From positions 1 through 64,000 of the IMG/VR virus record IMGVR_UViG_3300037440_000315: 64,000 nt of DNA; one strand, 5' to 3'. The position numbers and the translations under genes were made by a program. The notes under the pieces are model-generated. The model saw only the letters and a list, made by a program, of their open reading frames with translations, searched no databases and had not been told where the DNA came from. The stretch comes from a virus. Taxonomy: Duplodnaviria; Caudoviricetes. Shown in pieces: positions 1 through 64,000 of the stretch (its first letter is position 1; the number at the start of each line of letters is the position of its first letter).

Positions 1-306
1 CTGCTCTATCGTGCTTGACCAGTAAGAGGTTTCCAGAATGGTGTGCACCAGGATGCCACCGATGCCGAGCGTCAGCGCAGCAAAGCCTGTCAACCACGCG
101 CCGGATTGAAAACTCTGACGGGCATAGACGAGACCGATCGACCCGACGAATGCCGACAGGATGATGATCGTAAACAGCACCGGCTGATCTGCCGCCAGAC
201 TGCGTGACATCATGACGATGAGGCTGAACATGGCGATATAGACGCCGGTCCAAACGACACGACGGCACAGAAGCGCCAAGTTGAGTTCCTTGAAAAACGA
301 CAGCAT
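1..306 (-). CDS. Multi-TM membrane protein, runs off the window start
   Basis: Manual translation from ATG at 306 (MLSFFKELNLALLCRRVVWTGVYIAMFSLIVMM...) gives about three hydrophobic segments. GGGGAAAG RBS upstream. Confidence 0.65.
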   Translation of the reverse strand, partial: MLSFFKELNLALLCRRVVWTGVYIAMFSLIVMMSRSLAADQPVLFTIIILSAFVGSIGLVYARQSFQSGAWLTGFAALTLGIGGILVHTILETSYWSSTIEQ

Positions 307-433
307 TTGACTTTCCCCTAAATTTCAGAGACACTTGATCGGCTTTTACGCGGGGACAATTGACGCGGGACGCTCACAAGAGGGGACTACACAGCCGGGA
401 TTGGCCTGCCCGCCAATGACCGGCTTTCGATTT

Positions 434-574
434 TCAGCCGCCGGTTCCTTCGACACCCGGCAGGATGCTCGCCACAGCGTCACGATATTCAAGAGCGCCG
501 AAGATTATGGCAGCCACGATCAAGGCGAGCGCGAGCGCGATCCAGAATCGGTAAGCTTTTAGGAATTCTGTCAT
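434..574 (-). CDS. Small single-TM protein (46 aa)
   Basis: Manual translation MTEFLKAYRFWIALALALIVAAIIFGALEYRDAVASILPGVEGTGG, with GGAG RBS. Confidence 0.55.
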   Translation of the reverse strand: MTEFLKAYRFWIALALALIVAAIIFGALEYRDAVASILPGVEGTGG

Positions 575-631
575 TGGGGAGTCTCCATTGCTGCCCGGCA
601 GCGTATTGCCACCGGGCTTGGGTTAGGGGGA

Positions 632-1375
632 TTAGAAGCCGCCGAGCTTGGCTTTGATGCCGACCATGACAGCGAGGGAATCCGTGTCGATCTCGATCCG
701 CTCCGGGCAATCTTCGGGATCGCTCTGCCACAGCGTCTGCGCGCCGTAGTCTGTGTAACGGCCCGCAACGGTCATGAAGATGTTGTTGGAGATGCGGGTC
801 TCCATGCCGACCTCGCCGAACCAACCATCGACTTCAGGACCGGCGATGTTGACAGGATCTTCATCATGCTCAGATACAACCGTGTCGCCGATCTGAGCAT
901 GTGCCCAGCCGCCGCCGACATAGAACATCGTGTCAGGAGATTTCAGGAGGCCAAGACGAGCACCGAGGACGCTACCCCACTCGTAATCGGTGGCAATGGA
1001 GTCTGTCTCATCGCCATAACGGATGCTAGCATTGAACTCGGCATCGCTCAGATTTACGCCGCCGAAAATACCGACCACGAACTGATTGTTGATCTGGTGG
1101 TCGTAGCCAAGTTGCGCTTCGCCAAAGAAGCCTTCGGCTCCAAGGCCATCGACATTGCCGTGAACCTGATCTTCATCACCCGCGAAATAGTCGAGTTCGG
1201 AGTTGAAGAAGTTGTAACCCCCAACTGCCCCGACCCATAGCCCGGTCCAGTTCACCTGTGCCTGCTCTGGAGCCGGTTCATTCAGTCCGTCCAGCAAGTC
1301 GGACGCGGAAGCCGCCGAGACCGAAAATAGTGTCGCAATTGCGGCGATTTTGATTGCGTGAAAAGAAGGTTTCAT
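632..1375 (-). CDS. Outer-membrane beta-barrel protein, Omp25/RopB-like
   Basis: Signal peptide (MKPSFHAIKIAAIATLFSVSAASA), NWTGLWVGAVGGY motif, GYDHQ..FVVG and GARLG strands, C-terminal Phe. Confidence 0.85.
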   Translation of the reverse strand: MKPSFHAIKIAAIATLFSVSAASASDLLDGLNEPAPEQAQVNWTGLWVGAVGGYNFFNSELDYFAGDEDQVHGNVDGLGAEGFFGEAQLGYDHQINNQFVVGIFGGVNLSDAEFNASIRYGDETDSIATDYEWGSVLGARLGLLKSPDTMFYVGGGWAHAQIGDTVVSEHDEDPVNIAGPEVDGWFGEVGMETRISNNIFMTVAGRYTDYGAQTLWQSDPEDCPERIEIDTDSLAVMVGIKAKLGGF

Positions 1376-1416
1376 GATAGTCTCTTTCTGCTTGCGATGT
1401 GTCCCTAGAGACACGG

Positions 1417-2028
1417 TTAAGCCACCTTTGCCGAGGTGGGTCTTTCCTGTTCTTCCCAGGAAATCCTGTTGAGAGTCGTCGGTCCTTTGTGTTCTGCGTC
1501 CCAAACGAACCACGCGAACGCCATGCCGGAATTTGCCTTGCGGCCTTCCCATCCGGCGCGATGCATCATCGGCAGGCGCTTGCGGAAAACATGAACGCGG
1601 GCGAGATCGCCGCTTTCGAGAATGGCGCGGCGGCGTTCACTCTCCAGAAAGGCGAGCCGCAAAAGCATGTAGACTTTCGGGCAGAGCTTCCGAGCGTGAG
1701 CAACGAATTCTTCCGCCAGTTTGAAAGGGGGATTGGTGACGATAGCCTTGATGCCGACCGGCAAGACCGTTTCCATGAGGAAGTCCTGCCGAGCATGGCT
1801 TCCGGGGCATTCGTAATCGACAAGATCGGTCGCGTGGACAATACGGCCAGAAGCTCGCAGGGCGCGCACGATGGCACCGGGACCGCAGGCAGGTTCCCAA
1901 ACCGACGTGGGAACATTTTCGATCGCCAATAGTGTCCAGACGGCTTCTTCCGGCGTTTCGTACAGATCGTTCCTACGCTCCGAAAGAGGCGCACGAGAAT
2001 TTCCCTGACCGCTTGCCATTCCAGCCAT
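1417..2028 (-). CDS. Phage DNA amino-methyltransferase (likely N6-adenine)
   Basis: DLYETP, WEPACGPG (SAM-binding motif I) and IVTNPPF (motif IV). Confidence 0.85.
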   Translation of the reverse strand: MAGMASGQGNSRAPLSERRNDLYETPEEAVWTLLAIENVPTSVWEPACGPGAIVRALRASGRIVHATDLVDYECPGSHARQDFLMETVLPVGIKAIVTNPPFKLAEEFVAHARKLCPKVYMLLRLAFLESERRRAILESGDLARVHVFRKRLPMMHRAGWEGRKANSGMAFAWFVWDAEHKGPTTLNRISWEEQERPTSAKVA

Positions 2029-2222
2029 CAGGATACCCCCGCCTTCCGCCATTTCTGTTTCGGAGATTTAAGAGCCTGTAGCCGTGCGTTTACCGGCATC
2101 CTCGCCAGTTCGGTTTCAACATCCCGCTCGACACGGATGATGTTTCCAGCCTCGTCCTCGTAGGCTATTGAGGGATTGCCGTTGAGGATGACGCGCTTGG
2201 CGTTGGGGGGGAGTTTCTTCAT
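2028..2222 (-). CDS. Hypothetical protein
   Basis: Start and stop overlap the neighbouring genes. Confidence 0.55.
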   Translation of the reverse strand: MKKLPPNAKRVILNGNPSIAYEDEAGNIIRVERDVETELARMPVNARLQALKSPKQKWRKAGVS

Positions 2223-2416
2223 GCTGCCACCGCCTTCCGGCGCATCTCACGCTCGGCAGCCAGACTATTCGCGACAGCAGGCTCTGCATGCTTTGTCCCG
2301 CGAAGGTCTTTCGCTATCTGACATGTGTTCTTTCCGGCTCGCCAAAGATGAAGGGCGGCGGCAAGTTCTTTGTCGTCTAAACGGGGATAAATGCCGGAGG
2401 TGTGAGCGTGCATCAT
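2219..2416 (-). CDS. Small HTH-like protein
   Basis: LWRAGKNTCQIAKDL; translationally coupled to neighbours. Confidence 0.5.
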   Translation of the reverse strand: MMHAHTSGIYPRLDDKELAAALHLWRAGKNTCQIAKDLRGTKHAEPAVANSLAAEREMRRKAVAA

Positions 2417-2592
2417 GCGGCCACCGCCATTTTCTGCTCACGGATGACCTTGTTCACCTGCCAGATGCTGACGCCGAGGCCCTGTGCGATATATTTCTGT
2501 CCCCACCTGGCCTGATACAGCAGGCGGATATTGAATTGACGGGCGTCCCTGTCGTCGCCTTCCTTCAACTGTGATCCGTTTTCGTCGAGCAT
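2413..2592 (-). CDS. Small HTH protein
   Basis: WGQKYIAQGLGVSIWQVNKV HTH-like segment. Confidence 0.5.
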   Translation of the reverse strand: MLDENGSQLKEGDDRDARQFNIRLLYQARWGQKYIAQGLGVSIWQVNKVIREQKMAVAA

Positions 2593-2748
2593 CGTCGTAT
2601 TCCGTTTAGCGTTCGGCCAGCAGGTCATTTGGGTGGAACCTGCTGGCCTAGGAGGTACGCTACGAACTACCAAGTACGGGGCAAGCGGCATGCCCCGCTT
2701 ACTCAGACGCCACACGAACGAGGGAGGTTACGCAGGGTACTAAACTGG

Positions 2749-2994
2749 TCAGGCGGCGGCGCCTTCATGCTCTCGAATGGAGCCTTCTGCGCCGCGCGCC
2801 CGTAAATTGGCGTTGTAAATCTGATCAACTGACACCCCCGCCAACGACATGATCAGATCCCAATACTCATCGGGTATGCCGTTCTTATTCCACTTGTAGA
2901 CGGCCCAGTGCGTGCGCCCGACTTGCTTGGAAAGCTCCACTGGTCCGCCGCAACGCTGGACAATCTGCTGACATGTGAGAATATGATTTGACAT
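2749..2994 (-). CDS. Cro-like regulator
   Basis: GGPVELSKQVGRTHWAVYKW..NGIP HTH; divergent from CI. Confidence 0.75.
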   Translation of the reverse strand: MSNHILTCQQIVQRCGGPVELSKQVGRTHWAVYKWNKNGIPDEYWDLIMSLAGVSVDQIYNANLRARGAEGSIREHEGAAA

Positions 2995-3008
2995 TGAATG
3001 GCATTATA

Positions 3009-3025
3009 TTGGACTATAATTCCAA
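3009..3025. promoter_or_regulatory. Operator TTGGACTATAATTCCAA inside the cro promoter
   Basis: 17-bp TTGGA-N7-TCCAA palindrome lying between minus-strand TTGATC (3027-3032) and TATAAT (3003-3008). Confidence 0.7.
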
Positions 3026-3080
3026 AGATCAAGCTTTTTTTTCCAGCGCCCTGCCAGCGAACTCCACTAATGTGGAAATC

Positions 3081-3740
3081 ATGAAATGGCATGAACGCAT
3101 GGTAAAATTGATGGAAGAGAAGGGATGGTCCCAGACCGTGCTCGCTGAGCGCTCGGGCGTCCCCTATCATTTGATAACAAAATACGCGCGTGGCGCTGTA
3201 GAACAGCCGCGCGGGAGCAATTTGCGTAGAATTGCGGAAGCACTCGGCGTATCAGAACAATTTTTACTTTTTGGGGTTGCTAGCGGGCAGAAAGTATCCA
3301 ATTATGTCCAATTGCCCAATAAAGAAGAAACATTGCGCGTCCCAAAAGTCACACTTGTAGATCTAGTAAAGTTTAAGTCGGGGCATGATATCTTAAATAT
3401 CTGGTCTGGGGAAATGAGCACAGCTATCGATACCGCGCATAGCGCTTCGAGCTTCACTGTCGATGTGGATGACAACAGCATGTTGCCGAACTTTTCTATT
3501 GGCGATACACTGATCTGTGATCCTGACGCACCCATAGAGCCAGGGGATTTCGTGCTAGCTGTGACGAACGGGCATCACAAGGCGGTATTTCGAAAGTACC
3601 GCGTCGCCAAGGTTATCGCCAACGGCGTGCCCAAGGTCGAGCTACATCCCCTCAACGCAGATTATCCTATCGACTTGATCGATGCTGACCACCCCGGTCA
3701 GATCATCTGCCGCTGCATGAGCGTGATCACGAAGCTGTAG
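3081..3740 (+). CDS. CI-like repressor (XRE HTH plus S24 peptidase)
   Basis: N-terminal HTH (WSQTVLAERSGV..), DNSMLP catalytic Ser, FRKY catalytic Lys, LHPLNADY. Confidence 0.9.
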   Translation: MKWHERMVKLMEEKGWSQTVLAERSGVPYHLITKYARGAVEQPRGSNLRRIAEALGVSEQFLLFGVASGQKVSNYVQLPNKEETLRVPKVTLVDLVKFKSGHDILNIWSGEMSTAIDTAHSASSFTVDVDDNSMLPNFSIGDTLICDPDAPIEPGDFVLAVTNGHHKAVFRKYRVAKVIANGVPKVELHPLNADYPIDLIDADHPGQIICRCMSVITKL

Positions 3741-3774
3741 CGAAAATATCACCTAAACATCCGATGTAAATAAA

Positions 3775-3831
3775 TTGGATTAAAATTCCAATTTCCACTT
3801 GACGCGCCCTTCGAATGGAATTAAATTCCAA
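3775..3831 (+). promoter_or_regulatory. Early promoter with two operators
   Basis: TTGACG(3799)-17-TAAATT(3822). Operators TTGGATTAAAATTCCAA (3775-3791) and ATGGAATTAAATTCCAA (3815-3831). Confidence 0.7.
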
Positions 3832-3932
3832 TTCATCGGCAGGCTTCCCCCCGGTCGCCGCCGATCTCTCAAAACCCAGACCCTGCCCATAAAGCTCGGT
3901 CTGGGTCCACTAAGGGATAAAGGGTCAAGGGA

Positions 3933-4352
3933 ATGAGCATCGATCTCCAGCACGGCACAGTAGAAGGCGTCATCTGCGCTCGCGACGGCTGCGAAGGCGT
4001 CCTTCACATTCCGCCTGTCGAGAACTGCTCCTGCCACATCAATCCTCCATGCGCTGCTTGCACAGACAATCTTCTCGCCTGCCCTGAATGCGGCTGGGAA
4101 GAAGAGCGCATTAGCTACGCACACTTCGGTGGCGGAATGGCAATCGGCCAGCCTTACAAGCGCCGCCCGCTTGATCCGACCAAGATCGATTATCGCATCG
4201 AAGCGCACACGAACTCGTCTCAGATTTGCTCCGGCGTCTATCCGGACGGAACGACGCGCAAGGAGGTCGAGGCCAAAGTTAGGGGCACATTCGGCGGGCG
4301 CTTCGAGCACTTCGCCAACGGCAAGTTCAAATACATCGCGTACACGGATTAA
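3933..4352 (+). CDS. Cys-rich (probably Zn-binding) hypothetical protein
   Basis: CxxxxC, CSCH..PPCAAC and CPEC motifs; RBS present. Confidence 0.7.
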   Translation: MSIDLQHGTVEGVICARDGCEGVLHIPPVENCSCHINPPCAACTDNLLACPECGWEEERISYAHFGGGMAIGQPYKRRPLDPTKIDYRIEAHTNSSQICSGVYPDGTTRKEVEAKVRGTFGGRFEHFANGKFKYIAYTD

Positions 4353-4459
4353 CCGAACACGATCTCTCTCCTCCCAGAGACATCGTGAACTGCAAGCCCC
4401 AGCCACCGTGTAGCCAAACTAACTAAGGCTGGGGCTTTTTTCAAAGAAGGTTGAGACAG

Positions 4460-4963
4460 ATGATTTATTCCGCCCCCAGCACCGAGCATCCCCAATCCAG
4501 CTCCGGCGACCAAAGCCATTCTGCATGGGGGCAGAATGCGGGCCAGCCAGCCTCTCAGGATAAAAGAAAGCGGCTGGCCCGCAACCTTCGCATTGCCCGT
4601 ATCTGGGGCTTTGCTTCGATGGTGGTCTGCGTGGTGGCGCTGCCGATCAATCTCAACAGTCTCGGCGCCGTCGTATTCGGCTTGGGCATCGCGCTTCTGG
4701 GCAGCGTAGCGGAAGATTACCGCAAGACGCTGGATAGCGCGGCCGCATTGATCGGCACACAGCAGAAAACAATATCGCAGCTCGAAATTCAGAACACCAA
4801 TCTTTTGATCGAAAAGTTTCGCCTTCTCCGCCTGCGGGGAAACACTGACCAAGCGGCTAACAAAGAGTCAGGCGGTGTTGAGAAGGTAGCGGCGGCGGGC
4901 TTGACCTCCGAACGGCATGAGTCCGCCGCCGTGTTTAATTTCCCGAATGGAGGCGAGCAATGA
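4460..4963 (+). CDS. Hypothetical membrane protein
   Basis: Two hydrophobic helices plus coiled coil; coupled to the next gene. Confidence 0.6.
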   Translation: MIYSAPSTEHPQSSSGDQSHSAWGQNAGQPASQDKRKRLARNLRIARIWGFASMVVCVVALPINLNSLGAVVFGLGIALLGSVAEDYRKTLDSAAALIGTQQKTISQLEIQNTNLLIEKFRLLRLRGNTDQAANKESGGVEKVAAAGLTSERHESAAVFNFPNGGEQ

Positions 4964-5304
4964 GTGAATTCGAAAACGCAACGCCGCGCCCTTGGACCAT
5001 CAGAGCATCTAGTGACGCGAGCGGAGATGTTGGAATAACGGCAGACGTATTTAACAACGTCTTAGCTGAAACGTTTGCTGATCTTCGCTTTCAAGGCGAA
5101 CGGAACACAGCAGAAGCCCGCGCGAACGCCGAGCTTATAGTCCGCGCCGTAAATGCATTTGAGCCGCTCGTGGCGGCTCTGGAAGACGCGCGGAAGGCGA
5201 TCTCGAACGCAATCGAGGTTGTCGGCTCCCGAAAGGGTGACCCAGAATTTACAACTCTCGCCAAAGTTGAAGCAGCACTGGCCAAAGCACGAGGCGAGCA
5301 ATGA
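4960..5304 (+). CDS. Hypothetical phage protein (TPxPW...ANAxLI family)
   Basis: ATPRPW and EARANAELIVRAVN motifs, common in early phage genes. Confidence 0.7.
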   Translation: MSEFENATPRPWTIRASSDASGDVGITADVFNNVLAETFADLRFQGERNTAEARANAELIVRAVNAFEPLVAALEDARKAISNAIEVVGSRKGDPEFTTLAKVEAALAKARGEQ

Positions 5305-5639
5305 CCACACCATCCGTAGAAGCCTACATCAGTTTAGACGGCGACGGCTACACGATCTCTGGCAATGGGGGAATGTTCCCCTGCGATCTGTACGCGGATG
5401 TTGCGCCGGGAATGATGCCGGGAGATTTCGAAATTCTCAGCGTCCGCGTTGGATCTGAGCATGTGACGTTTACCGAAACGCTCACCGGCGACAGGTTCGA
5501 CGAAGCCAAGCTCATTCTTGTTGCCGATCGCGACTGGTGCGAATGGGCGGAAGAACAGGGCGGCGCTACGGATGAAAGTCGGCGTCCTGCTGGCGGTGAT
5601 CCCGGGTCCACGCATGTCGATGCAGGGGCACGGATATGA
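5301..5639 (+). CDS. Hypothetical protein
   Basis: ATGA-coupled ORF. Confidence 0.6.
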   Translation: MTTPSVEAYISLDGDGYTISGNGGMFPCDLYADVAPGMMPGDFEILSVRVGSEHVTFTETLTGDRFDEAKLILVADRDWCEWAEEQGGATDESRRPAGGDPGSTHVDAGARI

Positions 5640-5866
5640 GCACCACCCGCGAGCGCAAGATCGAATTCATCGAGCATCAGTTCTCCTACTTGGAAGACGA
5701 ACGGATAATGCTGTCCCTGTTCCGCCGCGCTGGCCTCGACTGGCTCGTTGATGAGCAGTTGGAAGCCATCATCAACGAGTGGCTTGAAGTCCAGAAGCAG
5801 ACGCGGCGCATGAACCGGCAGAACCGGGAGATCGCCAGTGCCAGGCGCGCGGGAGATGCAGCATGA
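5636..5866 (+). CDS. Hypothetical protein
   Basis: ATGA-coupled ORF. Confidence 0.6.
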   Translation: MSTTRERKIEFIEHQFSYLEDERIMLSLFRRAGLDWLVDEQLEAIINEWLEVQKQTRRMNRQNREIASARRAGDAA

Positions 5867-6306
5867 GCGGAAAGTACGCACCAAACCTTATCGGAATGTG
5901 GAACCGCAGTGATCGCATGGTCCTCGTAAAGCAGGAGAAGAAGGCGTTCAAGACCGGCGAATGGGGCAAGTGGGAACGGTTCAACCTTCCGAACGGCGCG
6001 CCGGGGCACGGATGGACGCGGGATATCCGATGGACCATGCGCAACCTCTTGTACGTCGTCCTGTGCCGACCGGGCAAGACTGAGATCGGCGAAGTCATCC
6101 ACTGCGCCATGCGGACGGCATCAAGCCTTGAACCGCCGTGGCGCGACAAGCAGCGCATCAAGAACGAGTGCTTTGGTCCCGAGCGGGTAGCTGTCGAGGT
6201 CATGCCAGCGGATGACCGGCTCGTTGACGGAGCTGACATGTATCACATGTGGGTGCTTCCGGAAGGTTATGAGCTGCCGTTCTGCCTGAAGGAGCGCAAA
6301 CCATGA
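5863..6306 (+). CDS. Conserved hypothetical phage protein
   Basis: W..KQRIKNECFG..RVAVEV.P....LVD..DMYHMW motif. Confidence 0.7.
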   Translation: MSGKYAPNLIGMWNRSDRMVLVKQEKKAFKTGEWGKWERFNLPNGAPGHGWTRDIRWTMRNLLYVVLCRPGKTEIGEVIHCAMRTASSLEPPWRDKQRIKNECFGPERVAVEVMPADDRLVDGADMYHMWVLPEGYELPFCLKERKP

Positions 6307-6635
6307 ACCCTTACACCCTCCACCGTGAAGGCATCATAAGCCGGGAAGAACGGGACCGGCAACTCGCGGTCGGAGACCGCATAGAAGACCTATGCGAGAG
6401 CGCTCAGGACGCGGTTCGCGAAGTCATCCGCGTCGCCAGAGAGCATGGCCGGTGCCGTAGGGTATTCGGTGATCTGAACATCGAAATCTATGCGCACCCG
6501 CACCCTGCAGGCGGCATCTCATGGGGCGTGGATAGCTTGATCACGCATCGGAACACTAAGCGGGGGATCGTGGATGCCGACAAATTAACGGAGTTCATGA
6601 ATTGTTTCAACAGATTAGTGAGCAACAGAGCATGA
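6303..6635 (+). CDS. Hypothetical protein
   Basis: ATGA-coupled ORF. Confidence 0.6.
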   Translation: MNPYTLHREGIISREERDRQLAVGDRIEDLCESAQDAVREVIRVAREHGRCRRVFGDLNIEIYAHPHPAGGISWGVDSLITHRNTKRGIVDADKLTEFMNCFNRLVSNRA

Positions 6636-6883
6636 GCGATAGCGTCAAATATCTCCGCGATTGGGCTGCTGACATGCGCAACGTATCCGGCATGTCCGTC
6701 GATGCCGACAAGCTCGACGAGATCGCCAATGAAATCTCCGATCTTCAAGCCCGTCTCCGCATAGCAGAGAAGCGCGCGGAAGACGCTGAAGGCCGTGACG
6801 ATTTCCTTATGGAGATCCTTCACATGACGCCGGAGGAGCTTAAGGAACTTCGGGAACTGATCAAAGAGAGGAAGCAGTCGTGA
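6632..6883 (+). CDS. Coiled-coil hypothetical protein
   Basis: ATGA-coupled ORF with heptad pattern. Confidence 0.6.
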   Translation: MSDSVKYLRDWAADMRNVSGMSVDADKLDEIANEISDLQARLRIAEKRAEDAEGRDDFLMEILHMTPEELKELRELIKERKQS

Positions 6884-7857
6884 CGCAAGCTGACAATTAC
6901 ATTTTCTGGCGCGGCGCGCTCAAGGAAGATTACCCCTATCCGATGCAGGACGGCAAGTTCGAATGCGGCTTCTGGCGTACGAAAAACCGGGACAAATCGT
7001 GGTCGGCGGTAGCGATCTGGAAAGACGGCGAAGACCTGAAAATACTGGTCAATAACACGCTCGTCGAGCCGGAGAAGTTCGCCGGACGCTGGAACTATAC
7101 ATGGACGAGCCCGGTCACGAAAGAGGCTTATGACGAGTTCCGCCAGACGGGACTGTGGCCGGGCGAAGTCGCCGGGATCGGCCACAACACGCCGGACGAA
7201 TTCACCGAGCTGAAAGAGAACATCGAAGACCAGTCGGCGCAAGTCCTGAAATGGCTTGCGGACCTGAAAGAGCTGACCAACGACCGCGACGCCGACAAGG
7301 CCGCGAACTACCGCGACAGCCTGAACAAGCTCCACAAGAAGGCCGATGAGCGCCGCAAGGAAGAGAAGGAACCGCTGGCGCAGCAGGTTAAGGAAATCGA
7401 CAGCAAATACGGCGCGATCGTCAAGACTGCGAAGGATGCCGCCGATACCGTCCGTGACGCGCTCACGCGCTTCATGCGCCGGAAGGAAGCCGAAGAGAAC
7501 GCCCGCATTGCTGCCGAGCGGAAAGCCGCCGAGGAAGAACGCAAGCGGCAGGAAGCCGAACGCCGCGCGCTGGAAGATCAGGACATCGCGCTTGCTGTGA
7601 TGACACCCGCGCCCGCGCCAATCCCGGAGCCGGAAGCGCCGAAGCCGATCCGCGTCGGTGGCCAGCTTGGACGGGCGACAGGGTTCAAGACGCGGCATGT
7701 TGCCGAGATTACGGACTACCGCGCCGCGCTGGATCACTTCGCAGATCACCCGGATGTCAGGAACGCTGTGGAGCGTCTCTGCAGTGCAGAAGCCCGTAGC
7801 CGGACGCGCAAGCCCGTCCCCGGCGTAACCTTCAAAGAAGAGAAGTATGCAGCATGA
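6880..7857 (+). CDS. Coiled-coil recombination-associated protein
   Basis: Long charged coiled coil, GHN motif, C-terminal VPGV.F.EE; directly upstream of the RecT-like gene. Confidence 0.7.
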   Translation: MTQADNYIFWRGALKEDYPYPMQDGKFECGFWRTKNRDKSWSAVAIWKDGEDLKILVNNTLVEPEKFAGRWNYTWTSPVTKEAYDEFRQTGLWPGEVAGIGHNTPDEFTELKENIEDQSAQVLKWLADLKELTNDRDADKAANYRDSLNKLHKKADERRKEEKEPLAQQVKEIDSKYGAIVKTAKDAADTVRDALTRFMRRKEAEENARIAAERKAAEEERKRQEAERRALEDQDIALAVMTPAPAPIPEPEAPKPIRVGGQLGRATGFKTRHVAEITDYRAALDHFADHPDVRNAVERLCSAEARSRTRKPVPGVTFKEEKYAA

Positions 7858-8783
7858 CTGAACAACGTGCACTCACGATCCCGGCTGGCGGCAGGCTCGC
7901 AGCCATTACGCCAACGTCATTCGATGACGTGGCGCGCATGGCCAAGCTGTGCGTGATGGCTGGCATGTTCCCGTCAAAGGAAGAAAACGGGGAATCCAAG
8001 TCCATCGCACAAGCCACGATGGCGATCATGCAGGGCCTCGAATGCGGCATCCCGCCCATGCAGGCCGTTCAGCAGATTGCCGTCATCAATGGCCGGTGCA
8101 CGATCTGGGGCGATCTGGTTCCGGCGATGATCTGGTCAAACGGTCATGAAATCGAGGAGTGGATCGAAGGCGACGGCGACAGCCGCGTTGCGCACTGCAA
8201 GATCAAGCGCGGTGACAACGGCAAGGAAGTCGAGCGCACGTTTTCCGTCGCCCAGGCAAAGAAAGCTGGCCTCTGGGACACGCGCGAAACTGTCGAGCGA
8301 TGGAACAAGTTCGATAAGAAAAAGGAAAACAAACCGAACGATAACCCGTGGTTCAAGTATGACGAGCGCATGCTGCAGATGCGCGCTCGCGGCTTCTGTT
8401 CGCGCGACGCTGTGCCGGATGTGCTGAGAGGCATGTATCTCCGCGAGGAGGTCGAGGAAGAGCGCGAAGTCCGTGACATCACTCCGCACGTCGCACCCGA
8501 GCCACCGGCCCCGCCTGCGCCTCCTATGCCCCCAGAGCCACCGGCAATCATCGACCAGACGCCGCCAGAATTCGACGTTCCCGCCTTCATGGCGAACCTC
8601 GAAGATGAGCTTTGCGCCTGCCAGGATACCGAGGCGCTCGGAGAATGCTGGACCCACAGCGAAGCGACGATGGAAGACCATCTCGACAGGAACCAGCGGG
8701 ATGCAGCGCTCGATATTTACAAGCGGCACGAAGCGCGGCTGATCGAACCGGTCTCCGACCTTAAAGCAGCAGCAAGCGCATAG
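7854..8783 (+). CDS. RecT-like single-strand annealing protein
   Basis: AIMQGLECGIPPMQAVQQIAVINGR and W..Y.ERMLQMRARGF..RD..PDVL.G motifs; Pro-rich linker. Confidence 0.8.
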   Translation: MTEQRALTIPAGGRLAAITPTSFDDVARMAKLCVMAGMFPSKEENGESKSIAQATMAIMQGLECGIPPMQAVQQIAVINGRCTIWGDLVPAMIWSNGHEIEEWIEGDGDSRVAHCKIKRGDNGKEVERTFSVAQAKKAGLWDTRETVERWNKFDKKKENKPNDNPWFKYDERMLQMRARGFCSRDAVPDVLRGMYLREEVEEEREVRDITPHVAPEPPAPPAPPMPPEPPAIIDQTPPEFDVPAFMANLEDELCACQDTEALGECWTHSEATMEDHLDRNQRDAALDIYKRHEARLIEPVSDLKAAASA

Positions 8784-8786
8784 GGG

Positions 8787-9071
8787 ATGGTGATGGCAGC
8801 ACAAAACCAGCAGTTCGATTCCTACGAGGAATGGGTGGACATGGGCCGTTACTGGCTAACGGAACGCCAGCGGACGAACTCAAGCGGCCACCCGTACAAC
8901 TGCGCCGTCTGCTTCGACATGAAAGGCCGCCTCGTCGAATGCGGCGGCGACTTCATGCGCGCTCGGGATGATGGATCATTCCCTGTCCGCTGGCTATGGC
9001 CGGATCAAATCGCAGAGATCGGAAATCAGCACCCGTTCTTTCATGACGCTATAGGGGAGGAAGCAGAATGA
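8787..9071 (+). CDS. Hypothetical protein
   Basis: ORF within the operon; C.D.KGR..CG.DF.RARD motif. Confidence 0.6.
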   Translation: MVMAAQNQQFDSYEEWVDMGRYWLTERQRTNSSGHPYNCAVCFDMKGRLVECGGDFMRARDDGSFPVRWLWPDQIAEIGNQHPFFHDAIGEEAE

Positions 9072-9310
9072 GCCTGCGAGAGCGGTGCAAGAAGGTTTTG
9101 GACAAGATGGCGATGGACGGAATGCTTCGTCAGAACAGTCCTGTCGATACGCTACTGGAGTTCGTGATCTCCGAGCAAGGACGGGCCGCCGATAGCCGCT
9201 TGGAAGAGGCGCTGCCGCTATGCCTCTACTTCACCTCGGACGAGGAACGCGACGAGTTCATAACGCTCGTTCGCGATGCGAAGCCCGGAATGAGCATGAG
9301 GAAAGTCTGA
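9068..9310 (+). CDS. Hypothetical protein
   Basis: Coupled ORF. Confidence 0.6.
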   Translation: MSLRERCKKVLDKMAMDGMLRQNSPVDTLLEFVISEQGRAADSRLEEALPLCLYFTSDEERDEFITLVRDAKPGMSMRKV

Positions 9311-9522
9311 TGACCCGATACCGCATGAAGAAAGACGCCACCACTGAGCCTAAAGCAACTGCCGGCACCATCGTATTCTCGTGCGCAAAACATGACTATG
9401 GCCTCGCCCGCGATGACACCAGAATGACGGGTGTGCCGCACATCTCCGTAACGATGAAGTCAGACGGTGACTATCCATTTTTCACGGTGCCGAAGGACAG
9501 CGTTGAAGAGGTGATGGAATGA
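9310..9522 (+). CDS. Hypothetical protein
   Basis: TGATG-coupled ORF. Confidence 0.6.
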   Translation: MTRYRMKKDATTEPKATAGTIVFSCAKHDYGLARDDTRMTGVPHISVTMKSDGDYPFFTVPKDSVEEVME

Positions 9523-9998
9523 CCACGCGCATCGTCCGCGATCATCAAGACCTGAAGACACTGCTCCAATTTCTTAATGGGCACAAGCTCCCTTTCGTAG
9601 TCACGATCGCGAAAGGCGTTCAGCGCACGTACCTACAGAACAGGTTGCAGCGCAAGTGGATTAATGAAATCGCGGAGCAGCTCGGCGACCGGACGCCGGA
9701 GGAAGTGCGCGGCGAGATCAAGCTTCGTTTCGGCGTGCCGATGCTCCGGGCTGAGAACGAAGCCTTTTGCGAGAAATACGACCGGCTCATCAAGCCCCGA
9801 CCCTACGCGGAAAAGCTCGAAATTATGATGGAGCCTCTCGACTGCCCAATCACTCGGATCATGACCACAGAGCAGAAAAAGCGGTTCCTCGATCAGATTT
9901 TCCACTTCTACACGGAGAAGGGATTTGTACTGACGGAGCCGGAGGACAAGCGGCATGGGCCGCCCGTAGGCGAGAAGGTGACGGAGAGCGCAGCATGA
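9519..9998 (+). CDS. NinB-like protein
   Basis: RT..QNRL..KWINEIAEQ and TRIMT..Q...FLD motifs. Confidence 0.65.
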   Translation: MTTRIVRDHQDLKTLLQFLNGHKLPFVVTIAKGVQRTYLQNRLQRKWINEIAEQLGDRTPEEVRGEIKLRFGVPMLRAENEAFCEKYDRLIKPRPYAEKLEIMMEPLDCPITRIMTTEQKKRFLDQIFHFYTEKGFVLTEPEDKRHGPPVGEKVTESAA

Positions 9999-10219
9999 AG
10001 CCATGTCCCTTTTGCGGTTCCGATGAACCTGAACTGCTGACAGTCGAAGTCTGCACGACGAACCGTCACGGCACATGGAAATCGTATTGCGAGTGTCAGA
10101 ACTGCGGCGCGGTCGGACCGACACATTTCAATCAAGACGGCGAAGAGTCCGCGCGGGAAGGCGCGATCTATATCTGGAATGAGAGAGTCAATATCTGTGC
10201 ATGGAGAGAGCGGGAATGA
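9995..10219 (+). CDS. Lar-like (restriction alleviation) zinc-finger protein
   Basis: MKPCPFCG...CQNCGAVGP...A...WNER. Confidence 0.7.
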   Translation: MKPCPFCGSDEPELLTVEVCTTNRHGTWKSYCECQNCGAVGPTHFNQDGEESAREGAIYIWNERVNICAWRERE

Positions 10220-10479
10220 CACCGAAATCAGAAACGCAAATCCGGATCGCAGCAAAGCTCTACGAAGCCCGAGACACCGTAAGGACGCTCCTCGGGGACA
10301 AGTACCACGAGAAGATGAAGATCGGCATGGATGCCTTGCAAACGCTGTGTGACGAGGAAGAAATTTCACCGCTCGTTGCCGCCACGCGAACGGCAAACAT
10401 GTTTGACCGTGAAGGACGTGGCGCGGCTGCTTTGCTTGTGCTCGCTGCCGCTGTCGAGATGCTGGAGCCGTCAGCATGA
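10216..10479 (+). CDS. Hypothetical protein
   Basis: Coupled ORF. Confidence 0.6.
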   Translation: MTPKSETQIRIAAKLYEARDTVRTLLGDKYHEKMKIGMDALQTLCDEEEISPLVAATRTANMFDREGRGAAALLVLAAAVEMLEPSA

Positions 10480-10685
10480 CCCGCCGCGCCATCCCCTTCC
10501 CCGATCTTGAGGCTGAGATACAGGCCCGTATGCACCCGGAAGCAGTAAAGCGCCGTGGATGGGCAATGCAGGCTGCATGGATAGCCACGGGCTTTCTGAC
10601 AGGGATAGGGATGGCTCTCGGCTATCTGTTCGGTCTGGTTTTCATTCTGCCGGTGGCGGCTGTTTGGAGGAGGGTGAAGCGGTGA
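10476..10685 (+). CDS. Small membrane protein
   Basis: Coupled ORF with hydrophobic C-terminus. Confidence 0.5.
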   Translation: MTRRAIPFPDLEAEIQARMHPEAVKRRGWAMQAAWIATGFLTGIGMALGYLFGLVFILPVAAVWRRVKR

Positions 10686-10770
10686 CGGAATTTCAGGGGG
10701 TAATGATCAGCATACAGCTTTTGTGCGTTGTGGTTTTGCTTGCGGCTATCCTCATAGCGGTAGTCAGAAA

Positions 10771-11136
10771 ATGACTAAGCGAGCCGAATTTACCACGCTG
10801 ACGAAGCTCAAGGCAATGGCGCGCTACGCCCGCTGCCCCGGCGTGTTCGAACTCGGCATCAAGTGCGGGAAGCATTTCGGCACGCTCTCCGAGACTGAGT
10901 TTGATCATATCATGCGGAACGAGATCAAGCCAGACGCATCGCCTGAGAATTGCCGACCGCTTTGCAAGGATTGCCACAAGGCCAAGACGCTCCGCAAAGA
11001 CACGATCGAAGCGAAGAAGGGCCGGAACATTCGCGGCGAGAACAAGCCCAAGCGCAAGGCGAAGATCCAGTCCCGAGGCTTTCCGTCTCCTGAAGAGCGC
11101 CGGGCAGTGAAAGAGAAATACGAGAGGGTGAGATGA
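10771..11136 (+). CDS. HNH endonuclease
   Basis: EFDH..N....NCRPLCKDCHKAKT. Confidence 0.75.
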   Translation: MTKRAEFTTLTKLKAMARYARCPGVFELGIKCGKHFGTLSETEFDHIMRNEIKPDASPENCRPLCKDCHKAKTLRKDTIEAKKGRNIRGENKPKRKAKIQSRGFPSPEERRAVKEKYERVR

Positions 11137-11348
11137 ACATCATACAGATGAAATCTGGCGACTGCGATCGCTGCGAAGGCTGCGGCTATGTGGCCAACAG
11201 CGATGATGCGGAGCCGTGGACGGCGTGGGCAAATCTCCCGATGCAGAGCGCCATAGCCGTTCAGATGGGGCTGGTGAAGCCTGTTCCGTGTCCTGAGTGT
11301 GACGGTAGCGGCGATGCCATTGCAACGGAGGGGAACACCGATGTCTGA
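11133..11348 (+). CDS. Zn-finger small protein (CxxCxGxG x2)
   Basis: CDRCEGCG and CPECDGSG. Confidence 0.65.
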   Translation: MNIIQMKSGDCDRCEGCGYVANSDDAEPWTAWANLPMQSAIAVQMGLVKPVPCPECDGSGDAIATEGNTDV

Positions 11349-11757
11349 CATCATCCGCAACGATTGCCAAGGCGAGCACTTGCCTGACGACGCAATCCCC
11401 ATCGAGATAGAACTTGGCAGCGGTGGCCTTTATTACGGCACCAGTCCGGCGATGAAGGGGCTGCTTGTCACCGGCAAAAGCATCAAGGAATTGATGGAGA
11501 AGGTACCTAATGCCGTCGCTGAATTGAAAGCCGTCGCCGCTTTCGCCGCCGAGATCTCCGCTCTTAAGGAAAAGCTGAACGAGGCGGAACAGATCATCAA
11601 AAGCTTCCATCTCGAATACGTGGACTACAGCGTCATCAACAATCTGTCCGGACACAACAACCATAATCCGCGATGGGCAAGGCGATTTTTGGACATGAAA
11701 GAAGAATTGTCGATCGATGATGCCCGCGCTTTTCTGACGGTGAATAACGATGGATAG
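11341..11757 (+). CDS. Hypothetical protein
   Basis: RBS and operon position. Confidence 0.6.
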   Translation: MSDIIRNDCQGEHLPDDAIPIEIELGSGGLYYGTSPAMKGLLVTGKSIKELMEKVPNAVAELKAVAAFAAEISALKEKLNEAEQIIKSFHLEYVDYSVINNLSGHNNHNPRWARRFLDMKEELSIDDARAFLTVNNDG

Positions 11758-12043
11758 ATCTGAAAAAATATTGGAAGCGGAAGCTGATCTGAATTCCGCT
11801 AAGCGCTCATATCTGGTCAGCCACGGTTGGAAGGAAACGTGCAATACGCCCGGCGCTTTCTGGCTTTGGCAGCGTGATTTTAGCACGCTTGATGCAAGCC
11901 GAATGGATTGGTGGGAGAAGACCATAGCAGAAAATCCGGTATTGAAGAATCCAAGCAAGCCAAAACCTTACGGGACCATGACTGTCCCAATGGATATCGC
12001 CATCAAGATGACAGAGGCAGTCTTGGAGAACACCGATGTCTGA
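11750..12043 (+). CDS. Hypothetical protein
   Basis: Overlapping operon ORF. Confidence 0.55.
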   Translation: MDRSEKILEAEADLNSAKRSYLVSHGWKETCNTPGAFWLWQRDFSTLDASRMDWWEKTIAENPVLKNPSKPKPYGTMTVPMDIAIKMTEAVLENTDV

Positions 12044-12151
12044 CATGGACAAGTTCATCGATCAGATGGTCAAACACCATTGCGCCACGATGGCGATTGA
12101 AGGCAACGAGCGCATGCGGGACGCCTCTAATCCCGAGACCGGAGGCGACAG

Positions 12152-12370
12152 ATGAGCGACGCACCGCTTCTGCGCTGCCCGATCTGTGCAGGCGCCGGAC
12201 AGATTGAGCCACCTGCAAACCAATACGATGAACAGGCGGCAAAGAGGATCATGGCCAGAGCGCTTCGAGATCACGGCTACAGTTTTCGAGAGATCATGAG
12301 GCTTTGCGGATGGAAGTCGCCACGTAGCGCGGCGCTCGCTTGCGGAGCGGAGAAGGGAGGCGACCAGTGA
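12152..12370 (+). CDS. Small Zn-finger/HTH protein
   Basis: CPICAGAG and GYSFREIMRLCGWKS. Confidence 0.6.
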   Translation: MSDAPLLRCPICAGAGQIEPPANQYDEQAAKRIMARALRDHGYSFREIMRLCGWKSPRSAALACGAEKGGDQ

Positions 12371-12774
12371 CCGACGTTCGCATGATCACAATCCAGGAGC
12401 TTCAGAAGCAGTACCCGACCGATCCGCCGCCATCGGCGCGGTGGATCTCATCGAAAGCGAAACTGCACAAGCTCGGCAAGCAGCATGGTAAATTCTTCCT
12501 CGTCAGAGAGGATTTCATCCAGCGCTACAGCGAGATAGACGAATGCCAAGTTACCGAAAAAAGCTCAAGAAAGACGGAACGGTCACATACACCTACCGGG
12601 GCAAGCTCCCGTTCAGGAAAGCGGACGGGACGATCGGATACAGACCCCGTGAGCTTGGCACTGGCGCTAGCACGCTCGCCGAAGCCCGTATCATCGGAAA
12701 GCAGATCGAGAGAGCCCATCACGAGCGCCTCAATCTCCCGCTTGCCGAAGCGGTTGACGACCGTGAACGGGTAA
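12367..12774 (+). CDS. Excisionase-like protein whose tail overlaps the integrase start
   Basis: Basic N-terminal domain immediately upstream of and overlapping the integrase; assignment is mainly positional. Confidence 0.45.
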   Translation: MTDVRMITIQELQKQYPTDPPPSARWISSKAKLHKLGKQHGKFFLVREDFIQRYSEIDECQVTEKSSRKTERSHTPTGASSRSGKRTGRSDTDPVSLALALARSPKPVSSESRSREPITSASISRLPKRLTTVNG

Positions 12775-13619
12775 CATTTGCAATGGCGGCTTTGTCATAC
12801 ATGCAATCCGGTGGTGAACGGACCTATCTTGCGCCGATCATTGAGCGCATCGGCAAGACGCCTTTGGGTGACGTGACCCAGGAGCTTGTTCAGGAGCTTG
12901 TCGCGGCCAAGGCTGGCTGCAAGCCATCATACATTAATCGGATAATCTTTACACCGATTCTGGCGGTTTTGAACCATGCGGCCAAGCTGAAGATGTGCCC
13001 GCCGCCGATCCTGATCAGGCCGAAAGGCCACGACAAGGCCCCGGCGCTGAAGCTTCCCGGTGAGGACTGGTTCCGCGCGGTCTGGCCGCATCTGTCGGAA
13101 TCGAAGCGCGCGGCGACGCTGCTGATCACCCTGCATGGATTGCGCATCTCGGAAGCGCTGAAGCGGACGCCGGCCGATCTGAATATGGCGCGCGGCGAGT
13201 TGTCGATACCCGACACGAAGACCGGCGAGCCTGCCCTGATCTCACTCTCCGAACCCGTGCTCGAAGCGATCCGCGAAATCCCGAACTGGCCAAATCAGAA
13301 ATGGCTGTTCGGCACCTGTCACGCATCGAATTATCGCAAGTCGATTGTCCGCGCCTGCGAGGCAGCAGGACAACCCGTCTACGGATCGCACGCCATCGGG
13401 CGGCATTCATTTTCAACCCGCGTTTTGCAGGAAGGCAAGAGCCTGAAATTCCTGATGAACGCCGGGCGCTGGAAAACGGCGAAAATGCCGATGCAGCGCT
13501 ATGGGCATTTGGAGCAATCCGAAGTGCAGGATGAAGTGAAGAACATCGCGTCGAGGTGGCAGGGAATGCGGGGTGACGCGGATGTTGTGAGGCTGGCGGA
13601 TAAGAGGAAATCACGATGA
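12543..13619 (+). CDS. int: Tyrosine recombinase/integrase
   Basis: Catalytic set: HGLRISE (R), DTKTG (K), HAIGRHSF (HxxxR), GRW (W), RYGH (Y). Confidence 0.92.
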   Translation: MPSYRKKLKKDGTVTYTYRGKLPFRKADGTIGYRPRELGTGASTLAEARIIGKQIERAHHERLNLPLAEAVDDRERVTFAMAALSYMQSGGERTYLAPIIERIGKTPLGDVTQELVQELVAAKAGCKPSYINRIIFTPILAVLNHAAKLKMCPPPILIRPKGHDKAPALKLPGEDWFRAVWPHLSESKRAATLLITLHGLRISEALKRTPADLNMARGELSIPDTKTGEPALISLSEPVLEAIREIPNWPNQKWLFGTCHASNYRKSIVRACEAAGQPVYGSHAIGRHSFSTRVLQEGKSLKFLMNAGRWKTAKMPMQRYGHLEQSEVQDEVKNIASRWQGMRGDADVVRLADKRKSR

Positions 13620-13637
13620 CACTGGAATCATAAGGGC

Positions 13638-14105
13638 GTGACCGTGACCGATCAGGAAGAGGATGAATACGACTACGACTATGACGATGCAGCAGAGTGT
13701 GACTGCTCCCATGCTGAGGTCGATATTCTGACCGGCGAGTCCTATTGCCTGTCTTGCCGCAGAACAAGAGTGCTTAGCAGCGAAGAACTGACACGTGAAC
13801 TCCAGCTACAGGCTGAAGCCTATGAGGCTTACGTTGCTGAATCCAGCATTGATGAGGATAGAGGCTTGATGAGTGAGATGGAAACAATTGAAGCAGCAAC
13901 GCGCGACGAGGCTTTCCAAGCCGCATGCCAAAGGTACGCCCATGCAAATGGCAGTTCAATGGCGATCATGTCTGCTGCAAAAGCAGCACTAGATCGAGTG
14001 AGGCAAAAGGAAAAGGCCCCGAAGGGCCTTACTGGTTCAGATGAACGCCCAACCGCCTTGGGTGTGGTCGTAGGGGATGCCGGTGATTTCATCGACATCG
14101 AATGA
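13638..14105 (+). CDS. Acidic hypothetical protein
   Basis: ORF downstream of int. Confidence 0.5.
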   Translation: MTVTDQEEDEYDYDYDDAAECDCSHAEVDILTGESYCLSCRRTRVLSSEELTRELQLQAEAYEAYVAESSIDEDRGLMSEMETIEAATRDEAFQAACQRYAHANGSSMAIMSAAKAALDRVRQKEKAPKGLTGSDERPTALGVVVGDAGDFIDIE

Positions 14106-14252
14106 AAAGTCTCCGACCGCGTACCAACCGTGCCTGTATCCGTAAGCAGCTTCATCGTAGTTGGCGGTGCGGCCGAAGGTGAAGTCGATGCGGGCGATTG
14201 TGTTGGCTTTGAAATTGGTACGGGCGATTTCGAGGGCTTCGTTGCGGGTCAT
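14037..14252 (-). CDS. Hypothetical protein (moron)
   Basis: GGAG RBS and its own promoter (TTGACG-17-TATATA). Confidence 0.65.
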   Translation of the reverse strand: MTRNEALEIARTNFKANTIARIDFTFGRTANYDEAAYGYRHGWYAVGDFSFDVDEITGIPYDHTQGGWAFI

Positions 14253-14282
14253 TGGTTGTCTCCGTTGTGTTTCGATGACTTA

Positions 14283-14353
14283 TATATAATGCATCCCATG
14301 GGATGCGTCAATAGGAAAATGCATTTGACGCAGAAATTATTTTGGGATACATT
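14283..14353. promoter_or_regulatory. Divergent promoters with palindromic operator GCATCCCATGGGATGC
   Basis: Minus strand TTGACG(14306-11)-17-TATATA; plus strand TTGACG(14325-30)-17-TACATT; 16-bp palindrome at 14291-14306. Confidence 0.6.
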
Positions 14354-14359
14354 GGCGAC

Positions 14360-14524
14360 ATGACACAAGACACGCAGATTGCCGTTCGCATCTCTGAGCG
14401 TTTGCTGGATGTGCTGGACGATTTGAGACGAAACGAGAAAGACCTGCCAAGCCGTGCGGAGATGATCCGGAGACTTATCGAGCGTGGTGCGAAGCATGCA
14501 AAGAAACATGAAGCCGGTGACTGA
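14360..14524 (+). CDS. Ribbon-helix-helix (CopG-like) regulator
   Basis: TQIAVRISERLLDVLDDLR...PSRAEMIRRLIE. Confidence 0.75.
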   Translation: MTQDTQIAVRISERLLDVLDDLRRNEKDLPSRAEMIRRLIERGAKHAKKHEAGD

Positions 14525-14685
14525 CCGTGAAGGCTTCATTAGGAGGGGATGGCTCATCCCGGCGCTTCGGCAGGCCGGTCAAACCATCCCCTCCGAACCA
14601 AGAGACCGATGGTTCCAGCGATGGTTTTTGAAAAACCCAACTAAGGTTTTCGTTATGCAGCAACGATTTTTAACCCTATGCCGCC

Positions 14686-14733
14686 ACCTTGCCAAGGTAA
14701 GGGTCGTCGGTTCGAATCCGATCGCCCGCTCCA
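14686..14733 (+). other. att core: 3' half of tRNA-Gly(GCC), attP-like
   Basis: ACC-TTGCCAA-GGT anticodon loop, T-arm GTCGG-TTCGAAT-CCGAT, ends GCCCGCTCCA. No 5' half or D-arm is present. About 1 kb downstream of int. Confidence 0.85.
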
Positions 14734-14969
14734 TAAATTCACCTTGCAAATCAACGGTTTTATCATTGGAAACGGCGAGTTCGCTGTTGTTCCAACGCGC
14801 GACGTATGCCGATAATGTCGTCAATTATGGATGGGATATATCATGAACGTTGGAAGCGTCGCGGTACCAGAACCATCGGCACGTTCGGCACCTGTTCTAA
14901 CCGAACGCGCCATGCTCTCCGTATATAAGAGGGTAGAGGGGAGTTCGGAGAAAGCTCACGGAGGATGAG

Positions 14970-15185
14970 ATGAGCGAATACAAGCTTACACCGGCTCAAG
15001 AACGCATCGTCGAGGTGCTGATGAAGCGACCATTGGAAATACCGGCGAAGACCATCGGCTACGGATGGCGGCTTCCGCTTGGCGTCGAGATGAGAACGAT
15101 CGATGCGCTTGTGCGCCGGAGCATCGTCAAGAAGAGGATCGAGGGTACCGGGTTCAAACGACGTCTGATCGTGACAATGGCCTAA
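14970..15185 (+). CDS. Hypothetical protein
   Basis: GGAGG RBS. Confidence 0.6.
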   Translation: MSEYKLTPAQERIVEVLMKRPLEIPAKTIGYGWRLPLGVEMRTIDALVRRSIVKKRIEGTGFKRRLIVTMA

Positions 15186-15237
15186 CACCCATTCCCCCGC
15201 ACGCTCTATACGCGAATGACAATGAAAGGAAACTGAG

Positions 15238-15831
15238 ATGAATAAAGGAAATAACCCCGCAGCTATTTCAGCCCTCGCAAAGGGCGACCTCGAAAATTTT
15301 CTGGTTGCTTCGACTCCAGGCGGCATTGAAGCGCAGGAGAAGCGCGGCCAAGAGGCGCTCGTGGCGTCAACCAACATGCCGAAGGAAATGAGCCCAAATC
15401 GTGAAGCCTTCGAGGCGCTTGGATTCGAGTTTGGCGATGACGTTGACGATATATTCGTCTCGGCAAAACTTCCAGAAGGCTGGACGCGGGCTGCGACTGA
15501 TCACTCCATGCATTCCGATATTCTCGATGAGCAAGGCCGACGCCGTGTTGCAATCTTCTACAAGGCCGCTTTTTATGACCGTCATGCTAACGCACATCTG
15601 GTGCCGAGATTCAGGGTTACAAGCCTTTACCCGAAAGAGGACCGCCGTCTTGAAGAAAATGAGTTTCTTCCAGTTGTCGTGGAAGACGCTGGCATTGAAA
15701 TCCATCGCTTGGGGGAAGCCAAATATATCGGCGATTGGGAGCTACGCGATCGGCTGCACAAAGAGGGCGAGAACTGGCTGAACGAAAACCGTCCCGGATG
15801 GGATGACCCCGTAAAGGGATGGAGCATCTAG
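15238..15831 (+). CDS. Conserved hypothetical phage protein
   Basis: PGGIEAQE..GQ, LPEGW, D..GRRR..IFYKAAFYDR.A motifs. Confidence 0.75.
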   Translation: MNKGNNPAAISALAKGDLENFLVASTPGGIEAQEKRGQEALVASTNMPKEMSPNREAFEALGFEFGDDVDDIFVSAKLPEGWTRAATDHSMHSDILDEQGRRRVAIFYKAAFYDRHANAHLVPRFRVTSLYPKEDRRLEENEFLPVVVEDAGIEIHRLGEAKYIGDWELRDRLHKEGENWLNENRPGWDDPVKGWSI

Positions 15832-15869
15832 CGCACGCTCTATACGCGGGGGAGGAAAGGAAATAGAGA

Positions 15870-16253
15870 ATGAGCGAAAAGCTACACCCGATACAGCCTC
15901 TTGTCATGACCGACAGCGGCGTCCTTCGGTTCAAGAAAAATGCGATTGTCGATTTTCTTCTTGAAGCCGGGCCGTTTGACTTGAACCAGCTCGCAGTGAT
16001 GGATTTCAGCCGCGAAGATTGGGAACAGTTTGCCCAGCTTATCGGCTATTCACACAGCGGCGCGTTTGATCTGGACTACATATCTCGGGAAGTTCTGGAA
16101 AGCGCCGAGATCGCCCACGAAAACGGTGTAAGCGAGATCGAAGCCCGCAACCAATATTTGCGCGAAACGCTGCAAGACATCAAGATGAAAATGCGCGATG
16201 CCGTAGCGGCACTGTACGGCGTTCATCCAGACGATTTGACTGATGAGCCTTGA
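15870..16253 (+). CDS. Conserved hypothetical phage protein
   Basis: HPIQP..GVLRFKKNAIV..D.EQFAQLIGYS motif. Confidence 0.75.
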   Translation: MSEKLHPIQPLVMTDSGVLRFKKNAIVDFLLEAGPFDLNQLAVMDFSREDWEQFAQLIGYSHSGAFDLDYISREVLESAEIAHENGVSEIEARNQYLRETLQDIKMKMRDAVAALYGVHPDDLTDEP

Positions 16254-16555
16254 TGGCAGACGAGGCGATGGGCGCGGGATATGGCGTCAGCCTGATGGAG
16301 AGGAAGATGAGCGACGCCGCCGTAGAAGCTTATTGGCAAAAACACTACCTGGATAGGCATTGCACACTGTGCGCCAATTGGGGAATTATCGATTCACGCG
16401 CATCTGGCATAACGCCGGCAGGTTTTCGCGTGGGCCGGCTGAATTTCTGCATATGCCCGAACGGACAGTCTTTGAGAGAGCAGAATGCCGATATCGAATC
16501 CTGGTTTCGAGGACGCAGCACTGAAGCTTGGGGGAAAGACCCTAACGCGGATTAA
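16250..16555 (+). CDS. Cys-containing hypothetical protein
   Basis: CTLC...CICPNG. Confidence 0.55.
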   Translation: MMADEAMGAGYGVSLMERKMSDAAVEAYWQKHYLDRHCTLCANWGIIDSRASGITPAGFRVGRLNFCICPNGQSLREQNADIESWFRGRSTEAWGKDPNAD

Positions 16556-16579
16556 CCCCGGGATGAATAGGAGAGGGAA

Positions 16580-16843
16580 ATGGGACCGTTAATCACGCGC
16601 GATAGGGATGGCCTGTTTTATGATACCGAATATCCAGTCCTTTCGAATACTCGCGATTATCCAATCGGTGACTGGGAAGAGCTGGACAACCTCCGTACCA
16701 CCCTAAATAACCGCATTCTGATCCCTGAAAGGGTTGGCCCGAGAGACGTTTATTACGCCATCACCCGCTGGAGACGCTCGGAACGGTACAGGGAAATAGC
16801 TTTTGCGCCTCCGGCATACAGTGCCCAATCATCCGGCGAATAG
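16580..16843 (+). CDS. Hypothetical protein
   Basis: Strong RBS, followed by a GC hairpin. Confidence 0.55.
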   Translation: MGPLITRDRDGLFYDTEYPVLSNTRDYPIGDWEELDNLRTTLNNRILIPERVGPRDVYYAITRWRRSERYREIAFAPPAYSAQSSGE

Positions 16844-16892
16844 CCCCGTCCCGCTCTTAGCGGCCCGAGACACCATTCCATATAGGGGGCGG

Positions 16893-17273
16893 CTATTCCG
16901 GCTTCCATCCCCCTTGCGAGCGCATCCAGTTCGTGCGCTCTTCAAGAACAGCGCTTTGTATTCTGGATTCGTTTGCCATCTTTTCCGATTCAATACGAAC
17001 TTCGTAGGTTCGTTTTTCCAGCTCGACGCGGGCCTCTAAGGCCATTCTTTCCGAGGCGTCGAATTTCTGCTGAAGCATGGTGACGCTTTGCGTTACTGGC
17101 GTAATCGCCTCATAGAGATGGAATTTAGCAAATGCAAAAACAATCGCACATGCTCCAAGCGTTGCGAGCAACGTGCCGATAACCTGAGAAAAGCCTGGAT
17201 TTTGCGGGCGGTCAAGAAGTCTCTGAACGTCTGTCTCCAGCCGGTCGACGCGGCCGGTGAGATCGTCGGACAT
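16893..17273 (-). CDS. Single-TM coiled-coil protein (late region, possible lysis accessory)
   Basis: RVDRLE N-terminus, TM helix, coiled coil. Confidence 0.65.
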   Translation of the reverse strand: MSDDLTGRVDRLETDVQRLLDRPQNPGFSQVIGTLLATLGACAIVFAFAKFHLYEAITPVTQSVTMLQQKFDASERMALEARVELEKRTYEVRIESEKMANESRIQSAVLEERTNWMRSQGGWKPE

Positions 17274-17274
17274 T

Positions 17275-17709
17275 TCAGAACAAGCCGACGATCAAAGCGA
17301 CGGCAATCGCACCGATGCTGCCCCAGAATATCACATGCCCGGCAAGCTTCGCATAGTACGTCACGGCATCCCGGTCAACCATCCAATAGCGGCGGCGGGG
17401 TCTCCGCCTTTGGCGAGGTAGATAATTATCAGGATACCAGTCGCCCACTTGATTATCGGCGCTGACAGCGGGTCCAAAATAACGTCGGTGAACCTCCGCG
17501 ACGGAGGCTGCGCCTCTGTCGATCGCATAGAGGTAATCAAAGCTTTCAGTTCCTTGATTTCCCTGTAGATAATCCCTTGGCGCTGGTGCAACTCTTTCTG
17601 CCGATGGAGCATATCCAGTTGAGTTTCTCGAATTCTGATCAGGGCAAGATGATCCGACATGTTTTCTGTCATGCCCATTGACGGCTTGCTCCGATGTCTG
17701 AGTATTCAT
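17275..17709 (-). CDS. Membrane protein (a second plausible ORF, 17361-17678, overlaps it)
   Basis: C-terminal TM; abuts the next gene. Confidence 0.45.
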   Translation of the reverse strand: MNTQTSEQAVNGHDRKHVGSSCPDQNSRNSTGYAPSAERVAPAPRDYLQGNQGTESFDYLYAIDRGAASVAEVHRRYFGPAVSADNQVGDWYPDNYLPRQRRRPRRRYWMVDRDAVTYYAKLAGHVIFWGSIGAIAVALIVGLF

Positions 17710-18013
17710 TGCCTTTGCTTTGCCTTATATTTGGTGGATGTTGGATCAGCCATTTGGCGAAGCTATTTCTTCGTCTGGTGGTCAGTGGCAGTCGTCGATC
17801 TCAACCATCGGCGCTTGCCACGCTGCTTAGTGTCTTGAATTCAGTGTAAAGCAATGCACAAAGGGTTTTGTGTATCGCGGGGGATAAGCCATGAGTTGCA
17901 AACGCTTCGTTTATGAACGCTGGGATATCACGGATTACAGGGTGTTTCCGATATCCGCTGCTTAAGTCTGTGGTATAATCTACAGATGATTCAATCGGTT
18001 AAGAGATACTCAG

Positions 18014-18391
18014 ATGCGCCATGTTTACGGAAGCAGATTTGCAGAAACCGACGAAGAGCGTCTTCTCAGACAAGACATCGTCGAGCTTCAAAGGGAAGTT
18101 GAGCGGTGGCGTCAAATCGCCCAACAGACGCCCGTACCCATCGTCGTCGAACACGGCGACAACACGGAAATCATCGGACAGACGAATCTGATCCTGCAAG
18201 CCGAACGATCAAAGCTCCGTTCTGCAATCCGCACTCTCGTTCAGGCGCACACGCGCGACGACCCGCGAGTTGGGTACACCGTCTCGTCTATGGCTGATGA
18301 TCTTCACATGCGCTTCAACCAGCAAGAGTACATCGAAGCTTGGGGCACGCTACGCAAGGAACTGCATGAGCAGACCGAGCCAGATAGATGA
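18014..18391 (+). CDS. Hypothetical protein (counter-oriented moron)
   Basis: Preceded by TGGTATAAT; coupled to the next ORF. Confidence 0.55.
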   Translation: MRHVYGSRFAETDEERLLRQDIVELQREVERWRQIAQQTPVPIVVEHGDNTEIIGQTNLILQAERSKLRSAIRTLVQAHTRDDPRVGYTVSSMADDLHMRFNQQEYIEAWGTLRKELHEQTEPDR

Positions 18392-18633
18392 AAATCCACT
18401 ACTCAGACGGACGAATAGTAGAAGACCCTCGCGAGTGCTTTCCTGGTGATCGTCCTGATCTTCCGGACGAGAAGAGGCAGGATTTATATGTTGCGCATAT
18501 TCGCGCCCTGCATAGAAATCGCTTCCCGTGTGGTTGGAACAACGATGTGGGGGTCAAGCGTTGCATGACTTCCAACTGCAACCGAGAATCCGGCCCTTGC
18601 GATCGGTGGAAAGAATTGGATGAAGGATCATGA
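18388..18633 (+). CDS. Hypothetical protein
   Basis: ATGA-coupled ORF. Confidence 0.5.
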   Translation: MKIHYSDGRIVEDPRECFPGDRPDLPDEKRQDLYVAHIRALHRNRFPCGWNNDVGVKRCMTSNCNRESGPCDRWKELDEGS

Positions 18634-18901
18634 CTGATTTTGTTACGGGTGTAGCGCCTAACTTCCCGACACTTTTCGCGACAGAAAAATGGATCGCGTC
18701 ACTTTTCCCCACCTGAATGCGCGCTTAGTCCAATTGGCAGGCAGCGCGCAGCATCATGTTAACCGAACCCCGTTTCCGTTAACCTATCGCGGGTGACTGG
18801 TGCGCTCAGTAGAACATCTTCAAATGTGCGCTGTATAGAACATCTTCGTGACGCCACGGCCATGATCGTCGCGTGAAGTATGGTTTAAAACCATACTTCT
18901 T

Positions 18902-19255
18902 TCACACCGCCAGCCAGACGAAGTAACCAGCCCCGGCCACTGCAATCCCGCTTACAAATAGCGGAATGAACGCCAGCGGCGCGGCGAACAGAGCGCCGAG
19001 CGATCCGATCACAAGTCCGATCGTCAGCAGGAGCATGGCGGCTTCGAATTGTTCAGCTTTCGCGCGGGATTGATTGCGCAGAACGCCCATGCGGTCAATG
19101 ACGGAGGACTGGCCTTTAAGCTCCAGCGTCATGACTTTCAAGTCGAGGCGTGACGCCCGCGAGCGGTAATCGTCTTCCTTCATGGAGACGACGGCAAGAG
19201 CGCAGCCGAGAATAACGAGATAGAGCGCGGTGAGGGATTTTAGGCGGTCGGTCAT
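18902..19255 (-). CDS. Multi-TM protein (holin candidate)
   Basis: Three hydrophobic segments, coupled to the spanin-like gene. Confidence 0.5.
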   Translation of the reverse strand: MTDRLKSLTALYLVILGCALAVVSMKEDDYRSRASRLDLKVMTLELKGQSSVIDRMGVLRNQSRAKAEQFEAAMLLLTIGLVIGSLGALFAAPLAFIPLFVSGIAVAGAGYFVWLAV

Positions 19256-19518
19256 TCGTCTTTACAAAAGCTCGGCTGCGGCTTTTTACAGGTGCAGGCG
19301 TGTTGCCGGTTATGCGCTCTCACCCCGTCCGCAGTCATGATCGTGTCATCAACGTGCCAGGATAGCTGCTTGAAGTCATCGCATGCTGTGTTAACCATCC
19401 TTACGGCAGGTGGGGCTTTGCTCGCAGAGCCGCACCCTATCAGGGCGAGCGGCAGGAGTAGGGGGAGTGCGGTCAGCAGCTTGACGCGCCTGCCTGCGTA
19501 TGGCGTCGAGTTCATCAT
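19252..19518 (-). CDS. Rz1-like lipoprotein (o-spanin)
   Basis: Lipobox LALIGC, overlap with the Rz-like gene, HN...C tail. Confidence 0.65.
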   Translation of the reverse strand: MMNSTPYAGRRVKLLTALPLLLPLALIGCGSASKAPPAVRMVNTACDDFKQLSWHVDDTIMTADGVRAHNRQHACTCKKPQPSFCKDE

Positions 19519-19675
19519 TTGCCTCTTGGATCTGGGTCTGCCAATGGATATCGCGCGCGGCGACTGCGGCGGCTTTGCCGTCAGCACCGGTCGAATACCC
19601 GTGCGTCCATATGGAGATGATTGCGCCCGCGCCCGCGAGCGCCGCAATCAGGTACTTGCTTCCGAAGCCAAGCAT
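19391..19675 (-). CDS. Rz-like i-spanin
   Basis: N-terminal TM plus helical periplasmic region, directly after the endolysin. Confidence 0.6.
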   Translation of the reverse strand: MLGFGSKYLIAALAGAGAIISIWTHGYSTGADGKAAAVAARDIHWQTQIQEANDELDAIRRQARQAADRTPPTPAARPDRVRLCEQSPTCRKDG

Positions 19676-20445
19676 CAGCGCCCCTTTTCCTTGTTGTCAT
19701 CGTAGCGCGCCCATATGATGATCCCGAAGGCTGCTACTGACAGCACGCTGGTCAACAGCATGAGTTGCGGCAGCGACGTTCCGAGATCCTTCAGGACGCC
19801 GATGATGCCCATGATCTGGGTTTGGCTGTCGAGGATTGCAGTTCCGGTCGCGCCCGCCGAGACGATGCCGAGCGCGGCAGACTGGACCGTCCGTGAATTC
19901 ATGGGCGTAGACGGCTTCCTGTAGCCCAGCAGCCGGCCAGGGTCTTGATGGTCGATGGAAACCTGATCGCCGCTCTGGTTGCCGGCAAGAATGCGGATAC
20001 CCTTCGCGTCCTCATCGATGAAAAAGCCCACATGTCCCTGCCAACCTCGAACGTCGCCACGGCTGAAAACCGCTATGCATCCTGGAAATGGCTTCGCCAC
20101 CGGCTTACCCCATTGCATATAGGATCGCGCCGCAAGGCTCTTCGAGCTGGCGTAACCGGCACGCTCAAGACACGCCCCGGTAAAGGCCGCGCACCATGCG
20201 ACAGAATCCGCGTTGACTTCAGGAAAGCCCGCGTCAGCATAGTATTTTAGCACGCGCGGATTGTTCGCCGCACCTGGTGCTTCCTTCACGCCAAGCTCGC
20301 CGCGCGCAATCTTGAGCCATTTAGGTTCACCTGTTGACGGAGCTTCCGGCGGCAAGTCCTTTGGACGTTGTGGCGTTGGCACGCCCGGAATAAAACCGAG
20401 CAACTGCCAGATATACTGAAATAGTGCTTTTAGCTGTGAGATCAT
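19675..20445 (-). CDS. Endolysin, TIGR02594/NlpC-P60-like peptidase with C-terminal TM segments
   Basis: W...AR.ELGVKE..G...NPR, AWCAAF (Cys), GHVGFF (His), LAGNQS. Confidence 0.88.
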   Translation of the reverse strand: MISQLKALFQYIWQLLGFIPGVPTPQRPKDLPPEAPSTGEPKWLKIARGELGVKEAPGAANNPRVLKYYADAGFPEVNADSVAWCAAFTGACLERAGYASSKSLAARSYMQWGKPVAKPFPGCIAVFSRGDVRGWQGHVGFFIDEDAKGIRILAGNQSGDQVSIDHQDPGRLLGYRKPSTPMNSRTVQSAALGIVSAGATGTAILDSQTQIMGIIGVLKDLGTSLPQLMLLTSVLSVAAFGIIIWARYDDNKEKGR

Positions 20446-20493
20446 TTGTACTTTCCATTGAAAGCAGTTGCAAATCCAAGTAATCTCATCGCC

Positions 20494-21129
20494 ATGAGAA
20501 AGATGGAGATTGCAATGCAATTTGGACTTTGGACGTAGGTTACAAACCTCGGAAAATTCTCAGAGTGTGTGTGCGTATGCGGAACTAGAAGGATGGTAAA
20601 TACTTCGGACCTAAGGTGTGGTCGTTCAAAAAGCTGCGGCTGCCAGAGACGCTTGACGTTACCAAGAGCTGCCAAAGAGCAAAACACGACGCATGGAATG
20701 ACAGGGACGCCAACGTTCAACTCGTGGACCGAAATGCGGCGGCGTTGCTACGCCACGCATCGGAAGGAATACAAGAACTATGGCGGCGGCATAGAGGTCT
20801 GTCCGGAATGGCGCGATAGCTTTGAGAATTTCTATCGAGATATGGGCGATCGTCCGCCGGGATATACGCTTGATCGTCGGGACAACGACGATCACTATTC
20901 AAAGGACAACTGCCTTTGGGCAACTTATAAGCAACAAGGCAGAAACACGCGCTTTAACCGGCATGTTGAAGTTCATGGCCGCAGGATGACTATAGCCGAA
21001 GCTGCGGAACTATCCGGAATTAGTAAGAATTGCGCCCTACAAAGGCTGCGTAAGGGCTGGTCGGTTGAGCAGACATTTTCACAACCCTCCGCAAATAACG
21101 GGCTCTTGGGAAAATCCCGCCGAATATAG
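20494..21129 (+). pseudogene. Degenerate HNH homing endonuclease
   Basis: FGLWT*V...CVCG...SCGC...YGG.I.VC..W...LDR.DND..Y..DNC.WAT..QQ.RN, with an in-frame TAG at 20536-20538. Confidence 0.7.
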
Positions 21130-21198
21130 CGGCAAAGATCGCTTTGATAAGGTCAATCAGCCATTGCATACGCTATCCTTTCGGTAAAGGCTTTCAAA

Positions 21199-21221
21199 GA
21201 AAAAGCCCCTGAGAAGGGGCT
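21199..21221 (-). terminator. Rho-independent terminator
   Basis: AGCCCCT-tctc-AGGGGCT hairpin followed by a T-tract on the minus strand. Confidence 0.6.
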
Positions 21222-21409
21222 GGATTTGAGATTGCGTGGTTCAAGTCAATCTTGCAAAAGGCTACCTGCTTTGCTATAAAAGTCGCGCGTACATTAAACC
21301 CATAGTGCACGCAAAGAGGCTGTCTGAGGGTTTGTGCACAGGCCTTCAGGCAGCCTTCACACCGTATAGGGCGGCAGGTCGCCCGTATCGAGATTGCTGG
21401 CGTCCATGT

Positions 21410-22135
21410 TCACGCCCAGCTCGCGGCAACACCCGCCGCGCCATTGGGGCCGACTGCACCATCAAAACTGAGTGCGCGTCCTGTCTCTTGTGACAATCCT
21501 GTCCCGCTTCCACCGACATATTGCACCGCGGATTCAAGCGTAGCATCAAAATCCTCAGTCATTCCAGATGTTGCCACGACACCTGCTGTTTCGAACATAG
21601 CGCAGGCGACAAGAACACCATTTTCCGGAATATTCAGGGACATATTGATGACATCATCATCATCGCTGGCTGTGTGATGAGGTGTGGTTGAGCTAAGATT
21701 TATCACTCGATAAGCGCCGATTGCCGCGCCAAGGCATTGTGCTGAGAAGGTGACGCTGATCGTCCCGCTTGTGCCGGTTGGCACCGAAGCCGATATGATC
21801 GCTGAGCCAACGAATGCGCCGCCAAGGTCATCATTATTCTGGACATGGATGGTTGCGGAAACGCCGCCTATTGAAGCAGAATTTAATGCACTGGCGCCGG
21901 TTAGACCATACCAGTGAACAGTGACAACAATTTCACGCGTCGCGTCTTCATCCCCGAAATTCTGACTTGCGAAATTGTAGGTCGTTTGATTGGTGCCGTC
22001 CGCTGCCGCCTGCAAAAAGGCAAGTGAAGCTGGCGTTGCGGGTCCAGCAGCCGCTTTCCTTATCCCCCCGCCATAAATCAGCGGCGAATGCGTGAAGCGC
22101 GATTGTGCGAAGGGAGGGATGTTGATATCCGCCAT
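21410..22135 (-). CDS. Putative virion/tail-associated beta-rich protein
   Basis: Ala/Gly/Ser/Thr-rich, ASVPTGTSGTISVTFS motif, late-region location. Confidence 0.65.
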   Translation of the reverse strand: MADINIPPFAQSRFTHSPLIYGGGIRKAAAGPATPASLAFLQAAADGTNQTTYNFASQNFGDEDATREIVVTVHWYGLTGASALNSASIGGVSATIHVQNNDDLGGAFVGSAIISASVPTGTSGTISVTFSAQCLGAAIGAYRVINLSSTTPHHTASDDDDVINMSLNIPENGVLVACAMFETAGVVATSGMTEDFDATLESAVQYVGGSGTGLSQETGRALSFDGAVGPNGAAGVAASWA

Positions 22136-22137
22136 TA

Positions 22138-22452
22138 CTAAACCCCCGTCACACGTTTGGTAATGCCGCCTGATGGGGCGGAGCCAATTCGCTCCGTGAC
22201 GTCAATGGCGGGTTCGGCCGCAAAACCTGCCGTCACGGTCCTCCAACTATTGCCCCAACTGTTCCCCCATGAACCGTTCCATGGATCTGAAATATTGTCG
22301 GCAACGGCGTCGAAGTAATCCACGCGCTTGGAGCTTCCGTCGGCAATCAGGCCGGATACTCGCGCGGTGACATCGATCGTAACGGCGGCGGTGATGCGTT
22401 TGCTGATGTCTTCCGCGACCGTCCCGCTGACACGCTTGGTGACCGTCGTCAT
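22138..22452 (-). CDS. Putative virion protein with (T/S)xR(V/I) and WGNS repeats
   Basis: TKRV-like repeats, WNGSWGNSWGNSW; coupled to the upstream gene. Confidence 0.6.
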   Translation of the reverse strand: MTTVTKRVSGTVAEDISKRITAAVTIDVTARVSGLIADGSSKRVDYFDAVADNISDPWNGSWGNSWGNSWRTVTAGFAAEPAIDVTERIGSAPSGGITKRVTGV

Positions 22453-23864
22453 GCCGGGCCCCACGGCGTCCCGATTCCAGTATCGCCAGTCCCGCCGACT
22501 GTCACATCATTGACCGCCTGTATATTTACATCAGCGAAGCCAGCCACCGTGAATGTCAGGCTGTCGGTCTTGGCCTTGATGGCGGTGATGTCAGCCGATG
22601 TAACCGCGTATGACACATAGATCTGATCAGTGTTAAGCACTGGCGATGTCTGGCCTGTGCAATGCAACCTGATGTAAACCTTGCCAAGTTCGGCAACGGA
22701 TGTCCCAACGAACCTTGTGAAAAGCGGGCAGTTGTGCGTAATATTTACCGTACCTGACTGACCGGCGATCGTGGCCATCAACTCCCATGCGCCGCTCACA
22801 TGGTTCCATGCCGAAATGGTGGCAGTGTCATTGTTGCCGGTGAGGTATCCCTTCCATACGCACAGTACTGGCGCTGTGCCTGCACCGATGAGGAACTGAT
22901 AGACGATATCGATCGCATTCCCGGAATGCGTAATGGTGTGGTAACTGAGATCCTCGGCTGATGTATTGGCAAAGGTGCCTGTTTGCGATCCGATAAGTGT
23001 CGTGCCGCTGGTAACGCCGGAAATGCCGCCCGCAGTGTTGTCGGTTTCCGCGTCGATACTGAGCGCAGATCCGGTTGACGATCCGATACCTCCGATGTCA
23101 TCGATCAAATCAACATTATTGCCGGCGAGAGTGGCGCCGCTACCGAAGTCCGTTGGCGTGCCTATCGTGTCCGTATCGACAAGAATACGGTCAATCGTCT
23201 CGCTCAGACCCGTGTCAAGACGGGCAATTGCCTGCTGAACGCCAGTATCGAATGACCAACCTGTCAGCGTACGGGCGTCCTTGGCCCAGACTGCTGCTGC
23301 GATGGCGCCTGTGTCACGGAGTGACAGGAGAGCGCGGATACCGGTGTCGTAATCCCCGAGCGTGGCGCGAAGTCCGGTGTCCAAATCAGCAATGACGTTG
23401 CGCAATCCGGTGTCTACATCGCCTTGAATTTTGGTGAGGCGGTCATTAACGCCGGTATCGTTGAAGGCGACGACATTGGCGCGGGGCTCGCCGATCTCCC
23501 ATGTCCCAAGCCAGAATCGAACCGTTCGCCCGTCAACCGTTATGCTGTCGACGAATGCCTGATAGGACGATCCCACGGCATAAAAAGATGGGTCGTCAGC
23601 CGTGTTGAAAAGCTGTATCCTGACCCTATGCAAACCTACCCGGTCGCCGACCTGACCAGTGTCGCTGATCAACGAATACCCGCTATCGGTCGCCCTGACG
23701 GTCGCCGCGCCGTCTTTCAGAACCTCAATATCAGAGACCGCAAGGGTTCCGCCAATTCCGATTGATGCGCCGCTATCGTTGTACGTCCCGAAGGGAAATA
23801 TAAGGCTATCACCGGGCGAGGCAGCCGTTAAGCTTCCCGGATTTCGTTTTCCAAAATATAGCAT
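22449..23864 (-). CDS. Putative fibre/appendage protein with DTG hendecad repeats
   Basis: 9 DTG plus 2 DSG; 11-residue periodic helical stalk; IKAKTDSLTF..DVNI..VN C-terminal motif. Confidence 0.75.
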   Translation of the reverse strand: MLYFGKRNPGSLTAASPGDSLIFPFGTYNDSGASIGIGGTLAVSDIEVLKDGAATVRATDSGYSLISDTGQVGDRVGLHRVRIQLFNTADDPSFYAVGSSYQAFVDSITVDGRTVRFWLGTWEIGEPRANVVAFNDTGVNDRLTKIQGDVDTGLRNVIADLDTGLRATLGDYDTGIRALLSLRDTGAIAAAVWAKDARTLTGWSFDTGVQQAIARLDTGLSETIDRILVDTDTIGTPTDFGSGATLAGNNVDLIDDIGGIGSSTGSALSIDAETDNTAGGISGVTSGTTLIGSQTGTFANTSAEDLSYHTITHSGNAIDIVYQFLIGAGTAPVLCVWKGYLTGNNDTATISAWNHVSGAWELMATIAGQSGTVNITHNCPLFTRFVGTSVAELGKVYIRLHCTGQTSPVLNTDQIYVSYAVTSADITAIKAKTDSLTFTVAGFADVNIQAVNDVTVGGTGDTGIGTPWGPA

Positions 23865-23888
23865 TTATCGCTCGGTTGGTTTCCCAAT

Positions 23889-23914
23889 AAAAAAGCCCCG
23901 GAGAAGGGGGGCTT
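23889..23914 (-). terminator. Rho-independent terminator
   Basis: AAGCCCC..GGGGCTTTTTT on the minus strand; near copy of the 21199 hairpin. Confidence 0.6.
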
Positions 23915-23941
23915 GGTGTAACTGAGGATTTTTAGAGGCGG

Positions 23942-24097
23942 TTACAGCGGATAGTTGGCGTCTTCATACGCGACGATTTCGTTGCAGAGGCGGTCCAGTT
24001 CATCGCCTTCCGGCGTTTCCGGTTCGGCGTCGAAAATCGCATCGGCGCGTTGCAGCGCAGCTTCGTACTCATCTTCGGTCTTGATGGTCTCGCTCAT
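23942..24097 (-). CDS. Stand-alone HigA-antitoxin N-terminal-like domain (51 aa)
   Basis: Manual translation MSETIKTEDEYEAALQRADAIFDAEPETPEGDELDRLCNEIVAYEDANYPL; GGAG RBS; not in the ORF track. Confidence 0.7.
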   Translation of the reverse strand: MSETIKTEDEYEAALQRADAIFDAEPETPEGDELDRLCNEIVAYEDANYPL

Positions 24098-24101
24098 CTC
24101 T

Positions 24102-24332
24102 TTACTCTCCGCTGGGTTGGGAGGGAGGCCCGACTAGATGCGTCGGGAACGGCACGCCCTGCTTCACAAACATGCGAACCTCTTGCGCTGGCCAATACTC
24201 AACGGTGCCGTCTCCACAGACGCGGACGAAAGCTGTTCCCCATATATCGACATCCAACTGTGCTTTCTCGCGATCTTCCGGCGAAAGCCGCGCGAGCGTG
24301 TCATCCCAAGTTGTCGGCTTTGTCTCGCTCAT
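24102..24332 (-). CDS. Hypothetical protein
   Basis: GAGGG RBS before MSETKPTTW. Confidence 0.55.
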   Translation of the reverse strand: MSETKPTTWDDTLARLSPEDREKAQLDVDIWGTAFVRVCGDGTVEYWPAQEVRMFVKQGVPFPTHLVGPPSQPSGE

Positions 24333-24360
24333 ACTACCCTCAATCCGTCTTCTCGAAGCT

Positions 24361-24801
24361 CTAAGCGGCCTGTCGCAGATGGCGACAAGAACTAAGCTGG
24401 GAAAACCACTGCACGCCAGCATCAGGCAGCATCTCGAATATGTCGCCTCTTACGATAGGGCGATACGGCTTTCGATACTGGCCGTTCTCATTCAAGGTTT
24501 TCCATGTTCTCCACGGTCGGCAATGTCTGCCTCGGCGTGCATTTACCTCGACCGTCACCGCCTTCAAGTGATCAGGATTCACACAGCATCTCATCTCGCA
24601 CACATGGTCAATGACCCAACTGTACGGAATTTTACCTTTCAACAATTCATACACGTAGCGGTGTGCTGCATAGCTTTGGCTATCGCTTGAGAACATACCA
24701 TAGCCATCGGTCTGCAGTCGACCGCCCCAAAGCCAGCATCCCGTTGTCGGCTCAGTAATCACCAGATCAAGAACATCATTGGGAGGTTCTATCATTTTCA
24801 T
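24361..24801 (-). CDS. HNH endonuclease (T7 gp3.8-like)
   Basis: GCWLW.G..DGYG, AHRYVYE, IDHVC..RCCVNPDHL..N. Confidence 0.85.
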   Translation of the reverse strand: MKMIEPPNDVLDLVITEPTTGCWLWGGRLQTDGYGMFSSDSQSYAAHRYVYELLKGKIPYSWVIDHVCEMRCCVNPDHLKAVTVEVNARRGRHCRPWRTWKTLNENGQYRKPYRPIVRGDIFEMLPDAGVQWFSQLSSCRHLRQAA

Positions 24802-25019
24802 ATCCCCACCATCTTCTCGATCTTATCCCGAAGCATCGGGTCATCGACCATGACGGTAGCGAGCAATGCTGCGTAATGCGGCACATCTGCGGTATCTCGC
24901 TCCCAATCAGAAACCGTCGTCCAGTGAACGCCGACTATGTCACCGAATTGTTTTTGATTGAGGCGCATCTTTTTTCGAACATCTCGCAGTTCGCGACCGT
25001 GCATCATGATCCTAGCCAT
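24798..25019 (-). CDS. XRE-family HTH regulator
   Basis: LRDVRKKMRLNQKQFGDIVGVHWTTVSDWER. Confidence 0.85.
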   Translation of the reverse strand: MARIMMHGRELRDVRKKMRLNQKQFGDIVGVHWTTVSDWERDTADVPHYAALLATVMVDDPMLRDKIEKMVGI

Positions 25020-25103
25020 CCTTGCTGGATAACGATTTTAAGCTACAACCGCAAGATATACACCGTTACGCTATAAAAATCAAACTATTTCGCTAAAAAG
25101 CGC

Positions 25104-25132
25104 TTGACAGGCATATAGCCTTTCGCTATATT
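25104..25132 (+). promoter_or_regulatory. Sigma70-type promoter
   Basis: TTGACA-17-TATATT upstream of the 25253 gene. Confidence 0.6.
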
Positions 25133-25252
25133 TGTCTTTGACGCCATTGTTGCGTCTGATCTTTGACAATCGAATAAACCACGAAAATGCCCGGCAAAGC
25201 GTTCGCGCGCTCGACCGGGCCATTGTGAAAAACCCCTTGAAAGGAAAATCAC

Positions 25253-26137
25253 ATGAAACAGCCTAGCAAACTCCCGCGCTGGGCGCAATGGACGATTGGC
25301 GGCGTCCTGCTTCTGATCGCTCTTGCGGCGGGGATCGTCAGCCTCGTGCTGAACGTCTCCCACGGACTGAATGTCGGCTTAGCTGCCGGCATCACCTTCG
25401 GCCTAGCTGACATTGGCAAGATCGCAATCCCGATCGTTGCCGGCATTATCGGCTGGTCCATGCAGATGAGATCGACTGCAATCGTCTGCGTGCTCGTGTC
25501 GTTGTTCTGTGCCACCAACTATTACGCCGACCGGCACGGACGGCACCTGATCGAAGCACAGCACGGAGAAGCCGTCTATGCGGACAAGGCAAAGCGCATC
25601 TCCGAACTGGAAAAGAGCGTTGCCGATCTCGGCGCTCTCGTGACCGCTGAAGCCGCCGACCGCGGATGCGGCCCCAACTGCAGGGCGCTTCAGGCTCGCG
25701 CCGACGAAGCCACCTTGAAGCTTCAGAGCGCCCGCAATGCGCGTTCTCAGGCGAAGCCCGTTGAAGCCTCCGGGCTTGCCGTCATGATCTCCATGTCGGC
25801 AGGAACGAAGGTCGAGGGCACAGCGCGCGGTCTTGGAGCGGTTAACGCCGTTCTGTTCCTTGCGCTTCTCGAAGCTCTCGTCTGGCTGTCCGTGCCAGCA
25901 ATGCGGGCTTTGAATACTGCGGCAGCGAAACCTGTCGCAACGCCAGAAGCCAAACCCGAGGTCAAAACCCTCAAACCGGCCAAGGCCAAAAAGAAGACCC
26001 GCGCAAAACGCTGGTCGCCAGTCCAGACACAGAAGATGCTTCAGGAAGCGCTTCAGAAACCTGACGGACGGAAAATGCGGGCTCGTAATTCGAACCTTAA
26101 GATCACGCGAGCCGCAAATGAAAATATCGACGCTTGA
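25253..26137 (+). CDS. Multi-TM coiled-coil membrane protein (moron)
   Basis: N-terminal TMs, coiled coil with GCGPNC turn, further TM, Lys-rich tail; own promoter and terminator. Confidence 0.75.
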   Translation: MKQPSKLPRWAQWTIGGVLLLIALAAGIVSLVLNVSHGLNVGLAAGITFGLADIGKIAIPIVAGIIGWSMQMRSTAIVCVLVSLFCATNYYADRHGRHLIEAQHGEAVYADKAKRISELEKSVADLGALVTAEAADRGCGPNCRALQARADEATLKLQSARNARSQAKPVEASGLAVMISMSAGTKVEGTARGLGAVNAVLFLALLEALVWLSVPAMRALNTAAAKPVATPEAKPEVKTLKPAKAKKKTRAKRWSPVQTQKMLQEALQKPDGRKMRARNSNLKITRAANENIDA

Positions 26138-26143
26138 AACTTG

Positions 26144-26175
26144 ATCCCCGTCCGGTAAAATGGCGGGGATTTTTC
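26144..26175 (+). terminator. Rho-independent terminator
   Basis: ATCCCCG..CGGGGAT followed by a T-tract. Confidence 0.6.
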
Positions 26176-26203
26176 ATTTTATTCAACCATCGCGGAGACG
26201 GGC

Positions 26204-26482
26204 ATGCTTCAATTTATTCTTGAATTCATCGCTACGATTTTGCATCTGGTTTATTTGGCGTTTCAGGCCATTTCGGTGATGCTTGCGATAGCATACGCTG
26301 GGTTCATCATCTTCGCCATCGCAATGATGCCGGTACTGGTTTACGCGCAGATCCGCACAAAACTTCAGGATCGGAGAGATCGCTTGACCGCCGAAACACG
26401 AAAGCGCGGTCAATTGGCGATGGCAAGGATCAGGGTGTCCGGAGAGCTTTGCCCGCCGCAGCTTCGTAAAACCGGGCAATAG
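26204..26482 (+). CDS. Small membrane protein
   Basis: GGAG RBS; hydrophobic N-terminal half. Confidence 0.5.
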   Translation: MLQFILEFIATILHLVYLAFQAISVMLAIAYAGFIIFAIAMMPVLVYAQIRTKLQDRRDRLTAETRKRGQLAMARIRVSGELCPPQLRKTGQ

Positions 26483-29400
26483 CTATTGCAGCGGCGCGCC
26501 TTCACCGATCGAGAAGTCCCGACGATAGAGATCGGAGATGATCGCCTTCTGACCGTCTTCAAGAATGCGCTCCCGCGCGACGGGCCAGCCTTTCACGACA
26601 TCATTATAAGACGGAAGCTTCTTGCCCTTGATCCGGTCCACCAGTTCCTTGTGAACGTCCGGCGCCGCGGCTTCCAGTTCATCAAAGACCGTATCGACCC
26701 GGAGCGGCTTTTTCTGTTCCCAGCCCCGCACTTTCAATGCGATCAGCGCGTTGCGCGCCTCGCGCATGGAGATGTCGGAAAGAAGATCGGCGACGGTGCG
26801 CATCTGTTGCGGCGTCAGTTCGATCTGCTTGCCCTTGCCGCCTTTGTAGAGCCGGTTGAGGTTGATTTCCTTCTTCATGCCGCCGGTGATGGTGACAAGC
26901 TCTTGCGCCCGCTCCATTGGATGCAGGCGGCGATATTTCGAGCGATTGCCGCTATTGCCAGCCTTGAGGAGGGCATAGGCGCGTTCTTCGTCCGGCAGCC
27001 GGTCAAGCAATTCCTGCGCACCCATGACATCGCGCACCTTGTCGACGAGATGCTTGTATCCGTTCGCCGCTTGAACGAACGTGCCGTTCTCCATCGACAT
27101 CATGTCCCAGAACTGGCGAACGGACGTTGATCCGCGCTTTGGATCGGTCGTGAACCGGCGGATGAAGAAATAGTCCTGCACAGCCGGATCGGCAACCGGC
27201 CCCGTCGGCAATCCGAATGCACCGTCGGTTACCTTCCCGAGCGCGGGCATGAACTGATCGGATGCGTTCACGAATTCACGGCCGTAGGATGCACCGAACC
27301 CGGTGATGAAATGATCGACATAAGCCGGTGAAACTCCGGCCTGCTTGCCGAACCATTTCCCGAACTCCGACGCATAGGCGTTGAACTGCAATTCCGGCGG
27401 CAGGCTTTTCAGGAACGGGCCGACGATCGGGCGCCCGGAAAAGAAGCTGTGATCCGTGATCAGCTCAGTCGTTACAGCAACGCCTGGAGCAGAATGCGGC
27501 GGAACGGTGATTTCATAAAGCCCGTCGATGAAACGTTCGATCGATGTGGGGTCATCCCGATAGGTATAATCGAACGTGCGCTCTACAAGGTTGGAGAAGA
27601 ATGCCAACTCGAACGGCTTCGGGATGCGCACCCATTCACCGTTAACGCGGATCAGCCAGTGCGTCGCCTTGACGTAATCGCTGATTTCTTCGTATTCTTC
27701 GTCATCTTTGTAGAGCAAACTGAGCCCGAGGCCAATCATGCCGAGTGCAACCATATAGCCCCAGACCTGCGCCGCCTGCTTCATGTTGCCTTGCTCGACA
27801 ATGCTGAGAGGCTGACCGGTGCGGGACTTGATGTACGGGCTGATCGCCGTGCGCAAAACCCTGTCGGCATCGACCTTGCCGGTGAGCCCGCGGATGCCAC
27901 GATCCAGGCCCTGCAATGCTGCGTTGAAAAAGGGGATGAGGCGTCGTGCAGAAAGCATTCTTGACCCGCGCCGGCCAAAATCGATATAGTCGCGAGCGAT
28001 GAAAGCAGCCTCGACGGCGGATTCCCAATCGGTCAAACCGTCTGTCTTGGATCTGTCGAACGCCTTCTGGAATACACCAAGGCGCGTGCCAGTTTCGGCG
28101 AATTCCGTCATGCGCCAGAAATCGCGGGTGAATGGATTGAGCGTGAACCTGATGCCCTTGCGGCGAAGCTGAAGGATTTCGCGTTTGATCCGGCTTTCAT
28201 GCTGGGCCGCAACGTTCGCACCGCCCATGATGCCGCCGACGCGGGAGTAGATGCGCGATACATCGCTCAGCGTCAGATCGTTATAGATACCGCGGGCGCC
28301 GTCATAGAAGGGAACGAAGTCTCGCGTCAGCACCCATGCCGACATTTGGTCTCTCAGGAAATTAGCGCCTATGAAATCAGCGGATGCTGTCACACCGATC
28401 CGGAGCGCCGTTGACGGCAGGGACAAAAGATTGACCCACCACTCCGTTGCCTCCCGGTTCAGACCCGTGATGGCATGCAGCATATCGTGGCCGAACTTGC
28501 CGTCAGCCAGGCGAAGCGGAATGCGTTTGCCCCCTTCCCACAGGTAGATGATGGCTTCGCCTTTTTCCGACACTTCCCCGGCGCGCCAGATCTGCGCGAC
28601 CGCATTGCCGCCAAGCTGATCGTCTACAGCCTGCAACATGATCTGCATGTCGGCCGGATCGATACCGGCAGCGCGCGATGCAGACTTTATCGCCTCCTGA
28701 ATATTGGCTTGCGACGCCTTCATTTCGTGCGAGGGAATGCGTTCGGCGAACTTGCCGCCAACCGGCCCGGCGGCGCGGGCGAGCGCGTCAAGCGCTCTGA
28801 TCGCATCGTTGCGCGCGATGATCATCGCCGTCTCGTAGCTGTCCTTGGCAATTGATTCCAGCGGATTGATCACATCGCGCTGCGAGCCGCGGAACCGGCT
28901 GATGATCGAGTATTTGTCTTTCCGAGCCGCAGACCGTCCTTCGACGCCGCCGCGATCGCTCATATCGCGCATTACGGGCACGTAATCCTGCCGGCTGATC
29001 AGTTCATCGTAAAGCTCCGGGGTGATCAGCCCGGCATCCCGCTTCTTGCGCAGCATGTTGTTCAGATATTCGTAGACCTGTTGCGCGCCTTGAGTAAAGC
29101 CGGGATATTTGCCTTCGAAATCCTTGATCGCCTGCTGGTGATCGGCAAGGCTGAACTTGTCCGGCGGCGCGGAGAGGTCGCCATTCTGGAACCGGCCCCA
29201 TTCCTGCACCATGCGGCGGGAGGTCAGATAAGCACCGAAGTCGGTTGAGACTTCTTCGTTCCACTGAGTTTTATCGAGACCGCCGAATGCTGTTGCGACA
29301 GCCTCTCGCAGCCCCGGCCCTTGCGGCGTGATGCTCTTGTAATCGTGAACCCCGTGCAGCAAATCCATGTGTCCGGCCGCATAGCCATCACGCGCAAGTC

Positions 29401-32400
29401 GCAGCAGCTTATAGGCGTTGTTGGTCGCCTTGACATCAATCTTGTCGCGGACGTTCGCCGGGAAACTCTGCTTTGCGATTTCCAGCAGACCGTCAACCGC
29501 CATGCGGATCGGGTGCAGATCGTCGAAGACGGCCGTGTAGGCGCGATCGATCCAATTGTGGAAGGTGTTGCGAAGTCCCTCTTCCTTGAATTCGGTCACG
29601 ATTTCCTTGACGCTTCCCGGCTGGATCGTGGTAACGATGGAAGACGCGACCGCGCCGCCGGATGGCGCATTGATCCATTGCTGATAACCGTCACGAATGG
29701 ATTGCAGGCTTGCCAGTAAGTCGGGATCTTGCGCATCGAGGAACTCCTCGAATTCCTGTTCGAAGCCCGGAGCCGCCCGCGTGCTTGCCGCCGGATTGGT
29801 GACATAGCGGCGGAACCATTCCGCAAAGCCCTCAGAGAGCGCGTCAGGGCCGGGGGAAGCCAGCGGGGTTAGTTCGGCTGCATGGGTCAGCTTGATGGCG
29901 TCCAAGTCGGCCTTGAAGCGGTTTTCGAGCGCATGACCGCCTTCATGGGCAAGCGTGTCGATCTCGTTCGAGACGCGGAGCCGGATGACGCCGGTCTCCA
30001 TTGAGGTCTGACCGCGAACATCCTGACCCGCCATGCTGGCGCGGCGCTTCAATCCGGGGTCGAGACGGCCTTGTCGCACGACGAGCCCGAGCGCCTTGTT
30101 GAATGCGCCGACGAGATCGGCCAAGGATTGATCCGGACGTTCAGTCCCAGCCTTCGGCTGACGAACGGGACTGTCGGCAATGCGGCCAGCCGTCGCCTGA
30201 ATGGCGCGCGTACCGGTAGCCACCTCCGGCGCAAACTCCGGAAACGCCTCATTGAACCGTGCCTTGAACTCTCCTTCATCGATCCGGGTGAAAACATCAT
30301 CCGATATCTGGAAGCCATCGCCTCGCATGAAGCTGGAGACGCGGGCGATGAAATCCTTGATCCTCTGGAATACCGCGGCGATGGTTCCGGTGAACTGTTT
30401 CTTGCCGAGGTGGAATTCGCTATATTGTTCGGCGATGGCTTCCTTGATGAGGAGATCGTTCATCTCCGTCTCACTCATGCCGCCCTTGTAAACGGCCTCG
30501 TAAGCCTGCCGGACGCCGGTTGTCTCCACCCAGCCATTACGCCTTGCCGCCGTCTTGAACGTGTTCCATTCCTTCTCGGTGAACATGCCCATTGCCTTGA
30601 AGAATTCAACGGCTTCATGGCGGAGAACCCGGACGGCTTCCTGAACTGTGGTGACGCCTTTTGCTTTTGCCTCGGCTTCCACTGCGTTCATGCCTATGGA
30701 GATAAGCATGTTGTAGGGATCTGTCTGGCCTAGAGCTTCGGGTTGATCCTGACGACGCATGGCGTTGACGATAGATGGATCGGTCGGGTCGAAGGTTCCT
30801 CTGTTGCCTATGGCCGATTTGATCTGATTGGGCTCGAATGCAAGATAAATCGTCGAAGGCTGCCCTTCAACCGTATCGATCGCGTTGTTCAGGATAACGC
30901 CGTCGTGGCCACCTCGCGCGGCTTCAACGAGCGCATTGCGAACTTTTCCCATGTTGCTGGGGATTGCCAGGCCTTCAAAGTCCACGACCACAGGATTTTG
31001 CAGCGACAGATAAACCGGCATTATCTGTCCGGGCGGTAACTCCCGGCTCGGGATGTCAGTGAAGTCTTCAGCCAGTCGAGGGCTGTCTGTGAAATACAGC
31101 GCACCCATCGAGAAGCGATGCGCCTTCTTTGGATCGAATGCCTTGAAATCTGCCTGCGTGCCGTGATAAACGACTTTCGGCCGCCCGCCTTCATCGACGA
31201 CCTTGCTCTCACTGAACCAGCGCTTGAACTCTGGCGTTTCTGTTGCGGAGCCGGAGCGCAAAGCAAACATCTGATCGACAACGCCCTGCCGTTCTTCAGC
31301 AGAGACAGGCTCGCCGTTCTTTTTCGTGATCTTGACGAGGGAGTCGTCGAAAATTACGATGTTGCGGGTGCCGTCGCCGGTGTCGCGGGAGCCTTGATCC
31401 AGATAGCGGATTCCGGGAATGCCCGCTTCGCGGAGTACCTCCATGACACCGGAATCGGATGCCGTTTCATCGGCAATCTTACTGACGGGCATATCATCTG
31501 GCAAGGACACGACCTTCCAGTCTGACCGTTTGGCGACCAAATCTTCAGCAACTTTTCGACTATAAATGGGGCTAGCCAATTTACCATTAGACAGCCTGAT
31601 ATTTACAAGATTTTCTAATGCGGCTCTTACTTTTACGCTCTGCTCGCTTAGCGGCAGATCCCAATCCAGCAACTGCTCTGGCTCTACGTCGATCTCGACT
31701 TCGTAGAGGCCGCCGGAACGTGGGTCGACAGTGACCTCGCCGCTTTTGACAAGCTGATGAAGCTGCGCGTGCTGGTCGGAGTATTTGCGATTGCTCCATG
31801 TCATATCCAGGAATTCGGAGAGCGTGGCGCGATCAGCACCAACATTGTTCACATATTCCTGCCATTGAGTGCGGGCGAATGCCTGCATTTCCGGCTCGAC
31901 AGTGTCGAAAAATCTTAAGCTTTCGGCATCGACCTTCCCTAGTTTGAGCTGGTACGCCTTCGCAACATTTGGCTCTTCGGCAAAATACAAGCCGTGCCCG
32001 AACGCCTGCGCGCCTTCTCCCGTTCCGATCCGGTCCATTGAGAACCTGTCGAAATCATGGGGAGAGCCGTGGAACGCGCGAAGCGCGAACATCTGGTCTA
32101 CGGCTTGCTGGCGCTCAGCCGCCTTAACAGGCTTGCCGTTCTTTTTCGTGATCTTCAGGATTGAATCATCGAAAATTACATAGTTCTCTGCACCAGAATC
32201 TCCGATGAATCGAACACCGGAAACGCCGATCTCGCGCAATGCAGCGCTGGCACGGTCGGCCCCGCCAAGCGTTGCGGCGAGCGAGCGGTAAGCGTCCGCG
32301 AAGTATCGCTCAGCTATGCCCTTGTCATTGAAGAATGCTTGCACATCCTCTGATTGCTCAGATAGCTTTGCGTCCCAGTCCGCTAATTGCTCGCGCTCGG

Positions 32401-35400
32401 CATTTACCTCGACTTCATAGAGCACGCCGGGCGATTCAATGTCGGCGGCCTTTACCAGCGCAATATCCGCCAACCTCTGGTCGATTTCCTCAAGTTGGCC
32501 GGGACGCAATTCTTCTGCGTTCACTTTGGAGAGGCGCTCGCGCAGCGCGATATCCGATTGCTCCAGAAGATCGAGTCTGCCTTCGAGCTTTGCCACAGCA
32601 TATGAGCGGATACCGGGATCGGTGATCGCCTCGCCGTTCATCGTCAGGCGAACTTCGGTCAGCGCAATCCGGTAAGATTCTCCAATGCGCTCCTCAGAAC
32701 TCAGATAGATGCCGGATGCTTCTTCCTGATATCCGGTTCCGGTTCCGCTCTTCGACATATCGAACCTGTCGAAATCATGCGGCGAACCGTGGAACGCCCG
32801 GACGGCAAGCATCTGATCCTTCGCCGCCCTTGCCTCAAGCGGAAGGTTTCGGTAAACCTCAATCAGCCGTCCACGCTCTTTGACAAGTTCCCTGCGGCGT
32901 TCTTCGCGTTTTGCTGACGGGATGCGCATGATGCGACCGAGCCCGGCGGACAGGCTGCGGAGTTCGCTGTCTATACGGTCAAGCTCGTTGCTGATTTCAA
33001 CCGCGCGGGCTGCTTCTGCATCCTCGCCCACTATAGCAGATGGATCGGATTCTGTCTGCCCCCGTCCTGTACGGAGAGCATAAGATATACGAGGGTCTGT
33101 TGGATCGAAGGTGCCACGGTTGCCGGTGGCGGATTTGATCTGCGTCGGTTCGAAAACGACGCCTATTAATTCGTTCCCATCTGTGGGATCTATGCCGAAA
33201 AAACCATCATGATGGTCCGCAGCGGTGCCGAGAAAATCGACCCATCGCTCAGATGGCCCCAGTCCAGTCTCTTCATAAGAGTAGAGCCGCGTTTCTCTAA
33301 TCAGGTCAAGTACAGCATCATCTGACATTTCTTCGCCAGAGTGCCTGTCTACCCAGCCGCCTTCCTCTCTCCAGAAGTCAATCCAGTCGCGGACCCATTG
33401 TGCGCCAACATGATCTTCATTTTCTGGCATAAACGGGTTCTGAGCGCTAAGATATACAGTCGTTACCCTGCCTGATGCTGGAGCATATGATGCCGCCAAG
33501 TCCGGGCTTCGGGAGAAGAAATAGCCGTATGATCCCGCTTTTCGGCCAAAGATGCCGTCATTGGTTTCGTCGAAGGTTCCCCCATGATACATGACAAGGG
33601 GCTCGCCATTTTCGTCCACTATCTTACTCTGGCCAAACCACCGGCGAAACGCAGTTTCTTCCCTTATCGCCAGCATCTGATCTTCTCGCCTTAGCGTCGC
33701 GATTGCGATATTATCGCGAACGTCTATGCTGACGGCTTCGGGGAGGATCTTTGCGGCGGCGCGGTCGAGGGCGGCGTTGAGTTCGGTCTTTGCGGCTTCC
33801 GCTTTCGGCGTCAGCACGACATTGCCAACACCTGGGATTGTATCGGGCAAGTTCTCCGGGATCACCATCGCCGCGAAGCTTCCCGATTTCTGGGACTGCG
33901 GCACACGGCGGACATTGCCGTTTCTATCCCGGCGAAGGAAGCCTTTTCTTACCGCTTCATCAATGAGCGGAGCAAGCTGTTCTTCGGATATTCCGAGGGT
34001 AGACGCCCATTTTGAACGCGGGGTCTTGCTGTTCAGGATGGATGCGAAGGACTGGCGGATCTGCTGCGGATCTGCTGCAGCACGCTCCGGGACAGGAATG
34101 TTACCTTCGCGAGCCAGGCGGTTGGCAGAGCTAACCCATTGGGTGATAAGTCTCGCTACCGGCCTTGCGTCAAGATCATCCAACGCTGCCGCATCGCCAG
34201 TCATATCACCAACGACTTGCCCGAGCGCTTCCCAATCGTTGTTCAGAACATGCTCGTTGCCTTCGGCAGCTTTTTTGGCCAGACGTTCGACAAGCGTCTT
34301 CGCTTCGCCCGTAAAAACATTGCGCTTCAGCAGCGAAGCAGCATCTTCCCGCAAGATGTTGAAGCGTTCGGCAATCTCGGTTCCGCTGGATGCACGCGCA
34401 AAATCGGTCAGGGTTGATCCGACTTCCTTGCGCCGGGGTGCTTGCGCTTTTTCTGCCTGCTCACCGCGCAGCGTGGCCTTGGCCTGTGCGATCTGCTCCG
34501 GCGATGCTTGTCCGAATTCCGTCGGCGCGATATAATCATCGCCATACCGGCTTTGCTCGAAAATCGACCTTGTCGAGCCGTCCGGTTTGAAGCGCTCTTT
34601 GAAAGAGTTGAGAATATTCGCCTTCGTGCCGGTTGCCGATATGCCGGTCTGGCGCGCGACTTCCTTCAGTTCCGCGACGGTCAGCGACGGCAGCGTATCA
34701 TAGGCTACGGGGAGCGTATCGCGGATTTGCGCTGTCTGCCGTGCCGGGCGCTGGGCTTTCGCCTGTCTCGGCTTCGGCAGTGAGGCAATCAGTTCATCGA
34801 AGCCTGCCGCAAGTTCTGGCGACGCTTTTGCAACAAGTTCGCGAACCTGTGCGATCTGCTGATCGTTGAGACCGCGACGGATCGCCATTGCGGCAATGGT
34901 CGGCGCGTCTTCATTGCGGATTGCCATCTCTTCGATGAGATTGGCGATGTCTTCTTCGTTTTCCGAGATCCGGCTGATGATCTCGGTTTTCTCATCCGGC
35001 GTCAGTCTGCTATAAGCATCTGCGAGTACGGGAGATCCGGCTTCGGCGTCCAGATCCTCGATGACCGGGAGAATGGACTCCTGCTCGTAGGCTTGGAGTT
35101 CGGGGTCGAGAGCGGCGGGTTCGGCTTGTGTCTCGCCCGCAAGTTCGGCAAGCCTATCTATTGCGGCCCGTTCTTCTCCAGACGGTTCAGCTGAAAACGT
35201 CGCCAGATCTTCATCATCCAGAAGATCCGTCGCGCCGAGTTCATCGCCCGCACCGTACCGACCAGACGCGCGGCTTTTTACATTGAAAATCGCCTGCCGT
35301 TCTTCAGGCGTCAGTTGCTCAAGAACTGCTTGGCTTTCCGACGATAGATCATCTATCTCTATCGCATCGTTGAAATAGCGGTTTAATTCGTTCTGTACGG

Positions 35401-36823
35401 CGTTTGGAGCCGCCTGCGTGTCCACAGCCTCCGGCTCGACATCGCTCGTCTGCGGCGCAACCTGCGGCTCCTGCGGTGCTTCTACAGCCTGTTCCGTTAC
35501 ATCAAGCTTGTCCTGCTTTGTTTCACGGGCAACCTGCTGCCCCTGGTCCATAGGATTGTCGATGGCTTCGGCAATTTCTTCGATGGTCAGATCATCGTCT
35601 GTCGCCGTAGCCTGGCCGCCACCCTTGCGGCCTCCGGCAAACCGTGCAATCAACTGGCGTCCGACTTCGGCGATACCGCCAACGCCCGCGCCGAGACCAG
35701 CCTCCGGCGCAATGCCTTCGGTCAATCCCTGCTCAGGATTGTAGGCTTCACGGGCGATCAGGTTCTGCAGGAACGCCTGACCCCCCTCCTGCAGACCCTC
35801 GATGAACGCTTGGCCTCCGATACGCCCGATGGCTTGCGCGAATGGACGCCGGAAGGGCTGCGGGATTTTCAGCCTGCCAAGCAGGACTTCCACAGGGAGC
35901 AGGTCGGTCGCGCCGGGAGCGACGCCCCACAGAGCGGATGTGGCAATCTGCTGCTCGGTCAGGCCCGGCTTGCCTTCCTTGCGAAGCTGCTTGTCATGCT
36001 GGACGGCACGCTCAACCGCTTCGCCAGACCCTGCCGTCCCAAAGAACGCCAGCGCAGGCGCGCGGCCAAGGAACCCGGCCGGTAGACCGGCGAGCAAAGA
36101 CCCGATGCCTTCGCCAAGCTGACGCCCTACCGCTTCCCGATAGGCCGGGTCTGCGGGCAGGATGCTTTCGGCAAAGTCGGTGACTTTCTGACCCGCTCCG
36201 AATAGCGTGCGCTCAGTCGTCGGTGTGACTGGCGATGCAAAGCCTTCAAGGCGCTCCCGGTAAGCTTGGCGCTGTTCCGGCGACATGCCCTGATAGGCGG
36301 AAACTTCGATTTCAAATCCGGTGGAGTCGGCAGGCTGCTCGCCGCGATCGAGGCTATCGAACATCGCAAGCTGACGCTGGGCATCCGTCTGGCTCGCCAG
36401 CATGCTGGATGACTGCAGCCCGGCCGTGCCCTTGAGCGTGGACCCGGCAAACCGGATCGCGCCGGGGATTATACCTTTCGCGAACTCGCCATATTGCTGC
36501 GGATCTGCTATACCTTCAAGGAAGCTGTCGCCGCGCTGCTTGTCCAGCGTTTCCTTCTCGCGCCGCTTGCGCTCTTGGTTCTCACGGTTAACTCGTTCGT
36601 AATGCTCATCGGCAAGCCAGTTGACCTTGACGCCGGCGACGGGTTCGAATGTTTGATCCGGGGTGACAGGCGCAGGCGGTTCTGGCGTGACGATTTCGGT
36701 GGCGTCCGGCTCGCGGTCGTAAACGGAGAAAAAGTTTTTCGGCCCCTCGCTGGGAACGTCGCGCGCGATTGGTTCGGCTTCGTCGTCAGCAAAGCCGTAC
36801 TGCTCAAAGAAGTTCTCTGCCAA
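26483..36823 (-). CDS. Giant polyvalent internal virion/ejection protein (SAP-like, 4 ART-like domains, zincin HExxH, C-terminal LPD38-like)
   Basis: 3446 aa at the T7 gp16 position; FxxWFxxSKxVD..G.P.V.YHG x2, AFHGSPHDFDRF x2, LAHEGGH..EGFAE, IPKPFE. Confidence 0.85.
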   Translation of the reverse strand: MAENFFEQYGFADDEAEPIARDVPSEGPKNFFSVYDREPDATEIVTPEPPAPVTPDQTFEPVAGVKVNWLADEHYERVNRENQERKRREKETLDKQRGDSFLEGIADPQQYGEFAKGIIPGAIRFAGSTLKGTAGLQSSSMLASQTDAQRQLAMFDSLDRGEQPADSTGFEIEVSAYQGMSPEQRQAYRERLEGFASPVTPTTERTLFGAGQKVTDFAESILPADPAYREAVGRQLGEGIGSLLAGLPAGFLGRAPALAFFGTAGSGEAVERAVQHDKQLRKEGKPGLTEQQIATSALWGVAPGATDLLPVEVLLGRLKIPQPFRRPFAQAIGRIGGQAFIEGLQEGGQAFLQNLIAREAYNPEQGLTEGIAPEAGLGAGVGGIAEVGRQLIARFAGGRKGGGQATATDDDLTIEEIAEAIDNPMDQGQQVARETKQDKLDVTEQAVEAPQEPQVAPQTSDVEPEAVDTQAAPNAVQNELNRYFNDAIEIDDLSSESQAVLEQLTPEERQAIFNVKSRASGRYGAGDELGATDLLDDEDLATFSAEPSGEERAAIDRLAELAGETQAEPAALDPELQAYEQESILPVIEDLDAEAGSPVLADAYSRLTPDEKTEIISRISENEEDIANLIEEMAIRNEDAPTIAAMAIRRGLNDQQIAQVRELVAKASPELAAGFDELIASLPKPRQAKAQRPARQTAQIRDTLPVAYDTLPSLTVAELKEVARQTGISATGTKANILNSFKERFKPDGSTRSIFEQSRYGDDYIAPTEFGQASPEQIAQAKATLRGEQAEKAQAPRRKEVGSTLTDFARASSGTEIAERFNILREDAASLLKRNVFTGEAKTLVERLAKKAAEGNEHVLNNDWEALGQVVGDMTGDAAALDDLDARPVARLITQWVSSANRLAREGNIPVPERAAADPQQIRQSFASILNSKTPRSKWASTLGISEEQLAPLIDEAVRKGFLRRDRNGNVRRVPQSQKSGSFAAMVIPENLPDTIPGVGNVVLTPKAEAAKTELNAALDRAAAKILPEAVSIDVRDNIAIATLRREDQMLAIREETAFRRWFGQSKIVDENGEPLVMYHGGTFDETNDGIFGRKAGSYGYFFSRSPDLAASYAPASGRVTTVYLSAQNPFMPENEDHVGAQWVRDWIDFWREEGGWVDRHSGEEMSDDAVLDLIRETRLYSYEETGLGPSERWVDFLGTAADHHDGFFGIDPTDGNELIGVVFEPTQIKSATGNRGTFDPTDPRISYALRTGRGQTESDPSAIVGEDAEAARAVEISNELDRIDSELRSLSAGLGRIMRIPSAKREERRRELVKERGRLIEVYRNLPLEARAAKDQMLAVRAFHGSPHDFDRFDMSKSGTGTGYQEEASGIYLSSEERIGESYRIALTEVRLTMNGEAITDPGIRSYAVAKLEGRLDLLEQSDIALRERLSKVNAEELRPGQLEEIDQRLADIALVKAADIESPGVLYEVEVNAEREQLADWDAKLSEQSEDVQAFFNDKGIAERYFADAYRSLAATLGGADRASAALREIGVSGVRFIGDSGAENYVIFDDSILKITKKNGKPVKAAERQQAVDQMFALRAFHGSPHDFDRFSMDRIGTGEGAQAFGHGLYFAEEPNVAKAYQLKLGKVDAESLRFFDTVEPEMQAFARTQWQEYVNNVGADRATLSEFLDMTWSNRKYSDQHAQLHQLVKSGEVTVDPRSGGLYEVEIDVEPEQLLDWDLPLSEQSVKVRAALENLVNIRLSNGKLASPIYSRKVAEDLVAKRSDWKVVSLPDDMPVSKIADETASDSGVMEVLREAGIPGIRYLDQGSRDTGDGTRNIVIFDDSLVKITKKNGEPVSAEERQGVVDQMFALRSGSATETPEFKRWFSESKVVDEGGRPKVVYHGTQADFKAFDPKKAHRFSMGALYFTDSPRLAEDFTDIPSRELPPGQIMPVYLSLQNPVVVDFEGLAIPSNMGKVRNALVEAARGGHDGVILNNAIDTVEGQPSTIYLAFEPNQIKSAIGNRGTFDPTDPSIVNAMRRQDQPEALGQTDPYNMLISIGMNAVEAEAKAKGVTTVQEAVRVLRHEAVEFFKAMGMFTEKEWNTFKTAARRNGWVETTGVRQAYEAVYKGGMSETEMNDLLIKEAIAEQYSEFHLGKKQFTGTIAAVFQRIKDFIARVSSFMRGDGFQISDDVFTRIDEGEFKARFNEAFPEFAPEVATGTRAIQATAGRIADSPVRQPKAGTERPDQSLADLVGAFNKALGLVVRQGRLDPGLKRRASMAGQDVRGQTSMETGVIRLRVSNEIDTLAHEGGHALENRFKADLDAIKLTHAAELTPLASPGPDALSEGFAEWFRRYVTNPAASTRAAPGFEQEFEEFLDAQDPDLLASLQSIRDGYQQWINAPSGGAVASSIVTTIQPGSVKEIVTEFKEEGLRNTFHNWIDRAYTAVFDDLHPIRMAVDGLLEIAKQSFPANVRDKIDVKATNNAYKLLRLARDGYAAGHMDLLHGVHDYKSITPQGPGLREAVATAFGGLDKTQWNEEVSTDFGAYLTSRRMVQEWGRFQNGDLSAPPDKFSLADHQQAIKDFEGKYPGFTQGAQQVYEYLNNMLRKKRDAGLITPELYDELISRQDYVPVMRDMSDRGGVEGRSAARKDKYSIISRFRGSQRDVINPLESIAKDSYETAMIIARNDAIRALDALARAAGPVGGKFAERIPSHEMKASQANIQEAIKSASRAAGIDPADMQIMLQAVDDQLGGNAVAQIWRAGEVSEKGEAIIYLWEGGKRIPLRLADGKFGHDMLHAITGLNREATEWWVNLLSLPSTALRIGVTASADFIGANFLRDQMSAWVLTRDFVPFYDGARGIYNDLTLSDVSRIYSRVGGIMGGANVAAQHESRIKREILQLRRKGIRFTLNPFTRDFWRMTEFAETGTRLGVFQKAFDRSKTDGLTDWESAVEAAFIARDYIDFGRRGSRMLSARRLIPFFNAALQGLDRGIRGLTGKVDADRVLRTAISPYIKSRTGQPLSIVEQGNMKQAAQVWGYMVALGMIGLGLSLLYKDDEEYEEISDYVKATHWLIRVNGEWVRIPKPFELAFFSNLVERTFDYTYRDDPTSIERFIDGLYEITVPPHSAPGVAVTTELITDHSFFSGRPIVGPFLKSLPPELQFNAYASEFGKWFGKQAGVSPAYVDHFITGFGASYGREFVNASDQFMPALGKVTDGAFGLPTGPVADPAVQDYFFIRRFTTDPKRGSTSVRQFWDMMSMENGTFVQAANGYKHLVDKVRDVMGAQELLDRLPDEERAYALLKAGNSGNRSKYRRLHPMERAQELVTITGGMKKEINLNRLYKGGKGKQIELTPQQMRTVADLLSDISMREARNALIALKVRGWEQKKPLRVDTVFDELEAAAPDVHKELVDRIKGKKLPSYNDVVKGWPVARERILEDGQKAIISDLYRRDFSIGEGAPLQ

Positions 36824-36855
36824 AGGTCAGCCTTTGCGATTTGAAATGATGATGG

Positions 36856-39243
36856 TCACTGGACGAGCACGCGGTCAGCCGAACCGGAGCCATAGTGGGC
36901 GTCGAACTGGTCACGCAGTTGCGGGTTGGCTTGCAGTGCGTCGATCGCCGCTTTCGGCGGCTTGCGCATGCGGTAGGCGTTCGCGGGATTGACCTGCACC
37001 GGCATGCCGGTTTCCGGACCTTCCGGCCGCCCCTGATACTGCCGCACCGGATCGCCGACGAAATCCCCGCCGAACGCGCGTGTCGCAAGATCGGTCTCGT
37101 TCAGGAACTCAAGCCGCCGGATCTGCGATGCGGAGATCTTCTCACCCTTGAACAGGCCATCGACGAACCCGGCAAGTTCTTCTGCCGTCTCTTTCGAACG
37201 GCCGTCATATTCGAACGCCTTTGCAGCCGCGACGCGGGCATAGGGTCCATACTGCTCTTCCAGCTTGCCCTGAACTTCTTCCAGTGATTTATAGAGCGCA
37301 TCGCCTTCAAGCCCTCTTGTCGGGGCAAGCACGACGCGGGATTCCTGTTTCGTGATCGGGGACTGCAAGCCTTCGGGAATGCCGACCTTTGCCTGTGCAT
37401 CGATGCGGGCTGCCGCGAGCGCCTGAACGAACTGCGGATCGCCGGGATTTTCGCGGATGCCTTGCTCGGCTTCCTGCACTCCGGGCAGATCTGATACGGC
37501 GCTGGCTGGGTCTTTCTCGCGCAGCGTGCGGATTTTCTCCACCTCTTTCAGCGCCTTGTCGTACAGTTTCGACTTGATTTGATACAGCTCTTCACCGACT
37601 TTCGGTTCGGTCTCGCGGAGACGGTCATCAAGTTCCGGTTCCGTCAGGCTGTTGATATCATTGAATGCCTGGTATTCGAGTTCGGCTTCCTGCCAATCCG
37701 CTTTCAGGTCGGTGAACTGTTTCCGCGTCAGGACGCGCTCGGCACGCTCCAGCGCATTTTCGCCATTCTCATCAAGAATGGTGACGCCTTCATTGCGGAT
37801 TTCCTCGATACTGTCCTTGGTATCCTGAGTTGCCTTGGTGCGGCTGGCGATCTTGGCCTTTTCGATCAGGGTGCGGCGGCGCTCAGATGGCAAGTGCCGG
37901 TACGGACCAAGGAAAACGACATTCGTATCATCCGATGCGGGCGCAGCATCGACGCCGCCAATCCGGCGAACCTTCTCGCCCCACATCTCGACGAAATCAG
38001 CGCTTGTAACGCTCTCAACGCCGCCGGGGAATCGCTTGCGGACATCCTTGGGGATATTGCCCCAGATCGCCATCTTGGCCCATTTATCGCCCTTCTCGCG
38101 GCCTTCTCCGGTCGATGCCATATTCTCCCATGCAGGACGCTCGGGATTGGCCATGTGCGCGGCATAGCCGCCTTCGCCCTGCTGGTGGACCATGTAGAGA
38201 TCGAGCACGCTGGGAGCGCGGCCGTAGGCAGCCTCGAACGTCTCCGCTTCGACCTTCAGTTTCCGCGCCGCTGCATTGGCGTTGGCTACCGGATCGTATA
38301 TGCTGCCTTCGCCGCCATGTTTGCGGAACTCGGCATCGGAAAGCTGGAACAGTCCCTTGTATGAACCGGTCTTTGCTCCGGCGCGGCCGCTGCTTTCGAT
38401 CTGGGCAAAGGTGGCAAGAATGCCGGGGTCGACATCATTTTGCTCGGCTGCGGCATTGATCGCATCATTGATGCCTGCGTCAAACTGCGATACGGGTTTC
38501 CTGTCGCTGGTTGGCCGCGAAAACGGCCTTGCCCTGATCTCCGGGTTTTCGTCCGTATCCGGCTGGCCGCCGTGAAGATCCTTCAGGATTTCACTGAGAT
38601 TGTCACCACGCTCGATGCGGCCAAGTACATGGGATTCCTCAAGTCCGGAATATCCCTTGCGGATTGCCTCATCTTTCTCGATCGCCGTCAGGAACGGATT
38701 GGCGCCGACGAGACTTTCAAAATCCGTGCGGATGCCGTCAAGCGGTTCGCCAGCCTGCGCGCGCGATCCATAGGTGTTCTTGACATCCTCGATCTGATTA
38801 AGCGAGACTCGCTTCTGTTCGCCGCGGGCAAATGTCGATGCCGAGCCGTAGAATTCACGTTCAGCGCTGAACAGCTTGTTGTCGTATTTGCCTTTGAGCG
38901 GAGCGGGAACGGTTGACAGGAATTCCTTTGCGCCTTCACTGTAGCCTTCGACCCAGCGGTTGGCGAACCCGTCGGCCTGTCCCGGCTCAACGCTCCGCAT
39001 GGTCTCGTCAAGATTGAGTTTCTGGTTCCACTTGAATTCCTGGAACCGGCGTTCGGCTTCGAACTCTTGCGCGGGGTCGACATGACTTGCGGCTCTTTCG
39101 ATGTCTTTGCTAACCCCAGACACCGCCCGGCCAAGATCCTGCACGCCTTTGCCGACGGCGGTGACATCATAGCTGGCGATCGGCCGGCCGGTCTTTGCTG
39201 AGGGTAATCCGCCCAGATCCTGCTTTGTCGGAAGACGGGCCAT
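36856..39243 (-). CDS. Internal virion protein with lytic transglycosylase domain
   Basis: AQIESSG..GLFQL..DPVAN..LYMVHQQG. Confidence 0.8.
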   Translation of the reverse strand: MARLPTKQDLGGLPSAKTGRPIASYDVTAVGKGVQDLGRAVSGVSKDIERAASHVDPAQEFEAERRFQEFKWNQKLNLDETMRSVEPGQADGFANRWVEGYSEGAKEFLSTVPAPLKGKYDNKLFSAEREFYGSASTFARGEQKRVSLNQIEDVKNTYGSRAQAGEPLDGIRTDFESLVGANPFLTAIEKDEAIRKGYSGLEESHVLGRIERGDNLSEILKDLHGGQPDTDENPEIRARPFSRPTSDRKPVSQFDAGINDAINAAAEQNDVDPGILATFAQIESSGRAGAKTGSYKGLFQLSDAEFRKHGGEGSIYDPVANANAAARKLKVEAETFEAAYGRAPSVLDLYMVHQQGEGGYAAHMANPERPAWENMASTGEGREKGDKWAKMAIWGNIPKDVRKRFPGGVESVTSADFVEMWGEKVRRIGGVDAAPASDDTNVVFLGPYRHLPSERRRTLIEKAKIASRTKATQDTKDSIEEIRNEGVTILDENGENALERAERVLTRKQFTDLKADWQEAELEYQAFNDINSLTEPELDDRLRETEPKVGEELYQIKSKLYDKALKEVEKIRTLREKDPASAVSDLPGVQEAEQGIRENPGDPQFVQALAAARIDAQAKVGIPEGLQSPITKQESRVVLAPTRGLEGDALYKSLEEVQGKLEEQYGPYARVAAAKAFEYDGRSKETAEELAGFVDGLFKGEKISASQIRRLEFLNETDLATRAFGGDFVGDPVRQYQGRPEGPETGMPVQVNPANAYRMRKPPKAAIDALQANPQLRDQFDAHYGSGSADRVLVQ

Positions 39244-39752
39244 CAGCTGTACCTGTAACTGCCGGAGGAAGAACCGCCGCCAGACCCTGTGTTATATTTC
39301 GACAATCCGGATGAAATCCCCCCGAGGATGGTTGCCGCCGCGGACAGCTTGGATCCCTTCTTCGCCGCCTTGCCGCTGATCCTTGCGCCTGTCGCCTGGG
39401 CTTCGGTCCCGGTACGCCGCGACTTGCCGCCATATTGCGCCATCTGCTCTTGCAGTGTACCGTAGCGCTCGATTTCGTCGGCGAGCGCTAGCGATGTCGG
39501 ATCGGTTGCGGAAAAGCCTGAAGCTGCGGAGCGTGCAGTCAGCGATGACAGCGCCCGCTCCTTCTGCTCACGGAGCTGTTTTGCTTCCTGCTGCCCTTGC
39601 GCCTGTTCTTCCTTGGCGCGGATGTCGAGCTGCGCGGCCTGATATTCAGCCTGTTGCGCTTCGGCATTGCCAGCCGCGATCGTACCCGCCGCAGACACAG
39701 CGGAACCGGCTATTGTCGCAACCATCATGGCTGTGGTAATCGGATCGGCCAA
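39243..39752 (-). CDS. Internal virion (ejection) protein, T7 gp14-like
   Basis: MADP N-terminus, Ala/Gln-rich helices, AASG motif; positional. Confidence 0.7.
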   Translation of the reverse strand: MADPITTAMMVATIAGSAVSAAGTIAAGNAEAQQAEYQAAQLDIRAKEEQAQGQQEAKQLREQKERALSSLTARSAASGFSATDPTSLALADEIERYGTLQEQMAQYGGKSRRTGTEAQATGARISGKAAKKGSKLSAAATILGGISSGLSKYNTGSGGGSSSGSYRYS

Positions 39753-40112
39753 TTAAGCCCTCCAACGGAAAAATATCATTGATCTGGGGTCAATCTCAAA
39801 ACCAAGGCTTGTCAGCCATTTCAGGGAACCGGCTTCGCCTTCATCACGGCAGGCATAGATGATGCGGACGCCGGAGCGGCGGGCGTCGGCGAGAAACCGG
39901 ATCGCCGCTCTCATGATGTGAACTTTGTATTTCCGGGCTTCTTCCGGCAAATCAGCAAACGCATACCAGCGGCCAGATTGCAGATACATGCCGCCGATGC
40001 CTATGATCCTGCCGTCAAGCTCGCCGACGACGGCGCGGATGGTTTGCGCGCTTGGGCGTCCGGCGTAAGCTTCGATGTCAGCGCGAGTTGCGGGGCGGAC
40101 AGTCAGGCTCAC
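39753..40112 (-). CDS. GNAT-like protein (T7 gp13 position)
   Basis: VRPATRADI, IIGIGG, S.KWL..LGF. Confidence 0.65.
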   Translation of the reverse strand: MSLTVRPATRADIEAYAGRPSAQTIRAVVGELDGRIIGIGGMYLQSGRWYAFADLPEEARKYKVHIMRAAIRFLADARRSGVRIIYACRDEGEAGSLKWLTSLGFEIDPRSMIFFRWRA

Positions 40113-40114
40113 CG

Positions 40115-43100
40115 CTACTTCTCATTGGTGCCGACGGTCGGCACCACGGCCAACACGGTCGCCGGACGCGGCGATGCGGCGCGCAGGATCAGCCTCGGGT
40201 CAGTCTCATACGTTCCCGGCACCGGCACCGCGACCTGATCCAGCGTTTCATGGATCGTGTCGACATCGATCACCTTGCCGTCAATCCGACCGGACAGGCT
40301 GTCGAGTTCGCCGGTGTCCTTTGCCCCGAACTGAATGCCGGACTGGTGCGTCTTGTAGAGGATCAGCGAGGCTTGCGGAACGCGCTTGACCTGGCCCAAC
40401 GCGCTGCCCATTTCCGCCGCGTAGGCCAATTTGCTCGACTTCCACGTCGCCTTATACGGCAATCCGAGCACGCCTTGGCTGACACCATCGGTAAGACCTG
40501 ATAGCGTCAGATCGCCGCCTGTGTCGAGAGTATAGCGCGTCTGCAATGAGCCGATGCCGGGGGACAGATCAACGAACGGCGTCGAACCGCTGTCGAGATC
40601 GCCCCATGCAACGACTGATTCCCCGCCCAGATGCTCTGCCGCATCGGCGAATGTCAGCGCCTGGCTGGACCCAGTTCCGAAGATAACTGCGCAATCCATC
40701 AAATAGGACAGCCCTGTGTCACCAAGGCATTCGCTTTCCAAGGCCCACTTTTCGAGGTATCGTTTATGCGAGCCGTTGATGGTGCGGCGGATGTGATAGT
40801 AAACGGCGTCTTCTTCGATGCCGGGAAGCACCATGGCGCGCTCGACGAGCGGAGATGTACCGGTGTCAGATTCGAATATCGACCAGGCAATCACTTCCTC
40901 GTTGGGCTCGTAAGTTAAAATCCCAACGCGGCCATCGCCCAGCACACAATGAATGCGCGTATCCGGCTGGCGCTGAACCGCGATCGACACGACGCCAGCC
41001 GCGAGAAGATCCGGCACCAGCAGCGTAAGCTCGAAAGCTTCATAATCGGCGAGCGTGTTTTGCGCCGGGCCGAGTTCGAAAACACGCTGTTTCGATCTCT
41101 GCACCATAATGGCGCGGGTATCGAGCGCGACGGCGCGGACGTTTGCCGAGCCTTGCGTCGAGAACGGCACGATGCTGGAATTGCTTGGCGTCAAGGGTTC
41201 ATCAAGCGACGAGGATTTGACCGTCAGTTCCGATCCTGCTGTGCCAACCAGCAGACGCAGCACCGACATGAGGAAATGGATGTTGTCGACGGGACCGGAG
41301 CCAATCGTCCTGATGATCGGCGCGGCATCGCCTTCGACGCTGACATCGAAGTTCTCGAAATCATCCGAGGCTGACAGGAAGATGCTGCCGCCTTGGGCAT
41401 GCGCCAGCCGTCCGCCATGCAGGCGGTTTGCGGTCGGGAACCCGCGCGCCTCCGACCAGTGTCCGAACTGCCAATTATCCGTCATGCCTGTATCGGAGAA
41501 CCGTGACAGGACTTCGATATCGACATCGGTGTTGGAGTTGTAGCCGGTGATGCGGGCGCGGCCGGTGACGCTGCCACCGGCATAAGTGAACTCGACAAGC
41601 GCAGCGCCGGATGTGTATTCCATCATCCGGGCTCGGTAATGAACCGAGATATTATCTTGCGTATCGTCGAGATTGGCGCTGAATGTGCCCGTATCGGTGC
41701 CCGCTGTGTCACCAGTATCAAGCTGCGTCTGCCCTATATTTTGGGTGATTGGCTTGAAGCCAAAATCCGGACCATCGAAAGAACGCTCGATCGCGATGCG
41801 CCCAGCATATGCGCCAGTCACGGAGACGGTAATGCGCCGTTCGTTGGATGCGTTGGGAGTTCCCGTATCACCAATGCCCGTGACTTCAATCGGGTCCGTC
41901 TTAGCATCCAGCGCGCCGAGCGCCCATTCACCGCCTTGACCCTCGTGGAACAACCGCACCAGCGAACCGACATGACCGGAACGGAACACCGGGATATCGG
42001 AATTCAGCTTGGTGTTGCCGTAAAAATGCGAGACAGAAAGCTTGGCTGATGACGACGGTGACGACAGAAATGGCCCATCATCCGGCGCATAATCGACGAC
42101 TGACCATGACCTGCCGGTGCCGCGGCGCTCGATCTTCTGCGGTCTGACGCCATTGCAGTTTGCAAAGAGCACATCGGCCGACTGGTCATAGCGGACATTA
42201 TCAAGATCGTTTCCCGTCCACGGCGTTCTAACCTCCACCGTGCCGCTGTCGCCGATCGACAGGGAATTGACGATGCGATCAATCAAGGCATCGCTTTGAA
42301 CCGTTACATGGAAATCCGTTGTCGGCGTGAAAGCGAGATTATGGTATCCAGTGCCGAGCGAAGCTTCCGAGATGTAGTCGTCATCACCGGCTGTTGATCC
42401 GACGCGCAGCGTTACCGGTCCGCGCGACACATGGATCGCAAGCGAATGCTCCGTGCCAGTATCAGAAACGATCACGCGCTTTTGGTATTTCGCGCGAGCG
42501 CCTATCGAGCTTGCGTTAAGAACGAGGGACCCGCCCTGTATTTGAGTCTGAACTGCGCTGACAGCGGTAAACATCTCGATTTCGGCGATGTTGAGTTCCG
42601 TATCGCCATCGACTGCCGTGAAGAACAGCCGCCAGTGTCGGCGCGCTTCAACCGTTCCGGTATCTGCGCCGGGAAGGGTAAATGAGCGTCTTTCGCTTGT
42701 CGCCCAGCCGGTCTGACCGGAGCGCTCGTCTTCCAGCGTCCACTTTCCAGTGTCGGTTGCGAACGTTCCGGTATCGAAGTTTCCCGTGATCAGACGCCAG
42801 GCGGTTGGCGCATTGTCGAGCCCCCCGGCAAAATCTACGGCACGGATGGAATATGATGTAATGGCTTTCCTGTCGACGGTATTTGCGCCAGTATCAAAAT
42901 CAGCATTCCACCAACTTGGAAGCGCATTGCCTCCGGGCCCCCCAGCATTCCCCGTATCCTTCCATTCTGTGGAGTTGCTGTCATCTGCCGCAAACCAGGC
43001 AGGACCGAAGTCTTCCTCTACTGAGGACGTCACTTCCGATGACGCCGTTATCGTCACGCCAGCGGTAGACGGCCCTGTCATCGTGGGAATGACATCCGTG

Positions 43101-43510
43101 CCATCACCAAATGATATAACCCCGCCAGTCGATCCGTTCACCCACCCGGTATCCGTCAACGCGACCGTCGTATCGACGGCTGGCCTTCCCAGCAGCGACA
43201 GGTCATGCGCATCCGAGCCCTGCCATGAGCGCATTGTTCCAAGGCCGGAACCGGTGTCGTTGGTCAGTTCGAGAAGGGCAAGATCATCGGCCGAGGCGAT
43301 GAATTCGAGGAACTCTGCTCCAGAATCGTTAAAAGAAGACCCGATGAACTTCGTGCCAGGACGCAAGGTCATCGGACCTTGGGTTTTCGGCAACCAGTTC
43401 GTCATGGTTTCCGCGGACAGCCGCGTGCGGTCGAGATCAACGCGCGCAAGCGATTTGGGAGATATGATTCCGCGCTGGAAGGCCAGCAGAGGGACATTCT
43501 GACGCGCCAT
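40115..43510 (-). CDS. Tail tubular protein B/nozzle with inserted discoidin-like domain; 16 DTG plus 3 DSG
   Basis: AF..G..SP...RVD N-terminus, RPGTKF, QSADV, GFP..RL, GLPY motifs. Confidence 0.85.
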   Translation of the reverse strand: MARQNVPLLAFQRGIISPKSLARVDLDRTRLSAETMTNWLPKTQGPMTLRPGTKFIGSSFNDSGAEFLEFIASADDLALLELTNDTGSGLGTMRSWQGSDAHDLSLLGRPAVDTTVALTDTGWVNGSTGGVISFGDGTDVIPTMTGPSTAGVTITASSEVTSSVEEDFGPAWFAADDSNSTEWKDTGNAGGPGGNALPSWWNADFDTGANTVDRKAITSYSIRAVDFAGGLDNAPTAWRLITGNFDTGTFATDTGKWTLEDERSGQTGWATSERRSFTLPGADTGTVEARRHWRLFFTAVDGDTELNIAEIEMFTAVSAVQTQIQGGSLVLNASSIGARAKYQKRVIVSDTGTEHSLAIHVSRGPVTLRVGSTAGDDDYISEASLGTGYHNLAFTPTTDFHVTVQSDALIDRIVNSLSIGDSGTVEVRTPWTGNDLDNVRYDQSADVLFANCNGVRPQKIERRGTGRSWSVVDYAPDDGPFLSSPSSSAKLSVSHFYGNTKLNSDIPVFRSGHVGSLVRLFHEGQGGEWALGALDAKTDPIEVTGIGDTGTPNASNERRITVSVTGAYAGRIAIERSFDGPDFGFKPITQNIGQTQLDTGDTAGTDTGTFSANLDDTQDNISVHYRARMMEYTSGAALVEFTYAGGSVTGRARITGYNSNTDVDIEVLSRFSDTGMTDNWQFGHWSEARGFPTANRLHGGRLAHAQGGSIFLSASDDFENFDVSVEGDAAPIIRTIGSGPVDNIHFLMSVLRLLVGTAGSELTVKSSSLDEPLTPSNSSIVPFSTQGSANVRAVALDTRAIMVQRSKQRVFELGPAQNTLADYEAFELTLLVPDLLAAGVVSIAVQRQPDTRIHCVLGDGRVGILTYEPNEEVIAWSIFESDTGTSPLVERAMVLPGIEEDAVYYHIRRTINGSHKRYLEKWALESECLGDTGLSYLMDCAVIFGTGSSQALTFADAAEHLGGESVVAWGDLDSGSTPFVDLSPGIGSLQTRYTLDTGGDLTLSGLTDGVSQGVLGLPYKATWKSSKLAYAAEMGSALGQVKRVPQASLILYKTHQSGIQFGAKDTGELDSLSGRIDGKVIDVDTIHETLDQVAVPVPGTYETDPRLILRAASPRPATVLAVVPTVGTNEK

Positions 43511-43516
43511 GGTGCG

Positions 43517-44164
43517 TTACCCTATCAGGTTTCCGCGTGATCCGCGGTCGCGGCTTCCGCCTGAACTTCCCCACCGGGCGCGCGTCCAACTGCCGGTCGG
43601 CCTGAATTTCGGCTGGGATTCATCCATGGCGTCAATGTTCTTTGCCTCTTTCCGCGCCTTGTCGCGGAGCTTGCCGATATTTTCCTTGAGCGAATTGTTC
43701 TGCGTCAGAGCAAGGCAGACGCGCTCGGCAATCTCAAGCGAAACGAACCGGGAGAACTTTGCCGGCCATCTTGTCAGATCGAGCCCGAGTCCGGTATCAT
43801 TCGACACATAGCGGAAATAGAGCGGCGTCACGTCGGCGGACCAGAAATTTGCGTCATCGTAATAGTTGATGAGCGGATTGGCGAAATACTCGTCTTCGCT
43901 CACCCCCGATGTCCGCACCCAATCCGACGGCTTGGCGAACACCTCCGTGTAGCCGAACTCCGGCGTCACGCCGGTATCCGCCGCGGCCTTGATGGTCTCC
44001 ATGGCGAAGTTCCAGTGGCCGGACGCGATGCATTCGGCCACCACATCGCTCCAGACGGCAGTGGTTTCCCTCGCCGCCTTGATGTCTTCGCCGGTGTCGG
44101 TGATGCGCTCATTGCCGAGTTCGACAAGGCTGGCATTGATCACGCCGAGTTTGGTCGCGGCCAC
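43517..44164 (-). CDS. Tail tubular protein A/adaptor; 3 DTG
   Basis: IN.SL.ELG..I, HWNFA, F.KPSDWVR, RYVS, W..AR motifs. Confidence 0.85.
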   Translation of the reverse strand: MAATKLGVINASLVELGNERITDTGEDIKAARETTAVWSDVVAECIASGHWNFAMETIKAAADTGVTPEFGYTEVFAKPSDWVRTSGVSEDEYFANPLINYYDDANFWSADVTPLYFRYVSNDTGLGLDLTRWPAKFSRFVSLEIAERVCLALTQNNSLKENIGKLRDKARKEAKNIDAMDESQPKFRPTGSWTRARWGSSGGSRDRGSRGNLIG

Positions 44165-44629
44165 TTAAGCGGCCTCCTCGGCGGCTTCTTTCGGATCAGA
44201 CCACGGCAGACCGGTCGCCACGTTGATCGGCATAGCCTTGCCGGTTTTCGGATCAACCGACGGTCCGACGCAGGAGACCTGCAAGCCACACGGCTGCTTG
44301 AATGCATCGCGGACAACCGCAACGATCTGCAGATGTGCGCGCCACTGATAATTGTGCCCATGCAACACGATGTCCGAACCAATCCAATCCTGCGGTTTGG
44401 TGGCGCGAAAGGCTGCCTGAGCCCACGCTCCCGGGATTAACGCCCCTTCAAATGACATGCCCTCTGGCGCTATCGTCGTAAGAATGGCATGTTTTTGCCC
44501 AAGGCTTTTCAACGCGTCGGCCGTGAATTTCTTGATCGTTGGCTCGCGCTTCTTTCTCAAGACTTCGGTTTTAACCGGCTCACCCTGCACAGACTTGGTA
44601 GGGACCTTTAGACGACGAGGCTCTGGCAT
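44165..44629 (-). CDS. Hypothetical late protein
   Basis: ORF between the capsid and tail genes. Confidence 0.6.
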   Translation of the reverse strand: MPEPRRLKVPTKSVQGEPVKTEVLRKKREPTIKKFTADALKSLGQKHAILTTIAPEGMSFEGALIPGAWAQAAFRATKPQDWIGSDIVLHGHNYQWRAHLQIVAVVRDAFKQPCGLQVSCVGPSVDPKTGKAMPINVATGLPWSDPKEAAEEAA

Positions 44630-44692
44630 TAAGTATGTCCTATATGTTGTTAAAAGGGAGACGGGCGGCAAGTTGCCGCCCGTTCACGACTG

Positions 44693-44962
44693 TTACGGCT
44701 GGCCAGTATCGAACCGGACCGTGCCCTGCGTGTCGCCAGTATCCTGCGCCGTGATGAAATAGCCATTCCACACCACGTCATTGGTCTGATCGACAACCCT
44801 TATCGGATCACCTGGGACAGCCCCGTAATCCGTGGCATTGGTGAAATAGCCGACCGCCTGATAGGCTCCGACTGATTCACCGCCAGTATCGATGTACTGG
44901 AACTGTCTCGCAGAAACGAGGCCCTGTGAGACGAGGGAAAGTCTTCCGGGATCATAACCCAT
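44693..44962 (-). CDS. Small virion protein (capsid-decoration candidate); 3 DTG
   Basis: Directly after the capsid gene, strong GGAGG RBS, GYF.NA..G..GD.I.V motif. Confidence 0.7.
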   Translation of the reverse strand: MGYDPGRLSLVSQGLVSARQFQYIDTGGESVGAYQAVGYFTNATDYGAVPGDPIRVVDQTNDVVWNGYFITAQDTGDTQGTVRFDTGQP

Positions 44963-44975
44963 TGTTCAGCCCTCC

Positions 44976-45809
44976 TTAGATCGCTGATGCATCGTGCAGG
45001 AACTGCACAACGCCGGATTGCTGGAGCATGACCGTGCCAGTGAACGAAGATGCGCGGGCCCAGGAATAGTCCTGCTCTTCATCATAACCGATCTTGACGT
45101 CCAGATTTTCCATATCGAAGGCAGACCCGATGCTATTCTTGTGATAGAAATAGCATTTCTCGGCTGAAGTCCCTACGCCGGTCAGGTTGGGATGAAAGAT
45201 CCAGTTAAAGCCAGCCCAGCGCATGACGCGCTTGGAAGGCCCGTTAAGGAATTTCATGTCCACGTAATCGACGCTGTCAAACTCCGGGATCTGCATCAGA
45301 TAACCGCGCACCGCTGGCGTGCAGACGGCGAACATGTTATCTTCTTCTTCGACTGGAACCTCGTTTTCACCGAGGGTCGTGAGCGCACTCGCAACGACAT
45401 TCAGGGACATTGTATCCCCGGTCGACCCGAGATTGTTCGTCGCCGTGTCCAGAATATCGATGATGTCCTGATCGAGGCGGCGATTGAGCACCATGCGGGT
45501 AGTATCCTGCATGAGCTTGCGCTGGTTGCCCTGGGACTGGAAGATGTTGAACCGCGTCTTGCGGACCAGATCGTTCCATTCCTTGACGGTTGCGGTATAC
45601 TGGGTCATGTCATCGTGGCGAGCCTCGATGAGACCTTCGATGCCGCGAGAACTGGCAGCTGCCCCGCCAGAACCGGCGACCAGGAACGTCGCCTGATTGC
45701 CGCTACGCTGATGTTCGGTTACGGTGGTATGCCGCAACCAGGTTTTCCCCTCTTCAAATGTCGCGATCAACTGATCTCGATATTGAATCATCGGGGCTGA
45801 GTTAGCCAT
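44976..45809 (-). CDS. Major capsid protein
   Basis: QY....ATFE...LR, R..DQDII..L, W.GFNWI.HP.L, YHK.SIG, QQSGVV motifs; follows the scaffold. Confidence 0.85.
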   Translation of the reverse strand: MANSAPMIQYRDQLIATFEEGKTWLRHTTVTEHQRSGNQATFLVAGSGGAAASSRGIEGLIEARHDDMTQYTATVKEWNDLVRKTRFNIFQSQGNQRKLMQDTTRMVLNRRLDQDIIDILDTATNNLGSTGDTMSLNVVASALTTLGENEVPVEEEDNMFAVCTPAVRGYLMQIPEFDSVDYVDMKFLNGPSKRVMRWAGFNWIFHPNLTGVGTSAEKCYFYHKNSIGSAFDMENLDVKIGYDEEQDYSWARASSFTGTVMLQQSGVVQFLHDASAI

Positions 45810-46003
45810 AATGGCACCTCTCGATTGTTTGAAAGATGCCGTTGCGTTCCGGTTGACCCTTTCCGGCGCATGTCAGGGTTGACCGATCAAGTGAATGACC
45901 GGCGCCGTCTATGCGCCCAAGAGCGCTTCACGAACGGTGGGTGGATGTGCGATCGATCCGGCGCCGGGAATCCGGGTTAACCAGATGAATGATCGCGAAC
46001 GTA

Positions 46004-47074
46004 TCAGGCGCTTTGACGCGCCCGAATCTTGAGTTGAGCTTCGATGAGTTCGAGTTCTCGTTTCTGAACCGCGTCGCTCTGATATTTCTGTGGATCGGTC
46101 TTGCGGAGACCACGGATTTTTTCGAGTTCGGCATCGACAGACTGTGTTCCGGCTCCGTCCTCGACAACGCTGGCGGCCGGGTTGATTTCGCCACGGATGG
46201 AATCGAGCCAGCGCAGCATGTCGGGATCGTTGCCGACCCTCTTGCCGTCGGCCATGCGGCCGCCCATCAGACGGGCGAAAAGCCCATCCTCGTTCTTGAC
46301 ATCGACGCCGCCCGGCGCAGTTGCAAAGATCGAGCCGATCGCATTGGAGCGGCGCTTGAAGGCCGGGCCCCATTCTTCCTTGATCGCCGTCTCGGATTCG
46401 CGGCGGAACTCGTCGTCGGAATCATCCATCTCGGCGGCCGCCTGTTCCTGTCTGGCGAAATACCAGTTGGCGGCCTTGCTGACGAAATCCGGCGCCGACG
46501 CCGCGCCGTGGACCGCGCCGAGGAACTCGTTCAGGACCGGCTTGTCATCATCGCCGAGCACTGCGCCGTCCTTCAGAGCGATCTGCTCCAGCATTTCTTC
46601 CGGCTTCTCGGTCCAGCCGAGCGCCTTCTGGAAGGCTTTGACATCCTCGTCCTTGGCGTCCTTGCCGGGCATTTTCACGAGACCGCCTGTATTCAGGCGG
46701 TTGTCCAATTCGCGATACATGCCGTAGACCCCGGACGGGTCGGTTATGCGCTTCAGGCGGGTCAGTTCTTTCTTGTAGAGCTTCTGGTCGCCTGCCGAGA
46801 TATGCTCTGCGAGCTTTTCGCGCCAATCATCCGGCCAATACGGCTTGTGCTCGTCCGCCGCCTTGTCTTCCTTGGCCTTGGCTTCCGCCTCGGCATCGGC
46901 TCCGGTGGCGATGGTTTTGCCTTTGGGGTCAGCGTCTGTATCCTGCGGCTTGGCGTCTTTAGGCGGGTCGGACTTCCCGTCTTCCGCCGGCGCATCAGAA
47001 GCGCCATCGTCCGCATCAGGCACTAGCGCGAGGTCGTCTGCCGTGATTTCCTGCCTTGCTTCATCCGTCATCAA
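46004..47074 (-). CDS. Capsid scaffolding protein
   Basis: Acidic N-terminus, WPDDWR, IKEEWG; located between portal and capsid. Confidence 0.75.
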   Translation of the reverse strand: MMTDEARQEITADDLALVPDADDGASDAPAEDGKSDPPKDAKPQDTDADPKGKTIATGADAEAEAKAKEDKAADEHKPYWPDDWREKLAEHISAGDQKLYKKELTRLKRITDPSGVYGMYRELDNRLNTGGLVKMPGKDAKDEDVKAFQKALGWTEKPEEMLEQIALKDGAVLGDDDKPVLNEFLGAVHGAASAPDFVSKAANWYFARQEQAAAEMDDSDDEFRRESETAIKEEWGPAFKRRSNAIGSIFATAPGGVDVKNEDGLFARLMGGRMADGKRVGNDPDMLRWLDSIRGEINPAASVVEDGAGTQSVDAELEKIRGLRKTDPQKYQSDAVQKRELELIEAQLKIRARQSA

Positions 47075-47253
47075 GCACCTTTTGACTTATCGCCAATGGC
47101 TTCCATGTCCGCCATCAGCTCTTTCTTGCACTGCATCGCCGCCTTCAAACGGGGCGAGTCCTTCTTGATCTTTTCCGCCTCGATGAGCGTGTGGAGATCA
47201 GCCTTGGCCATCATTTTCTTGTCGTCTGGCATCTTGCCGTAGGCTCCCGCCAT
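47071..47253 (-). CDS. Small hypothetical protein
   Basis: AAGGAG RBS; A..D..TL.EAE.IK.D..R.KAA motif. Confidence 0.6.
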   Translation of the reverse strand: MAGAYGKMPDDKKMMAKADLHTLIEAEKIKKDSPRLKAAMQCKKELMADMEAIGDKSKGA

Positions 47254-47581
47254 CGGTATGCTCCTTGAAGTGTTCGGGTTTGAGCGTGAGAAGCTTGGTG
47301 ATCTGCTGGCCGACCGAACGCCGACCATCGACGAACGCGGCAATCCGGCCTGATGGATCATTCGGCACGAACGTCAGTTCGTATGTCTGTGCCGCCTTGT
47401 AGATGATCCAGTCCAGCGAGCGCTTGACATCTTCCGGGCCGGGAACGAGATGCTTGTATTTCGGATCGTCGGCGGCTTTGGCGTACAGCGCGAGCGATTG
47501 CAGCGCACGGATGTCCTTCTCGTCGTATAGAGCTGGTTGCCAGATTTCGCGCTTTGGAGCGCGCGAGGGCTTGTCTTTCAT
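47198..47581 (-). CDS. Bbp19-like head-associated protein
   Basis: LDWII..A, AF.DGRRSVGQQI; located after the portal. Confidence 0.65.
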   Translation of the reverse strand: MKDKPSRAPKREIWQPALYDEKDIRALQSLALYAKAADDPKYKHLVPGPEDVKRSLDWIIYKAAQTYELTFVPNDPSGRIAAFVDGRRSVGQQITKLLTLKPEHFKEHTDGGSLRQDARRQENDGQG

Positions 47582-47692
47582 CTAATTCCTGATAATCTCC
47601 GCAGTTGGCGACACCTGCCAAGCAGCCTAGGTAATGCAAAGTGGTGTGACAGGGGCAGCGGGCGCTTCCGTGGGCGAGAGAGCCAGCCTCAG

Positions 47693-49348
47693 CTATTGCG
47701 CCATAGCCTGCTGAACATTCGCGCCGGCCGTCGCCACCGCATCAACGCCGCGTCCGGCCTGCTCGGCCACGCCGCCGGCGGCAGCGATCTCTTCCATCAC
47801 CTTCGCGGCCTGGGCTTCCTGCTCCATCTGCGCCCGGCGCTCCATGACGGCTTCCTTCGGCTTGAACCAGTCAGCCTTCCACCCCTTGGAGCGCATGGCG
47901 TCCCGAGTGGCCTTCTCCATGTCGACAACTTCGGCCAGAGACGGGTCCATCTGTACCGCCGGAGCCCAGATCGTATCGCGGACGTCCAGATAGATATCCG
48001 CCTCGTTCTGCTCGGCCAGTTCATCGAGCGGCGAGCGGAACTTGAACTTGATGTCGTGTTCCTGCAAAGCTTCCGGCATCATGTCGATCGGGAACGCGCC
48101 TTCCGCCATCAGCAGGTTGAACACGCCGTCACACAGCGGATGCAGATATTCCTTCTGGATCGGCTTGGAAATCGGCGAAGCCGCCCGGATATGCTCCTGG
48201 ATGCGCCGACGGACTTCCGTTGCCGTCATCTGATGCGTGATTTCAGGAAGCTGGATCTTGTCGAGGAAGAACGCGTTGCGAATATCTTCCTTCAGCGCGG
48301 TAGCGATCTCCATCCCGATCGGAAACCCGGTTGAGTTCTGGGTGATAGGACGCAGGACTTCGCCGAGACGCTCGTCATATTCGATGTCGGCGATCGTGAT
48401 GCCGCCGGGATAGAGCGCAATGTCATTGCGGATCGCGTCGCCGATGGCGATCAGCGGCGGATTGACGTAGCTTTCGCCGGCCTCGCGCAACGTGCGCATG
48501 ACGACCTGGATGGTGCGTCCGTCTGGAAGCGCGATATCCGTCACCATCGAGGTGCCGATCGCTGAATTAGCGGCAGGACGCCAGCGGGGAACTACAAAAG
48601 GAAAATAGTTTTGCCCCACTTCCTCAAGGACAGTCTGCGTGTCTCGCTCTACATAAAGCGAGACATAGGGGTAGCGTCTCCCCAGCTTTGATTTATAATC
48701 ATAAAGGCGCGCGGGGAGGACAGCGCGTCGGCACGCGAATTCCTTTTCCGGTTCCTTTTCAAGCGCCTTTTCGACTTCCTTCGAAACCTTGTTCCCGAAT
48801 TGCTGCTTTAGCTGCCTTGCGGTGGGATTCCAGTTCAGGTGAAAGCAATCAACCTTCCTGTTGGCATTTCTCGACCATGCGCTGTCCCACAATGGATGGT
48901 TCTGGAAGAGTAGTGACGTACCGTCCGAATCCTTCCCGAATTCAATGACGCCATTGCCGAAGGTCACGAAATCACGGCTGGTTTCTCCCCTGGCTCCGAT
49001 CAGATCAGCCACTGGGTCCGTCATCGCCCGCATCTGGATATCGGTGAGTAGTTCGAGAAAGCGGCGATTCTGATCGTCCTCATCCATATCTTCATCGTCG
49101 ACATGGATCGAGAAGAACTCGTTCGGGAACAGGAACTCGTCCAGCATATTGCTGAGTTCGCGATGTGCGAGCACTGGATATGACGAATAAAGGTGTTGTG
49201 CGAACTCTTCCCCATCGCCACGCTTTTCGGTAAACTCAGCGCGCTCGGGATCGAAATTCAGCGCCAGCTCTTGCCACAGCTCATTGACATTGCCGCGGTT
49301 GAACTGACGATCCCCAATTTGGAGGACGTCTCTTGCTCTTTGATCCAT
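47693..49348 (-). CDS. Portal protein (head-tail connector)
   Basis: WQELA..F.P.RAEF, PFVVPRW, ALPD, MTATEV..R. Confidence 0.9.
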   Translation of the reverse strand: MDQRARDVLQIGDRQFNRGNVNELWQELALNFDPERAEFTEKRGDGEEFAQHLYSSYPVLAHRELSNMLDEFLFPNEFFSIHVDDEDMDEDDQNRRFLELLTDIQMRAMTDPVADLIGARGETSRDFVTFGNGVIEFGKDSDGTSLLFQNHPLWDSAWSRNANRKVDCFHLNWNPTARQLKQQFGNKVSKEVEKALEKEPEKEFACRRAVLPARLYDYKSKLGRRYPYVSLYVERDTQTVLEEVGQNYFPFVVPRWRPAANSAIGTSMVTDIALPDGRTIQVVMRTLREAGESYVNPPLIAIGDAIRNDIALYPGGITIADIEYDERLGEVLRPITQNSTGFPIGMEIATALKEDIRNAFFLDKIQLPEITHQMTATEVRRRIQEHIRAASPISKPIQKEYLHPLCDGVFNLLMAEGAFPIDMMPEALQEHDIKFKFRSPLDELAEQNEADIYLDVRDTIWAPAVQMDPSLAEVVDMEKATRDAMRSKGWKADWFKPKEAVMERRAQMEQEAQAAKVMEEIAAAGGVAEQAGRGVDAVATAGANVQQAMAQ

Positions 49349-49354
49349 GTGGAT

Positions 49355-49555
49355 TTAAGCGCCCAGCTTCTGCCCGCTGGAGCCGACGACGCTGCTGGTC
49401 TGGTCAGTCAGGATCGTGGACAGCCTGCCTTTGCGTTTGAGTGCGGATTCGCGTGTGCGGCGGGATGCTGCCTCGACGTCTGGATCGGTCGCCGTCGGCA
49501 TGCGGACGGGTTTTGGTGGCTCCGGGGCTTTCGGGGATTTAAAGAGCGATGTCAA
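49355..49555 (-). CDS. Small pre-portal protein
   Basis: Pro-rich; R.GRLSTILT...KLG motif. Confidence 0.7.
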   Translation of the reverse strand: MTSLFKSPKAPEPPKPVRMPTATDPDVEAASRRTRESALKRKGRLSTILTDQTSSVVGSSGQKLGA

Positions 49556-49556
49556 T

Positions 49557-51122
49557 TCAGTGTCTCCTGCGGGTTTGAGATGTTATGACTTTCGGGGCGC
49601 GCTTCGCGGCGCGGGAAGCCTTGTGCAGTTCGCGCGTGATGACGGACTGGCCTTCGACAAGGCACATGACGACAACGTCGCCTTTGCCTGTCGACCGCCC
49701 GAGGCGCTTGCGAATATCGTCCTTCGACTCGATCTGAATGCCTTGCGTCGTCAGTTTCCACTGCGGTGCGGCAAGATCAGCGCGAACTTCAGCGCCTGGC
49801 GGCAGCGCGATCACCGATCCGCCTTCCTGATCGGGATCAAGCTCTTCGCGCATGCGCCACCAGACTTCGGCGCGCTTGTTATAAAAGCCGAGCTTGCCGT
49901 CCTTCGTCTTCGCCTGCGTTTCCCTTGCGCCGTTGAAGCCGTGATGCCGGATACCATTGTCATCAAGACGGAGCGTCACAGCGCCGCCGTAGCCACCGCC
50001 AACATCGACGATTACCGGCGCATCAGCCCGGCGATGCGCTACGATGACGCCAGCGGCCCGTGAGCCGTCTTTTGTCTCGACGCCCTTGGCAGTCACCGGC
50101 TCGGCAAACCAGCCGCCATGACGCCAGATTAGCTCTTCAGCGTCGGATCCGCCGCCAGCCGGATCAAACGCCATTGCCGTCATCAGGAATTTCTGAAAGC
50201 CATCGGGTTTCCAGCGTTCCTGCGCGGCGAGTATCCAAGCCATCGGGATGACCTGAAACGGATTATCCTTGATCGCGGCGTCGAAACGTCCATCCTTGTA
50301 GGCAGCGCGCAGTTCAGCAGGCAATGCTGCAAGGACCGATGCGTAATTGGTCTCTGACAGATCAGGATTGTCCGCAAGCTCGGCTGGAATGAACGTGCGC
50401 GAGCGCGCCATGATCTGCTCGCCGTCGATCAGGTGCGGGCCCGGACCGTCAACTTCAGCATCCTCGCCGTTAATCGTCGTGAACCAGCGCAACTCGCCTG
50501 GCTTTGCGGGGTTTGGATGATGCGGATCGACCCACGGAGCCCAGTATTTGAGCACCCAAAGGCCTTCGGGATCGGTCGGCGGATTTCCGGCGGCGACAAC
50601 GCGGCACCGTTGTTTCTTGTCGCTCGACCGGTTCCAACCTATGATAAATCGGTACTGTGTTTCGGTGAAATCCGAAATCTCATCGAAACCTAGAAAATCG
50701 TGCGGCGTCCCCTTGTAAGATTGCTTGTCGTCTTCATGCTGACATCCGCCGATATCGATGATTTTGCCGTCAGCAAATCGCCAGATCGACTTTTGCCCGT
50801 TCCAGCCCTCGCGATCGCCGATCACCTCTTCGTAGCGCTCGACCAGCTTGCCGGCTTCTTTGTTCGTGCGCCTGAGCACGAGAGAACGCTTATGCTGTGT
50901 AAGCGACAGCCCGACGATCATATCCGTCTTGCCGCCGCCTGCTTGGCCGCCGTAGAATAGCTCGTCAGCCTCGCTGTAGTAAGCCTTCGTTTGTGGGCCG
51001 GGGTTCGGCTGCCATACTTGACCAGCAAGTTCGCGTGCTGCCTGTTGCTTCAGGCGCGTGAGATCCTTTGGAGGAAGCTTGTTGACCCGCTCCAGTAACT
51101 CGTCCAACAATCCTGTTGACAT
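49557..51122 (-). CDS. terL: Terminase large subunit
   Basis: YGGQAGGGKT (Walker A), FLGFDEI (Walker B), GNPP, FDPAGGG.D nuclease, ESKDDIRKRLGRS. Confidence 0.92.
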   Translation of the reverse strand: MSTGLLDELLERVNKLPPKDLTRLKQQAARELAGQVWQPNPGPQTKAYYSEADELFYGGQAGGGKTDMIVGLSLTQHKRSLVLRRTNKEAGKLVERYEEVIGDREGWNGQKSIWRFADGKIIDIGGCQHEDDKQSYKGTPHDFLGFDEISDFTETQYRFIIGWNRSSDKKQRCRVVAAGNPPTDPEGLWVLKYWAPWVDPHHPNPAKPGELRWFTTINGEDAEVDGPGPHLIDGEQIMARSRTFIPAELADNPDLSETNYASVLAALPAELRAAYKDGRFDAAIKDNPFQVIPMAWILAAQERWKPDGFQKFLMTAMAFDPAGGGSDAEELIWRHGGWFAEPVTAKGVETKDGSRAAGVIVAHRRADAPVIVDVGGGYGGAVTLRLDDNGIRHHGFNGARETQAKTKDGKLGFYNKRAEVWWRMREELDPDQEGGSVIALPPGAEVRADLAAPQWKLTTQGIQIESKDDIRKRLGRSTGKGDVVVMCLVEGQSVITRELHKASRAAKRAPKVITSQTRRRH

Positions 51123-51676
51123 TATTCGTCGGGCGAAGCCGCTTTTTCAAGCTTGTGAGCAAGCCAGCGGGCGAAGTCACGATCACTGACGTCAGAAACT
51201 TCAAGTGCGCCGCCGTCTTTGCCTGTCAGTTCGTTCTTGTCGGCAAGGCCGAGATCGCGCGATATTATATTGGCGTTCAGAAGGTCGGCAGCCGCGCCGG
51301 CAAACTTCTGCGAATAGATGATCTCTTCGGTTCGCGTGATGACGCTAGATAAATCGGGTCGGCTCTTCTTCCACTCGTTCCATGTGACGGCTGTTACATC
51401 AAGAAAGATGCAAAGCCCGGCTGTAGTCATGGCACGCATTTTCGCGACGGGCTCATGTGTCGCTGATCCCTGAAACGTTACGAGCCGATCTTCCCAAAGC
51501 GGATGTTCTTCAACCCACTGGAAATACTCACAGCAGGCACGCCACAACTCTTCAGGCCCGGCGAACTTTGGATTTGGGCCAGCGCTTGATCTGGCTTCCC
51601 AAAAGCGGTTGCCCGGCAGGAAGCGGCCAGTCTTCTCGTCACGTCCGCTGCCGTCGTCAAGCTCAGGCATTTGCAC
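51122..51676 (-). CDS. terS: Terminase small subunit (P22 gp3-like)
   Basis: [46 protein letters not shown]. Confidence 0.9.
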
Positions 51677-51974
51677 TCACACGCAGTTTGCGCATTCCTT
51701 CACGGGCACGCTGACGGTTGATGTCGGGATTGGCTTTGCGCCATTTGGCTTGATGTGTTGCGTTGCGTGTTAATAATAGCGGCTTCTCAGGGTGATTATT
51801 AACATTCGCTGTCATACATCCGCCGACCGAACCACCATAAATGACCTGCTTTGCAAAGCCCGGCATTGGCACGCAGCGATGCATCCTGCCGACGAGATCC
51901 ATATCGCGTCCGCAGTCAGGGCAGAACTTTTCCTGCTTTATGGTGAGGTTGGGCTTAGGAGTTGGCACGAGCAC
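51663..51974 (-). CDS. Hypothetical protein
   Basis: CPDCG motif; operon position. Confidence 0.5.
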
Positions 51975-52761
51975 AAGTTCCGTAGATGATGGCGTCAGAG
52001 TGCAATACCGTGCACGGCGTTACAACAGCATTGCGATGCCAGATGACAGCCATGCACGGCATGAGCGTATTATCGTATTTCCAGTTGATGCCCATAAACA
52101 TCATGCTTTCGGTAGCGCTGGGCCAGCCGAAAGCACCGAGACACTCATCAGGATTGATTTCTCGTTCTGCCATTGCATGGTGGAGTCTGCTCAAAAGCTC
52201 GCTCTGGCTATCGGCCTGCACATCGATCTTTACTGTAACAATGGCGTTGCCGAATTTATCGGTTTTTTCGCCGGGGGCCGGCACTCTGCCGACTAGGAAA
52301 TCACAGCTCGGATCGGTTTTCTCCGCAATCGTCAGACTTGGCGGATCGACAGAGTTTACCGCAAGATATTGCTTGGCGCGCTCGTAAGCCTCGTGAAAAT
52401 GCCTCTCCGCTTGCAACACGCTGTAGGGCTTTCCGATAATGGTTGTCTTTGCTGCCTCGTCATCGATGTATATAGTTCCCTCAGGCGTTATGTGCGGGTA
52501 AACGCGCTTCAGAACGGGGCCGAGATGCTCATCGTATTTGGCATCCGCCAAGGTAACGCAGAACATTGAATCCTGATTTTCTTCCTGCTCAAAAACTTCT
52601 TTCATGGCGCGTAAGATCGGTGTTTCGCCAGCATATTCACACAACGCCATCTCGACTTCCCGCTCGATATCTGATTTCAGAATGGCGGAGCCGCGGCAGA
52701 GTTCCATGCGGTCGAATATGCGAGCTGCGTATGTGGCAGCGATTTCCTTGATATCAGGCAT
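51955..52761 (-). CDS. Hypothetical protein
   Basis: GGAGGAG RBS; long ORF. Confidence 0.6.
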   Translation of the reverse strand: MPDIKEIAATYAARIFDRMELCRGSAILKSDIEREVEMALCEYAGETPILRAMKEVFEQEENQDSMFCVTLADAKYDEHLGPVLKRVYPHITPEGTIYIDDEAAKTTIIGKPYSVLQAERHFHEAYERAKQYLAVNSVDPPSLTIAEKTDPSCDFLVGRVPAPGEKTDKFGNAIVTVKIDVQADSQSELLSRLHHAMAEREINPDECLGAFGWPSATESMMFMGINWKYDNTLMPCMAVIWHRNAVVTPCTVLHSDAIIYGTCARANS

Positions 52762-52981
52762 TGCGCTCCTCCATTCGAGCGAGGCCAAAACTTGGCCCTT
52801 GCTCCGTGGCCGCTGCGAATTCGATCTTGTCCATACGCAGTCTATGGATTTCGTCTTGCGCCGCCCATAGACGGTCAAGCAGGCGCTCGTTGGCTTCACA
52901 CATGCGAAGGACGACATTCGTCAGGATGTCATTTGCCTTGAACATGTCGGCAAGCTGGTCGTCCTTTGAGCGTTCAGTCAT
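52754..52981 (-). CDS. Coiled-coil hypothetical protein
   Basis: Coupled ORF. Confidence 0.55.
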   Translation of the reverse strand: MTERSKDDQLADMFKANDILTNVVLRMCEANERLLDRLWAAQDEIHRLRMDKIEFAAATEQGPSFGLARMEERNA

Positions 52982-53169
52982 GCGCCAGTTCCGAGTTGCT
53001 TGAGTTTGCTGTCACCCGTGCTCTCGCCATATGCACCGCCGGCAATCGTTGATGCGGCAGGCGATTTCTTCTTCGATTTGAACTGATCGGAGGCCATCCC
53101 TATCAATCCCTGAGGTTTGTTCACCATCGAGGCGATTCCCCCAGTTGGCAGGCTTGCTAAACCACTCAT
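52978..53169 (-). CDS. Small Gly/Ser-rich protein
   Basis: AAGGA RBS. Confidence 0.5.
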   Translation of the reverse strand: MSGLASLPTGGIASMVNKPQGLIGMASDQFKSKKKSPAASTIAGGAYGESTGDSKLKQLGTGA

Positions 53170-53209
53170 GCTGCGATCCTTTGAGACTTTATCTGGCGCC
53201 AATCTTCCC

Positions 53210-53536
53210 TTATTCTGTCGATGTCGCCAAGCGCGCGATGATATAATCATCCACCGCCCGATCAATCGGATCTATGAATTTACTTGGCACATGATCACCA
53301 GAATACCCTAAGATCAGACCGCACATCGGAGCTTGGTTATTGATGTCACTCTCCAACGCAAGCACGAAATCGGAGTCCCCATCATGCATTTGAGACTCAA
53401 GATCCTGAAAGAACTTCTCCAGTCGCTCTGACAGGCTGGGTTCGTGTCCAACCGACCAGCCAATGCCGTACTGCTTTGCGATTGTTATCGTCTTGCCTGT
53501 AGGGCGATGTATTAGATACATGCGGTTATTGGCCAT
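53210..53536 (-). CDS. Hypothetical protein
   Basis: MANNRMYL...AK..G.GW motif. Confidence 0.6.
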   Translation of the reverse strand: MANNRMYLIHRPTGKTITIAKQYGIGWSVGHEPSLSERLEKFFQDLESQMHDGDSDFVLALESDINNQAPMCGLILGYSGDHVPSKFIDPIDRAVDDYIIARLATSTE

Positions 53537-54041
53537 TGATGAGCTTCCAATCCTGTTCGAGGCGGTGGATGTCAGCTTCGTTCATGCCGTTGGTGATGAA
53601 GTCACGCCCCCATGACGGAGCCCACACATATTGTGGTTGTCTCGTCACCGGGACAACATCAATCCCAAGAGCGAGAGCGCAAGCAAGCCGGTGAGCGCCT
53701 CCGAGAAGCTCTCCATCAGGATCAATCGGAATGGCATGAGCGAGATCAAATCCCTTATTCACCATTGATACTAGCAGATTTCGGCAGTCTGCAACATACT
53801 GGTCGCTGCCGGATTTACTGTCCATCCCCAGATTGATCTTTGCGTTGGCGGCCTTGCGAGCGGATAGATGCCAGCGGTAAATCCGTTCGCTGTCAGGATC
53901 ATCCCCGGTGCACAAATGACGAAAGAACCGCCACTTCACTGCAATGTCGGCTCTACGCAGCGTGACGAGCTGTCTCGTCGGCAAATGTAAGTAGCTGCTT
54001 GCGGGATTCGTTTGGCGACTGGTGTTCAACATCGATCTCAA
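53526..54041 (-). CDS. ParB/Srx-like domain protein
   Basis: SM...GFD...IPID..GELLGGAHRLACALALG...VPV. Confidence 0.65.
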   Translation of the reverse strand: MRSMLNTSRQTNPASSYLHLPTRQLVTLRRADIAVKWRFFRHLCTGDDPDSERIYRWHLSARKAANAKINLGMDSKSGSDQYVADCRNLLVSMVNKGFDLAHAIPIDPDGELLGGAHRLACALALGIDVVPVTRQPQYVWAPSWGRDFITNGMNEADIHRLEQDWKLINGQ

Positions 54042-54588
54042 TCATCGGGACGCCGCGAGCGGCGAGAACTTCCTTGGCGTATTCGATGGCCGGGATCATG
54101 GGGCCGATCTGAAAACAGCGATTTTCATGCTGAGTGGCCGCAACTTTCTCCCGCGCCTCGTTGCGCTCGAATATCGTCGTCAGGCTGGCTTTCAGGAACG
54201 CAACGCCGAGCGAGACCGGCATAAGCTCGTAGTAACGTTTCGTCTCTCTCAGATCGGCTCCCATGTCTACAAGACGCCAGCCGAAGCCCAAGCCGCGCTG
54301 GACAAAACCTGTCTGGATATAAGGCTTTGTGTCGTTGATCCGCGTGACGGTCGCCATTTTCTTCAGTGAGCGTTCGTTCATACGGATGACGGCTTGCAGC
54401 GTAGGCTGTCCGAAGCAGTTCTTGTGATCTTTCACCAACGAAACGAGCCGGTTGACTTCAGCGAGGAAGTCCTTCCATTCTTCCGGTGGCGGCAGGCCGT
54501 CCCAATCAGGCCATCGGTGATGATGGAAGTGGTCGCAGAGTGTGGACTTACCAGTGCCCGGTGGCGCGGCAACATCAAGCCAGTTCAC
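53953..54588 (-). CDS. P-loop kinase-like protein
   Basis: APPGTGKST (Walker A); L.AS....ER lid motif. Confidence 0.7.
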   Translation of the reverse strand: MNWLDVAAPPGTGKSTLCDHFHHHRWPDWDGLPPPEEWKDFLAEVNRLVSLVKDHKNCFGQPTLQAVIRMNERSLKKMATVTRINDTKPYIQTGFVQRGLGFGWRLVDMGADLRETKRYYELMPVSLGVAFLKASLTTIFERNEAREKVAATQHENRCFQIGPMIPAIEYAKEVLAARGVPMIEIDVEHQSPNESRKQLLTFADETARHAA

Positions 54589-54834
54589 CTAGCACTCCCA
54601 CTCGACAGACATCGCCTCAGTACGCTTGAGGTCATCTCTTTCCTGGTAACATTTCAGAAAAACGATTTTACCGTCCGGAGAGACCTTGTTCCGCAGGTTT
54701 TCCATTACCTTACGCATCATCAACGGAAGTTCGTCAAACGAGCCAACAGGGCCTGCGCCGCCGTTGTGTTTCCAAGCATCCAGCGTGCAACTTACTTTCC
54801 GACGAACTTTCTGGTCCATGTCACGCAGCCTCAT
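54589..54834 (-). CDS. Hypothetical protein
   Basis: Operon ORF. Confidence 0.5.
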   Translation of the reverse strand: MRLRDMDQKVRRKVSCTLDAWKHNGGAGPVGSFDELPLMMRKVMENLRNKVSPDGKIVFLKCYQERDDLKRTEAMSVEWEC

Positions 54835-55573
54835 ACGGGTCCATCACCCAAGCATCGTCAGACTTAGGCTGTGACACCTCGGCGGACTTGCGCTTGAAGA
54901 GAAATATGCGATAGGCTGGATCCTCGACCGGAGCTTCTGCCGGGCCGGACGCGCCGCACTCGCTGCGTTCGAGACGCCATTCCGGTGACATCACGGCTTC
55001 GAATAGTGCGAGGGGACGCGCGAATTGATGGTTGCAGACACGTGCCGTCAGAATGATGCGGTCGCGAGCAATGCGCTGCATTTCCTTGAACATTTGCTGG
55101 CATTCTTCCGGGGACAGACCGCGAGTAATGCGAATGCATAGCGCAGCATCGACCGATTTATCCGGTATGCCTGACGACAGGAGGTCGGCTTTCGTGAAGG
55201 CAATCTGAGGAACGTCTTCTGTCCTGCCGTCATGCGTATCGAATTTCAGAACCGGCGTTCTGCCGTCAGTTTTCGCTGACGCCTTACGGATCATGTCTTC
55301 GCTGATGTCAAGTCCGCGGTAGACAAGGTGATGATCGAGGCAGTATTTGAGGAACCGGCCGGAGCCGCAAGGCGCATCAAGAACCCACGATCCTGGCGGC
55401 AGATCGACCAGCATGTTCTCAATGACTTGTTGCTCGACTGTCCATTTGGCTTGTCCGGCCCTCTTATCATCGTAAAGATCAGCGACTTTGCCCTGATATT
55501 TGGTGCGCCAATCCGTGCCGCCGCCTTGCTGTGGCTGCTGGACTGGAGGGAGATACTGCATCTCGCCGATCAT
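54821..55573 (-). CDS. Class I SAM-dependent methyltransferase
   Basis: VLDAPCGSGR, GLDISEDM, ADL, D. Confidence 0.85.
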   Translation of the reverse strand: MIGEMQYLPPVQQPQQGGGTDWRTKYQGKVADLYDDKRAGQAKWTVEQQVIENMLVDLPPGSWVLDAPCGSGRFLKYCLDHHLVYRGLDISEDMIRKASAKTDGRTPVLKFDTHDGRTEDVPQIAFTKADLLSSGIPDKSVDAALCIRITRGLSPEECQQMFKEMQRIARDRIILTARVCNHQFARPLALFEAVMSPEWRLERSECGASGPAEAPVEDPAYRIFLFKRKSAEVSQPKSDDAWVMDPYEAA

Positions 55574-56235
55574 GCTGCTTTCCTGCGAATGGGTTTAAAC
55601 AAAGCTTCCTCCAATGGCCACCCGTTGTTCGCCATACGTTGTCGAACAATTTTGTATGGAACATTAGTTTCAGATCGCTCGACTGCTTCAGACAGCGGCA
55701 TCTTGTGTCCACTGTATGTTACGATCCTGCAGGATCGCCTATTCAAAGCTTGCTCTTTGGGCGTTGCCCAGCGGCAATTGCCCGGCTCGTAATTACCGTT
55801 GTTGCTCTCACGGTCGATCGTATGCCCAGTTGGGGGATGCCCCATATCCTCAAGAAAGTTCTCATATTTGTTCCAGCGCTCACAAACTGTGATCCCACGA
55901 CCACCATAGTCTGGATAATTGGAACTGTTTTCGTTCCGGCACCGTTGGTGCATAGCAGCCCAAACACGATATGCCCTTGATCTTCCTTTCTTCACTGAAG
56001 CTTGGCCGTGTTTCGTATGCTGCTCCGAAGAAAATTCGCGTCTATAACAACCACAACTTGTGCTTTTCCCAAGCTTTAACGGCTGACTTGTCTTGATGGT
56101 TTCCTGGCCACAATCACAGCGGCAAAGGTATTGCATCGACCTTTGGCCGCTCGGGTGATACTTAAAGCCTACTTCTCGCAAAACGAGCAACCGCCCGAAG
56201 CGATCCCCAACTATATCGATACGGCATCCGCTCAT
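55570..56235 (-). CDS. HNH homing endonuclease
   Basis: GDRFGRL, CRCDCG, SCGC, YGGRGITVCERW, TIDR..N.GNYEPGNCRWAT..EQ..N. Confidence 0.88.
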   Translation of the reverse strand: MSGCRIDIVGDRFGRLLVLREVGFKYHPSGQRSMQYLCRCDCGQETIKTSQPLKLGKSTSCGCYRREFSSEQHTKHGQASVKKGRSRAYRVWAAMHQRCRNENSSNYPDYGGRGITVCERWNKYENFLEDMGHPPTGHTIDRESNNGNYEPGNCRWATPKEQALNRRSCRIVTYSGHKMPLSEAVERSETNVPYKIVRQRMANNGWPLEEALFKPIRRKAA

Positions 56236-56981
56236 TTGTAAAATTCTTCCACCCAATTATGGGATTGACGCACTTCACCTTGGTCGGGCATTCTGTCGCC
56301 CGGAAACACCACGATCTTCGCATTCTCCGGAAGCTCTGATGGCACGCCACCGTCTGGCTTGCCGTCAAACAGCCTGCCAGCACCGTAGATGCCGTGTTCT
56401 GCCGTCCAGTGCGGCTCATCCCATCCCAGCCTTTCGCTGATCCACGCCTGTTCCATGCCGCCGAAACGGCGATTGGCGAGGCCGGGCGTGACGGCAGGGT
56501 CGAACTCGGTGTATAGGTAGCTGTGTACGCCTGCGTCGAATAGCTGGATCGAGCCCTGATAGAATGCGCGTCGACCGCTCGGCTGAAAATTCGGATTGCG
56601 GTACATGACATTCGGCTCATCGCGCCCGAATATGTCATCGACATTGCCGGTGATGACGATATCAAGATCGAGCAAGGCGATGCGTCGGCCGAGTATCCCG
56701 CCGATGTCCGGACGCCGCGCCATCAGTTTTACCGCACATGTTCCGGGGACATGTTTCGATTTGTCCAAAGGAACGCAGCGGATGCCTTCCTTGGCGAGCG
56801 TTTCGGCAGCTTCGCGGCTGTCGGTGATGACGACGAATTCGAAATCAAGTGACGTATTTCGCTTCAGCATGTTCCGAAGGATGATCGGATGCTGAGTTGT
56901 GAACTTGTAGCTGCGGCGGCGGGCCGGATCTTGCCACAGAAACGCAGCGAACGTGATAAAATCGTTTTTCATTGGCATCAA
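56232..56981 (-). CDS. GT-A-type glycosyltransferase (paralog 3)
   Basis: FVVITD, RIALLDLDIVITGNVD (DxD), RNP, EQ.W.S, LPENAKIV.FPG. Confidence 0.8.
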   Translation of the reverse strand: MMPMKNDFITFAAFLWQDPARRRSYKFTTQHPIILRNMLKRNTSLDFEFVVITDSREAAETLAKEGIRCVPLDKSKHVPGTCAVKLMARRPDIGGILGRRIALLDLDIVITGNVDDIFGRDEPNVMYRNPNFQPSGRRAFYQGSIQLFDAGVHSYLYTEFDPAVTPGLANRRFGGMEQAWISERLGWDEPHWTAEHGIYGAGRLFDGKPDGGVPSELPENAKIVVFPGDRMPDQGEVRQSHNWVEEFYK

Positions 56982-57373
56982 TGACGACCGATATACACTG
57001 GGCGTTGTCTGCCAAACTGTAAGACCATTGGTCCAACCGTCAGTACGAATATGTCCGTGCGTTTAAAACTTGGCCATTTCCAACGAAATGGAAGCAGAGA
57101 TATCATAATTTTAAAAAGGACAAAATTAACGAACGCGGATCCACCAATTCGCCTGATGCTAGCATCAGTTTTGACAAGCTCCGCTTTCACTGGCCCAAAT
57201 TCCAAATAGCGATGAATGAGATGACTGTCATCGCCATCGCGCCAGCGGAATTTTGCTACGCGAAGGGATCGCAGTTGTGGTGCAAGTGAAACCCTAAGAT
57301 TATTGCACATACCGGAAATGCCGAACCCTATGAAAGATTCAACAAACATTGGAGCTACTGCGGCATCACTCAT
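56978..57373 (-). CDS. Hypothetical protein (AT-richer insert)
   Basis: GGAGG RBS; lies between two GT genes. Confidence 0.45.
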   Translation of the reverse strand: MSDAAVAPMFVESFIGFGISGMCNNLRVSLAPQLRSLRVAKFRWRDGDDSHLIHRYLEFGPVKAELVKTDASIRRIGGSAFVNFVLFKIMISLLPFRWKWPSFKRTDIFVLTVGPMVLQFGRQRPVYIGRH

Positions 57374-57390
57374 GACAGATACGCCTCCAG

Positions 57391-58203
57391 CTAAGTCCAC
57401 GTACCAAATCTGCGTTTCTGATCTGGATGGCTGTGGAGCGAGACCCCCTGCCATTGCTTTCTTGGGTAATACCTCTCAAGCCATGGGTTGGCTTCTCGTA
57501 CAACGGGATTTTCCGGCTTGCCTTCACTACCAGGCGTGGTAACGAGCTTGGCATTGTCCGGCAGATCGCCCCAGATGCCTGTCTCGGGCTCGCCTGGGCG
57601 GGCTATGCGGTAGATGCCGTGGGAGGCGTCGAAGTAAGGCATGTGCGGACCCAGATAGCTCGACAGCCAAGTCTGATCATCCTTCAATACAGGGTGAGCA
57701 GGTTGCTCGGCAACATGTGCAACATATTCGGTCCATGTCCAATCAGCGCTTCCGCACCTATGCAGCACGAACGATCCATTGTAATATGGCCTCTGCGGGA
57801 CAGACGGATTATCCCACGGCACCCGCGCCGGATTGCGCCAGAGCACGATAGGCTCATCTCGCATCACGACGTCATCGAAATTGCGGATGACGAGCGTGTC
57901 GAGATCCATCTGAAACACGCGGTCCACGCCGAAAATCTCACGGCCATTCGGATGGAACGTCATCAGCCGGCAAACGCAGTGCCCGGCATCCATCGGGATC
58001 GTGTCGTCGATCGGGATTGCCCGTATCTCTGTATCGCCGTCAAACGCTTCAGGACGGTCCGTAACGCAGATGAAGCTGTGCGGCACCGTCAGATTGGCTT
58101 TCACCGCTCTCGCAAGCTTCCTGACGTCTTCAGGCGTATAGGGAGCAGCAAGCTTGCTGTTGGCGTCGGGACTCCACAGGTACGTGATAACCGCAAGGCT
58201 CAC
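57391..58203 (-). CDS. GT-A-type glycosyltransferase (paralog 2)
   Basis: FICVTD, CRLMTF, FQMDLDTLV, LWRNP.RVP, DDQ.WLS, LPDNAK. Confidence 0.8.
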   Translation of the reverse strand: MSLAVITYLWSPDANSKLAAPYTPEDVRKLARAVKANLTVPHSFICVTDRPEAFDGDTEIRAIPIDDTIPMDAGHCVCRLMTFHPNGREIFGVDRVFQMDLDTLVIRNFDDVVMRDEPIVLWRNPARVPWDNPSVPQRPYYNGSFVLHRCGSADWTWTEYVAHVAEQPAHPVLKDDQTWLSSYLGPHMPYFDASHGIYRIARPGEPETGIWGDLPDNAKLVTTPGSEGKPENPVVREANPWLERYYPRKQWQGVSLHSHPDQKRRFGTWT

Positions 58204-59060
58204 TGCCGATTCTCCCCGATCAGGATTTCATTCTCATCCATAAGGATGGTGAAACCTGCCTGTTCAAGGATGGTTCGGCATTCAGGACCGGGACATTTGC
58301 CGTTACGCTCGGGACCAACGCGGATGCTGACATAGCGGGTGCGTTTCAGGGTCTCGGTGGCGCCGAGGAGCACTTCAGGTTCTGCGCCTTCGGCATCGCC
58401 GACGATCAAAGAGATCAGCGAGTCTCGATCGTAAGGCGCAAGCATATCGATGCGGCGTGATGCAACGCTGATTACGTCATCAGACGCATTGATCGCCGAC
58501 GTATCGCCCTTCTCGGTTGCGATATACAAATCAATGTTGCCGTCTTCACGCCACGCAACGACTGGAGCAATATCGATTCTGCGCCCCTGTGCATTTGCAC
58601 TCAGCGCCGGTAAAACATTAGGATCAGGCTCGATCGCCAACACACTTGCGCCCTTGCGATTGAGCGCGAGCGCAACTTCACCGATATTGGCTCCAAAATT
58701 GATGACGCGATCGCCGTCCGAAACTTCGATCAGCCCGTTGCCGAGATAGTCCCGCAGAAGAACGTTGAATCGGTGGTCTACGCCGCGGTAAAGATAATGG
58801 CAAATGCGCCAGTTGTTCGCGCAAGCGATCCGGTCCTTGCCGTCATGGAACCAGATGATGCCGGCTGCCGGATCTTGCCCGATGCAATATACGCCTTCGT
58901 CTTTAGCCAGCGTTTCATTGCGCCAATGGACGCGGTGAACGACTTTGACGCCGGTCTCCGGGAACCAGCCGTCATTGCGGAAAGGCTGCGGTGACGTTTC
59001 GTGCAGGATGCTGACCGTCAGATGACGGGTTTCCGGTTTATACACTAGCAATGGCTGCAT
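58200..59060 (-). CDS. FkbM-family methyltransferase (paralog 2)
   Basis: VINFGANIGE, AIEPD, RRID, IVGDAEGAEPEVL.GA. Confidence 0.85.
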   Translation of the reverse strand: MQPLLVYKPETRHLTVSILHETSPQPFRNDGWFPETGVKVVHRVHWRNETLAKDEGVYCIGQDPAAGIIWFHDGKDRIACANNWRICHYLYRGVDHRFNVLLRDYLGNGLIEVSDGDRVINFGANIGEVALALNRKGASVLAIEPDPNVLPALSANAQGRRIDIAPVVAWREDGNIDLYIATEKGDTSAINASDDVISVASRRIDMLAPYDRDSLISLIVGDAEGAEPEVLLGATETLKRTRYVSIRVGPERNGKCPGPECRTILEQAGFTILMDENEILIGENRQ

Positions 59061-59803
59061 CAGCTATTCCTCGACTTGGCGATCAGGGTGCAGAACCCTT
59101 GATCGCCACGATGAATGATGTCGAAACCAGCCGCGTGCAAGATGATCTCACAAGCTTCCATAGTCCGCTCACCATCACGTTCGGCACTGGCGCAAAGGCT
59201 GACATAATCGGTGATCTTGAGTGTTTCCGCAGCGCCTTCCAGAACTTCTGGCTCCGCGCCCTCGGCATCGCCGACGATCAGGCGAACATGGTCAATTTCA
59301 TACTCACGGGCGAGCGTATCGATCCGGCGCGCCGGGAAAGTCATGCGACCCTCTATGCGCTTTTGAGCGGGCTGAAATACCGACGTATCGCCGCTTGCCG
59401 TCGCCAGATACATTTCGAGTTCGCCGTCCTGTTTCCAGGCTGCGACTGGCTCGACCCAAATATTGCGCCCATCAGCGTTCGCCTTCAGAGCCGGGAGAAC
59501 ATGACTGTCCGGCTCAATCGCGAGAACCTTGGCCCCCCGCCATTCAAGGCAGACCGCGACTTCGCCGATGTTAGCGCCGATGTTGATGACGCAATCGTCA
59601 GGACTTATCGAAACCCTGCCCTGAAGGTAGCGATAAGTCAGCCCTACAAGGCGGTGGCGAATGCCATGGCGAAAGAACCGTTGACCACGCTCCGGTACGG
59701 CGACAGCCATGCGGTTGACGCCATCCTCAAACCAGAAAACCGATCCTTCGAACCAGAAAACCGGTCCGTCGCTTGCGTCAAGATGTGGCTGTAATTGCTG
59801 CAT
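59060..59803 (-). CDS. FkbM-family methyltransferase (paralog 1)
   Basis: VINIGANIGE, AIEPD, RRIDT, IVGDAEGAEPEVLEGA. Confidence 0.85.
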   Translation of the reverse strand: MQQLQPHLDASDGPVFWFEGSVFWFEDGVNRMAVAVPERGQRFFRHGIRHRLVGLTYRYLQGRVSISPDDCVINIGANIGEVAVCLEWRGAKVLAIEPDSHVLPALKANADGRNIWVEPVAAWKQDGELEMYLATASGDTSVFQPAQKRIEGRMTFPARRIDTLAREYEIDHVRLIVGDAEGAEPEVLEGAAETLKITDYVSLCASAERDGERTMEACEIILHAAGFDIIHRGDQGFCTLIAKSRNS

Positions 59804-60338
59804 CGGCCGTTAAACCTGCATTATAACGCTTTCTAAACTCAGAGCATGCTGCTTTAATATCGCCTTGAGCGCCTATGCGTTCGCAAAACTCGGGGAACTG
59901 CCGCACGGCTGCATCGATATCAATGCACATGTGCTCTTTGTCGCGCAGGTAATGTTTGATATTTTCATTCATCACGCCAATCATATCCAGCATTGTTAAG
60001 TCCAGGTCAGCTCTGGGCTTCCCAAGCATGCCGACCCAGAATCCTCCCATGCCCTGCCCATGTCGATCAAACTTGTTGACATAGCTGCCAGCGACCAGTT
60101 CTGGACTGCGCGTCAAATGCACATAGAACGCTTTCTTGCCGTACAGATTCTCCAGTGGTCCAAGATACCACGTGAGACGAAAGTCAACCTCAATATGCCG
60201 ATCCGGAAAAGCTAACCTTTCGTCGGCAAAATGCCGATATTTGCTCTCATGCCCGGTCGTATAATTCGACAGATGCTCACAAGCTTTCGAGAACGTCACT
60301 GAGCCGCACCGTCCGGTGCAAAGGACAAAAATGTTCAA
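59778..60338 (-). CDS. Sulfotransferase-like protein
   Basis: IFVLCTGRCGS (5'-PSB-like loop) and YVHLTR....AGSY (3'-PB-like); TTG start with GGAGG RBS. Confidence 0.6.
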   Translation of the reverse strand: MNIFVLCTGRCGSVTFSKACEHLSNYTTGHESKYRHFADERLAFPDRHIEVDFRLTWYLGPLENLYGKKAFYVHLTRSPELVAGSYVNKFDRHGQGMGGFWVGMLGKPRADLDLTMLDMIGVMNENIKHYLRDKEHMCIDIDAAVRQFPEFCERIGAQGDIKAACSEFRKRYNAGLTADAAITATS

Positions 60339-61108
60339 ACTACCTCCGATGCCGGTGCGCCAAGCCTTTCGCCGTCGCGACCCGTATGCGGAAAATGCTC
60401 CCTTATCCAAGGATTTCTCTGTTGAATCTCAGCCTGCCATGCCTTGCGCTGGTCGCCGGGCGTGAAGACGATCTTGGCGTTCTCAGGCAAGTCGCCGTCG
60501 ACACCGCTGCCTGGAACGTAAGGAATGGCCAGACGATAAACGCCGTCTCGCTCGCCATCCCAGTACGGCATGTCGGGTCCGAGCGCGTCGGAGATCAGCC
60601 ACTGGTCATCCTTGGCCTGTTTCGGCGTCACGTCAGGATCGAATTCCGTATAGAAATGCTCCAGCGTCCCGGTCTTGTAGAGGAACATCGACAGATTGTA
60701 CCAGCATGGGCCGCCCGGCTGATTGTAGGGCACGCGCCGGGGATTGCGCCAGAGCACCATATCCTCGTCGCGATCGACGATGGAATCCATGTTGCGGACG
60801 ATCAGCATGTCGATGTCCACCTGCAGGATGCGCTCGCCGAACAGATCCTTTGCCTGCGGGCTGAAGGTCATCAGGCGGCAATAGCAGCGACCGGGGATGT
60901 GCGTGGTCATGTCAAGTTCGACGGCGCGGATCTTCGGCTCGTTGGCAAACAAATCCGTCCGGTTTGTGATGCAGACGAATTCATGCGGGACAGTCAGATG
61001 CTTTTCGAACATCGCCTGCAGGATGCGTGCGTCGTCAAGACCATAGATGTATTTGTCGTTGTGCTTGCCGTTCGGCTCTTGCCAAGCGTAAGTGACTACG
61101 GATAACAT
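60335..61108 (-). CDS. GT-A-type glycosyltransferase (paralog 1)
   Basis: FVCITN, CRLMTF, LQVDIDMLIV, LWRNP.RVP, DDQW.IS, LPENAKIV..PG. Confidence 0.8.
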   Translation of the reverse strand: MLSVVTYAWQEPNGKHNDKYIYGLDDARILQAMFEKHLTVPHEFVCITNRTDLFANEPKIRAVELDMTTHIPGRCYCRLMTFSPQAKDLFGERILQVDIDMLIVRNMDSIVDRDEDMVLWRNPRRVPYNQPGGPCWYNLSMFLYKTGTLEHFYTEFDPDVTPKQAKDDQWLISDALGPDMPYWDGERDGVYRLAIPYVPGSGVDGDLPENAKIVFTPGDQRKAWQAEIQQRNPWIREHFPHTGRDGERLGAPASEVV

Positions 61109-61166
61109 GCGTCAGATTCCTTCGCTCATGATGACAACACTTGTTTGCAAAAGTTCGGCAGCAAAC

Positions 61167-62324
61167 TCAAGCGCATTCCCAGATTTCAGGCTGATTTTGC
61201 CCAACTATCTGCTTCTCGAAACAGGAAAGCGCGCGGGCGACCGCCTGATCCATGTTGTAATAGCTGTAGTCGGCGAGCCGCCCGGCAAAAATGACATCAG
61301 ACCGCCGCGCCGCCATCACTTCGTATTTCCGGAACACGCCGCGGTTTTCTTCCCGTGGAACCGGATAGTAAGGTTCGTTGACGCCAGGCCGATAGTCTTC
61401 CGGGTATTCAAAAACCTGCGTCGTAAAGTCGACGTCGTCCTGGCCGGTCAGCCAGCGGAATTCGGTCGATCGTGTGTACGGATGCATTGCGGCCGGCGTC
61501 GGGTAGTTCTCGACTGCGCTCCCTTGGACCGGCTTGTCCGACGGCCTGGATATGAACTCGAACCGGATGCTGCGATAAGGCAGCGCCCCGTGTTCATAGC
61601 CGAAAAATTCGTCGATCGGACCTGTGTAGATTATCCGCTCGAATTCTTCGCTTCCGTCGATTTCGCCGAAGCTTGCGCCTGTCTGGACTTCAATGAGCGG
61701 ATGATCCAGCATTCGCGCAAAGAGCGCCGCATAGCCATCGCGCGGCATGATCTGGAACCGGTCCTGAAAATACCGGTCATCTCGGGACAGATGCACCGGA
61801 ACCCTTGCCGAGACCGAGGCGTCAAGATCTTCCGGCCGGACGCCCCATTGTTTGACCGTATAGTGCAGGAAGACTTTTTCGTAGACGAGATCGGCAATCT
61901 GCCGGGTCTCCTGCGAAGATGACTCCCGCATCTTGAGGATCGGAACCTTGCTTTCAGCTCCGAATTCGCCGATGAGACATTCATTCAGATGCGGCGCCTG
62001 CTGGCCGAACACCATCTCCATCGACGTGAGATTGAACGGCAGCGGTACGAACTGGCCGTCGACCCAGCCCGTCACCCGGTGCTCGTAGGGCCGCCACTCG
62101 GCGAACTGGCTCAGATACTCAACGATCCTCGGCGAATTGGTATGGAAGATATGCGGTCCATAGCGATGGACGAGAACGCCATGCTCATCGTGATGGTCAT
62201 AGGCATTGCCGCCGGTGTGATCCCGCCGGTCGATGACCAGAACGCGCCGCCCGAGTTGAGACGCGATCCGCTCCGCTATCGTCGCGCCAGTGAAGCCAGC
62301 CCCGACAACCAGAAAGCGCCGCAT
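61167..62324 (-). CDS. glf: UDP-galactopyranose mutase
   Basis: VVGAGFTG (FAD), GGNAYD, HRYGPHIFHTN, YT.KQWG, YF.DRFQ.MP, EPYYP, GRLADYSYYNMDQ. Confidence 0.95.
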   Translation of the reverse strand: MRRFLVVGAGFTGATIAERIASQLGRRVLVIDRRDHTGGNAYDHHDEHGVLVHRYGPHIFHTNSPRIVEYLSQFAEWRPYEHRVTGWVDGQFVPLPFNLTSMEMVFGQQAPHLNECLIGEFGAESKVPILKMRESSSQETRQIADLVYEKVFLHYTVKQWGVRPEDLDASVSARVPVHLSRDDRYFQDRFQIMPRDGYAALFARMLDHPLIEVQTGASFGEIDGSEEFERIIYTGPIDEFFGYEHGALPYRSIRFEFISRPSDKPVQGSAVENYPTPAAMHPYTRSTEFRWLTGQDDVDFTTQVFEYPEDYRPGVNEPYYPVPREENRGVFRKYEVMAARRSDVIFAGRLADYSYYNMDQAVARALSCFEKQIVGQNQPEIWECA

Positions 62325-62338
62325 TCTTTCAGTCCCGA

Positions 62339-63016
62339 TCAGAACACTTCCGGATCGTCATGAAGCAGCATGCTTTCCGGCGCCACCTTGACCTTGATGC
62401 CGCGCCGGATCGCCTCTTCAAGAAAATACTGCGTCGATGGACGCTGCAACTGATACTCGTGTTTGTCGCCTCTTTGCAAGATGCCGTATAATGCAATCTC
62501 GGGGATACCCTGCTTCTCGCATTCCGTGATCGCGAGCGCCAGCATGAAGGCGATCGAGGATTTGAACTGCGAACGATGGAACTTGCCCGGCGTGAACTCG
62601 ATTTTGCCGTCCTTGCGGATGACCTTGCGACCGCGCATTTCTTCATCCGGGTACGGCACGGCAGTAGGAAACAGCGGCGTGCCGTTCTCCATCCGCATCC
62701 GCATCGCGATCAGATCGCGCATGTAGACGACGGGAATGTTTTTCAGCCAGTCGTAATAGGCGTATGGCAGGGTCTTATCGAATGCGGGCGTATGGCAGAC
62801 AAACCACCCGTCAGCCCGTGGGATGGCTTGTGCGTGCTCTGCATGGCCATAGGGTGAGTTGTCCGGGGAGCAGGCCCAGATCCGCCAGTCCTTGTTTGCG
62901 AACGGCGCTGTCTTGACAGTGACAGGATGGCTTCCGCATATGGCTATCCCCTGCACGGAAACGGCCGGGACGATTGTCTCGTCACCGGCCGGCAGATCGG
63001 TTACTTTTTGAAGCAT
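62339..63016 (-). CDS. Putative glycosyltransferase of MAF/GT29-like Rossmann fold
   Basis: IAICGS, IW.CS, SSIAFMLALAI...EIALYGI, EY..QR...Y.....RRGIKV pattern; fold assignment is inference. Confidence 0.45.
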   Translation of the reverse strand: MLQKVTDLPAGDETIVPAVSVQGIAICGSHPVTVKTAPFANKDWRIWACSPDNSPYGHAEHAQAIPRADGWFVCHTPAFDKTLPYAYYDWLKNIPVVYMRDLIAMRMRMENGTPLFPTAVPYPDEEMRGRKVIRKDGKIEFTPGKFHRSQFKSSIAFMLALAITECEKQGIPEIALYGILQRGDKHEYQLQRPSTQYFLEEAIRRGIKVKVAPESMLLHDDPEVF

Positions 63017-63030
63017 TACTATCCCTTGGC

Positions 63031-63885
63031 TTAATCGCCCGTGTCACGCGAGGCGGAAACATTGATCCAATCCAGATCAACATTCACCGCATTGGATTCG
63101 GATTTGAACGCAGCAACGACGGGAACCATTGCGCGAGCAGCCGGGACCGGATTGGAAAGCGAGCCCTTGAGAATACCGCCCTGGTAAAAATACGCTATAT
63201 CGCCATCTTCACCAGCGCCGGTGTCGCCGAAGACGATCTCCAGAACTTCGTAGACATTATCGGTCGGCGTAGCGCCAGCAACCGGCGTAGCGACGGTATC
63301 GGCGTTGACCGCCACGCCGCGCCATGCCGTCGAAGGCGAGCCAGCGCCGCCGGCGTACAGGAACCCAACCGCGCTGCTCGACAATGCAACCGGAACGCCG
63401 GCATCGTCACCAGTGTCATACATCGGCATCTGGCTCGCGCCTGTGTCGGCAAAGCCGGCGAACACATTGGCCCCGGTCAGATCATCGATCTTGATCCTTG
63501 CCGCAAAGCGAAGATTGCCCTGCTTGGCCTTCCACTGCGGGAACAGTCCGGTATTGATGAGCCCGTGGTTTAATGGAATCGGAGCCGAGTTAGCCACGAA
63601 AGCAAGCCGGAAGATGCCGTTCGTGCCCGCCGCGACTACGCCGCTGATATCGGCCGCGCCGGTGTCGTTCTCAGCGAAGTTCCAGCTATCATCGACGAGA
63701 TCGCCGAGGAAGTCGTCAAAGACCGCCGGGCGCGCCGGATTGCCGGGGAGAACGATGTTGCCGCCCTTGTTGCCGATCGATTTCTGGCCGCCGGCGACAA
63801 AGCCGCCCCTTGCCACCAGAGCGTTTTCGTTCGTATCATAAACATCCTGTCCGTGGATGCTATGGCGTTTTGTAAGTCTAGCCAT
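63031..63885 (-). CDS. Beta-rich putative virion protein; 5 DTG
   Basis: FDDFLGD N-terminal motif, beta-sandwich-like composition, ..VDLDWINV C-terminus; first visible gene of the modification cluster. Confidence 0.7.
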   Translation of the reverse strand: MARLTKRHSIHGQDVYDTNENALVARGGFVAGGQKSIGNKGGNIVLPGNPARPAVFDDFLGDLVDDSWNFAENDTGAADISGVVAAGTNGIFRLAFVANSAPIPLNHGLINTGLFPQWKAKQGNLRFAARIKIDDLTGANVFAGFADTGASQMPMYDTGDDAGVPVALSSSAVGFLYAGGAGSPSTAWRGVAVNADTVATPVAGATPTDNVYEVLEIVFGDTGAGEDGDIAYFYQGGILKGSLSNPVPAARAMVPVVAAFKSESNAVNVDLDWINVSASRDTGD

Positions 63886-64000
63886 TGGTTTGTAGCCTCT
63901 GCTTATGGTTTTGGATTACTGAGGGTAGAAAACGCCAACTGTCGGCCCGGGCGAGCCGAATTCTGCTTCATGGGCGGGGCCAGACGGGCCGCCTGCTTCC

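Follow-up and report, generated by a model that had tools for sequence, protein, structure and literature searches.

A clade-wide Asp-Thr-Gly signal in the tail proteins of temperate podophages, a candidate sequon for O-glycosylation in the host cytoplasm

In the complete 100,870-bp genome of a phage, six proteins hold 41 of the 42 copies of the tripeptide Asp-Thr-Gly (DTG), against an expectation of 2.1, and the remaining ~136 proteins together hold a single copy where 5.9 would be expected. The trait is clade-wide and on/off. We propose that DTG serves as a sequon for late phage enzymes acting in the host cytoplasm, and that its threonine is most likely O-glycosylated, a reading for which we consider the chances to be evenly balanced.

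Results

The excess of DTG is specific to this order and choice of residues. DTG is the top tripeptide of the genome, with 42 copies observed for 8.0 expected (P 2e-17), while the runner-up tripeptide reaches P 2e-5. Its permuted forms (DGT, TDG, GTD and others) occur genome-wide at about expectation and the related DSG, NTG and ETG at expectation; DTA is not enriched (8 observed versus 9.6 expected), and neither are the other DT-x tripeptides tested. Coordinates below refer to the window, the whole stretch of 64,000 nucleotides that was analysed, and the features given with them are all on the minus strand. The five DTG-rich proteins encoded in the window carry together 36 DTG, compared with 1.9 predicted when the composition of each protein is taken into account, and when each was shuffled 20,000 times the observed count was reached in only 0 to 4 shuffles. 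The initial annotation of this DNA had reported the enrichment and ascribed it to selection on the peptide, and both statements hold. Each of its DTG and DSG counts was reproduced, including the absence of DTG from the capsid, portal and SLT proteins; the 3446-aa internal protein has one copy. Among the GAYACNGG sites of the whole genome (n=62), 42 fall in sense frame 0, against 7 in the two remaining sense frames together and 11 on the antisense strand, and the codons of the DTG sites differ at wobble positions; this in-frame bias, together with the wobble variation, points to selection on the peptide.

The largest number of sites is found in tail tubular B (tubB; 1131 aa, 40115..43510), with 16 DTG and 3 DSG. 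It matches PHROG 376 (E 1e-117), and its AF2 model (pLDDT 86.4) retrieves podophage nozzle proteins in Foldseek, namely 8ck1 (E 1e-38) and T7 gp12 (6r21/7boy, E 2e-19 to 2e-16). From this profile match and the full-length nozzle fold that is predicted, tubB is a podovirus nozzle of the T7 gp12 type. In the model, 15 of the 19 D[TS]G sites lie entirely in loops, against a background of 31% (P 2.5e-5), and most of them are short loops joining beta strands, a location that had been anticipated in the initial annotation. The gp11-like adaptor, tail tubular A (tubA; 215 aa, 43517..44164; PHROG 394, E 7e-33), has 3 DTG, all of which are retained across nearly all DTG-rich relatives; the aligned sites in DTG-poor homologues read SLT/SLS and SPS/DAS/DTA. 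The post-capsid protein p89 (89 aa, 44693..44962) also has 3 DTG. In the alignment of its family (A8), two of the sites are conserved among DTG-rich members, and the DTG-poor homologue in L117 has STD and NANG at those positions. At the head of the enzyme cluster, p284 (63031..63885; 5 DTG) gave no match in family searches or in a PDB search; its homologues contain 4-10 DTG in DTG-rich phages and 0-1 in DTG-poor phages. The fibre-like protein (471 aa, 22449..23864) has 9 DTG and 2 DSG, and six of the nine DTG sites start short 11-residue helical repeats. Fibre homologues of DTG-rich relatives have 13-35 DTG each, against one in 718 aa for the sole distant homologue from a DTG-poor contig. The sixth DTG-rich protein (144 aa, 5 DTG) is encoded just outside the window, at 65965-66399 of the genome.

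More than 130 nozzle homologues have 7-22 DTG and make up one clade (support 0.999), whose sister proteins have 0-2; the 120 closest homologues have 10-22 each. Among representatives of a 50% clustering the counts are bimodal, with at least 7 DTG in 17 proteins and at most 2 in 133, and the sampled tree places the trait at a single origin. Alignments of tubA, tubB, p89, p284 and the fibre show that the motif arose by substitution, replacing other residues at matching loop positions. The comparison of aligned tail homologues, which had been suggested as a test, goes the same way, since those of DTG-poor relatives have other residues at the tubA and tubB positions. At about 57% identity, 56% of DTG triplets are conserved, versus 18-22% of other triplets, and site gains, site losses and T/S swaps are found near indels.

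The converse is observed in the rest of the proteome. Named non-target proteins contain no DTG in 44 DTG-rich loci, where about 18.7 would be expected, versus 23 for about 27 expected in 64 DTG-poor loci. In four complete DTG-rich genomes the whole non-target proteome holds 7 DTG versus 22.1 expected (P 2e-4), and one DTG-poor genome holds 5 versus 4.8. An illustration is provided by the major capsid protein (44976..45809; PHROG 3437, E 4e-49): one column of the capsid alignment has DTG in 10/19 DTG-poor sequences and NLG or TLG in 14/14 DTG-rich ones, and the capsid of this genome has NLG there. The gain of the motif by substitution in at least five unrelated families, the additional conservation of its sites and its depletion elsewhere thus support the view, at the sequence level, that DTG behaves as a motif recognised by a trans-acting factor. 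Even if the mark were not a glycan, an on/off tripeptide signal combined with proteome-wide avoidance needs such a trans-acting reader.

The enzyme cluster is located inside the late structural and packaging operon and is co-oriented with it, away from the integrase and repressor genes. Pfam and hhalign confirm the presence of glf, two FkbM-family methyltransferases and three DxD paralogues, as previously annotated. The UDP-galactopyranose mutase Glf (61167..62324) matches Pfam GLF PF03275 over positions 1-203 of 203 (E 4.5e-63) and contains the FAD/NAD-binding domain PF13450 (E 4e-19), and the FkbM pair (58200-59060 and 59060-59803) matches Methyltransf_21 (E 1.5e-9 and 7e-12; 46.3 and 38.7 bits, above the 22.7 cutoff). 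Two of the DxD glycosyltransferase-like paralogues, GTb249 (56232..56981) and GTa257 (60335..61108), belong to family A4 and match PHROG 1962 'glycosyltransferase' (E 5e-8 and E 2e-5); the third, p270 (57391..58203), aligns to A4 in hhalign with a probability of 100% (E 8e-79). The D-x-D is invariant in the 21 members of A4 and is present in p270 too. These 21 members have no Pfam match, the family has no NCBIfam match and no significant PDB sequence match, and GTb249 matches glycogenin (GT8) weakly, at the DxD (E about 0.6), so that A4 may tentatively be regarded as a glycosyltransferase family. MT250 (54821..55573) is a class I SAM methyltransferase (Pfam Methyltransf_25, E 1.5e-11).

The gene for p211 (53953..54588) adjoins the terminase genes. 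Its product is P-loop kinase-like, with the Walker A motif GPPGxGKS, a weak Pfam match to AAA_18, Atlas neighbours of the AAA_33/AAA_18/SKI type, weak PDB matches to adenylate and UMP-CMP kinases and a faint HprK-related one. It had been labelled sulfotransferase-like, a label that these kinase-type neighbours do not support; no sulfotransferase family was matched by any cluster protein in the family searches.

The remaining member, p225 (62339..63016), is predicted with a Maf / CstII (GT42/GT29) fold (AF2 pLDDT 91.6), which makes it a candidate protein O-glycosyltransferase. Foldseek finds CstII (E 2e-4), and the best VIA-align superposition is with Maf (5mu5, Z 10.1, rmsd 3.5, 161 aligned), followed by Cst-I (2p56, Z 9.0) and mammalian sialyltransferases (Z 6.7-7.8); the fold is common to the pyrophosphokinases MptE and TPK (Z 6-8.6). 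The 52 members of the p225 family have no Pfam match, and Atlas gives a lead to PF01973 (score 0.83). No donor pathway, nonulosonate or other, is encoded apart from the accessory Glf, and no flippase, polymerase or GtrA-type membrane protein is found in the cluster. Its proteins have no membrane segments, p158 being borderline, which fits soluble cytoplasmic enzymes.

Across phages, the A4-family gene is present in every DTG-rich locus with upstream coverage, and p211, the most widespread core gene, in nearly every DTG-rich locus covering its position and in all DTG-rich genomes analysed whole. MT250 is present in most DTG-rich loci, and p225 wherever a locus extends to its position. None of the DTG-poor relatives has the A4 gene, MT250 or p211. 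However, co-occurrence, which the initial annotation had put forward as a test, holds within the relatives only, and it is confounded by shared descent owing to the single origin of the trait. The p225 family occurs also in DTG-poor phages, as a longer form, and the GT-MT-p211 triad has counterparts, 38-44% identical, in the late regions of further phage fragments, where neither DTG nor any other tripeptide is enriched. As judged from these distributions, neither the triad nor the p225 family by itself predicts DTG. No related locus has a homologue of glf, of the FkbM pair, of p210 or of p158, and four DTG-rich genomes that are complete or nearly so (G006-G009) lack glf. The tailoring-type neighbours in relatives comprise FAD oxidoreductases, an SDR and an FkbM gene; the cluster of G006 has an FkbM gene unrelated to the pair described here.

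Discussion

We propose that the threonine of DTG would be the acceptor, with serine tolerated at some sites, and that the targets would be the outer tail proteins (adaptor, nozzle and fibre) and a few small proteins, probably on the virion. The writers would be a conserved core in which p211 and p225 are joined by one to three DxD GT-A-like paralogues and, in most cases, by a SAM methyltransferase; Maf is a cytoplasmic Ser/Thr O-glycosyltransferase of flagellin. The writer may act on any accessible DTG, which would explain why the motif is counter-selected in the capsid, portal, terminase and non-structural proteins. The glycan would differ between phages through variable tailoring enzymes, here Glf and the two FkbM methyltransferases, and the apparent sugar-type nature of these variable neighbours is counted in favour of a glycan. 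We infer the covalent nature of the mark, its being a glycan, the initiating enzyme and a function in tail shielding or adhesion. The initial annotation had envisaged the Thr/Ser of D-(T/S)-G as the acceptor of a Galf-containing, methylated and possibly sulfated glycan. The co-distribution of motif and enzymes and the loop position of the sites speak for the acceptor, whereas the sulfate part is not retained, and a Galf-containing methylated glycan cannot be the general explanation, as glf and the FkbM genes are accessory to this genome. The fuller picture of a temperate podophage clade with a strict cytoplasmic DTG O-glycosylation sequon, placed dozens of times in exposed loops of the tail and fibre proteins and purged from the remaining phage proteins, a Maf-fold transferase, a DxD-GT/P-loop/methyltransferase module and swappable tailoring genes is put forward more tentatively, at somewhat less than even confidence.

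The place of the cluster in the late operon, rather than beside the integrase and repressor, bears on an alternative that we regard as unlikely, namely that the cluster modifies host envelope glycans (lysogenic conversion) or phage DNA and that DTG is read non-covalently, for example by an assembly chaperone or a decoration protein. In its favour, integrases, a CI-like repressor, RecT and ERF mark the phage as temperate, the glycosylation of DNA bases by phage glycosyltransferases is well established (10.1101/2023.12.21.572611; PMC13326640), and the GT-MT-P-loop triad moves among unrelated phages without DTG. Nevertheless, in addition to its position, the cluster lacks the membrane proteins mentioned above, a search of the genome found no C5-cytosine methyltransferase and no thymidylate-synthase-like hydroxymethylase for 5hmC/5hmU, and three residues are too short a motif for specific non-covalent binding.

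A little less probable again is a sequon for a non-glycan covalent mark, which could be phosphorylation of the threonine or a phospho-linked group added by p211, or a methyl-type mark added by MT250, with the GT-like genes acting on another target. The wide distribution of p211, its position next to the terminase genes, its kinase-like P-loop and its faint HprK-related match are in keeping with this proposition, T/S swaps would fit any hydroxyl-directed mark, and depletion elsewhere any promiscuous writer. However, most of the AAA_33/AAA_18/SKI-type neighbours are kinases of small molecules or nucleotides, p211 has homologues in other phages where DTG is not enriched, and a glycan is the simpler account of the co-conserved GT-like, Maf-fold and sugar-tailoring genes.

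D-T-G is a favourable beta-hairpin turn sequence, and in the fibre it returns with an 11-residue period, so that structure may contribute to the signal. It is equally doubtful that DTG is an unmodified, lineage-specific structural device (a favoured hairpin or helix-cap turn, or a turn that binds an ion in tail parts built as trimers or hexamers) unrelated to the cluster: the strand-linking loops of the nozzle model, the regular fibre repeats and the many sites conserved in position would suit it, but it leaves unexplained the near-exclusive use of D-T-G when equivalent turns stay at expectation, the independent replacement of other residues by DTG in five folds of one clade that are unrelated to each other, the turnover of sites, and the fact that capsid, portal, terminase and non-structural proteins have lost DTG in this clade only.

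If DTG is indeed an O-glycosylation sequon, a bacteriophage would for the first time be seen to encode protein glycosylation directed by a sequon, and phages would be shown to mould their entire proteome around one modification enzyme. To our knowledge, phage virion glycosylation is documented mainly in mycobacteriophages, and we know of no short sequon or acceptor motif described for it, there included. The signature, enrichment in targets with depletion in the remaining proteome of the same phage, can be read from sequence and predicts modified proteins and residues across hundreds of uncultured phages. Tail glycan coats would then be a further variable in host recognition and phage stability, and DTG a portable three-residue glyco-tag, which would offer glyco-engineering a minimal O-glycosylation tag that is soluble and cytoplasmic. 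Four small genes and a substrate of 89 aa make the question experimentally accessible. Should the mark turn out not to be a glycan, it would still be unusual for a tripeptide to be present or absent clade-wide in this on/off manner and to be avoided across the proteome.

Several known systems can be compared with the one proposed. In the mycobacteriophages Che8, Corndog and Myrna, phage glycosyltransferases encoded near structural genes glycosylate the virions (Freeman et al. 2023, via PMC12363180); O-glycosylation of virion proteins in the cytoplasm is shown there and proposed here. As summarised in PMC12363180, the targets there are capsid and tail-tube proteins, whereas here they would be the adaptor, nozzle, fibre and small proteins; the capsid is free of the motif, the targets are rich in a strict motif of three residues of which the other proteins are depleted, and the enzymes are unrelated in sequence as far as tested. 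General O-glycosylation in Bacteroidota likewise uses a three-residue motif with Asp before the hydroxyl acceptor, D-(S/T)-(A/I/L/V/M/T) (PMC8550257). Gly is not accepted at the third position in that motif, whereas it is the third residue here, and DTA is not enriched, so that DTG does not conform to the Bacteroidota sequon. Furthermore, a lipid-linked glycan is transferred there en bloc to exported proteins in the periplasm, unlike the cytoplasmic proteins considered here, and no membrane transferase is encoded. The hosts of DTG-rich phages are probably Proteobacteria and, from weak leads, likely not Bacteroidota.

The p225 model superposes best on the catalytic domain of Maf (5mu5) and on Cst-I/CstII (2p56, 1ro7), and Maf likewise works in the cytoplasm, glycosylating Ser/Thr residues of a structural protein that is already folded. 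It differs in that p225 is a core of roughly 200 aa devoid of the Maf flanking domains, of a Pfam PF01973 match and of an encoded nonulosonate pathway, in a fold that includes pyrophosphokinases; we know of no sequon for Maf. DNA-glycosylating systems of phages resemble the present one in their glycosyltransferase clusters with tailoring enzymes (10.1101/2023.12.21.572611; PMC13326640), but they need 5hmC/5hmU precursors made through MT/TET or hydroxymethylase genes and predict no peptide motif. Although the chlorovirus PBCV-1 is a eukaryotic giant virus with unrelated enzymes and N-linked glycans on its major capsid protein, it shares with our proposal a virus-encoded, cytoplasmic and ER-independent machinery, atypical sequons and methylated sugars (PMC7019647).

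Genome organisation and host

The window covers the initial 64 kb of a complete virus record in IMG/VR (100,870 bp). One long late operon on the minus strand runs from p284, the protein heading the enzyme cluster, through that cluster, the small and large terminase, the portal, scaffold and capsid to p89 (the 89-aa post-capsid protein), the gp11-like adaptor and gp12-like nozzle, the internal proteins including a giant of 3446 aa, and finally the fibre. The nozzle (1131 aa; AF2 model, pLDDT 86.4) matches podophage nozzles (8ck1, E 1e-38; T7 gp12, E 2e-19). Since a CI-like HTH-S24 repressor, RecT, ERF and two tyrosine integrases are encoded (window 2988-3740, 7854-8783 and 12543-13619; genome 89471-90211 and 98586-99842), this podophage with a T7-like module is temperate. 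A 638-aa ORF beyond the window (genome 81107-83023) carries an N6/N4 DNA methylase domain in two separate matched stretches. No cultured relative was found in the phage collection searched, and the scan of genome contigs returned only distant relatives, in proteobacterial MAGs. Distant portal relatives (L160-L163) occur in alpha- and betaproteobacterial MAGs, and a glycosyltransferase (GT) homologue, P0404, belongs to an NCBI contig of 79.8 kb that carries the label Aquamicrobium sp.; these are weak leads towards a proteobacterial host. Two IMG/VR loci (L008 and L012) have a large terminase 72-74% identical to that of the window, with a portal, nozzle and other structural genes that are 33-37% identical and DTG-free, which suggests that lineages have exchanged the terminase gene.

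Enrichment and avoidance of DTG

The counts of the Asp-Thr-Gly tripeptide (DTG) and of DSG in the initial annotation were all reproduced, on the minus strand throughout: 16 DTG and 3 DSG in the nozzle (40115-43510), 3 DTG and no DSG in each of the adaptor (43517-44164) and p89 (44693-44962), 9 and 2 in the 471-aa fibre-like protein (22449-23864), 5 and none in p284 (63031-63885), and neither motif in the capsid, portal or SLT protein. These 36 DTG compare with 1.9 expected by composition, and shuffled controls almost never match the observed counts. Across the genome, DTG exceeds expectation more than any other tripeptide (42 observed versus 8.0 expected, P 2e-17; the next reaches P 2e-5), and both its permuted forms (DGT, TDG, GTD and others) and its near-equivalents DSG, NTG, ETG and DTA are at expectation. 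A gene just outside the window (genome 65965-66399) encodes the sixth DTG-rich protein, which has 5 DTG in 144 aa; together the six hold 41 of the 42 copies, and the remaining ~136 proteins contain 1 (5.9 expected). We conclude that the observation is real and strong, and that it extends further than first described. The giant internal (ejection) protein (26483-36823, minus strand), which has a counterpart of ~4325 aa in a relative (G008 69885-82862), has 2 DSG and a single DTG, a number near chance (~1.0-1.2 expected) and much lower than in the exposed tail proteins.

At the DNA level, 42 of the 62 sites of the pattern GAYACNGG fall in sense frame 0 and their wobble bases vary, which indicates selection on the peptide and rules out a DNA motif. 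An aspartic-protease active site is equally ruled out by the 16 copies in the nozzle and their position in loops. No extended sequon was found at the flanking positions, where preferences are mild: small or polar residues at -1, hydrophobic or aromatic ones at -2, and avoidance of Pro and Lys upstream.

The enrichment is accompanied by avoidance elsewhere. Named non-target proteins (portal, terminase, scaffold, capsid, internal proteins and the enzymes themselves) contain 0 DTG versus ~18.7 expected in 44 DTG-rich loci, and 23 versus ~27 in 64 DTG-poor loci. Likewise, the proteins other than the targets contain 7 DTG versus 22.1 expected in four complete DTG-rich genomes (P 2e-4), and 5 versus 4.8 in one complete DTG-poor relative. 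In one column of the capsid (44976-45809 in the window; loci L014-L140), DTG is present in 10 of 19 DTG-poor phages, and NLG or TLG stands in 14 of 14 DTG-rich capsids, an apparent case of targeted motif loss, judging from the alignment, in the most abundant virion protein. It must be considered that DTG may have a structural role, D-T-G itself being a good hairpin-turn sequence that heads 11-residue repeats in the fibre. However, enrichment in some proteins and avoidance in others of the same proteome is not predicted by a purely structural turn, whereas it would be expected if a trans-acting factor read the motif promiscuously. We propose that DTG is probably a sequon for trans-acting modification, a reading that is well supported.

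Gain of DTG within one clade

The 120 closest nozzle homologues, metagenomic proteins of 55-100% identity, contain 10-22 DTG each. Among representatives at 50% clustering from an exhaustive search, the nozzle count is bimodal, with 17 proteins having at least 7 DTG and 133 having at most 2; the DTG-rich nozzles form one clade in a maximum-likelihood tree (support 0.999), and their nearest sisters have 0 DTG. It had been anticipated that tail homologues from phages devoid of the cluster would lack DTG at aligned positions, and this was borne out in the adaptor and nozzle of DTG-poor relatives, whose columns hold other residues. In the adaptor, DTG-poor homologues read SLT or SLS at the first site and SPS, DAS or DTA at the second, and both are DTG in the DTG-rich clade apart from two members that retain the older state at the first; aligned loop positions of the nozzle show the same pattern of substitution, and a DTG-poor homologue of p89 reads STD and NANG. 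Homologues of p284 contain 4-10 DTG in DTG-rich phages versus 0-1 in DTG-poor ones, and those of the fibre 13-35 versus 1. The densest case seen is the 923-aa fibre homologue of a complete relative (G007:C1:1-2772), with 35 DTG versus 1.2 expected.

At an overall identity of ~57%, 56% of DTG triplets are conserved versus 18-22% of other triplets, and the sites do turn over: they are gained, lost, shifted by one residue or swapped between T and S, frequently next to indels. The expected location in loops is seen in the nozzle model, where 15 of the 19 D[TS]G sites are wholly within non-regular loops, versus 31% of all triplets (P 2.5e-5). These alignments argue that DTG was gained by substitution and kept by selection. 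Ancestral repeats are ruled out as its source in the adaptor, nozzle, p89 and p284, where DTG-poor homologues align with other residues at those columns.

Conservation and nature of the enzyme cluster

Gene context was drawn from whole IMG/VR records and from portal- and terminase-centred loci of IMG/VR that include both the nozzle and the sequence upstream of the terminase. Every DTG-rich locus reaching upstream encodes one to three GTs of the A4 family (DxD GT-like paralogues), nearly all encode p211, a P-loop kinase-like protein, and most encode MT250, a class I SAM methyltransferase; p225, a Maf/CstII-fold protein, is present in loci long enough to reach its position. The GT, MT250 and p211 are all absent from the DTG-poor relatives examined. 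The predicted co-occurrence of DTG with the GT cluster is therefore observed, but since the trait has a single origin it does not constitute independent evidence, and neither family is exclusive to DTG phages. Homologues of the triad of GT, methyltransferase and p211 (38-44% identity) are found in late, terminase-portal regions of other, unrelated phage fragments (L177-L184; G001-G005), with no enrichment of DTG or any other tripeptide, and the triad there looks like a mobile late-region module. A longer form of p225 is also found in DTG-poor phages, including the complete G010, and the triad-only contigs, which are 15-57% complete, gave no p225 match. It would fit these data if DTG enrichment were confined to phages that have both p225 and the triad, though this is only a lead.

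The smallest complete cluster found (G007) comprises p225, one GT, MT250 and p211. No related locus has a homologue of glf, of either FkbM gene or of the genes of p210 and p158; glf is also missing from four complete or near-complete DTG-rich genomes, whose clusters instead contain FAD oxidoreductases, an SDR and another, distinct FkbM. This pattern suggests that the core is conserved and that the sugar-tailoring genes are exchangeable. Within the clusters of this phage and its relatives, HNH homing-endonuclease genes occur at several places (window 55570-56256; 15798-16658, 18826-19164 and 21599-22276 in G006) and may drive the shuffling of tailoring genes. The Glf family (UDP-galactopyranose mutase; PF03275, E 4.5e-63) and the methyltransferases (two FkbM, one class I SAM) were confirmed. 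The Galf-containing, methylated and possibly sulfated glycan envisaged initially would at most be a trait of this genome alone. Its sulfate part is unsupported, as no cluster protein matches a sulfotransferase.

The three DxD GTs (p249, p257 and p270) are true paralogues of one family with an invariant DxD (hhalign E 8e-79), but their GT label is weak: it derives from a PHROG match (E 5e-8) and sub-threshold glycogenin similarity at the DxD, and the family has no Pfam or NCBIfam match. NCBIfam was uninformative more generally; PDB profile searches gave matches only at E above 0.1 for p225, the GT family and p211, and none for p284, p270 and p210. The confident model of p225 (pLDDT 91.6) has as its best structural neighbour the Maf enzyme of flagellin O-glycosylation (5mu5; Z 10.1, rmsd 3.5 over 161 aligned residues), followed by CstII/Cst-I and mammalian sialyltransferases, with pyrophosphokinases sharing the fold scoring nearly as high; the genome encodes no donor pathway for a Maf-type enzyme. 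We consider O-glycosylation by the conserved phage enzymes to be the likeliest chemistry, with about an even chance of being correct.

Alternatively, p211 may write a mark other than a glycan; this Walker-A protein has AAA_33/AAA_18/SKI kinases as its neighbours. It is also possible that the enzymes convert the serotype of the host, as would suit a temperate phage, yet the cluster lies within the late packaging operon and includes no membrane transferases or flippases, no cluster protein having a clear membrane segment (p158 is borderline). Glycosylation of phage DNA bases is unlikely, given that neither a C5 methyltransferase nor a thymidylate-synthase-like hydroxymethylase was found in the genome, which has only the N6/N4 methylase.

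Comparison with known systems

To our knowledge, no short sequon has been described for mycobacteriophage virion glycosylation, and the literature searched contained no phage DTG sequon. In the account of PMC12363180, citing Freeman 2023, mycobacteriophage capsid and tail-tube proteins are glycosylated by GTs whose genes lie near structural genes; the capsid of the present DTG-rich phages, by contrast, is free of the motif. In the Bacteroidota, whose en-bloc system is periplasmic, the sequon is D-(S/T)-(A/I/L/V/M/T), with Gly not among the third residues allowed (PMC8550257). O-glycosylation by a Bacteroidota host is ruled out by the Gly of DTG, by the periplasmic location and by the proteobacterial host leads. 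The two motifs have in common an Asp-hydroxyl start, whereas Gly as the third residue is found only in DTG.
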